Assembly (NCBI GenBank): GCA_002269645.1
Contig: NIVC01001464.1
Location: 66,955-130,954 of the forward strand
Reading direction: 5' to 3'
Length of the DNA: 64,000 bases
Source of the DNA: Macrostomum lignano
Lineage: Eukaryota
Under the pieces are notes generated by a model. It searched no databases. It saw only the letters and a list, made by a program, of their open reading frames with translations, and was not told the DNA's origin. Below, piece by piece: positions 1-64,000 of this stretch; the stretch's first letter is position 1, and every line of letters begins with the position of its first letter. Position numbers and translations under genes: made by a program.

Positions 1-1880
1 TGAACGGTTTACCTTGGTCAATAAATTCCTGCTCGTTGATTTTAATAATGTGAACATCGCCGATAATAAACTGACAATCAGCTAGTGAGTTGTGCAGAAC
101 TTCAACTAGCTTTACTGAGTTGCTCATAGTGAATTCCGAACGTCGCGTACCAACGCAAGCTGTAGGTTGATCTGGGATCACAGCGTCTACAGGCATTTTC
201 CGCTCAAAGTCCGGCAGTAGAAATAGAAACGCGACTAGGCAAAGTTGGACAAACTTGCGAGTAGAATGCGAGCTCATGATGAACCCTGACTGTGGATACT
301 GTTCGGCTTGATTTGTCAACAGTAGAATAAATCAAGCAGACAGACGTTAAAAACAGCGATGTTGCCGGCTGGCAACTAGTTGGGTTCAGGCGATCGCTCA
401 GGTGGATATTCCGACTAGCCTGTTTCCGTAGTCGGATTTATGGGAAACGGCAACTAAGGGCAGTTGCTATTTTAAGCGCACGAAGGAAGGCCAAGTCCGA
501 GGCGAAGAATGCAGTACACAAAAATGCGCAGATGCACAAAACCGGTGACGCAAAGATGATGAACGAACAGCGATTGTATGCAGGCGAACAAAAATAGACT
601 GGGTAATGCGGGTATGCGAGTTGCAGAAACCCTTTTTGCCTTTTGCGTTTTAAACTACCAAAAACGGGATCTCTCTTATTTCTTTCCTACGTGCCCAGTC
701 CCAATGTAGCCATGATTAAATGGCAAAGAGTACACTCTCTCCGAGATCCACCTCACCTCCGCCTCTGTATTAAAGGAATTCACAGTGGAGCCAAACACAT
801 GCGCAGAGGGGCGGATGAAAGAGATAGGGAAGGAGGGCTGGATTGGAGTGAAGGCCGCGACAGCAAATCCCCGCTGAACCACGAGGAGGGGGGGGGGCGC
901 ATTACGTTGGAATAGAAACTGTACAGTGAAGCAGGGGCTGCGTGTGGGAGGCAGGCTCAACCCCAAGGACCCCCTATCCACTTCTATACGGCCTATACAA
1001 AACTCCAACTGTGAAGAGTGGTGTGGAGTGTGGGCGCAACGACATGGAAAATTGGGAAAGAGAGGGCAAACTATGGAACTGGAACTTGGTGGGCTGCATT
1101 AGGGCATGGTCTGAGTTTTTTGGAGAGATTCACACTTGGGGAGACCAATGAAAATGTTTGGGGGACTTGGGGTGAAGACAGTGGGCCAAAGGCAATAATT
1201 TCCACCAGGTCCTGTTTTGTGCCCGATCACTTACTACAATGGAGAATGGTGATAAAACCATTCGTCCTAGGAATACAACTATGGAACCTGGAAACAAGTT
1301 TAAAAGCCAGATGCAAAGAGGAGAAAAATTGGGCTTTGATGTTTTAGATTTTTTACGATTTGTTTCATAGAGGAGAGAGCAACACGGGCTAAAAATTAAA
1401 GTGGGGAAAGAAAAAGACGTGGGTACGAAGCAGAAGCCTAGAGGCGTGACTCACCCCAACAATCACGTGGGCATCAAGTCCTTTAGGTGTAAAAAGGCTG
1501 GACATGAACTACGAGTATGAAGGAATGAGTGACGGGAGTTGGAAAGGGGGCAGTCACAATCAAGAGCGCTAAGGGAAGAGAGTGGAGTGGAGAGCGAGAG
1601 GGAGCCAAAGCAAACAGGATTAATATTTCAAAACTAGAGGAATTAACCCAGGAAACTTGATAGAATCACGAGCTTAAAAACGAGCACATATTAACTTTAT
1701 ACTACAACACCTAATTCTTGAATTGATGCTTCTAAGAGAATAATTTTTGAAATCGCAAGACATATGCGAGACACGTATATATAAGCACAATGACACGCAC
1801 AGGGGACAGATTGATGAATGACTCATTCGATTGATAACACACGCTAGCAGAACACGTTCAGACTCTTACAAACTTTAGAA

Positions 1881-2029
1881 CTGGAGTCGGGAAACTTTTT
1901 TTACCTCGATGGGAGAGGAAAGGGAGGAGAGAGGAAATTGAAATGGGCATAAATTTTGAGTAGGCCGGATTGCTACTGGGAACGGGAAGTTTCAAAGGAC
2001 CCGGTGGGGCCTGAGTTTGCCGAACCCTG
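1881..2029. mobile_element. Degenerate hAT (Charlie-like) MITE, ~150 bp
   Basis: Left end CTGGAGTCGGGAAAC and reverse complement of right end CAGGGTTCGGCAAAC resemble the hAT-Charlie terminus CAGGGGTCGGCAAAC. The 8-bp flanks CTTTAGAA / CTATAGAT match at 6 of 8 positions. Confidence 0.5.
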
Positions 2030-3169
2030 CTATAGATTAAAATTCATCACAATTCTATAATAACGGCTCTAGATATTTATATACAAAATATTAATAAATA
2101 AGTCAAGAGAGACACAAACTAACAAATAAAATAGCATAATAATCCCTGTTCTAGGTAAACAGTATGTATGCATACAAATATATATATTTGTTGTGACGTC
2201 ATCCAAAAATAAGGAATGAACTAATAGACAAAAGTAATAGATTATCTAGAATTGCCGTTTATGCATAAGCGAGAAGATACTCAGCGTACGCAACAACCTT
2301 TCTCCTGCAACTAAAAATGAAATTAAAATATTCATATGTATAATAATTAGATTGAGTCAGAATGAGAACAGATTGAACGGAAACGATAGCAATAATATTT
2401 TATACTGATTGACATATTAGTTATACAGACACCAACGGCTTGGCCAAAATAATATTAGCACTACTAACTCAGATCAGAGAGACACGCTATGCACCAATAA
2501 TATTTCTTTTTTTGCGCTAGATATTAACGGAAAGAATTCTCAGCGCGAGAGATTAGATCTTTTATAACTAGAGCAAATTGCGGAACTCACAGTCCTTATT
2601 AAGATTAAGATATTAATATATCTTATTAGGATAAGATTAAGACAGAGCCACACTTGGACAGTGGTGCAAGGTGCAAACTTTAAAACTTTTGTTAATAGTC
2701 TAAATATTATTTAGCAGCAATTAAAACAATCGAATGCCTGCACCAAAATAATAGAACATATTGTGCGCTTTAAAACGCTCGCGCGCACACACACAGACAG
2801 AGATCGATATAAATAAACAAGCCAATAGAAACATATGAGTGCAAGACTGGCATTTCACACAAATAAATTGTATTAATGCTTGATTACTTAGAAATGAATT
2901 ACAACTGAAAGAATAATTATTGAAAAAATTGAAAGGAACGCGTATTACCCGGAGTATATGAAAATCACAAAATGTTTGTCAGCAAATTAAAAAAAAGTAT
3001 TATATACTACTAGCAAGGAAAAGTAAATCAAATTAAAAGTGCAGGAAAATCCGGGACAATGAGTCACCGAAAAACCAAGTAAATTATAATTTTAATTTGA
3101 CAGTAGATGTCAAAGATTTGCATTTGTTAATGGTTGACTAGGGCTGAGGGGTTTGACGGAATCCTGGTG

Positions 3170-3442
3170 TATACTCAGCAACATTGAAAAGTCGCCAGTG
3201 AGCAGTGTCTCTTGGACTATTCTGCAATAAGAGACACGAGAAAACTGATTCGGGGTAGCTTTAATCCGTCCAACCCTCGCACACCGCTCCACCTCACTTC
3301 ATTCCTCAACTCAAGCCTGCCGCGTGGCGTAGCTGAGTTGCGTCAGTCGCAAGATTGAGAGACTTTACCTGCTCTCTCAAAAGTGGCGACAACAGACGGA
3401 ATCTTCTGTGATGGCGACTTTTCAATGTTGCTGCTGAGTATA
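3170..3442. mobile_element. Tc1/mariner-type MITE (copy 1)
   Basis: ~28-bp TIR TATACTCAGCAACATTGAAAAGTCGCCA ... TGGCGACTTTTCAATGTTGCTGCTGAGTATA with TA at both ends. A second copy lies at 25079-25233. Confidence 0.8.
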
Positions 3443-4267
3443 AATAAACAAAAATATTTATCAATTAAGGCTCTATTTTAGTAATTAATTAGAATCTACT
3501 GTTGTTAAATTAAATAATAACAATGAATAAGTTTTATAGAATACTACTGCTTGGCTGTTGACCTTCATTTGTGCAGACAAAACTTATTCAGAATAATAAT
3601 ACGATACATAAATTTAATACATTTCTAACTTTAAGTTAATAAAAACGATAATTTTTTTCTTTTTGGAAGCACACATAACTCAGGATAGATAACAGAAGTT
3701 AAATTGAAATTCATGAGTATTGTGAGAGCAGTCCAATCAGCATAATAAATACATTTAAACACAACAGATCTAGTGACAGAAAATAATTGATAATAGAAAA
3801 CGATTGGCCTCTTAACAGGGAGACTATAACTGTCACAATGTTAGATAATATAGAGAAGTTTAAATTCAACTCAGTGGATGACATTAAAAAAATAATAAAA
3901 AAATCAAAACGCTTTTGTTGTGTGAAAAGAACACAATTCAGTGGTTTTAAGCAGAAATTATTTCATATTTATTTATGAGCATTTAATCTAGTTAAGTAAA
4001 GCCTCAGAATTACGTCTAATAGCCAATCGAAGAAAGACAATTATAAAACAATTAAAACAAAAGTAAACAGAATACAAGTAATGAAAATAATCATGGCAAC
4101 AGGTTTCTATTTAACCTTGGCTTTCTATAGCCCCCCCCCCCCAGCGCTGCTACTGACAGACAGGCAAGTTTTGACGCGAGTGAAAGCCAACTGAAAAGTC
4201 GTCTATCCATTTTTGAAAACAAAGCATAAAGTTCTCAAGCACAAGGCAGATGCTCAATTCAGGTTGA

Positions 4268-15505
<11,238 letters not shown>

Positions 15506-15887
15506 TTAATTTAGTTAAAAACGCTAGTGAGTGTTGATAAGAGTGCCTTAGTTGTTAGTTTTGGGTACAGGGCTAGGCATGCAAATAGGACAAAGGTTAT
15601 TATTTTAGGCAAGCTTCATCCGAAGCATGGCATATAACTAGTATTTTCATAATCCATACTTTTTCTCTGCACTAAGTTAGATCACTAAGAAAACTGTGAA
15701 ATAAAAGTCATAAGGAAAACAATTATTAAGTATTATTTATTTATAGCATAATTATGGCAACTATTACATACTGTTAGATAATGTTTATGAATTAAAATGG
15801 CACATCTTGAAAGACATGCACTTGTACTAAATACTCGGAACATACAAGGAGGGCCGTCATTATCAAGACAGATATATAAGAGTGAAA

Positions 15888-17745
<1,858 letters not shown>

Positions 17746-17964
17746 TTAAGAATTTAATTAATATTACTTTATAAAATATTACAAACATATAAAGTAATCA
17801 TAAACATAGGGGTCATATTTTATCTTACTATTTATCTTCTATACCTATAAAAATGAAATTTCTGTCTCTGCGTGTGTACAAAGGGGAGGGCCTGTCAACT
17901 TAAGCTTATAAAGTAGAGCCTGAGTAACCTACGTACACAAATGATACGGGGTCATTCTGCTCAC

Positions 17965-18545
17965 AATGCTTGCTATCTGGGGGATGCTTGCTATCTGGGG
18001 GATGCTTGCTATCTGGGTGATGCTTGCTACCTGGGGGATGCTTGCTATCTGGGTGATGCTTGCTACCTGGGGGATGCTTGCTATCTGGGGGATGCTTGCT
18101 ATCTGGGTGATGCTTGCTACCTGGGGGATGCTTGCTATCTGGGGGATGCTTGCTATCTGGGTGATGCTTGCTACCTGGGGGATGCTTGCTATCTGGAGGA
18201 TGCTTGCTATCTGGGGTGATGCTTGCTATCTGGGGGATGCTTGCTATCTGGGGTGATGCTTGCTATCTGTGGGATGCTTGCTATCTGGGGTGATGCTTGC
18301 TATCTGTGGGATGCTTGCTATCTGGGGGATGCTTGCTATCTGTGGGATGCTTGCTACCTGGGGGATGCTTGCTATCTGGAGGATGCTTGCTATCTGGGGT
18401 GATGCTTGCTATCTGTGGGATGCTTGCTATCTGTGGGATGCTTGCTATCTGGGGTGATGCTTGCTATGAGCATTAGGGGATGCTTGCTATCTGCGGTTGC
18501 TTACTTTTGGAGGGGGTGCTTGCTAGCTAGGGGGATGCTTGCTGT
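17965..18545. repeat. 18-bp minisatellite (GGGATGCTTGCTATCTGG)n between receptor and TTC1
   Basis: Tandem units; source of the DACYLG ORFs. Confidence 0.95.
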
Positions 18546-20530
18546 CTTGGGAATATTTTTTTATTTAGGGGTAGCTATATTTTGTTGTCTGTTTGTTAAT
18601 TTTTGAGAAAAAGTGATTCATAGCAAATATCTTTGTCCATGTCAATTTTACACGAATAAGCTGATTTTTAAAAGTGAAGAAGAAATTGGTTCTTAATAAA
18701 ATTTGCTTTTTTTAATTGTTTTCAATGAACTATTTTTGCTCCTTGCTTATTGGGCGCCCCGAAGTGGGGCCGCACTAGATTGCTAGTTATCCCAATAATG
18801 TAACTTATAGAATTAAGTTGACAGGCCTTCTTTTGCTATGGACTCCCAAATCGCTCAACCAAATGACACCAGGGAAAGAAAGTGTCATAGGCTACCTTAA
18901 AATTTCCTAAATCTATTCAAGTATTCCTACCTAAAAGTGCAAAAAACTCCTCCATAGAGCCATAGAGGCATAGTTTGACATAATAAAAAGGAACTCAAGA
19001 AGAACCAGTAATTGTTTTTTATACTGGCCAGACAAGGTGCGCAGATCTGACAGACAGTCACGCACTATATATGCAGGTGTATTTAAATAACTAAATCAAA
19101 TAGGATCGTCAAGGGTCGGTCAGAGACTGATATATAAAAATAAGCTACACAGACAAATAACAATTGTTGATTTTTAATTCGAATTGCAAACAAGCGCGAC
19201 ATAGGCTGTTTGGTGTGACATTATTTTAAAAGCGCTTAAAGCGAAAAACAACAAATATTCTATTAATTACACTTACAGAAATTAAATTAACAAAGCAAAT
19301 ACACTTATAATTGCTGTGACACAGAAATAGTAGTTATATATAAAGTTCAAATTAAAAATTATTGAGGCAGGGGGCAAACAATAGGTCTCTATTTATTAAC
19401 AACAACAAAACTTGCTGGCCAGCAACTACACCAAGGCGAGGCGAAAGAAAGCGGATTGCATATTTATAGTTATAGAAAAATAAAACGGGGCATAGGGCAA
19501 TGCTTTTATTAACGATAAAAAAATAGTTGTACACAGATAGATAATAGAAAACTTGGTCGCTAATCCGAATAACTCAGCTGATGGCATCAAAGCCCGGGGA
19601 TAGGTGTACACCGCCCCGTTCGGACTCAACCGCAGGGACATCAGTGCGATGATCATGACCCTCACAGTAAGGAATACCCATTCTGCCTCTCCAGTGGTGT
19701 TAAGAAAGCTCGGAGCACTTTATTTGCGACTGCTCAGTCTTTACTTAGGACAGGCTCATCTACCCCCGGAGCCGCCTGCAGCAGAGTCAAATCACTATAA
19801 TAAACTTGCCATAATCTGTACTAAAAAAACCTTTCTTAACAACAAAAGCATTCTCTTTGAAAAAAAACATTGAAAAACTAAACGAAAATGACGCATTATA
19901 ATCATACTTATATTTCTGTTAACAGAATTCAAGCTTATTGCCAAAAAAAGTAAAAATATAACAAATTTTCTAGGAAGAAGACAAAGCTAAAATTATCTAC
20001 ATAAAATATGATAGGAGTTTTGATTTCTATATTAAATATACACACAGAGAGTGACTAATATGACGATAGATTATATCGATTTTTCCTCTTTCTTTTTTGT
20101 ACTCTGTGACGGCTTACAAAATCCCAGGCATGCTGAACATTCTTTAAACCACCGATAACATACAAAACTGAGGTTGTTAACAATTGACGAAGCTATATAT
20201 ACACAAACAATAAAATAAGCAAGGCTAAAGAAGTGAATTAAAGCATGACCATACAATATATAAGCTACGTACGTGTAGAGACAAAACCGGGACAAAAAGC
20301 GAAGCGAGCAAAGCGAAAAAAGCGAACAGATTAAACGAATCTTAAAAAATACATTTTGTTTCACCTCACCTTCAAATGAACACCTATCAATTGTTTGATA
20401 CAAACTTATTAGTGAAGAACACACTGAACTACAGCAGAAACTTGTATCAATTTATTCTTACGCTCGTTCAAAACAATCAGAAACCTATTATCTCATAAAA
20501 CTGTTGACTCAACATATCGGTCAGTCTGTG

Positions 20531-23500
20531 TTAGGCAACCACTGTGCCAGTTTCCTTATCAGCAGCCAGCAGCTCATTAGCAGAGTGCAGCATTCGAGCT
20601 GTTTGATCTTTCACTGACATGGCCTCCAGTCGGGCGGCTGGAGACTGGTACCAGCACTCAGTGAGCACTTGGCACAGTCTGCTCAGCACCGGGTGCTCAT
20701 GCCAGATCGGCAGAATTGGCGGCCGAGCATTGGCTGGCGGACAGACAACGGCTTGCATCTCTTCCAAAGTTGGATTGTTGGGCACCAGATCGTGATAGGG
20801 TTGCTGGTATTCTGGCTCAGCCGTGATGCCTCTGCAATGTGGTTTTGTTATAATAATTGGATCTGGGATGCTGGCCTAATCTGGTTACTGCATTGAGAAT
20901 CTGGGATGCTGGCCTCATCTGATCAGTGTATTGGGGATCTGGGATGCTGGCCTCATCTGATCAGTGTATTGGGGATCTGGGATGCTGGCCTCATCTGATC
21001 AATGTATTAGGGATCTGGGATGCTGGCCTCATCTGATCAGTGTATTGGGGATCTGGGATGCTGGCCTCATCTGATCAATGTATTAGGGATCTGGGATGCT
21101 GGCTTCATCTGATCAATGTATTAGGGATCTGGGATGCTGGCTTTATCTGATCAATGTATTAGGGATCTGGGATGCTGGCTTCATCTGATTAATGTATTGG
21201 GGATCTGGGATGCTGGCCTCATCTGATCAATGTATTAGGGATCTGGGATGTTGGCCTCATCTGATCAGTGTATTGGGGATCTGGGATGCTGGCCTCATCT
21301 GATCAATGTATTAGGGATCTGGGATGCTGGCTTCATCTGATCAGTGTATTAGGGATCTGGGATGCTGGCCTCATCTGATCAATGTATTAGGGATCTGGGA
21401 TGCTGGCTTCATCTGATCAATGTATTAGGGATCTGGGATGCTGGCCTCATCTGATCAGTGTATTAGGGATCTGGGATGCTGGCTTCATCTGATTAATGTA
21501 TTGGGGATCTGGGATGCTGGCCTCATCTGATCAATGTATTAGGGATCTGGGATGTTGGCCTCATCTGATCAGTGTATTGGGGATCTGGGATGCTGGCCTC
21601 ATCTGATCAATGTATTAGGGATCTGGGATGCTGGTCTCATCTGATCTGTTTATTGGGGATCTGGGATGCTGGTCTCATCTGATCAGTTTATTGGGGATCT
21701 GGGATGCTGGCCTCATCTGATCAGTGTATTGGGGATCTGGGATGCTGGCCTCATCTGATCAATGTATTGGGGATCTGGGATGCTGGCCTCATCTGATCAA
21801 TGTATAAGGGATCTGGGATGCTGGCTTCATCTGATTAATGTATTGGGGATCTGGGATGCTGGCCTCATCTGATCAGTGTATTAGGGATCTGGGATGTTGG
21901 CCTCATCTGATCAGTGTATTAGGGATATGGGATACTGGCCTCATCTGATCAGTGTATTGGGGATCTGGGATGCTGGCCTCATCTGATGATCATTAACTGT
22001 ATTGGGGATCTGGCTGGATGCTGGCCTTATTTCATCAGTATTGGGAATATGGGATGCTGGCATCTTATCATCATTGACTGTATTGGGGATCTGGGATGCT
22101 GGTCTTATCTAATCTGTTTATTGGGGATCTGGGATGCTGGTCTCATCTGATCAGTTTATTGGGGATCTGGGATGCTGGCCTCATCTGATCAGTTTATTGG
22201 GGATCTGGGATGCTGGCCTTATCTGATTAGTGTATTGGAGATCTGGAATGCTGGCCTCATCTGATCAGTGTATTGGGGATCTGGGATGCTGGCCTTATCT
22301 GATTAGTGTATTGGGGATCTGGGATGCTGGTCTCATCTGATCAGTTTATTGGGGATCTGGGATGCTGGCCTCATCTGATCAGTGTATTGGAGATCTGGAA
22401 TGCTGGCCTCATCTGATCAGTGTATTGGGGATCTGGGATGCTGGCCTTATCTGATTAGTGTATTGGGGATCTGGGATGCTGGCCTCATCTCATTATTTGG
22501 ATGCTAGCCTCATCTCATTATTTGGATGCTAGCCTCATCTCATTACTGGGATGCTGGCCTAATCTTATCATTGGGAGATGCTGGCCTCATCTCATCAATG
22601 TATTGGGGATCTGGGATGCTAAAACTACCTGAGACGATACCAAAATGCAAAAGCAAAAGTACAAAAACATGGCAATTACCTATTCGGATCATGGCACCTG
22701 ACGGCAAGCTCCCAAAACACTAATCCAGTAGCATAGACATCAGCCTTGCGGAGAGCGGTGAAATCCCTGGCATCCTGACTGGCATTCAAGCATTCCGGAC
22801 TCAGATAGCGCCTGGTACCAACTAGTCCATTGTTAGCCTCTCCAATGCCGCTATCGCTGCCGCCTACAACTCCGAGTCCGCCGCTGCCAAATCCGATAAC
22901 ATTGCCGCAGCCGGGTTGCAGAGCTACGGCTAAACCAAAATCAGCAATACAGCAAGACAGATCGGATTTCACCAGGATATTGTTAGATTTGATATCCCGA
23001 TGCGCAATAGCTGGTTTGCATTTCACGCCGGTGATTTCGCTGTGGAGATGAGCCAGACCGCTGGCAATGCTGTGCAGCATTCGAGCCATGGTGTGCTGAT
23101 CTACTGTACACCTGGTCAGGTAGCTCTGCAGAGATCCATTAGCGTGATAGTCTGTAATGAGCCACAGCTGAGTCTCCAGTCCAATATCGATATTATCAAT
23201 AGCAATGAAGCCCAGGATGGAGTCGTGTCGCATGCCGGGCAGTTCGTACATGTGACCTTCGGTGGACCAGGAGCTCTCCGCCCGGCTGCTGAATATCTTC
23301 ACCGCCACGGGGTCGTTGCGCCACTCGGAACGGTACACCTGAGGTGATTTAGGGAAATTTTTGGGGAGATTTGCTGATGAAAATCGAGCGTCACTAGGTT
23401 TAAAGCTTAATGAGAGCACGGGGACCAAATACCAGACTTTTCACAGTCATTAATAGATGGGATTACTGACGAGTGCGCTTATGAAGTGATTCATAATTAG

Positions 23501-26500
23501 TTATGTAGACTATGTAGGGCTTTTTAACTGCTGATGAAGTACTTGATAAGGTGGTCATAGGGTATTTGATAGTTGGTCATGAAGTGTCTGATAGGTGGTC
23601 ATGGGGCATTTGATAGTTGGTCATGGAGTGTCTGATAGGTGGTCATGGGGCATTTGATAGTTGGTCATGGAGTGTCTGATAGGTGGTCATGGGGCATTTG
23701 ATAGTTGGTCATGGAGTGTCTGATAGGTGGTCATGGGGTGTTTGATAGGTGGTCATGGGGTGTTTGATAGGTGATCATGGGGTGTTTGATAGGTGGTCAT
23801 GGGGTGTTTGATAGGTTGTCATGGAGTGTCGGATAGGTGGTCATGGGGTATTTGATAGGTGGTCATGGGGTGTTTGATAGATGGTCATGGAGTGTCTGAT
23901 AGGTGGTCATGGGGTAGTTTCAGATAAGTGGTCATGGAGTGGTTGATGAGTGGTCATTGAGTGGCTGATGAGTGGTCATGGATTGGCTGAGGAGTGGTCA
24001 TGGATTGGCTGAGGAGTGGTCATGGATTCGCTGAGGAGTGGTCATGGATTCGCTGAGGAGTGGTCATGGATTGGCTGAGGAGTGGTCATGGATTGGCTGA
24101 CGAGTGGGCATGGAGTGCTTGATAAGTGGTCATGGAGTGCTAGATAGGTGGCTATAGAGTGCTTTATGAGTGGTAATTTAGTGATTGCTGAAATGTTCGT
24201 TAATGATTTATGTGGATCAGGGTCTCAATGACTGATTTATCTGGCTAATGGAGTGAGTCATTAGGGCGTTCCCCAGATCCGCGAACAACAAACAAACAAA
24301 CAAAAAGCACAAACCTGACCAAACCGCCCCTGACCAATTAGCTCGCGATGTTCAATCTCCCTAGCAACAGTCCTAGGCAACAATATTGGCAGACCGGATC
24401 CGCTGCCAGTTTGAGAATGATCAAACACCGGAGCGGTATCAACGCCACTGGTATTCTGATTCGGCTGCTGCTGCTGCTGCTGAGTCGATGGCAGTGAGTC
24501 GCCATTACAGACACCGGTACTGGAGCTGCCACCGCCGGCGCTTCCACGCGAACGATTATTAGGCACAGCCAGCATCTTCTGCTGCTGCTGGCTAACATTA
24601 GGAGCCGGACAGACAAAAGCAACAGCAGATGACGAATTGGAAGAATTCGAAGCAGTTAGAAGTTTTTCAACTGCGCCAGTTGAATCCAACTTCTGGCGAT
24701 GCTGACCGAAAGCGAATGACGAACCGGAGGCTGATGATAAAGCTGGCTGTTGATGATGTTGCTTCTGCTGATGCTGAGGTGGCGGCGAAGGTGACGAAGA
24801 GCCGGACGACTTCAATAAAGAGTCCGACTGGTCCAGCCGTTGGCTCTGCTGCAGTTTCAATCTGCGCCAATGAGAATAGCAGATGCCTAACAGGCAGGCC
24901 AGGAGAGCCAGACAGGCGAAGGCCATGGCGCCAACTGTGGCAGCCACAATAGCACTGCTGTTTGGCTGCGGATGAAGGGAAGATTCTTAGCATTTATGAG
25001 TCATCGTAGGACGAGGTACTACCGTTTCTTATAGCTCTATTAATTACGATTATATGTTTATAATTTAATATCCTAGGTATACTCAGCAACATTGAAAAGT
25101 CGGCATCACAGAAGATTGGACGGATTAAAGCTACCCCGAATCAGTTTTCTCGTATATTTTATTGCAGAAATAGTCCAAGAGAAATTGCTCACTGGCGCCC
25201 TATACTGGCGACTTTCAATGTTGCTTGAGCATACATTTTCTGTGTCTAAAAATCATAACGGCACAACTTAACTCATACAAAAATGACAATATATAGAGTC
25301 CTAAATTTATAAACAAAAAAGCTCTATAAAAATATCAACGAATCTATAAGAAAGACAAAGTATATAAAAACTTTTTGTTTTCGCTAAAACCTGTTTGTCT
25401 TCATTCTTAAGTTTAGTCCTTGTTGTAATGTAGTTATGTAGACATTTGTAGGTCAAAAACCCCACCCTCCTCTTAACAGGTTCTGACATTTTGTCAGAAT
25501 CGGATGGCTCACCCAAGACTCGTTATCAGCTCTGCGGTGACTAGCCATACCAAGCGCTGATCCATCATTCTCGCTAGCCGGATGCTGTACACCATAGAAT
25601 CCAGACAGCGAAGTCAAGTACTGCTGCAGATAGCCATCAGTAGCATACGCGTCCATCATCTCTTTAGCTCCAATCTGAGCAAAGAATGACGTCTGATTCA
25701 AACTCTTAGGCAAATTACAGCCAGACGGTTCTGAGCAGCAATTCCCATCCGGAGTTTTTGAGCACATCAGATTGCCAATAAAATCCACCGTGTCTTGATT
25801 AAGCCGATTGCTATTGCTGTTACGTAGCGAGTGAACATCACTGTAGCGTCTGTTAAAATTGCAAGTTTGTTGGGGTCGGGGATAAAACGTTTTAAAAATA
25901 AGCTGGCACAAAATCAAATTAGACAGAGCATACAAATACAGACTGGGTTATGGACATGTATATTTCCCATGTTGTATAGTTCCCTCAACTAGGAATATTG
26001 GTCACTCACTAAATGAGACTTAAAACACCATGAAATTATTGATATGATGGGAGGATGGGGTACAATAGTAGAAACAAATTAATTTTGAGGTTACAGACTT
26101 GAGCAACATAGATTTTTTCTGTCATATGCCCAATGTGTACTAGAGGCTAGTAGAGGCTAAAGTTGAGATGAATGTTTTTTTACACTCAATGTGAGGGAGC
26201 TCTAAATAAACCTAGGATTCAAGCAACATAATTTTTGACACTACATTCAAATGGTGTGGTTTGGGTAATAGGGGTTAAAGTAAGTTAAATGCAGTCCTAG
26301 ACATTGTTCTAATACAATAAATGAATAATATCTATTAAACAAGCAAATAGTAGACATAAGCTAGTTATAGGGAATAAGATCATTCAATTCAAAGGCTTTG
26401 ATCAGATAATGTTATTTTAATTTTTTATGTATGATTAAAAATAGCACCTATATTAAAGTTTTTTAATCTATGTGAGCTACCAATTATTAGTATGTTTAGC

Positions 26501-29500
26501 AATTAACAAAATATGCCATCATTTTGGTGATACAATATTGAATTTGATCTGATAGCTTTTATACACTAATGGTCAGAAAGTTTTTTATCTATTGTATGTT
26601 TAATATATATATATCTGTAATTTAATATCTACAAGCAATCTAACCTGCTTTAATTATATATGCAATTTAGCTTAAAAATGAATGAACAAATAAAAAATTG
26701 TTTTTTTTGTAATAGCTATCATTATTGAAATGAATGTATTTTTTATATAGATATCAATTGATAAACTAGTTCATTTTTTTTCAATTTAAACAAATTGAAA
26801 AAAATGAAAATCAACAAAGGTTGCCTTAATATCTATTTTATTTTATGAATATAAGACTTAAGTATATATATAACGTGGCTAAAAGATATTGAGGTAAAAT
26901 TTAAGATGTCATAGCATCTATAAAACATAAAAACCTAGAGGAATAGACTGCTAATCAATGAGTCAAATAACCTTATCACTATTTTGCCAATAGTCTTACC
27001 CTTTTGCCAGTTAAATAAGCTTGTCATAAGACTTAAAGCTAGACATAAACATATTTAAGTATTTTTTTAACTTTTATTTTTTGTCCATATTTGCATTTTT
27101 ACTTAATGTTGCAGAGTTATAGATTTATAGAAAATCCTTTAAATTTTTTGTTTTATTAAGGACTTTGCCAAGATGCCTTTAGAAGGTAACCCGATGGAAA
27201 ATCTGGAGGGGTGTTTGAGGCTCACTTTTTGGCGCTAGCCTCTAATGATTTTTTTTATTTGGTTACACTAAACCAATGGGAGGCTAGAGGCTGGGTTAGA
27301 GGCTCGACTCTTGGGTGTCGCGGCCTCTAAAAATGACCCAGATTTGATGCTTGCAATTTGAGGCTCGTATTGGAGGCTCAATTAGAGGCTGGCGATTTGA
27401 TGCTCAGTTAGAGGCTGAATTAGAGGCTGAATTAGAGGCTGGCGATTTGATGCTCAGTTAGAGGCTGAATTAGAGGCTCAATTAGAGGCTGGCGATTTGA
27501 TGCTCAGTTAGAGGCTGAATTAGAGGCTCAATTAGAGGCTGGCGATTTGATGCTCAGTTAGAGGCTGAATTAGAGGCTCAATTAGAGGCTGGCAATTTGA
27601 TGCTCAGTTAGAGGCTGAATTAGAGGCTCAATTAGAGGCTGGCGATTTGATGCTCAGTTAGAGGCTGAATTAGAGGCTCAATTAGAGGCTGGCAATTTGA
27701 TGCTCAGTTAGAGGCTGAATTAGAGGCTCAATTAGAGGCTCAATTAGAGGCTGGCGATTTGATGCTCAGTTAGAGGCTGAATTAGAGGCTCAATTAGAGG
27801 CTGGCGATTTGATGCTCAGTTAGAGGCTGAATTAGAGGCTGGATTAAAGGCTGGCGATTTCGAGATTGTCAATGAGAGGCTGACCCAGCAACTGGGGATC
27901 TGGCTAGTAGAGTAAAATTTACTAAAAAATGGAAGAATCAAAAATTTGTACAGCACAGCAACGGCCGCGCTCATTGAGAACAGTAATAACAGTAACAGCA
28001 GTAATTAAGCATGCAGTTATTGGAGCAAAGACAGCATATTTACAATGTATTTACATTCGCATAAAATTTTAAATATAACACTGCTTGGTGCGCCAGCTAG
28101 CAAGAAAAAGACAAAAAACGGAGAAAGAAAGCGAGAAAGATAAAAAGACCACTAGCCTACGAATAATTCAGCTGCGAGAACGGCATCAGAGCAATATGCG
28201 TTCTGCTCACAAGGCACGTGCCCAGGATTTTGTCGGTGCCGACTGTGTATGCAGCAGCGTCCGATTCATCGTCACTGCAGAAAGGATCCTCCATCAGGCG
28301 CACGACATCAGGCGACGGGTCCCAGCGGAATATTCCAGCCTCTAACCCAGTCTCTAATACAGCCTCAAATTTAGCCTCGAATCCTGCCTCAAATTTAGCC
28401 TCAAATCCAGCCTCAAATTTAGCCTCGAATCCAGTCTCTAATCCAGCCTCTAATCCAGCCTCAAATTTAGCCTCGAATCCAGTCTCTAATCCAGCCTCTA
28501 ATCCAGCCTCTAATTGAGCCTCGAATCCAGTCTCTAATCCAGCCTCGAATCCAGTCTCTAATCCAGCCTCTAATTCAGTCTCTAATACAGCCTCGAATTT
28601 AGCCTCTAAATTAAAAATCAAATTCAGGCTCAAATAAAGCCTCTAATCCAGCCTCGAATTTAGCCTCTAAATTAAACGTCAAATCCAGGCTCAAAAAAAG
28701 CCTCTAATCCAGCCTCGAATCTAGCCTCTATCTCAGACTCTAATTTGAACCTCTGCTCTAGCCTCAAATCCAGCATCAAATACAATCTCTTTTGAGGTTA
28801 AAGATTATTTTTGAGGCTAGCATCAAACCAGCCTCAAAAAATCCACTTTGAGGTTCATTTGAGGCTGCGTTTGAGGCTAGGGTAAAAATTAGAGGCTGCC
28901 CTTTTCCCATCGGGTAAATTCTAATAAAACATATTTTTTATAAATCAATAGCTCAGCAGTATAGTTATACAAAGCCATTGGCATTAGTAGATTCAGAACT
29001 TATATAAAAGTCAATTTTAATAAATAGGTTGGCTTTATTGTGCCTAGTCAAGAAACAATTTAAATATGCTAAATGATGATTATTACAAAAGAAAAAAAGA
29101 ATTTTAAAACATATTAGTAATAATAGTAATATAGCAAAAATTATAAGAAAAAGTTTTCTTTTGTTAGCATGTATGTTCTACCATTTATGCCTTTGAGCCA
29201 TCTTGCCTATTCCCTAGACATTTTGTCTCCTAGGCATTCTGGCTTTTCCATTCAGATTTCCAATTAGACAATAGATTTTTTTCTTAGGAGTAATATGTAC
29301 CTAATTTTGTAGGCAACTCTGATCCATTGCAAAACCCTATCTAGATTAGAATAAAATAGTTTAGGCTCATTCCATATAAGATGGACATATTTGGAAAATA
29401 GAAAAAATTCAATATTTTTGCTTGCCATTGCCTAATTAGCCTATTTTTTTACCAAATGTTTATATTGTGCAATATATACAATCTAAGAATAAAGGAATGG

Positions 29501-32500
29501 TAAAATGTTGGATTAGTATGTTATCAATTGGCAAAAAGTCATTTTTGTAAAAATTTGGACATTTTTCGAAGCAAAAGACATCATTAAGATTTTGTACCTT
29601 TTAAAAACAAATAGAAAGCTTTTGAAGGTTGAAACAAACTATAGATAAAAGTATAGTACTTACATCATCAGATAAAAGCATTGGTGACCAAATAATCTAT
29701 TATATTTTTAATGTATTAGTACCTCAAAGTTACTGAATTGACAGAAAAAAATATGTTACGACCATAATGTTACGACCATAAGGCTGCCTTTTCTTTTGTA
29801 TCTTTGTTGCCTTTTGAGTTTATATATTCTAATAAAAGAGTATGATTTCTAAAGATGTTCTTAGTCAAATTTTAAAAATGTATTGCAAAATATCAAAAAT
29901 GAAAAATGTTATAAGACTTTTACCTTTTAGTTTCTATATGTCAAAAATCCTGTCGTTACGACCATAAGTGTCATTTAAGGTTTAATAGCATCTATACTAA
30001 TGATGATATCTATATGAAACTCTATAAATATATTCTAGACAAAATAATCTTTCATTTAAAATATTGGTTTAGTATATTCTATTTTTAGATTTCATTTTAT
30101 AAGTAAAAATAACCTGTCATGTTACGACCATGCTTATATGGAATGAGCCTTTAGTTAAATAATATATTATCACTTAGGCACTAAACACTATCAGAGTGTC
30201 AATAAAGTATATTTGCTAAAGTTGTTTATAAATAGAAAGCTTTTTTAATTCTAAGGAATCTGGCTTTTTTGTGCGAATGGGTGCAAATAGCATCTTGGTC
30301 TTAAAAATTGCACCTTGAAATTTGACTCAGGGTGCAAAAAGCACACTAGAATTTTTTGCAAGGATGTGATACAGATTTCACAATTTAGTGTTATGGATAT
30401 GCAGCGCATCTTGGTCTTGAAAATTGTACCTCTAAATCTAGCACAGGGTGCGAAATCGCACCCAAGTTATAGACGAAAAAAACCCAGCAAGGAATTGTCT
30501 AATTTCTAATAGCTTAACAAATTTGTTAGCTTAATAGCAAGATTGAAATAGACCTAGCACTATAAATTTGGTATTAGCTACAATATAATTAAATAGCTAG
30601 GAACCCCTAAAACTATAGTTGCACTTTATTTATTTTTTAAATATATAAAATCCAACTAAAAAAGAATAACTTATTTTTAAAGGCATTACTTAAGACAAAA
30701 AATATTTTTAAAGCTAAAATGATCATAAATGCCTAAGGAATAGACTATATTATACACATACATGCGCAACCTTGGGAATCACTTGGCCATTTCTATTGGC
30801 AACATATACATGTAAGTTGCTATTGGCTGAGAGCAGTCATATGCCTACTATTCTATCTAATAGCGACTTATATGTGTGTGTTACCAATAGAAATGGCCGG
30901 TGAATCCCTAGGTTATGCTCAAGCATGATTGTACAAATGATAAAAAATACTGAAACATATATCTTTTCAATTCCTAATAGGACCAATAGGTTTATATTAC
31001 GATTGGCAAATGATAGGGCTAGTAATATTGTTTGCTGTGTTAGGTTAATTTTAAGTTTTTTATATATACACACTTAAATAGATAGAATACAAGAAGTAAG
31101 CATTGTTTGATTTTAGATAAATATTAGATCAGTTATAGTGTTATATGAATAAGCTATTTAAAAAAGGAAGTTTTTAGACTTTTCCTAGAAAAAAGTGGCA
31201 CCATATTTGTTGGTTTTTTCAAATAAAGTTTTTAAAAGATAGTTTTTTTTATAGTCAACACTTTATGCTTGGGCACAAACTAGGGATTCACCTGGCCATT
31301 TCTATTGGAAACACACACAATATAAGTCGCTATTGGATAGAATAGTAGTCGCATGATTGCTCTTAGCCAATAGCAACTTACATGTCTATGTTGCCAATAG
31401 AAATGGCTGAGTAATTCCCAAGGTTGTGCATGTATGCAACACTTAAAACAAAGGCAGTTGTTATTGTTTTAGTAACTATATAAATGATAAGATGGTTATT
31501 TTTTAACTTGATATATAAGACAAATATTATCTTAATGAAATAACAAACTTGCACTGTAAATTTTAAAAAGTTATTTAAAAAATAAAGAAATACATTATTA
31601 ATAAATACATTGAAACAATAATAACTTCTAATAGTGGCTTACTTTAGACAATTGTTAATTATCACTTATAGTCTAGAAGGTGGCATTTAAACTAGAAAAT
31701 TTCAATATATATTTGTTTTTGATAACAATCTTAGCATACACTTGGTATATAAAAAGCCAAGTTTAAAGCTAATATAATTGTATAATTAAATAGCAACCAA
31801 CAAAAGCTTTTTAAAACATAATTAGAAACTAAAATAGAAAACATTACAACTTATGAGAAAAACAAAATTAAAACAAAGAATATCAATTTTTAGCAAACAC
31901 AGCTATTTTAATATTTATTTTTATTAAAACTCATGTTTCTAAAAAATGTACTTTCTAAAAATTGGCATATGAACAACTTTGCATTTTGAATAACTTCTAA
32001 ATTTTATATTGGCAAAAACATGCAAAAAATGAATTCTCATTCTATTTCTATTTAATATATTTACCATGATCTTGACTATGGATTACCATATAATAATTTA
32101 AAAGTTTTTCCACATGACCATAAATTAAAAATAGCCATGTGCCTTTTATGCCAGAATTTTCCAGCATATTTTTGCTTTCACTAACAATCTTGATATACAT
32201 TAGATATATAGAATTTTCAGGTTCAACATGAAGTGTGTACACATTCGGCATACAAAAAATAGCCAAGTTCAAGGCTAATATAATTGTGTAGTTGAATATC
32301 AATCAATGTTGAAAGCTTTTTTTTTAAAATAATCAAAAATTAAAATTTCAAATATTAAATCATAAAAAATCAAAATTAAAAAAAAGAATATCAGTTATTA
32401 GCAAAAGATAGCCTTTCCCAAGATAGAATTCTTCCTCAGAAGTAGGAAAATGTGCACTGTAAAAAAGTCATAATGTAGATCATAGCAGGTCTATGCACTA

Positions 32501-35042
32501 AAAAATGAAATTTATAGGTTTTTCAATTTTTATGCTGAAACAAATTAGAAAGTTGTACTTTAAGTGTAAAGTAGCTTGAACACTAATTTTTAGAGGAAAT
32601 ATTCTTTAAAAATTATAAGAGTTTTACTGAACTTTAAAATAACTGTTTTTGCTAAAAAATATTATTCTTTGTTTTACTTTTGTTAAAAATTTTCCAGCGT
32701 AAAAACAACCTTCTGGACTATGAAAAGTAGGACTTAAGCGCACATATACTACATGGTATATAACTATGTTGAATGCATGTAAAAGTCAAATCCTATCTGA
32801 CTATTCTGTGGCAAACAGCTTCTTTGCAAGCTTCTTTGATGGAGCACGCGCATACCTTCTTTTAGGGCACACAAATAGGCTTGTGCAAGAATTCTATCTT
32901 GGAGTCTTTCTAAAGTTTAGTAAAAGTTTTGAATTGCTAAAAGTATATTTTTATTAAAAATGGCATATAAACAATTTTAGTCTTGGTTAAGGGTCGACGA
33001 TATTGAATTTTTGAGATTTTTGAGATTAGCCTCTTTGAGATATTCGAGATTCAATTGAGATTCGAGACATATAGTGGAACAACAAAAAATATTTAATATG
33101 TGAAATAAAGTAAATCCTCTAAATCTGCTACTGGTGGTAGGTCTATTAGACAAGCTCCTGGGATTCCAAGAACCCTCTCCGAAGGCACAGAATTCAAAAT
33201 GATAAAAAAATTTTGCCAACCCAATAAAACAAAGTATTGCTAACTATCATTAGCAAACAAAAATACAACTCATTGAAATAACTGGATTACACATTAAATA
33301 TTCCCATGCGGATACGAGGTACCTAACTGACAAACTAGCGAGACAAAAGAAACCATCAATGTCACATGTTGAGTGACGTATGAAACATTTGCCGACACTT
33401 ATTTAGACACTTTAGTTTCTGTCATATGAATTGTAGGAACAAGCATTAAATTTGTTTATTCCTCACAAACTACCAGTAAACTGCTTTATTTTAAGCTTTT
33501 TTTGCTTTATTTTATTAAATATGAATTAGGAAGTGTCCTGGACAAATTTAACATTCTTCTTCACATGAAGAGAATCTAATCTATATAGAATAACAAATTT
33601 CATGATTCATATTTAATAAAATAAAGCAAAAAAGCTTAAAATAAAGCAGTTTACTGATAGTTTGTTAGGAATAAACAAATTTAATGCTTGTTCCTACGAT
33701 TCGTATGACAGAAACTAAAGTGTCTATAAAAGTGTCTGAATAAGTGTTGGCAAATGTTTAATGAGTTGAGTGTTGAACTTGGACATCAACTTCAAGTAGC
33801 TGATGAATTGCTGGAACATTAATTGTTTGAAGCAAAAATGCATTACATTACAAATAAATTGAAAATAGTAAATATATTGCTCAAAACAGTGCGCATTCTC
33901 TAATGCAAGCCATGACCATCGGCATCTATATGCCATGCAGCTATTTTATTTATAAACTATACATTCTTTGTAATATGCAAAATTTAAACAAAATATTGAC
34001 ATTGACACCATCAGGCTTTATGATATAATACTTCATGCTTCTTATATAGATCAAAATGTTTTTTTGAACATTTAATTTTTATCTCGAATCTTGACATTTT
34101 TTCAAGATTATGAAGTTGAGATTGAGATTTTGAGAAAACCCCGAGATTTTGGATCTTGAGATTGAGATTGAGATCTCATCCAACCCCTAGTCTTGGTGTA
34201 ATTTCTTTTAAATTTTACACTGGAATTAAATTGAAATAAACATGAATTATCATTCCAGCATACGCCTGCCATGATCTAGACTATGGTAGGCCCTACCTAG
34301 CATGATCTAGAATATAGTTTAGGCCTAGATAGTATCTTATATAAAAATTGTAAAATAAACATTTTGCTATTTATATGATTGATATAACAATAATAACAAC
34401 TACCTTCTAAAAATTAAAAAATATTTTGGCTAGGCCTAGCATTTAAAAAACATTATAATATAAAGCTTGATAATATATTTATATTAGGCCAGTAATCAAT
34501 TGTAATAACAAAAGTACTTACCCAGCTGTATAGTAATGCAGATACTTAACATCAAGTCCCATTAATTTCAGTGATCCCTTTAGTCCTTTTAACCACTCTT
34601 GTCCTTGTAATTTAAGCTTGCAAAGCAAAGATAAAATGTTCCCTTTAGGACCAGCTCTTTCACCAGTTAAACAAGGATTAAGAGAATCAAAAATACAAGC
34701 CATTGAAGTATCTCTTATAGCAGCTTCACGACAAAGAGGATTGTTGAACAAGGGTTGAAATGTCGTAACTATATTAGCAATGCAGTCGTTCGAAGTAGTT
34801 TTTAATTCAGTGCCATCAAAAATTAAACATTGTTGCAGGGTGAGAAAGTTAACTTGTGACTTTACGAACTCATTCCAAAGTGCGGTAGAGTTGGGGTTCA
34901 TAGATTTACATTCATTTTCGGCGATGGTGTCATTGCTGATTGTCGAGTAAGAAATAAATTCTCGGGGAAAATAGATGCACTGAACTGCACAAACCGCTTT
35001 CACAACAATGAGAAGCACAGTAAGTTTAATAAGGAATTGCAT
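20531..35042 (-). CDS. TGF-beta/activin type I receptor Ser/Thr kinase (ALK4/5/7, baboon-like), 5 exons, ~822 aa
   Basis: Exons 35042-34522 (signal peptide + Cys-rich; phase 2), 25849-25513 (CCSEPSGCN Cys box), 24965-24315 (TM, GS box SQTGSGSGLPILLPRTVAREI, GQGRFGQ), 23338-22680 (VAVKIFSS, HRDIKSNNILVK, DFGLAV, GTRRYLSPE) and 20831-20531 (ECWYQSPAARL). All phases are compatible. The L45 loop AIDNIDIGLETQ resembles ALK4/5/7 (AADNKDNGTWTQ). Assignment of exon 1 is inferred from phase match and the signal peptide. Confidence 0.88.
20859..22620. repeat. 39-bp minisatellite (GGATCTGGGATGCTGGCCTCATCTGATCAGTGTATTGGG)n filling receptor intron 4
   Basis: ~45 tandem units. Confidence 0.95.
23548..24175. 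repeat. 22-bp minisatellite (GATAGGTGGTCATGGGGTGTTT grading to GAGGAGTGGTCATGGATTGGCT) in receptor intron 3
   Basis: Tandem units sharing the core GTGGTCATGG. Confidence 0.9.
25079..25233. mobile_element. Tc1/mariner-type MITE (copy 2, inverted, internally deleted) in receptor intron 2
   Basis: Same TIRs as 3170-3442. The interior is the reverse complement of copy 1 with ~130 bp missing between GAAGATT and GGACGGATT. Confidence 0.8.
27190..28916. mobile_element. Foldback-like non-autonomous DNA transposon, ~1.7 kb
   Basis: Termini ACCCGATGGAAAA ... TTTTCCCATCGGGT. The left arm is a 50-bp tandem built on TTAGAGGCT; the right arm is a 12-bp tandem built on its reverse complement AGCCTCTAA. 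Unique ~500-bp centre. Confidence 0.65.
29364..30149. mobile_element. Non-autonomous DNA transposon, Kolobok-like (inferred), 786 bp
   Basis: Perfect 17-bp TIR GGCTCATTCCATATAAG ... CTTATATGGAATGAGCC, flanked by TTTA on both sides (29360-29363, 30150-30153). Internal repeated motif GTTACGACCAT. Confidence 0.75.
30755..31436. repeat. Inverted pair of ~170-bp internally palindromic elements
   Basis: 30755-30928 is the reverse complement of 31265-31436. Each copy is bounded by GGCCATTTCTATTGG ... CCAATAGAAATGGC. Confidence 0.8.
32988..34189. mobile_element. hAT-like non-autonomous element, 1.2 kb, with nested foldback
   Basis: 8-bp TSD GTCTTGGT at 32980-32987 and 34190-34197. Imperfect TIRs TAAGGGTCGACGA / TAGGGGTTGGATGA and subterminal TTGAGAT repeats. 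Confidence 0.7.
33383..33759. repeat. Long near-perfect inverted repeat (arms ~145 bp, loop ~80 bp)
   Basis: 33383-33526 pairs with 33605-33759. Confidence 0.9.
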
Positions 35043-36016
35043 GTTTGCAGAGTAGGGCTACTTCAAAGATAGGCCTTTAAGTTCACATTTGTCAGTAAAA
35101 ATTTGTTGGCTTTGTAGTAATTAAAAAATATATTTATTTACAGAACAACTCCTCTGCTTCTTGAAATAAATTGGAATATTGAAATGCGCATAATTTTTTG
35201 CCTTAAAATAGTACTATTATCAAATTGTTCAAAGCAGAAACCAGCAACATAGTAAAACAAATCATTTGACTAATAGATTGTTCTATTTGTTTTCTTTAAC
35301 TGTATGAATTGAGGTGATTTATTACTTATTTACCAAACTTTCCACTTTTAAAAGAAATTATTTTGCTTTGTTTACAGTGCCTTGGCAACAAGTTAATAAA
35401 GTGAAGCATGCCAAGCAATGGAATGCCGAAATTTTTTTCAAAAAACGCTTCAAAGCAAATTTGGCACGCGCCTTACTGATTATTGTTCAAATGCGCCAAT
35501 ACTACGAAATGGCTGCAAAAAACTTTTTGCAACCAAATTAAGCCAACTTAATTCTACTGCTCAGATTAGTGTGGAATAATGCATGCATATATGCCAAGGG
35601 CATTTGCATAATGGATAAATATTGAAAAAAAATATTTTTGCAATTAAGATAGTGCTATAAACCAAAATCCAACTTTGTGTATATATTTGTCTACTTTGTG
35701 TACATATAACATGTGCATGTACCACTTTTGCATCTGTATGAACTATAGTGAAAACAATAATTCACTAGGCCTAATATATAAAATATTATGTAATGTAGGC
35801 CTTATTGATATACATAAGCAAGTGCTGCAATGCATAGTGCCAATAACATGATATGATGGTTTTTCATTTGACTGATATCTAGATCCTAGGCCCCTACCTC
35901 TAGGCTTAGCCAATGCTAAGTGGGCAGACAATAGGCTAAGGCATTGTCTGCCCTCTTTTTCCCTTTGACTTGCTAAGTTGCTACTTATTTTTATTTTTGC
36001 CTTTGGTTTTTTACTT

Positions 36017-36400
36017 CGAAGAGCTTGCGTGCATGGCAGCCGTTCACGTAAGCTCAGAATTGCGTGCACTGCACGGCGGCTATCTACCTAGTGCTTTATT
36101 TGCATGTATGGCAGCCATTCATCTAGTGTTGAAATTGTGTGCATAGCAGCCGGTAAATGGCCAGGACTGGGGCCCTTAAATTAAACAATAACTAATTAAA
36201 AAGTTATTGTTACTATATTGTTTTATGTTTTATCCCACGTACACCATGTACACCCAATGTAATCTTAATTCATTGCTTTTTTGTTAATTTGAATATTATT
36301 CGAATAGCTATGACTTACTGTATAGGCCTATAAGATACAGCTCTGCCGTGCATGCAATTCTGAGCTTACGTGAACGGCTGCCGTGCACGCAAGCTCTTCG
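36017..36400. mobile_element. Mutator-like MITE, 384 bp
   Basis: ~60-bp TIR CGAAGAGCTTGCGTGCA(T/C)GGCAGCCGTTCACGTAAGCTCAGAATTGC. Exact 9-bp TSD TTTTTACTT at 36008-36016 and 36401-36409. Confidence 0.8.
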
Positions 36401-38137
36401 TTTTTACTTAGCTTAGGATCAATGTGTCTATAAATATCAAGGTGGCATTGCCATCTATTTTGCTAATATCTGGCTGGCAACCATGGGTAGCTAGTGCTAC
36501 AGTGTTATGCAGTGATGCAGGGAGTTCTAACTAAAGGTGCTAGTGTTCTGTGTGTCCAAAGTGCAGTAGGCGTAGTCCCCCTCTGGAGAATCTAGGAAAT
36601 AGATTGTTGTTCACCCAAATAGCCTTTAAATAATAGACAAGTCACAAACTTGCCTTTCGTTTTGGTTAGAGTTTTTTATTAGAATTGGCCAATGGCCCTT
36701 TTATATAGGCCTAGTTGCAATAGCCCATAGCCAGGTTAGGCAAGTGTTTGCATAAGATAGGCCTAGGTAAGGCAAAGCCTAAAATGCTCTATCCTACAAA
36801 TATATCTATCATATATAGGCCTATTATATGCTAGAATCATACATGCGCAACAGTTAGCCATTCTGGCTGACCGATTTGGCAACCAACCAACATAAGTTGC
36901 AAAAATGCCCATCCGAATAAATACCCAAGTAGTACTAAGTAGATGACAAGGAATTTTACCTTAATAAGACAAGTCATAGTTACTCCTGCTGTTTACCAAA
37001 GTAGCATTATTTTGCTTTAGGGTTTTTTTACATGTAAGTCACATTTTTGGCCAAAAACCATATTGCATTTTTGGTAAAACTAAGTGCATAAGCAGCATGG
37101 CATGTATGGCTAGAATGTTTATCTATATAAAATGTCTAAAATTGTTATTAAGAAATATAATAAATATATTCTTATGACTTTATTAAAGAAATTTTGATTA
37201 AAAGCAACCAAAATATTTACCAAGATCAATATTAAATAATAAAACAATATTTTAGGCAATCATTTTTCTTTTGGCTTTTTGTAGAATAAGAGACTGAAAA
37301 AATGACAAGGTTGACAGACCTTGACAAGATCAAGCACACGAGATATTTCTTTCATGCCCCTTCCCTTTGGGTTTTTACCTTCCTCTACCTTCCCCTTCAA
37401 CAATTTTTTAGTTATGCCAATGATTTGTAGCTAATTAATTAATCTCTTTCTTAATTTATAATGGTATAATGATATATAATCCAATGATAATAGTTCTTTT
37501 TTTTCAATCTAACCCAACTAATAGTCCTAATTATAGAGCAAATTGTATACCAATAAAAATCTATATTGCTTGAATCTCTAACCCTAAAGACTTAGAGTTA
37601 TCCCTATAAAAGTTTTAAACTAGCAATATTCATTTATTAATATTGTTTTATCATTTCTTATCAATTAAATCAATGGATCAATGGCTTTAACAATATTTAA
37701 TATTTTGTCTAGTTATTTAGTGGCCAATATTATTAATATTAGATCTAAGAATGAGTTATATAAAATATGCATTTCTATAATTACTGCTATATCTATTTTA
37801 TTTAAAACCTCCATATCTAAAACTATTATAAAATCTTAATATAGTAGCTATTAGTTCTGTTTTTATAAATCTCATTCTAATGAATTTATTAAAATACTAT
37901 AAAATTTTACCTAAGATAATAAAAAAAATTTCTTAAGCCAAAAAGTAAAAAAATCCGGATATTTAAAGTTCCAAATCATATTTTTTACTTTTCAACTATA
38001 ATCATAATCTTGTAAATTAATTAGTTAGGTTTGATATTAACCTTAAGTTGTTATTATCAATGCTCCTAGACTATTTAGAAGTTATTTATACTTTTTTCAG
38101 ACCATAGATTTTTAAGACCCAGGTGCATTTTAAGCAG

Positions 38138-38345
38138 CATTGTCACACAGCTAGCAATGACCATAATTGCCCATTCTATCAACACCCCTAAACAGGAACT
38201 CACATAGGAGTCTATAGCAACCCTAACTTTATTTGTTATAAGGCTTGTACGCTCGAAAGTCGACCTTCCAAGGCATTTGTTACATGAGCAGACCCAGGCC
38301 AATATTCCAATTTAGCCCTAAATTAATGTGACTGCACTTGGAATT
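38138..38345 (-). mobile_element. Old diverged SINE copy (head missing) abutting the DNAAF1 start
   Basis: Colinear blocks CATTGTCACACA, CCCTAACTTTATTT and ATTCCAATTTAG...GTGACTGCACTTGGAAT are shared with the 60862-61194 copy. Confidence 0.7.
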
Positions 38346-38363
38346 TAATTGCAATTTCATGTT

Positions 38364-41300
38364 ATGGCAGCAGCAGTTGCAGAAACAGCATTGGTTCCCA
38401 CTGTGGCCACTCAACAGCAGCCACCAGCAGAAGATACTCAACCAAAAGATGACTCAAATCTGTACTCATCTCGCCTGCCTCGAATGACCAAAGAGGAGCT
38501 CAAGCGAATCTGCAAAGAGCTCAAACTGTACCTGACCCCTCACCTGAATGACATTCTCTATCTGCACTATAAAGGCTATGCTCGCATCGAGAACCTGGAA
38601 GAGTACACCGGCCTCCGCTGCCTCTTCCTCGAGTGCAATGGAATTCGTAAATTAGAAAACCTGGACGCCCAGACAGAGATGCGCTGTCTTTACATGGCAA
38701 AAAATCTGGTTGAACGAATTGAAAATCTTGACTCAATGGTCAACTTGGACACCATCGATTTGAGTCACAATAGTCTGGAACGCATTGAGAACTTGTCTAA
38801 CTTGACTAAACTGACTAAAGTGATTTTGGCTCACAATAAAATCTCCAGCATCGAAGATCTCAAAGGATTGCTGGATTGCCCATCGCTAACCGTGGTTGAT
38901 TTGCAGCACAATAAAATTGAAGATGCTCAAGTTATTGATGAGATCTTTGTTAAGATGCCAAACCTGAGGGTGCTATACCTGCAGGGCAACCCAGTGGTCA
39001 AGCAGGTAAGGATTTTGGTTTATCTTCTTTGACCCATCTATCTGTTTATCGTTCCGCGTGCATCTATATCCCACCCGTCTTCCCAACTCTTCCCATCATC
39101 CAACCCATCCTCCCATTCCCACCCGTCTCCCCATCCTCTCCCATTCCCACCCGTCTCCCCATCCTCTCCCATTCCCACCCGTCTCCCCATCCTCCCATTC
39201 CCACCCGCCCCCCATCCTCCCATTCCCACCCGTCTCCCCATCCTCCCATTCCCACCCGTCTCCCCATCCTCTCATTCCCACCCCATCCTCTCCCATTCCC
39301 ACCGTCCCCCATCCTCCCATTCCCACCCGCCCCCCATCCTCCCATTCCCACCCGCCCCCCCCCCCATCCTCCCATTCCCACCCGCCCCCCCCATCCTCCC
39401 ATTCCCACCCGTCTCCCCATCCTCCCATTCCCACCCGTCTCCCCATCCTCTCCCATTCCCACCCGTCCCCCATCCTCCCATTCCCACCCGTCTCCCCATC
39501 CTCTCCCATTCCCACCCGTCCCCCCATCCTCCCATTCCCACCCGCCCCCATCCTCCCATTCCCACCCGTCTCCCCATCCTCCCATTCCCACCCGTCTCCC
39601 CATCCTCTCCCATTCCCACCCGTCTCCCCATCCATTCCAACTTGTCTCCCCATCCTCTCCCCTTCCCACCCGTCTCCCCATCCATTCCAACTTGTCTCCC
39701 CATCCTCTCCCATTCCCACCCGTCTCCCCATCCATTCCAACTCGTCTCCCCATCCTCCCCCCATTCCCACCCGTCTCCCCATCCATTCCAACTCGTCTCC
39801 CCATCCTCTCCCATTCCCACCCGTCTCCCCATCCATTCCAACTCGTCTCCCCATCCTCCCATTCCCACTCGTTTCCCCATCCTCTCCCATTCCCACCCGT
39901 CTCCCCATCCATTCCAACTCGTCTCCCCATCCTCCCATTCCCACTCGTTTCCCCATCCTCTCCCATTCCCACCCGTCTCCCCATCCTCACATTCCAACTC
40001 ATCTCCCCATCCTCCCATTCCCACTCGTTTCCCCATCCTCTCCCATTCACACCCGTCTCCCCATCCCATTCCAACTCGTCTCCCCATCCTCCCATTACCA
40101 CCCGTCTCCCCATCATCCCATTCCCACCCGTCTCCCCATCCTCTCCCATTCCCACCCGTCTCCCCATCCATTCCAACTCGTCTCCCCATCCTCCCATTCC
40201 AACTCGTCTCCCCATCCTCCCATTCCAACTCGTCTCCCCATCCTCTCCCATTCCCACCCGTCTCCCCATCCTCTCCCATTCCCACCCGTCCCCCCATCCT
40301 CCCATTCCCACCCGTCTCCCCATCCTCTCCCATTCCCACCCGTCTCCCCATCCTCCCATTCCCACCCGTCTCCCCATCCTCTTACAATTTCTTCTTAACC
40401 TCCATCCTACCGGTCTACCCACAGCCTCTCTATCTGTTCCCAAAGAATCATATTTTACCCCCCCTACATATCTACGAGCTAACACCTGAAATCTACCCCA
40501 ACATTTACAGATAAAATTCTACCGCAAGACGCTGACCCACAAGCTGCCCAACCTCACTTACCTGGACGACCGTCCGGTGTTCCCCAACGACAGGCGCTAT
40601 GCTGAGGCCTACTTCTCCGGCGGGGCGGAAGCGGAACGAGCCGAACGGAAACTCGTGCAAGAAGAAGAGCAGCAAAAGACCATGGCTAGCGTGGAGTGGC
40701 TGCTAAGGAAGCGCCAGAAAAATGAAGTGGCCACCGCTCAGGTGGGGGGGACTTAAAACATCCAATCAGGATAATTGTGAAATCCATTTAAAAGTCACTA
40801 AAAAACGTTAAAATGAGAATCATCCCCAAATCTAACCTGAGAATCCTCTAAATCTCACCTGGGAATCGTCCCCAACTATCACCTGAGAATCGTTTTTAAA
40901 TCTCACCTGAAAATCGTCCCCAAATATCACCTGAGAATCGTCCCCAAATCTAACCTGAGAATCGTCTAAATCTAACCTGAGAATCGTCTGAATCTCACCT
41001 GGGAATCGTCCCCAACTAACACCTGAGAATCGTTTTTAAATCTCACCTGAGAATCGTCCCCAAATATCACCTGAGAATCGTCCCCAAATCTAACCTGAGA
41101 ATCGTCTAAATCTAACCTGAGAATCGTCTAAATCTCACCTGGGAATCGTCCCTAACTATCACCTGAGAATCGTCTTTAAATCTCACCTGAGAATCGTCCC
41201 CAAATATCACATGAGAATCGTGTTAAATCTCACCTGAGAATTGTCCCCAACTATCACCTGAGAATCGTCCCCAAATCTCACATGAGAATCGTCCCGAAAT

Positions 41301-42318
41301 CACACCCGAGAATCGTCCCCAAATCTCACCTGAGAATCGTCCCCAAATATCACCTGAGAATCGTCCCCAAATCTAACCTGAGAATCGGCTAAATATAACC
41401 TGAGAATCGTCTAAATCTCACCTGGGAATCGTCCCCAACTAACACCTGAGAATCGTTTTTAAATCTCACCTGAGAATCGTCTCCATATCTCACCTGAGGA
41501 TCGTCCCCAAATCTCACCTGAGTATTGTTCCCAAATCTTACCCGAGGATCGTCCCCAAATCTCACCTGAGTATTGTTCCCAAATCTTACCCGAGGGTCGT
41601 CCCCAAATTTCACCTGAGAATCGTCTCCATATCTCACCTGAGAATCGTCTCCAAATATCACCTGAAAATCGTCTCCAAATCTTACCTTGACAATCGTTCC
41701 CTAATCTCACCTGAGAATCGTCTCTAAATCTCACCTAAGAATCGTTCCTAAATCTACCTTCACCTGTCCTCATTGTACCCTCAGGCAAAGGCGGAGGCTG
41801 CCGCGGTGTCGCGAGGCGAAGACCCCGCCTCCGTGCCTCCCGTGGATCCCGCCAAGTGCGACTGGCTCTACGGCGATCACGTGACCTCCGACACCAACAG
41901 CGATGGCTTCGTTGACGTGATCGAAGCCGACCCACCCACCGGCGATGCCGGAGACGCCGTCGACAACCTGCCAATGATTGCTCCGCGTCAGAATGACGGC
42001 GGTGGAATTTTCTCCTCTGTCGCCAAGGATGCAGAAGAGCCGGCCGCGGATTCCAGCATCCTGTTGCTAGGCAACTCGCAGCCGTCTGAGGACAGGGATG
42101 CCGCTGCGCCCGCTGTGAAGAAATCTCCGCTGATTGTTGAACTGGATGACATTCAGCCGACTGTTGACGAGCAGATCAGCACCACCAAGGAGCCGGCGGC
42201 TGCTCCAGTTGAGAGCAGCTCGACGCTGTCGATGACTGAAATTCGCGACGCTCTCGAGGTGGCGGCGACTGCGGCAACTGAGGCTGCTAAAAGTCAGCTG
42301 GACGATGAGCTGGATTGA
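38364..42318 (+). CDS. DNAAF1: Dynein axonemal assembly factor 1 (LRRC50), 3 exons, ~468 aa
   Basis: Exons 38364-39005, 40511-40741, 41785-42318 (all phase 0). Motifs [44 protein letters not shown]22-type LRRs, LYLQGNPVV and [14 protein letters not shown] match DNAAF1. The exact start ATG is less certain. Confidence 0.95.
39060..40400. repeat. 26/28-bp C-rich minisatellite (CCCATTCCCACCCGTCTCCCCATCCT)n filling DNAAF1 intron 1
   Basis: Seen directly; source of the Pro-rich and Gly/Trp-rich ORFs. Confidence 0.95.
40815..41760. repeat. 24-bp minisatellite (CTCACCTGAGAATCGTCCCCAAAT)n, DNAAF1 intron 2
   Basis: Tandem units; same family as 44318-44960. Confidence 0.95.
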
Positions 42319-42319
42319 T

Positions 42320-42670
42320 TTGTTGATTGACTAATTTATTGATTGATTTACTGATTATCGATTGATTGATTCATTGATTAGTTGATCGATTAATCGATTG
42401 ATTTATTGATTAATTTTAGATTTATTGATTAATTGATTAATTTATTGGTTGATTGATTAATTAATTGATAGACTGAATATGATCGATTGATCGATTGATT
42501 CATTAATTGATTGATCGATCGATATATTGATTAATTAAATTGTTGATTGATTAATTAATTGATCGATCGATTGGTTTATTGATTAAGTGGTTGATTGATT
42601 AATTAATTGATCGATCGATTGATTAATTGATTGACTGATTATGATCTATTGATTGATTGGTTGATTAATT
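42320..42670. repeat. Degenerate (TGAT/TAAT)n low-complexity tract directly after the DNAAF1 stop
   Basis: Seen directly. Confidence 0.85.
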
Positions 42671-43389
42671 TTCTTATTCAAAAGTTATTGATTCAGACTG
42701 TGATTTTTCTGTTTTTTTTTCTAATTTCTGTTATTCCGTCCAAAAATGTGTGTGTGCTTTTTTAATATAAACTATTCGAAAAAAACAAGTGCACTGTTTA
42801 ACTACTGTTCAGGGTGAATTTAAGTAGTACGAGTAGCGCTGGGATTCGCTAAATTTATTATTAATTATAATCGTTTTCTTTACTTTTTTAGTTTACCTAT
42901 ATTGTTTTTGTTTGATGGCAACGTTACAAAATACACTCCAGCTTACTCACAGAGCCCTGGCTCTTTACGACAGGTTAAACAGCGAGTTGCTATCAGTGTT
43001 AGTGTTCTAGTGTGCATATAGCATTGCTTTTTTAGGAATTTAGCGTGGCAATATCAAATAGGTGCATTGTTATTCCCACCTCTACCTTATTTGGTCTCTG
43101 CCATATCTGTGCCCGTCTAGCCCATCTACTTTAACTCCCCATCTACCTCACTTCATCTACCCCACATCCTCATCTACCCCACATCCTCATATATATACCT
43201 CATAGATATACCTCATCTCCCCATCTACCCCACCCTCCTATCCACCCAATCTACCGCACTACCCTCTACCCTACCCTGTTATCTACCATCTTATAAATCG
43301 TTTCCAACATAATGAATTATTAAAGTTTAAAGCCAACCAGCGACTTATAATATTAGCTCAAATGACGCTATCATCCACCCGCTCTATTC

Positions 43390-43968
43390 ATGCATCCCTC
43401 GCTCGTCATCCTAAGCCGCCTGTCCCGGGCGCATCGGCTGCCATCCCGCCAGCCCCTCAGCCAGATTGTCCGCAGCTTCGCCGCCCCGCCTCCCGGAGGC
43501 GCCGCAGGCAAGAAGCTGAAAGGCAAAGGCGTGGCAGCGATTTCAACCAAGAAGGAGCACCCAGTGGAAACCGATGTCAACAAACTGGCTACTCACCTGT
43601 GCATCAACTACTACGTCGACGGAGAGTACATACCATTGAAGCCGAAGGATTCTTACCCAGACTGGCTATTCGAACTCAGCACGGAGATGGAGCCGCGACC
43701 TCTGGAAGATCTCGAGCCAGACTCCGAGATCTACTGGCGTCACGTGATTCAAGCTAAAATGAAAGACGTGTTCAAGCTTGGCAAAATGGATGGCTGGATT
43801 AAACCGGACCATGTTCACGAGACCAACCAGCTGGAGAGGTTCTATGGTGAAACCTATCACGAGGTGCTTAGTCACGAAGCTTCCAAAGTTGGATTGCCAA
43901 CGAAATCTAGCAGCGCTGATCTGCTTGAAACTGCTGATGACAGGGCAGCAATCAAGCGTTTAACCTGA
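43390..43968 (+). CDS. MRPL54: Mitochondrial large-subunit ribosomal protein L54 (mL54), single exon, 192 aa
   Basis: Basic, Arg/Ser-rich presequence-like N-terminus and the mL54 core CINYYVDGEYIPLKPKDSYPDWLFEL...LEDLEPDSEIYWR. Confidence 0.88.
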   Translation: MHPSLVILSRLSRAHRLPSRQPLSQIVRSFAAPPPGGAAGKKLKGKGVAAISTKKEHPVETDVNKLATHLCINYYVDGEYIPLKPKDSYPDWLFELSTEMEPRPLEDLEPDSEIYWRHVIQAKMKDVFKLGKMDGWIKPDHVHETNQLERFYGETYHEVLSHEASKVGLPTKSSSADLLETADDRAAIKRLT

Positions 43969-44317
43969 AACCTGATGCAGTCAGTATCTAACTCACTGAT
44001 ATCTGAAGTAGTCTTTGTTCATTCAATTGTCTGCAAGTATACTGTGCAATTAAAATATAACAGCTTCCAATTACAAGCTTTTGTCATCAATTACTTTTAG
44101 TAGTCCAGTTGTGTTGTAGAACATTATAAATTTTATACACATGATACTACAAATTCTTATCAATTAAAGTCAATGGTATGTTATGCATTGTTTAATTGTT
44201 TAATATAGGTAAATAGCAAAATATGTTTACAAAGTTTTCAGCTTATTTTAATTGATTGTTGCTTCTAATCTATATGATAGTTTACAGAGAAACTTTCCAA
44301 AAAACCCACCTAAAAAT

Positions 44318-44960
44318 CTAAGAAGCATCCCCAGATCTCACCTAAGAATCGCTTTCAAATCTCACATCAGAATCGTCTCCAAATCTCACATGAGTATCGT
44401 CCCCAAATCTCACCTGAGAATCGTCCCCGAATCTCACCTAAGAATTGTCCCCGAATCTCACCTGAGAATCGTCCACAAATCTCACCTGAGAATCGTCCCC
44501 AAACCTCACATGAGAATCGTCGCCAAATCTCACCTAAGAGTCGTCTTTAAATCTTATCTGAGAATCGTCCCCGAATCTCACCTTGAGAATCGTTTACAAA
44601 CCTCACTTGAGAATCGTCCCCAAATCTTACCTGAGAATCGTCCCCAAACCTCACATGAGAATCGTCGCCAAATCTCAACTAAGAGTCGTCTTTAAATCTT
44701 ATCTGAGAATCGTCCCCAAATCTCACCTTGAGAATCGTTTACAAACCTCACTTGAGAATCGTCCCCAAATCTTACCTGAGAATCGTCCCCAAATCTCACC
44801 TGAGAGTCGTCCTTAAATCTCACCTGAGAATCGTCCCCAAATCTCACCTGAGAATCGTCGCTAAACCTCACCTTAGAATCGTTCCCGGACATCAACTGAG
44901 AATCGTCTATAGGTCTCAACTGAGAATCGTCCTCAAGTCTTGCCTGGGAATCGTCCGTAA
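44318..44960. repeat. 24-bp minisatellite (CTCACCTGAGAATCGTCCCCAAAT)n in the MRPL54-NUDT14 spacer
   Basis: Same consensus as the DNAAF1 intron 2 array. Confidence 0.92.
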
Positions 44961-45069
44961 CGTAGTTTTATGCTAGAAATATTCTCTGAAACTATTTTAA
45001 ACTACTCAAATCTTTCAGGTCAGCAAACAAAATAAGCTCGTCAATTAGGTCAAGAACGAAAGGTTTAAA

Positions 45070-45765
45070 ATGTCTTCAGACTCGGCACCGAAGCAGTTAT
45101 TAACAAAGTTTGTCGTGTCCCCGCTGACCGGACCGTCGCCCTACATCAAGCCCTACTGCGTTGAATTTGTGCTTGACGGTGTCAATCGCAAGTGGCACTG
45201 CATGCGCAACCATGATGCAGTGGTGATCATTGTGTACAACACAGATCGCAAAGCTCTAGTGTTAGTTCGCCAATTCAGACCAGCAACTTACTTGCAACGC
45301 TGTCTAGAGACTAACGGTGGCAATCTGGAGTCCTTAATGTCAGTTGAGACTGCTCCGCCTTTGCCAGCAGAAGCTGGCGATGTACTGGAAGCCTGCGCTG
45401 GCATCGTTGACAAACCCGACAAGAGCCTAGCAGAAATTGCCGCGGAAGAAGTGCTGGAAGAGTGTGGCTATCGAGTTGAACCGGATAAACTTGAACTGGT
45501 TGGCTGCTGTCGGTCTGGTGTCGGGGTGTCTTCTGCCAAGCAGACAATCTACTATGCTGAGGTGTCAGATTCTGTGCGAGTCAGCGAAGGCGGTGGAAAC
45601 GCTGCCGAAGGTGAACGCATTGAAGTTGTACACTGGCCTGTTGACCAGATCGATGAACTGCTGCTTGGAAATGGCGGTGGCACCAGCGGTAGTTGTAATG
45701 AAATTTACATTGGTCTGCAATTCTGCCTTCTCTGGTTCAAGGTTAACAAGATGCAGTCTTCGTAG
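45070..45765 (+). CDS. NUDT14: Nudix hydrolase, UDP-glucose pyrophosphatase, single exon, 231 aa
   Basis: SPYIKP, HDAVVIIVYN, LVLVRQFRPATY, Nudix box EACAGIVDKPDKSLAEIAAEEVLEECGY and GGGNAAEGERIEVVH match NUDT14. Confidence 0.9.
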   Translation: MSSDSAPKQLLTKFVVSPLTGPSPYIKPYCVEFVLDGVNRKWHCMRNHDAVVIIVYNTDRKALVLVRQFRPATYLQRCLETNGGNLESLMSVETAPPLPAEAGDVLEACAGIVDKPDKSLAEIAAEEVLEECGYRVEPDKLELVGCCRSGVGVSSAKQTIYYAEVSDSVRVSEGGGNAAEGERIEVVHWPVDQIDELLLGNGGGTSGSCNEIYIGLQFCLLWFKVNKMQSS

Positions 45766-45944
45766 CCGCCAACGTTTTTAATATAGGCTGTTAAACTGCT
45801 ATTGTTTTGCAATTTGTTTATTTTTCTGTTTAAAAGTAAATTTAGACTTTAAAAAAATTTTCTTTAGCCAAATGCCACGTAAACTTTGCAATTTGTACTT
45901 TTCGGATAAAATTTTTTGGGATTAGAATTTCATTTCAGGGACTT

Positions 45945-46775
45945 AGGATTCTTATTAGGCATCAGGGATTCTCCTTTGTTGAAGAGGGATTCTCCCTGGG
46001 CATCTGGGATTCTCCATTGTTAGTGAGGGATTCTCCCTAGGTATCTGGGATTCTCCATTGTTAGTGAGGGATTATCCGTGGGTATCTGGGATTCAAGATT
46101 ATTAATGAGGGGTTCTCCCTGGGTATCTGGGATTCGTCCTGGGTATCTGGAATTCCCTCGTGGTATCTAGGATTCCCGTTGGAAATCTGGGACTCCCTTG
46201 GTTATTTGGGATTCCCCTTGAGTATTCGGGAGTTAGCTTGGGTATCTGGGATTTCCCCTGAGTATCTGGGATTCCCCCTGGGTATCTGGCATTCCTCGTG
46301 GGTATCTGTTATTCCCCTTGGGTATCTGGGATTTCTCTTGTGTTTAGTGGGATTCCTCTTGGGTATCTGGGATTCTCTTCGATATAGTGGGATTCCTCTT
46401 GGGTATCTGGGATTCTCTTCGATATAGTGGGATTCCTCTTGGGTATCTGGGATTCTCTTGGATATAGTGGGATTCCTCTTGGGTATCTGGGATTCTCTTC
46501 GATATAGTGGGATTCCTCTTGGGTATCTGGGATTCTCTTGGATATAGTGGGATTCCTCTTGGTATCTGGGATTCTCTTGGATATAGTGGGATTCCTCTTG
46601 GGTATCTGGGATTCCCCTTGGGTACCTGAGATTCACCTTGGGTAAAGTGGGATTCCACTTGGTATCTAGGATTCTCTTAGGTATAGTGGAATTCCCTTGG
46701 GTATCTGGGATTCCTCTTGGGTATAGTAGGAATCCTTTTGGTTATCTGGGATTTCCCTTGGGTATCTGTGATTCT
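45945..46775. repeat. 20/21-bp minisatellite (GGGTATCTGGGATTCCTCTT)n with 41-bp dimer units, NUDT14-TTC21B spacer
   Basis: Seen directly. Confidence 0.9.
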
Positions 46776-46804
46776 CTAATTTCTCTAATTTTCTGTCTCC
46801 TTAG
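46762..46804 (+). promoter_or_regulatory. Strong 3' splice acceptor upstream of the TTC21B ATG (candidate trans-splice site)
   Basis: CTAAT branch-like motifs at 46776 and 46785, polypyrimidine tract TTTTCTGTCTCCTT, and AG at 46803-46804. No upstream coding exon. Confidence 0.55.
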
Positions 46805-46869
46805 GGATCATAAATAATTCATACATATCCCCTACTGGTTGCTGCTCTCCCAGCAACCGGACAGCAACC

Positions 46870-49800
46870 ATGTCCGAAGCGGATCGCGAGTTCTTCTCCC
46901 TGGCATTCTATTATTTCCGCGAGCGCTACTGGCGTCACGTGATCACAGCCTGCCAGGACGCCGGCAGGCGATACGGACCGGCCGACCCGCTGGTGAAGCT
47001 GTGGGAGTCCTGCGCCCTGATAGAGGAGGACCGGGTGCAGGAGGCCCTGCGGGAGTTGGAGAGCCTGAGGTCCAAGCCGGATATGAATGTGGCCGCCCTG
47101 CTGTCCATGGCTCACGCGCACCGGAAGTCGCGTCAGCCGGATCTGCAGGCCATCAAGGAATGCGAGTCGGCCATGAGAGAGGAGAGAAAGCGAGCCGGGG
47201 AGAGAGGTCTGCTGTATGGCGGGCTGGTTGTGGTGCTGCAGGACCGACACGACAAGGCTAAGGAGTACATTGACCGGCTGCTCAAGATGAGCCCCGGATG
47301 TGTGAGTAAAATCGCAGCTGAACTGTACATGATCCCTCAATTTACATGTACATGCTCCTTAAGAATTTACAATCCCTAAGAATGTGCAATCTATAATAAT
47401 CCGTATGAGTCCCTGATGATACATGATCCCTAGGAATATGTAATGCCTGAGAATGCATCATCCTTAAGATTACATAATCCTTAAGAGTACATGATCCTTC
47501 AGAGTACATGATCCTTAAGAGTACATGATCCCTCAGAATACATAATCCCTCAGAGTACATGATTTCTCAGAATACATAATCCTTTAGAGTACATGATCCC
47601 TCAAAATACATGATCCTTCAGAGTACATGATCCTTAAGAGTACATGATCTTTAAGAATACATAATTCCTCAGAATGCATGATGCCTAGGAGTGCGAGAAC
47701 ATAATCCCTAAGAATGCATGATCATGATTCCCTAGAATACGATCCCTAAGATCCTCATTCGCACATTAATCCCGAAATCACAGGTAACCACAAATTATCC
47801 CTAAATCACACACCTGATCCCCATTCGCACCGCCCAGGTGGAAGGCCAGGCACTGCGGGGCTGGGCGGACCTGCACTCAAAAGACGAGGCTGTGCGCAAA
47901 TCTGCAGGCGCCAGCTTCGACAAGGCTGTAGAAGCCAGCAACGGCCGGTTCCCGGATGCCCTGCTGGGCAAAGCGAAGAGCTTGGAGGCGCGCAGAAATT
48001 TCAGCGCCGCACTCGAGGTGGTGAATCAGCTGATTGTGGCTTTCCCGAGATTCCTGCCTGGACTGATCGAGAAAATGCGAGTGCAGTTGGAACTGCAAGA
48101 CTGGGACCAGATGCTGGATACCGCATCCAGGTGCCTGGACTCCGATCCCAGCTGCATTCCTGCTATGGAGTTCCAGCTGCTAAACTTGCTCTGCAGGGAG
48201 GGGAGCTATACTCAGGTGAGCGCGTTTGGGAGAACTAGAATTTCCTTGTTGTTTTTACGGTTTAAGTATTTTCCTGTCGTTTTGGGGAATCTTGGGATTT
48301 CCCTGTAGTTGGGAATCTTGGGATTTCCCTGTAGTTTAGGAATCTTGGGATTTCCTGTAGTTTAGGAATCTTGGGATTTCCATGTAATTTAGGAATCTTA
48401 GGATTTCCATGTAGTTTAGGAGTTTTGGGATTTCCCTGACGTTTAGAAATCTTGGGGTTTCCATTTAGTTTGTGAATCTTGGGATTTCCCTGTAGTTTTG
48501 GAATCTTGGGTTTTTCATGTAGTTTAGGAATCTTGGGATTTCCCTGTAGTTTAGGAATCTTGGGATTTCCCTGTAGTTTTGGAATCTTGGGTTTTTCATG
48601 TAGTTTAGGAATCTTAGGATTTCCCTGTAGTTTAGGAATCTTGGGATTTCCCTGTAGTTTAGGAATCTTGGGATTTCCCTGTAGTTTAGGAATCTTGGGA
48701 TTTACCTGTAGTTTAGGAATCTTGGGATTTACCTGTAGTTTAGGAATCTTGGAATTTCCCTGTAGTTTAGGAATCTTGTTGGGATTTCCCTGTAGTTTAG
48801 GAATCTTGGGATTTCCCTGTAGTTTAGGAATATTGGGATTTCCATGTAGTTTAGGAATCTTAGGATTTCTATGTAGTTTAGGAATATTGGAATTCCCCTG
48901 TAGTTTAGGAATCTTGGGATTTCCCTGTAGTTTAGGAATCTTGTTGGGATTTCCCTGTAGTTTAGGAATCTTGGGATTTCCCTGTTGTTTGGGACTCTTG
49001 GGATTTCCATGTAGTTTAGGAATCTTGGGATTTCCTTGTAGTTTGCGAGTCTTGAAACATCCCTGATGTTTGGGAATCTTAGAATTCCCCTGTAGTTTGA
49101 GAGTCTTGGGGTTTCCCTATAGTTTAGGACTCTTGGGATTCCCCTGTTGTTTGGGACTCTTGGGATTTCCCTGTATTTTAGGAATTTTGGAATTTTACAT
49201 AAAGTTTGCGAATCTTGAAACATCCCTGCCGTTTGGGAATCCTAAAATTTCCCTGTAGTTTGAGAAGCTTGGGATTTCCCTGTAGTTTGAGAATCTTGGG
49301 AATTCCCTGTAGTTTGGGAATCTTATGATTTCTCTATTTTGAGGGAATCTTGGGATTTCCATGTAGTTTGGGAATCTTAGTATATCCCTGTAGTTTTGAT
49401 AATCTTGGGATTCCCATGTAGTTTGTGAAGGTTGGGATTTCTGTGTAGTCTAGGAATCTTGGAGTTCCACTGTAGTTTGGGAATCTTGGGATTTCCCTGT
49501 CTGGCAGTGTTATAGTTCAGGTCAATTGCTTATTATGAAGCATTGGTGCAAAGACTCGTAATTTCAAAGCATTATATAATAAGTTTGTTATCAATTCCAA
49601 TCAGGCCACATCCTCAGTAAGCGATCTGCTGCAGGCCATGGACCGATACGAGCCCAAGAATGTCTATCAGTACTCTCGACTGGCAAGCCTGTTCTCCAGA
49701 GTGGTGAGGGATTCTGAAGCCAAGTTTTTGTGTGTTTTGATTTGTTTAGTAGTTTATATTATGCCAATTAAAATCATTTTTCAGGTGCCGCCCAATAGTC

Positions 49801-51399
49801 TTGTAAATATTTTTGTCAATAAAAATCTGTTTTTTTATTTGAACTCGCAATTTTTTGTATTTGCTTTTTTGACAATCTTCCAATCTTCTATTATTTTTGC
49901 TGATTAATTTTTGTTTGATAAATTTTATTGCTTCCATCTTGTTAAAGTGACCTGCTTTAATTTAAACTATCCTGTTTAGTGCGGTTAACTAAACCCTATT
50001 AAAATCCGCCCCCGCGAAGTTGAAACCCTCCGTAAACCCACCCTGAAAAACCTCTATAAATCCGCCAATCCGCCCCTGTCGCTATCCATAAATCCGCCCC
50101 TATCACTATCCATAAATCCGCCCCTGTCACTATCCATAAATCCGCCCCTGTCACTATCCATAAATCCGCCCCTATCACTATCCATAAATCCGCCCCTGTC
50201 ACTATCCATAAATCCGCCCTATCACTATTCATAAATCCGCCCTGTCACTATCCATTAATCCGCCCCTATCACTATCCATAAATCCGCCCCTGTCACCTCA
50301 TCCATAAATCCGCTCCTATCACTATCCATAAATCCGCCCCTGTCACTATCCATAAATCCGCCCCTATCACTATCCATAAATCCGCCCCTATCACTATCCA
50401 TAAATCCACCCCTATCACTATCCATAAATCCGCCCCTGTCACCTCATTCAGAAATCCGCCCCTATCACTATCCATAAATCCGCCCCTGTCACTATCCATA
50501 AATCCGCCCCTATCACTATCCATAAATCCGCCCCTGTCACTATCCATAAATCCACCCCTGTCACTATTCATAAATCCGCCCCTGTCACCTCATTCATAAA
50601 TCCGCCCCTATCACTATCCATAAATCCGCCCCTATCACTATTCATAAATCCGCCCCTATCACTATTCATAAATCCGCCCCTGTCACTATCCATAAATCTG
50701 CCCCTGTCACTATCCATAAATCCGCCCCTATCACTATCCATAAATCCGCCCCTATCATAGTTTAGAAACAATTTCTATTCACTGTTTAAAAAATCAGCCC
50801 CTCTATCCGCCCCCCTCCCAGGCGATCCGCCAGCCCACCATCCTGCAGCAGACTGGCTACCTTCAGGAGCGAGCCCTGGCCCTGGACAAGGACAACGCGG
50901 AGCAAATCACCCGCATGGGTCACCAGCTGCTCATGCAGGCCAAAGTTCGCGATGCTATCAAAACATTTCGCCGGGCTCTGGACCAGGATGAGAGCAGTGT
51001 GACCGCCCTGCAGGGCATAATCCGCTGCCAGCTGGCTGAAGACCTGCTGCAGGAGGCCGCCTCTCAGCTGGACTTCCTCAAAGAAGTTCAGAGCAGCCTG
51101 GGATCGACCGGGGTAAGTGGAGATTTCCATTCGCGATTCTAAAATTGCTTTTGAGTTTTCGCGTGCTCAGTTCGCTTTGATTGATTGACAAAATTTTCTC
51201 GTGTCGATTTCGCTGTTCGAACAGGATTCGAGCAAGGCGGATGAAGCGGTAACTGGATGCTGGCTGGCGATTTTTTGATGCCAGATTGATATTTTATTTT
51301 TGTTTCTTTTCCTCAATTGCGTGTCTTCTGCTTTTTTGTTGGGCAGCTCTAACTGCTTCTGTCTGTTTGTCTTTCTGTCTGTCTGTCTGCCTGCCTGCC

Positions 51400-51448
<49 letters not shown>

Positions 51449-54400
51449 GCCTGCCTGTCTGTCTGTCTGTCTGTCTGCCTGTCTGTCTGTCTGTCTGTCT
51501 GTCTGCCTGTGTGTCTATCCGCCTCTATCTCCTTACTAACTGTGAACTGTCAGTTGCACAGAAGCATTCAGCAAGTGTCACACACTTTCATTAGCAAAAT
51601 CATTCGACTCATAATATAACTTTTATTCAACGACAATTTTGCTTATTTACTGAGAATTTTTTCATGCTTTGATGTTGTTTGGTGCTTTATTAAAATATAA
51701 AGTACATGTTGAATGCGGTGCAACTACTTATAGTAGCTTGCCTTTTTGCCTCTGCTTCTTGTGATTGTCAGTGGAACTTCAGTGTCACGTGAGACATTTT
51801 CATAAGTAATTTCCTCTTTTTTAAGTAATACTGTTAAGATTTTTATTAACTAAATTAAGAAAAAATATTTGAATGCAATTTTTATTGACTAATACTTGTA
51901 AAGAATAACCAACTACAGCTTCTGTTATTACGTGTTTACTCAAATTTCAGGACTCAGTCGCAAAGGTAATTATAGACAGAAAAATGCTCGTTTTAATCAG
52001 GTTGGGGGTCCTTGAAAAAGTGTTGTCTTCCTTGAGAGCGCTTACATAAATAAATCATTTGCACAGTATATGTGTATTTTTCTACATCTTGTAGTACATT
52101 GTGTCCTGTTGCTTTTGTCTCTGTCAGCCTGTGTCTTCTTCCAGGTAGATAATATTGCTATGTAAACTATCATAGAATTTGAAGTCTTTTTTGAAATTAT
52201 TATGCCAGCCTGTGATCTATCATCATCTATGTTTCTCTTTTATAATTCTTAATTGTGTCATATTTTTACTAAATTACTTTAATTTTATACTCTAATTCTA
52301 TTTTTAAATACTTTGTTATTTTTTAAGGATCTGAGCTTTCTATTGGCTGTGCTGGCTAGAAAGCGAGGTGCTCCGCCTAATAAAATGCTGGCTCACCTGG
52401 ATGATGCAATTCAGCAGCATTTTGCCAGCTTCAAGGTGAGGCTTTAAATTTTAGAATGTACAGTCGCTGTTGAGAATTCCCTGGATTTATAAGTGCACAT
52501 AAGCAGTATTCCCTTGAATTTCCCAGTGTACTCGTACATTATAGGAATTCCCTGGGATTTCCCAGTGTACATTATAGGGATTTCCTTGGATTTCCCAGTG
52601 TACATTATAGGAATTCCCTAGGATTTCCCTGTGTAAAGTTTAGGGATTCCACCACAGGATTTCCGGGTGTACGATATATGGGATTCCCTGGGACTTCAAA
52701 GTTGACAGTTATAAGAATTCCCTAGATTTCCCAGGGGAATTTCCCTGTATACAGTAGGGATTCTAGTGCGGAATTGCAGTGCGGAAATTAGCGTCAATTA
52801 GTCTTTTTAGGTCGTCATCAATTTTTTTATTTTACAGTCCCCTACTTGACATCCCCACCTGCAGGGCCTGGCTCTCGGCCCGGACTACTATCACTCTCTC
52901 AACCCGGACTTCCTCATCCAACTGGTGCACGAGTATCTGGTCCACGCGCCTCAGAAGCCGTCAGCAGCTGGTGGCGGTCAAGTGATCGATCCGGTTCTGC
53001 GCCGGTGCACCCAACTGCTGGACCCGCTGACCAGAGCAATGCCCGGCCTGCTGGAGGCTCTGTACCAGATGGCCAAGATCCGCTACCTGCTGGGCGACAA
53101 TGAGTCAGCTCTGGCCAAGCTGGAGACTTGCATCGACAATGACCCGGCGTTCAGTGCCGCATTCCTGTTGAAAGCCCAGATCCTGGTGCACCAGGGTAAC
53201 CTGAGACTTGCCGAGCAGGCACTGGACAATGCACTGAGTCACAATTTCGAAGTTCGAGAGTCGCCTCTGTATCATCTGACATTGGCCAGGGTGTTGAAAG
53301 GCCAGAAACGGCTTGATGAAGCTATCCAGAGTCTGCAAGCCGCTGTTAAACTGATTAGCAGTGCTCAGCAGGTAAACTAAATGAGAATATGTGGTACTAT
53401 TTAGCGTGAATGTAGCAGTAGTATAAGTGACTATTGGCAGAGATCTCTGCTCAGTTCATGTGTACTTACAGGGAATTCCCTAGCTTTCATGCGTACACTA
53501 AGGAAATTCTCTACATTTATCTGAACAGTTGGGCACAGTTGGGGAATCCCTCAGAGTCATGTACAGATAGGGTATCCAATTAGATTCATGTATTTATGTA
53601 CAGTAAAGGAATTCCCTAGATCCCAATGTACAGTGAGGGAATTCCCTTAGATTCAAATTTACAGTGAGGCAATTCCCTTAGATTCAACTGTACAGTGAGG
53701 GGACCCCATTAGATCCAAATGTACAGTAAGGGAATTCCCTAGCTTCAAATATACGGCGAGGGAATTTCCTTAGATTCAAATGTACAGTGGCAGAATTCCC
53801 TTAGATTCAAATGTACAGTGGGGCAATTCCCTTAGATTCAAATGTACAGTGGGGCAATTCCCTTAGATTCAAATGTACAGTAGCAGAATTCCCTTAGATT
53901 CAAATGTACAGTGAGGGAAAACTCTAGATTCACATATGCGGTGGGGAATTCCCTAAAGTAAAGTTTACAGTAAAGGAATTCCTTAGATTTAAATGTACAG
54001 TGAGGGAATTCCCTTAGATTCAAATGTACAGTGAGGGAATTCCCTATAAATTCAAATATACATCAAAGGAATTCCTTAGCTACGCAATTAACCCCAGATT
54101 TTCCAGACTCCACTCAAGCATCATCATACCTATCTTAAATAAAATATCTCGCACCACTAGGCGGCCGCTAAGAAGGGCGCTCAGCAACAGCAGCAGCAGC
54201 AGTCGCAGCAATCTCAACAGATGACCAGCGCCGATAGACTCAGCGTCTACTTAGAGCTCGCCGAGGTGTACCGCCTCGCCGATCGGCCTCACGAAGCCAC
54301 CAAAGTGCTGCAAGATGCTCAGAACGATTTCGCTGGCAGTCCTGAGGAGGTCCGCGTCACCATCAGCAACGCTGACTTGGCCCTGCAGCGAGGCGACATT

Positions 54401-57400
54401 GAGATGGCGCTGGGCACCCTGCGGACCGTCACGCCTGACCAGGCCTACTTCACCGAGGCCAGGAAACGGATGGCTGATATCTACCTGCAGCATCGCAAGG
54501 TGCGCGTTTGATTGTCTGGAATCTTGTCAGACTTGTCTGGAATCTTGTCAGACTTATCTGGAATCTTGTCAGACTTATCTGGAATCTTGTCAGACTTGTC
54601 TGGAATCTTGTCAGACTTATCTGGAATCTTGTCAGACTTGTCTGGAATCTTGTCAGACTTGTCTGGAATCTTGTCTGACTTATCTGGAATCTTGTCTGAC
54701 TTATCTGGAATCTTGTCAGACTTATCTGGAATCTTGTCTGACTTATTTGGAATCTAGTCAGACTTATCTAGAATCTTTTCAGCCTTATCTAGAATCTTGT
54801 CAGACGTATCTAGAATCTTGTCAGACTTTAAGGTATCTAGAATACATATATGGAATCTTGTAAGACTTATCTGGAATTTCGTCAGGCTTTTCTTGAATCT
54901 TGTCAGACTTGTCTGGAATCTTGTCAGACTTATCTGGAATCTTGTCAGACTTGTCTGGAATCTTGTCTGACTTATCTGGAATCTTGTCAGACTTATCTGG
55001 AATCTTGTCAGACTTGTCTGGAATCTTGTCAGACTTATCTGGAATCTTGTCAGACTTGTCTGGAATCTTGTCAGACTTGTCTGGAATCTTGTCTGACTTA
55101 TCTGGAATCTTGTCTGACTTATCTGGAATCTTGTCAGACTTATCTGGAATCTTGTCTGACTTATTTGGAATCTAGTCAGACTTATCTAGAATCTTTTCAG
55201 CCTTATCTAGAATCTTGTCAGACGTATCTAGAATCTTGTCAGACTTTAAGGTATCTAGAATACATATATGGAATCTTGTAAGACTTATCTGGAATTTCGT
55301 CAGGCTTTTCTTGAATCTTGTCAGACCTAACTTTAAATATGGTTAAACTTATCTGGAATCTTGTCAGACATATTAAAAATCTCGTCAGACTTATCTGGAA
55401 TCTTGTCATGCTTGTATGAAATCTTGTCAGAATTTTTTGGGATATTGTCAGTCTTTTCTGGAATCTTGTCAGACTTATCTAGAATCTTGTCAGACTTATC
55501 TAGAATCTTGTCAGACTTATCTAGAATCTTGTCAGACTTATCTAGAATCTTGTCAGACTCATCTAGAATCTTGTCAGACTTATCTAGAATCTTGTCAGAC
55601 TTATCTAGAATCTTGTCAGACTTATCTAGAATCTTGTCAGACTTATCTAGAATCTTGTCAGACTTATCTAGAATCTTGCCAGACTTATCTAGAATCTTGT
55701 CAGAACTAATTGAAATCTTGTCAGACTTATTTTAATATTGTCAAACTTATTTAGAATATTGTCAGACTTTTCTCAAATATCGTCAGACTTATTTAGAATC
55801 TTGTCAGACTTATCTAGAATCTTGTTAGACTTATCTAGAATCTTGTCAGACTTATCTAGAATCTTGTCTACCCCATCATGACCCCGCCAGGACAAGCGCC
55901 TGTACGCCGCGTGCTACCGCGAGCTGGCTGAGAAGATGCAGACCCCGGAGACCGACCTGCTGCTTGCAGACGCCTACATGGCCATCCAGGAGCCCGAGAA
56001 GGCCATCGAAATCTACGAGAGCGTGCTCAAGCGGAACAGCCGAGACGCAGCTTTGGCCACAAAGATGGGCCAGGCTCTGGTGAAATGCCACAGCTACAAG
56101 AAAGCCGTCACCTACTATGAGCACGCGCTCAAATCTGGTCAGACTTTTTTAAGATTCGATCTTGCTCAACTGCTGCTCAGGCTGAAGCAGTACGATAAGG
56201 CTGAGAAGACTCTGGCCCCTGCTGAGGAGACCAGTTCCGAGGATCCGGTGCTTGCCGCCAAGCTGCTGCATCTCAGATCTCAGGTCTTTGTTCAGCAGGG
56301 TCGAACTCAGGAAGCCGCCGAGGCGCTCAACTCGGCCAAGACTCTGCTCACCAAAGCGCTGCGCCGGGGCGTTGAGAATGCCGATGAGGAGCAGGTGAGG
56401 CTGAAGATGGGGGAGAATTTCGGGTCCGATTCTGAAAAGCAAGGAAAGCCTATTCTGAATTTTTAACGACTCAAGCGCGTCACGTCAGTTTGTAAAGTCG
56501 TCCAAGAATGGTTTTGTTGGCGCTTAACTTTCGATAGAGATGCGACTCAAATTCATATCTAGCGACGCAGATGTACTTTAAACACTACTCATTGTCTGCA
56601 GCGATTCTAGCACGCCTCAGATACGACACTGACGACTTCTGCCCCATTGTCGCAGTAAATAAAACGCTTCAAAATTGACTTTGAGGCTAAATTAGAATCT
56701 CGGCTTGGCTCTGCTCGTGCAATTAACGGCCTTGATGGCCAACCCCCAAGGCGCAGTGAAGTGTACATGTCTAACGATAATATAAAGTTAGGGCCGCTGT
56801 ACACTCCTGTGTGAGTGTGTGCCTGCGCGTTTGACTGCTCAGGGGAGTCGGCGGAATGGGCAGCAATGCCTCTCGCCGGTTGTGTGACAATGTCGCTTAT
56901 AAAGTGCACCAGACTGCACACAGCCTCCTGCCTTTGAGTCTAACAAAGTCCACTCATGCCCCATCCCGCAGCTCCGGCAGCTGAAGGAGCGAATCCATCT
57001 GGAGGCAGCCCGACTGGCCAGGGACCGGGCAGACCTGGACTCCGCCAAGCAGCTGTACGCTGATGCCGGGCCCACAGGCGGCCTGGAGCTGGTGCGCCTG
57101 CTGATGTCTCAGGACGATTTGGACACCGCGCAGCAGCATGCGATGCGGCTGGTGGCGAAAAATCCTGAAGATGATCAGGCGGTGTTCCTCCTGGCTGAGC
57201 TGCTGTGCCAGCAGGGAGACCTGCAGCAAGCCGCCTATCACTACAGGTTGGTGATGCACAAGGTTCACAAAATCCCTAAATCCCCGGATTCACAAAATAA
57301 TCCCTAAATCCCTAGATTCACAAAAATCCCCAAATGCCCAGATTCACAAAAATCCCTAAATCCCCAGATTCACAAAAATCCCTAAATGCCCAGATTCACA

Positions 57401-58044
57401 AAAATCCCTAAATCCCCAGATTCACAAAAATCCCTAAATCCCCAGATTCACAAAAATCCCTAAATGCCCATATTCACAAAAAATCCCTAAATCCCCAGAT
57501 TCACAAAAATCCCTAAATCTCTAGATTCACAAAATATCCCTAAATCCCCACAATCACAATAATCCACAAATCCTCAAATTCCCAGATTCACAAAAATCCC
57601 TAAATCTCCATATTCACAATTATGCCGTCGCAGGCAGCTGCTGGAGTCCCGGCCGGACAACTACCCGGCCGTTGCCCGCCTCATCGACGTGCTGCGCCGT
57701 CTCGGCCGCCTCGAAGAAGCCGCCCCTTTCGTCCTCGCCCAGTCTGCGCGCGCCCGTGTCGATGGCGGCTTCTGCTACTGCCGCGGCCTCTACGAGTGGC
57801 ACTGCGGCAACGCTGGCGAGGCGCTGCGTCAGCTGAACCGGGCCCGGCTGGACTCTGACTTCCAGCAGGAGGCCGTGTTCTGCATGGTGGAGATCTGCAT
57901 CAATCCCGATAACAACACGCTGGGAGGGGAGCTGTTCGACTCCGGGTGAGCTGGGGGAGACAGCTGTCTGTCTGTCTGCCTGTCTGTCTGTCTGTCTGTC
58001 TGCCTGTCTGTCTGTCTGTCTGTCTGTCTGCCTGCCTGCCTGCC

Positions 58045-58077
<33 letters not shown>

Positions 58078-58107
58078 GCCTGTCTGTCTGTCTGTCTGTC
58101 TGCCTGC

Positions 58108-58138
<31 letters not shown>

Positions 58139-58224
58139 CCTGCCTGCCTGTCTGTCTGTCTGTCTGTCTGCCTGCCTGCCTGTCTGTCTGTCTGCCTGTC
58201 TGCCTGTCTGTCTGTCTGTCTGCC

Positions 58225-58285
<61 letters not shown>

Positions 58286-58336
58286 GTCTATCTGCTATCT
58301 ATCTATCTGTCTATCTATCTATCTATCTGTCTATCA

Positions 58337-58376
<40 letters not shown>

Positions 58377-58377
58377 G

Positions 58378-58418
<41 letters not shown>

Positions 58419-58419
58419 A

Positions 58420-58456
<37 letters not shown>

Positions 58457-58484
58457 GTCTATCTATCTATCTATCTGTCTATCA

Positions 58485-58576
<92 letters not shown>

Positions 58577-60352
58577 GTCTATCTATCTATCCATCTATCC
58601 ATCTATCTAATCTATCTATTCTAACCCCCAGCGACATGCCAGCCGGAGACGCAGAGTCCATGGGGCTGCGCACGGCGGAGCGCCTGCTGCACGAGTTGAA
58701 GCCCCGGAGCGGCCCGGGCGGCAACGCTGCTCGCCTTCGCGTGGAATACCTCAAAGCGATGGTGCTGGTGGCAGGCAAGCAGAAGGCAGGCGCTGACAAG
58801 GCCGTCCAGATCTTCAACCAGATGCTGAGCCAAGACAAACTGTACGTACCGGCCATCTACGGCCTGGCGGCAGCGCACATGGTGGCCAAGAACAGCGCCA
58901 AAGCTCGCAGCACACTGAAGCCGCTGGTCACGGTCACTTGGTCGCTTGAGTTTGCCGACGAGCTGGAGAAAGGCTGGCTGCTGCTGGCCGATATGAGCGT
59001 CCAGTCTGGCGGGAGCCGGTCCGAAGGCGCCCAGGAGCTGCTGGCCAAGGTTCTGCAGCACAACAAGGCCTGCTACAAGGCCTACGAGTATTTGGGATTT
59101 CTAATGGAGAAGGAGCAGAACTACAAGGATGCGGCTAGGAATTATGAGCTGGCTTGGAGATATTCAAATCAGACTAATCCGGCCATCGGATTCAAGCTGG
59201 CGTTCAACTATTTGAAGTCTAAGAAACTCGTGGAGGCTGTGGACATCTGCCACGTGGTGAGTTGCCGCCCTGCGGCTGCTGCGGGATAGGGGGAGATGCC
59301 GGTGCAGAGGGTTGAGGGACAAGTGGAGAAGGTAGGTTCGGAGGGTGTGGAGGGTAGAGTAGGAGGGTGTGGAGGGTAGGGTCGGAGGGTGTGAAGGGTA
59401 GAGTCGGAGGGTGAGGAGGGTAGAGTCGGAGGGTTTGGAGGGTAGGGTAGGAGGGTGTGGAGGGTAAGGTAGGAGGGTGTGGAGGGTAAGGTAGGAGGGT
59501 GTTGAGGGTAAGGTAGGAGGGTGTGGAGGGTAGAATCGGGGAGGGTGTGGAGGGTAAGGTAGGAGGGTGTGGAGGGTAAGGTAGGAGGGTGTGGAGGGTA
59601 GAATCGGGGAGAGTGTGGAGGGTAGAATCGGGGAGGGTGTGGAGGGTAGAGTCAGGGAGGGTGTGGAGGGTAGAGTCGGAGAGGGTGTGGAGGGTAGAGT
59701 CGGGGAGGGTGTGGAGGGTAGAGTCAGGGAGGGTGTGGAGGTAGAGTCAGGGAGGGTGTGGAGGGTAGAGTTGGAGAGGGTGTGGAGGGTAGAGTCGGTG
59801 GTATGGAGGGTAGGGTAGGAGGGTGTGGAGGGTAGAGTCGGGGAGGGTGTGGATGGTAGAGTTGGGGAGGGGGAGGATCAGAAGGGTAGAGTCAGGGAGG
59901 GTGTGGAGGGTAGAGTCGGGGAGGGTGTGGAGGGTAGAGTCGGGGAGGGTGCGAAGGGTAGAGTCGGAGAGGGTGCGGAGGGTAGAGTCGGGGAGGGTGC
60001 GAAGGGTAGAGTCGGAGAGGGTGCGGAGGGTAGAGTCGGGGAGGGTGTGGAGGGTAGAGTCGGAGAGGGTGTGGAGGGTAGAGTCGGAGAGGGTGTGGAG
60101 GGTAGAGTCGGAGAGGGTGTGGAGGGTAGAGTCAGGGAGGGTGTGGAGGGTAGAGTCGGAGAGGGTGTGGAGGGTAGAGTCGGTGGGTGACTCGGAGGAC
60201 ATGGATGGTGTGGAGGGTCCAAATCTACTCAAACTAACTAACCTATAAAACCTGTTTCTGCTCCCCCACCGCAGGTACTCAAGAACCACCCGACTTATCC
60301 GAAGATCAAGAAGGAAATTCTTGACAAAGCCAGACAGCAGATCCGAGCTTGA
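46870..60352 (+). CDS. TTC21B: Tetratricopeptide repeat protein 21B / IFT139 (IFT-A), 12 exons, 1315 aa
   Basis: Exons 46870-47301, 47838-48215, 49605-49703, 50822-51112, 52328-52435, 52865-53371, 54161-54499, 55891-56394, 56972-57246, 57634-57945, 58632-59256, 60275-60352. All GT-AG, phases consistent, 3948 nt. Motifs [44 protein letters not shown] and [16 protein letters not shown]. Confidence 0.95.
47325..47760. repeat. 17/18-bp minisatellite (GAGTACATGATCCTTCA)n, TTC21B intron 1
   Basis: Seen directly. Confidence 0.85.
48285..49500. repeat. 27-bp minisatellite (GGAATCTTGGGATTTCCCTGTAGTTTA)n, TTC21B intron 2
   Basis: Source of the [12 protein letters not shown]. Confidence 0.95.
50050..50760. 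repeat. 24-bp minisatellite (TCACTATCCATAAATCCGCCCCTG)n, TTC21B intron 3
   Basis: Seen directly. Confidence 0.95.
51355..51510. repeat. (CTGT)n microsatellite, TTC21B intron 4
   Basis: Seen directly. Confidence 0.9.
52470..52780. repeat. Degenerate ~33-bp tandem with GGAATTCCC/GGATTTCCC and TGTACA cores, TTC21B intron 5
   Basis: Seen directly; units are diverged. Confidence 0.7.
53465..54080. repeat. 31-bp minisatellite (GGGAATTCCCTTAGATTCAAATGTACAGTGA)n, TTC21B intron 6
   Basis: Seen directly. Confidence 0.9.
54510..55868. repeat. 21-bp minisatellite (TTGTCAGACTTATCTGGAATC)n with a ~418-bp higher-order duplication, TTC21B intron 7
   Basis: A unique variant block recurs at 54783 and 55201. 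Confidence 0.95.
56685..56940 (+). mobile_element. 5'-truncated SINE copy in TTC21B intron 8
   Basis: High identity to 10260-10540 (GGCTAAATT.GAATCTC.GCTTGGCTCTGCTCGTGCAATTAACGGCCTTGA...). Confidence 0.85.
57262..57620. repeat. 26-bp minisatellite (CCCCAGATTCACAAAAATCCCTAAAT)n, TTC21B intron 9
   Basis: Seen directly. Confidence 0.92.
57962..58620. repeat. Compound microsatellite (CTGT)n then (CTAT)n, TTC21B intron 10
   Basis: Seen directly. Confidence 0.95.
59330..60220. repeat. 24-bp G-rich minisatellite (GGGTGTGGAGGGTAGAGTCGGAGA)n, TTC21B intron 11
   Basis: Seen directly. Confidence 0.95.
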
Positions 60353-60861
60353 CTGTATGAGGCAAAATTACATGTGAATTTCATTATAAATCTGACTCAT
60401 AACTAATGCTATAATATGTGATTGTTTTATTTTAATGAATATTATTAACATTCGGTTCAACCCACACTGGGTCAGTCACTGATTCCGTTTTTAATTGTTT
60501 CTTAGAAATTGGTTCTTAAATGCCCTTTGATCCGTCCTTTTGTTGTTTTCAACTCTGCTTTTTTACCCTTGTTTTCTGAATCTATTAAGCTTTCTCACGT
60601 TAAACTTGCATACAATACAGTAGACTAATTAAGCACGAAGTCTTTATTAAAAGTCTTTAGACATTTAAGATAAGGTTCTGCACAAATTTATTTATGAGTT
60701 ATAATTGATTTGGACTTATTCAATTCTCAAGAACGATGGACGATGTTCTCATGCCCTAGTAAGCACCTATCTCACCTATTCCTCGCTATTTAATAAATTT
60801 ATGTGAAATCCACGTTTCACATTAACAAATTAAGGGGTCGTACTATTAGATGGCTACATAG

Positions 60862-61194
60862 ATGGCTTCAAGTGACATTGTCACACAACCGGCAAGAGGC
60901 ATTACTACCCCATACCGCCGACTCCCCTGAGCAGGCACACAAGCGCGCGGATATGTACGCAGTCCTATGCACAGGCACACACTCACACGGGTGTACAGCG
61001 GCCCTAACTTTATTTATCGTTAGGCATGTACTCTTCACTGAGCCTTAGGGTTGGCCTTCAAGAGTGTTAATTGAACGAACAAAGCCAAGCCGAGATTCCA
61101 ATTTAGTCATCAAAATTAACGTGACTGCACTTGGAATCGAGCTTGGGCCGCTGGCACATCAGAGCGCCGCTCCAGGCCACTGAGGCTACGGCCC
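60862..61194 (-). mobile_element. Near full-length tRNA-derived SINE copy
   Basis: Minus strand reads GGGCCGTAGCCTCAGTGGCCTGGAGCGGCGCTCTGATGTGCCAGCGGCCCAAGCTCGATTCC, then the shared body. It retains ~28 bp missing from the 10197 copy. Confidence 0.85.
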
Positions 61195-61949
61195 AACCCC
61201 CTCCTTCAGGTCTCAGTCTTCAAACATAGCGAAGAAATTACCAGTAGGATTTCTGAGCAGATCTCTTTTACAATTCAGAGCGGCATGGATTCTATTGGCG
61301 AAAGCAAGCCTGAGAAAGCTCCCAAACTGTGCTCAGCGGCAGCCTACCACTCAGAACTGAGGAACAGGTATACGACTGCTGGCTAAGTCACATTAGATGC
61401 ACCTAATAAGCTAAAATTCACAGCTCAAAGCCTGGGGCACTTGCTCATCAACTTTGAGCCCCCATTCCGTATAGTGTCTGCTGAGCAGTCCTCAGAGAAA
61501 CATGCACGTGAGCTTGGAATTGTTGAAAAATCAACTCTGATTGTGCTAAAATTGAATTCTAAAATCGGATGATGACGTGAGAAGTCAATGGTGGCAAAAA
61601 ATCTGCACCAGAAAAAGCAGACAGTTGAGACTGAAAGACACTGACAATGAGACGCTCACGGATTAAACAAATTCGCAAAATTCACGCAAAAATGCATTCG
61701 AACAATCCGAGCGCTGCGTTGAGATTCTACGCATCGAGGAGCAGCCGCTGGTAGCAACCCAGCCTCCCCAAGGCATCGCGCAGTAAACAGTTTTCTCTGT
61801 CGCCTTGGCAACGCGATGCAATCGCAACGCGCCCGTACCCCAAATGGGGAGTTGGGAAGCTGCATAAAGCCCGCAGTCCTGCAGCTGGCGAGAGGCACAA
61901 AAGCGAAAGCACATCCCGTCTCGTGAGACTCTCCACAGCCGCTCTGACC

Positions 61950-63014
61950 ATGCAGACTTTGTCAATTCTGCCGCTGATTCTCTGCTGCTGCATCGCTCTC
62001 GGCCACTCGCTGGGCGCTGAATTCGGCCTGTTAGGCTGCTTTGTGGACACCGGAGATCGAGATATCAACGGTCTGAATGGCTGGTCCACCATCGGGCCCT
62101 ACTCAGTGACATGGAACTCCGGGGGGACAGTCGAACTCAGCAGCATGACTCTGCAGCTTTGCAGCGAAATCTGCGCCTATGGAAAATTCCGCTACTTTGG
62201 TGTTCAGTATTCAAGTTTTTGTTTCTGCGGAAACTCGTACGGCCGACACGGCAAGGCAGCTGACAGCGACTGCAACATGGCCTGCGCTGGAAACTCCGCC
62301 CAAATGTGTGGAGCTTGGGGCGAAACTCCGTGTACCGGCAGGTCTACAATCGTCCAGGTGAGCGTAGCGAAATTTGTACAATCGGTGCATTTCTATACAT
62401 GTACATGCACTTCCCCATGCACTGAGTACAGCATCCATGGTTTAGCAATTCTACTTATAAGCATTAAATACTAAAATTTAAAAGTAGTTCACAAATTTCA
62501 ATCAGTATTTGCCGGAAGGCTGGTGAAGCGCTATCTACCGCATACTGGATACTGTACGCAGGCACTCACTCAAACGCGCTCTCGCTCAGGGTGGTTCGGC
62601 GGCCCCGACTTTCTAATCGTCAGGCATGTGCACTCTCTGTGCCTTGGGGGTTGGCCCTCGTAGGTGCGTATGAACGCCAAATTTCAGAATGTGAGATCGA
62701 CTGCAGTCGACATGTCGAAGGAGACGCACTTGTGTTGGTCTCACCAGAGTAGGGTGCACTTTATGTCTCTTTTTTCCCTTCTAGATAGCAATCATTTCAC
62801 TCTGGCTGACCGAGACTACGTGAACCTGACCTCTACCAGCGGGCCCTTCTACCGCAATGAGCAGCCCGTCAGGAGTCTGACTGAGTGCGTATATCGCTGC
62901 GATGCTGACTGCCAGGCCGTGCTGTTCCACCTGGACGCCTGCCACCTGTTGAGATTCGCCGTTCTGCCGCACGAGCTGAAGACCGAGGCTGGGATGTTCG
63001 TCACCCGCGTGTGA
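61950..63014 (+). CDS. Secreted WSC-domain + PAN/apple-like protein, 2 exons, apparent 1-bp frameshift (assembly error or pseudogene)
   Basis: Signal peptide MQTLSILPLILCCCIALG and WSC motifs (GCFVD, MTLQLCSEIC, YFGVQYSSFCFCGN, CNMACAGNSAQMCG). Exon 61950-62357; exon 62785-63014 encodes SLTECVYRCDADCQAVLF...CHLL. An extra G at 62317-62320 would restore WGRNSVY and the splice phase. Confidence 0.78.
62545..62660 (-). mobile_element. Diverged SINE fragment in the WSC-gene intron
   Basis: GGCATGTGCACTCTCTGTGCCTTGGGGGTTGGCCCTC is the reverse complement of the SINE body GAGGGCCAACCTCCAAGGCACAGTGAAGTGTACATGCC. Confidence 0.65.
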
Positions 63015-63469
63015 GGGACCGCCTGATTCGGAGCAAGGAGTCTCGGTTGCTGAACTTTCTAAATTCTAAAACCTTCTGGTTGCTGCAACTCTAACCGCAG
63101 TTAATATATACTCAAGATATGTTACCTGAGTTCAAATAAAATGTCAATATTCACTGCCGAATGGAAAGAATTTTATCGGCTTCTGAGCAGAGTTACTACA
63201 ATAGCAGTAGCAACCAAACCATATATTGCTGCCTCACAATCGACTCATGCATAATCATGTGTCAGCTCTCGCAACACTCAATAATATTCACGCCAATTTC
63301 TCCGCATTGGATTACTTTTTGGTTGCGGAAAAAATTAAGATTTTTAATTATACTCAGAAATATTACTGGCATGTGCAGCAGCAACCACAACAGCTTCTGG
63401 TAGGTGCCGTCTTAGGTGTTTCCAATGTTTAAACGCGTTGAACCTGTAGCTAGCAACAGAATTTATTTA

Positions 63470-63540
63470 CTTTGTATTTACTTCTTACTTACTTCGTACT
63501 TACTTCTTACTTACTTCGTATTTACTTCGTATTTACTTTG
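63470..63540. repeat. (TACT/TTCG)-type simple repeat
   Basis: TACTTACTTC-like units. Confidence 0.75.
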
Positions 63541-64000
63541 ACCGACTGACTGATCGAAGCAGTCAGTGAGCAGGCTAAATACGAGCCACATATCATAATT
63601 AACCGTAGGAATGCCAAGTCCTTTGCCTGTCTAAATACAATACCCTGAATTTGAAGACATTTTGTTGCGCCAGAACGGAGCAAGGCATGAGGCACACCGG
63701 CACCGGACACCGGCCTATAACTTTTTATTGCACACCTTTTCAAAGAAGAGTCAATTCGCCAGCCCTCCCGGATCGTCGAGATATTCGACGATTTTGCCGC
63801 CAGAATTTCGAATTTCTTTCATTCATCTGATGACGGAGTGCTTGAGAGACCAGCTGAGGATGGTCCAGCAGTTGAGCTTTGTCCACTCTCAATTAAGAAA
63901 CTCAATTAAGAAATTCGCAACGGGGTGTTCATAGTCGCCTGGTGCCACCTGTTGAAGGTCACAGAAGCGATCTGCATAGGTGAAGGCCAATAACCAACGA

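Follow-up and report, generated by a model that had tools for sequence, protein, structure and literature searches.

Four neighbouring genes of the flatworm Macrostomum lignano, encoding DNAAF1, mL54 (MRPL54), NUDT14 and TTC21B, are on balance likely to be transcribed as one pre-mRNA that is resolved into monocistronic mRNAs by spliced-leader (SL) trans-splicing. Trans-splicing of all four genes is itself strongly supported by comparison of three genomic copies of the locus. The window (the whole 64,000-nucleotide stretch analysed here, to which all positions refer) is identical in sequence to its source contig, NIVC01001464.1 of assembly GCA_002269645.1 (Mlig_3_7). The genes lie head to tail on the + strand, and are the only GenBank gene calls between 38364 and 60352, all on that strand; the spacers between them contain no convincing minus-strand ORF, and the genes upstream of DNAAF1 occupy the opposite strand. 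Recomputed coordinates bear out the four co-oriented genes and stop-to-ATG gaps of 1071, 1101 and 1104 bp on which the initial annotation had founded its operon proposal. The signals that it listed (ATTAAA at 44049-44054, AGTAAA at 45835-45840, TCTTTCAG at 45011-45018 and CTAAT...AG at 46776-46804) lie exactly where it placed them, and there is, as it reported, a tandem array in each of the three gaps.

38362..42318, + strand: DNAAF1 gene; first exon starts at 38362, ATG at 38364, stop codon 42316-42318
~39005; 40511-40741; 41785-42318, + strand: DNAAF1 exon boundaries
43393..43968, + strand: mL54 (MRPL54) single coding exon (43390..43968 counting the genomic ATG)
45019..45765, + strand: NUDT14 single exon; ATG at 45070, stop codon 45763-45765
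46845..60352, + strand: TTC21B (IFT139) gene; ATG at 46870, stop codon 60350-60352

The DNAAF1 protein (468 aa, GenBank locus tag BOX15_Mlig005143g2) carries LRR_4, LRR_8 and LRR_9 domains, and its UniRef match is named 'Dynein axonemal assembly factor 1 homolog'. The mL54 protein matches human mL54 in the PDB (E 8e-14), NUDT14 is 42-45% identical to animal NUDT14 proteins, and TTC21B, which has at least 13 exons with tandem arrays in most of its introns, is identified by Pfam ARM_TT21 domains and by TTC21B homologues. Proteins of the locus matched genome contigs of GCA_002269645.1 only, with no RNA-derived contigs among the matches. A synteny check showed that NUDT14 has different neighbours in the cestode Anoplocephala perfoliata.

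Evidence for trans-splicing was obtained by comparing the window with two homeologous copies, L002 and L003. Immediately upstream of 38362, 43393, 45019 and 46845 the acceptor is replaced by the tail of the SL, ...TGCATG, to an extent that differs between copies and is nested.

38356..38361, + strand: DNAAF1 SL trans-splice acceptor; TTCATG in the window, TTTCTG in both homeologs
43387..43392, + strand: mL54 SL trans-splice acceptor; TTCATG in the window, TTCCTG in L002, intact TTCCAG in L003
45011..45018, + strand: NUDT14 SL trans-splice acceptor; TCTTTCAG, intact in the window and L002, TCTTTCTG in L003
46839..46844, + strand: TTC21B SL trans-splice acceptor; TTGCTG in the window, TTGATG in L002, TGCATG (the full 6-nt SL tail) in L003

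At these first-exon boundaries (n=4), 8 of the 20 columns from -2 to -6 vary among the homeologs, against a background of 3-4% (Fisher p 5e-8 to 6e-7); every variant base is the SL-tail base, and replacement nests outward from -2. The AG is kept in only 3 of 12 copies of the 5'-terminal acceptors, compared with 23 of 23 copies of internal acceptors (p 3e-6). At DNAAF1, where the flanks are 99% identical among copies, the window has the SL-tail bases C, A and T at -4, -3 and -2, and L002 and L003 have that at -2 only; the original acceptor would have been TTTCAG (TTTTCAG with the preceding T), and that of TTC21B probably TTGCAG. All four acceptors reconstructed in this way fit the published M. 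lignano motif [T/C]TNCAG (PMC8629364), as does the NUDT14 acceptor TCTTTCAG as it stands.

Two of the acceptors had been assigned previously. That of NUDT14 was located correctly at 45011-45018, as judged by the footprint in L003 and the fit to the motif; that of TTC21B had been placed at 46804 or 46853 and should be moved, since the footprints put it at 46843-46844 with the exon starting at 46845. The mL54 acceptor (43391-43392) had not been named. GenBank starts the TTC21B CDS of the window copy at 46846, the first in-frame codon after 46845; the GenBank starts of the remaining copies (ATG-21 and ATG+9) disagree with the proposed junction, and GenBank starts were dropped as markers of TTC21B SL sites, agreement being confined to the window copy. 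Trans-splicing of DNAAF1 too, at junction 38361|38362, is strongly supported by its footprint. About 18% of published operon genes belong to operons that begin with a non-trans-spliced gene (PMC8629364), and trans-splicing of the first gene is thus nothing exceptional.

The Mlig_3_7 assembly was polished by Pilon with STAR-mapped RNA-seq reads, and transcriptome mapping in the same study used STAR in EndToEnd mode with up to 1000 multimaps (PMC5730564). We infer that the footprints come from this polishing and so mark SL junctions, which they would do to the base with no recourse to RNA data. The SL sequence itself has no match in the window at up to 3 mismatches, and its tail, TGCATG, occurs there 33 times against 41.5 expected, so that the footprints are invisible from one copy alone.

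The consequences are clearest for mL54, for which GenBank records a 5'-partial CDS whose first base is exactly 43393. In L002 and L003 the genome encodes no start codon between the exon and an in-frame stop 10 codons upstream; the L003 sequence is ...K*RYHPPALFQ|HPSLV... and keeps its CAG acceptor intact, where L002 has CTG. The AUG of the SL is in frame with the mL54 exon and yields the full 192-aa protein, giving the gene both features that define an slORF: an in-frame SL AUG, and no genomic start after the upstream stop. The genomic ATG at 43390 is probably a polishing artefact and the SL AUG the real initiator. In the flatworm frames of Cheng et al. 2006, as cited in PMC9851317, the 3'-terminal AUG of the SL likewise stands directly before codon 2; mL54 differs from those cases in that sequence alone points to it here and that its window copy has a genomic ATG. 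On NUDT14 the SL AUG instead opens a 10-codon upstream ORF that closes before the ATG.

Whether the four genes also share a transcript depends on the spacers, the main elements of which are as follows.

42259..42260, + strand: cryptic GT donor (GAG|GTGGCG) in the last DNAAF1 exon, used by chimeric ML2 models
42319..43392, + strand: spacer 1, DNAAF1 3' UTR plus intercistronic region or outron; 1074 nt, of which 658 nt non-repeat
42313-42670, + strand: (GATT)n array, spacer 1 / DNAAF1 3' UTR
42764-42771, + strand: candidate poly(A) signals AATATA/TATAAA, spacer 1
43153-43216, + strand: short C/T-rich array, spacer 1
44049..44054, + strand: ATTAAA, likely mL54 poly(A) signal, kept in 3/3 copies
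44321..44956, + strand: 24-bp tandem array AGAATCGTCCCCAAATCTCACCTG, 26 copies, spacer 2
45835..45840, + strand: AGTAAA, likely NUDT14 poly(A) signal, followed by an A7 run at 45857-45863
45956..46774, + strand: ~20-bp tandem array GGGATTCCCCTTGGGTATCT, spacer 3

The near-identical ~1.1-kb spacers that the initial annotation had emphasised are present in the window, but their equality is absent from both homeologs, in which the gaps are 1684/1147/1083 and 1560/802/1006 bp (spacer 1 alone being 1687 and 1563 nt, against 1074 nt in the window). Between copies the spacers differ only by array copy number, and the equal spacing is a coincidence of that number in the window copy. Tandem arrays account for 30% of the window, rising to 47-57% within the spans of DNAAF1 and TTC21B, and are therefore not special to the spacers; the AGAATCGTCCCCAAATCTCACCTG family, for instance, recurs in the same orientation in DNAAF1 intron 2 (40814-41759). 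Array content is 39-76% in introns and spacers 1-3, and 1% in the 9.5-kb upstream region. The TTC21B-WSC spacer, across which the initial annotation had suggested that the polycistron might extend, is different in kind, with 0% tandem array and one dispersed repeat copy. Once arrays called by TRF are removed, the stop-to-acceptor distances become 658/414/260 nt in the window, 635/414/249 nt in L002 and 652/334/304 nt in L003, lengths that still include 3' UTRs and any transposable elements; subtraction of assumed 3' UTRs as well leaves about 170-550 nt of non-repeat sequence.

The initial annotation had appealed to SL trans-splicing in flatworms, and the host proves to be apt: in M. lignano, which has both an SL and operons, trans-splicing affects 30% of genes, and operons, whose intergenic regions are rich in repeats, contain 15%; repeat-adjusted distances have their peak near 100 bp, and an operon threshold of 1 kb is applied (PMC8629364). 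Transcriptional units with several trans-splice sites have also been described in this species (PMC5730564). By the operational operon definition of PMC8629364, the four genes are adjacent on one strand with no opposite-strand gene between them, the downstream three appear to be SL trans-spliced (footprints at 43393, 45019 and 46845), and repeat-adjusted distances are below 1000 bp in all three copies. Tests modelled on other systems give a different answer: the single SL and an assumed poly(A)-to-acceptor distance of ~600-990 nt raw do not conform to the C. elegans SL2 type, nor do signals at 44049 and 45835, lying ~960-1000 nt upstream of the next acceptor, conform to the Ciona/SL1 type, in which no intercistronic region separates the upstream poly(A) site from the downstream acceptor. 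Further indication comes from two chimeric DNAAF1::mL54 ML2 models, P0129 and P0128 (613 aa), which represent two homeologs and read ...RDALE|HPSLV... where the last-exon donor of DNAAF1 is spliced to the SL acceptor of mL54; P0129 agrees with the window copy at 449/449 and 164/164 residues. In flatworms such chimeric models have been taken to indicate polycistronic pre-mRNA (PMC12582326). The two models are possibly ab initio merges and not transcript-based.

In the proposed mechanism, a single promoter, lying before 38.36 kb in AT-rich sequence that is free of arrays, would drive one long pre-mRNA across DNAAF1-mL54-NUDT14-TTC21B, which would be cleaved and polyadenylated after each coding region (at ATTAAA 44049 and AGTAAA 45835, for example), with the SL added at the next acceptor to release monocistronic mRNAs. 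Each mRNA would thereby receive the 35-nt SL just upstream of its first exon, the SL would supply the start codon of mL54, and the spacers would be short intercistronic regions inflated by tandem arrays.

Trans-splicing alone does not imply co-transcription, since the genes assigned to operons in M. lignano (10,458) are only ~40% of those that are trans-spliced (PMC8629364). It is accordingly possible, although we consider it rather doubtful, that all or some of the four genes are driven by separate promoters located in the spacers before them and that the acceptors serve to remove private outrons from monocistronic transcripts or those of smaller operons. About 60% of trans-spliced M. lignano genes do have no operon assignment (PMC8629364); the spacers retain 260-658 nt of non-repeat sequence, an amount conserved in the three homeologs and one that could fit a compact promoter; and raw distances of ~1 kb are long for an operon, far exceeding typical intercistronic regions (~100 nt in C. 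elegans, median 99 bp in S. mansoni; PMC12582326). The functions of the four genes are also unrelated, two cilia genes and a mitochondrial ribosomal gene making no obvious regulatory unit. Against separate promoters, the repeat-adjusted distances belong to the short mode, which PMC8629364 assigns to operons, two homeologs have chimeric DNAAF1::mL54 models, and the spacers are array-rich like the introns and unlike the flanking intergenic regions. A scan for RFX X-boxes, as expected of separate cilia-gene promoters, found none in 38-61 kb, the total count being at chance level.

A second alternative concerns the footprints themselves, which could be real germline variation, produced for instance when reverse transcripts of trans-spliced mRNA convert the gene; the window copy of mL54 and all copies of DNAAF1 and TTC21B, having no acceptor, would then no longer be trans-spliced there. 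The substitutions are present in the deposited sequence, the window mL54 gains an in-frame genomic ATG exactly at the place of the SL AUG, and a sequence formerly regarded as the SL RNA in the ML2 genome has been placed in Mlig_3_7 at the 5' end of a protein-coding gene that is trans-spliced (PMC8629364). If true, such conversion would be recurrent and confined to short tracts, and it could write the SL AUG into the genome, as at mL54 in the window, and so release a gene from its need for trans-splicing. We regard this as very improbable, for it needs at least 7 independent short conversions, spread over four sites less than 9 kb apart, among recently diverged copies, each conversion taking in no more than 5 nt of the 35-nt SL, whilst end-to-end RNA-seq polishing predicts exactly this nested pattern; moreover, the independent ML2 models splice at the mL54 site in the same two copies that read TG in Mlig_3_7. 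Least credible of all is that the genes are conventional and lack trans-splicing, with motifs and copy differences due to chance: YTNCAG does occur at 1.6 per kb on the + strand, so that motif matches alone, and one orphan acceptor per spacer, are expected, but the variable columns are strongly enriched at four sites, with every variant in the direction of the SL tail (p below 1e-6), two copies of mL54 are without a genomic start codon, and the partial GenBank CDS of mL54 begins at the junction.

The shared pre-mRNA that we favour would add little as an operon candidate, as repeat-inflated spacers occur genome-wide in M. lignano. The practical value of the locus is the indication that RNA-seq polishing has overwritten the bases that precede SL junctions in Mlig_3_7, which would erase AG acceptors and create false ATGs, and may mislead motif statistics, start-codon annotation and sequence-only readings. 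The published acceptor motif is present at 9,551 of 21,754 trans-splice sites (PMC8629364), and overwritten acceptors may be one reason for this.

The locus is probably an ordinary example of the repeat-swollen operons already described in the same species and assembly (Wudarski et al. 2017, PMC5730564; Ustyantsev & Berezikov 2021, PMC8629364). It shares with them a single strand, a single 35-nt SL ending in AUG, [T/C]TNCAG acceptors and repeat-swollen intergenic regions with repeat-adjusted distances below 1 kb, and its four genes are inside the published range of two to nine; nothing essential differs, and the locus is not individually described in the literature searched. Operons of Schistosoma mansoni and cestodes similarly use one SL type for monocistronic and operon genes, and parasitic flatworms have intercistronic sequence between poly(A) site and SL acceptor, acceptors shared between cis- and trans-splicing, and chimeric models from polycistronic precursors, although their distances are much shorter (S. 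mansoni median 99 bp, 300-bp threshold; PMC12582326). C. elegans has a specialised SL2 for downstream genes and ~100 nt of intercistronic sequence, in place of the single SL of M. lignano and the ~1-kb raw spacers of this locus. Its SL2 operons have in common with the proposed one a polycistronic pre-mRNA that is resolved when 3' end formation is coupled to SL addition, and a frequent lack of functional relation among the genes.

Gene calls, domain assignments and homologue matches bear out four real, co-oriented genes on the plus strand, which the initial annotation had read as a candidate trans-spliced operon. The window belongs to Mlig_3_7, the published assembly (Wudarski et al. 2017, PMC5730564) of the flatworm Macrostomum lignano, which is free-living and a recent polyploid; two homeologous copies of the cluster lie on contigs NIVC01001448.1 (L002) and NIVC01002868.1 (L003). 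The NUDT14-like product of 45070-45765 matches contig NIVC01001464.1 of GCA_002269645.1 at every residue, and the surrounding 20.7 kb of that contig equals window 35070-55765 exactly; close relatives of the protein carry BOX15_Mlig names from M. lignano. The genes are as follows:

38364-42318, plus strand: DNAAF1; 468 aa, three exons, LRR_4/8/9 domains; UniRef name 'Dynein axonemal assembly factor 1 homolog'
43390-43968, plus strand: mL54 (MRPL54); match to the human mitoribosomal mL54 chain 3j9m_l, E 8e-14
45070-45765, plus strand: NUDT14; 42-45% identity with animal NUDT14
46870-60352, plus strand: TTC21B (IFT139); ARM_TT21 domains and TTC21B homologues
ATG at 61950: WSC gene; WSC domain

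Against Pfam, mL54 gives a sub-threshold match only. The neighbours upstream of DNAAF1 (a receptor-like kinase at ~22.6-25 kb, an ORF at 34518-35042) run on the minus strand, which makes DNAAF1 the cluster's first gene.

M. lignano has one 35-nt spliced leader (SL), CGGTCTCTTACTGCGAAGACTCAATTTATTGCATG, and its published acceptor motif is [T/C]TNCAG (Ustyantsev & Berezikov 2021, PMC8629364). The 200 nt upstream of each gene start were aligned across the window, L002 and L003; flanks are 92-99% identical, but a few bases before four positions diverge in an unusual manner:

before 38362, plus strand: DNAAF1 acceptor; TTTCATG in the window, TTTTCTG in L002 and L003
before 43393, plus strand: mL54 acceptor; TTCCAG in L003, TTCCTG in L002, TTCATG in the window
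before 45019, plus strand: NUDT14 acceptor; TTTCAG in the window and L002, TTTCTG in L003
before 46845, plus strand: TTC21B acceptor; GGTTGCTG in the window, GGTTGATG in L002, GGTGCATG in L003

At all four sites the changed bases match the end of the SL (...TGCATG), and the replacements are nested outward from position -2 relative to the first exon: the shortest touches -2 alone, the next takes in -3 as well, and the longest runs from -2 to -5. Of the 20 columns spanning -2 to -6, eight vary, compared with a background of 3-4% among 9,196-11,318 columns aligned outside repeats (Fisher p 5e-8 to 6e-7), and AG is kept in 3 of 12 5'-terminal acceptor copies, whereas all 23 copies of internal cis acceptors of DNAAF1 and TTC21B, which serve as a control, retain it (p 3e-6). 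The acceptors that would originally have stood here (TTTTCAG, TTCCAG, TTTCAG and TTGCAG) all match [T/C]TNCAG. Apparently overwritten window bases are 38358-38360, 43390-43391 and 46843, with homologous positions in L002 and L003 affected too. Judged from these alignments, all four genes are almost certainly SL trans-spliced, DNAAF1 as well as the others, at a predicted acceptor two bases 5' of its ATG.

The footprint before 45019 agrees with the NUDT14 acceptor originally placed at 45011-45018; that of TTC21B falls at 46843-44, and not at 46804 or 46853 as had been proposed. At 46804, the rejected candidate shows GG in L003 and no change resembling the SL. In the window copy, GenBank begins the TTC21B CDS at 46846, with the earliest in-frame codon past 46845; across the copies the annotated starts are ATG-24, ATG-21 and ATG+9, those of L002 and L003 fitting the inferred junction less neatly. 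Between the TTC21B acceptor and ATG, L003 (~11686-11700; window 46854-46864) has one copy fewer of the 11-bp direct repeat CAGCAACCGGA. Elsewhere in the window, a minus-strand gene (289-aa ORF with TPR, ATG 17742) is preceded at 17740-17748 by cttaaTGCATG/GATTCT, a 6-nt SL-tail match ending in the start codon that may possibly mark a further overwritten acceptor where the SL supplies the AUG; less convincing is aaaCATG/CAATTC, at the minus-strand ORF starting at 35042.

In L002 (CTG) and L003 (CAG) mL54 has no genomic start codon, and 10 codons upstream there is an in-frame stop; joining the SL AUG to the mL54 exon yields the complete 192-aa product, whose N-terminus resembles a presequence. 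The genomic ATG at 43390-43392 is thus very probably an artefact. A flatworm SL AUG is described as usable as an initiator by Cheng et al. (2006), as cited in PMC9851317. GenBank labels the mL54 CDS 'partial'; its first base is precisely 43393 in the window copy and the equivalent base in L002, as would follow if the annotation pipeline had trimmed the transcript at an SL peak. Two protein models of the older, independent ML2 annotation, UniRef A0A1I8G661 and A0A1I8J7K7, are DNAAF1-mL54 fusions (...RDALE/HPSLV...) in which the GT at 42259 is joined precisely to 43393; one model agrees fully with the window copy, the other with L002. These two copies read TG in Mlig_3_7, and if, as we infer, a canonical acceptor was used in the models, AG stands in the underlying DNA. 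Among the four genes the SL AUG is in frame with the main ORF for mL54 only; it opens a 10-codon upstream ORF at NUDT14, an out-of-frame overlapping ORF of 42 codons at DNAAF1, and at TTC21B an out-of-frame ORF of 139 codons (46845-47261) overlapping the TTC21B start.

The likely origin of the footprints is Pilon polishing with RNA-seq reads, which would have erased AG acceptors and made the false ATG at mL54. Mlig_3_7 was polished by Pilon with RNA-seq reads that STAR had mapped. Transcriptome mapping for the Mlig_3_7 study used STAR in end-to-end mode (--alignEndsType EndToEnd), allowing at most 1000 multimaps (PMC5730564), settings that were presumably also applied in the polishing step. 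Reads starting within the last SL bases and aligned end to end would show mismatches just upstream of the acceptor, Pilon would write these SL-tail mismatches into the assembly, and multimapping would spread the effect over homeologs. Polishing with reads mapped in this way predicts a nested, junction-anchored pattern, as is seen. SL-tail overwriting probably affects the whole of Mlig_3_7; our literature search for an SL-tail or polishing artefact found no paper describing it, and this by-product is worth passing to users of the assembly. Some 17 nt past the NUDT14 AGTAAA, AAAAAAA (45857-45863) stands in the window and L002 and TACATAAATAAAATA in L003 (~10790-10810), a difference that may reflect either a genuine indel or a trace of poly(A) tails left by this polishing.

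Stop-to-ATG gaps of 1071, 1101 and 1104 bp were reproduced exactly on recomputation, and the signals ATTAAA (44049), AGTAAA (45835), TCTTTCAG (45011-45018) and CTAAT...AG (46776-46804) are exactly as first described. The near-identical ~1.1-kb spacers are accordingly real as lengths in the window, but they do not hold up as a meaningful feature: the gaps are 1684/1147/1083 bp in L002 and 1560/802/1006 bp in L003, whilst the non-repeat part is near-constant over the three copies (~650, 334-414 and 249-304 nt), so that the equal gaps arise by coincidence from the copy number of tandem arrays. Such arrays make up 30% of the window, 57% of the DNAAF1 span and 47% of the TTC21B span, where they are located in introns, and, as in introns, 39-76% of the three spacers. 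The motif [T/C]TNCAG occurs at 1.6 per kb on the cluster strand of the window, and one match per 1.1-kb spacer is therefore expected by chance. A 24-bp satellite, AGAATCGTCCCCAAATCTCACCTG, is present in equal orientation in DNAAF1 intron 2 (40814-41759) and the mL54-NUDT14 spacer (44321-44956), the arrays being ~80% alike; those at 45956-46774 (NUDT14-TTC21B spacer) and at 48286-49500, 52534-52734 and 53596-54062 (TTC21B introns) differ, yet have common near-palindromic GGGATTCCC or GGAATTCCC cores.

That the four genes form one polycistron is, on the genomic layout, the reading we moderately favour. All four are trans-spliced and co-oriented, with upstream neighbours on the minus strand, and the stop-to-acceptor non-repeat lengths, 3' UTRs included, are 658, 414 and 260 nt, below the published 1-kb operon threshold; with repeats subtracted, published distances between trans-spliced neighbours peak near 100 bp (PMC8629364). 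The DNAAF1::mL54 chimeras are the kind of mis-annotation that a recent flatworm study reads as pointing to polycistronic precursors (PMC12582326), although they may be ab initio products. The spacers are also array-rich like introns, whereas the upstream block (1%) and the TTC21B-WSC spacer (0%) are nearly without arrays. Independent or partial transcription units are a possible but distinctly less probable alternative: published figures place only ~40% of trans-spliced genes in operons, raw spacer distances here are roughly tenfold longer than in classical operons, and the unique spacer sequence leaves room for promoters. For the four-gene polycistron, the promoter would likely lie within the 9.5-kb block at 28800-38361, which separates the minus-strand genes from DNAAF1 and is AT-rich (GC 30%), the array-rich genic DNA on either side having GC 42-53%.

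A dispersed repeat family of ~250-320 bp has three good copies in the window, at 60866-61190 (plus), 56680-56898 (minus) and 10205-10505 (minus), and one degenerate copy (38198-38344, plus), which lies directly 5' of the DNAAF1 acceptor. The copy at 60866-61190 falls within the TTC21B-WSC spacer, which is 1.6 kb long and has no tandem array. Upstream of the WSC gene (61285-61367 and 61799-61812) are a short ORF or exon (MDSIGESK...), with GCATG before it and a GT donor at its end, and an X-box-like palindrome (GTCGCCTTGGCAAC; one mismatch); on present evidence both are at chance level.

Overall, the initial annotation observed accurately, and its interpretation is supported in part. In M. lignano, trans-splicing affects 30% of genes, and 15% belong to operons, which comprise two to nine genes each and have intergenic regions explicitly described as repeat-rich (PMC8629364); Wudarski et al. 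(2017, PMC5730564) reported 'transcriptional units' that have several trans-splice sites and code for two or more proteins. The hypothesis thus follows a pattern already established in M. lignano, and the cluster is an ordinary instance of a phenomenon described genome-wide for M. lignano.
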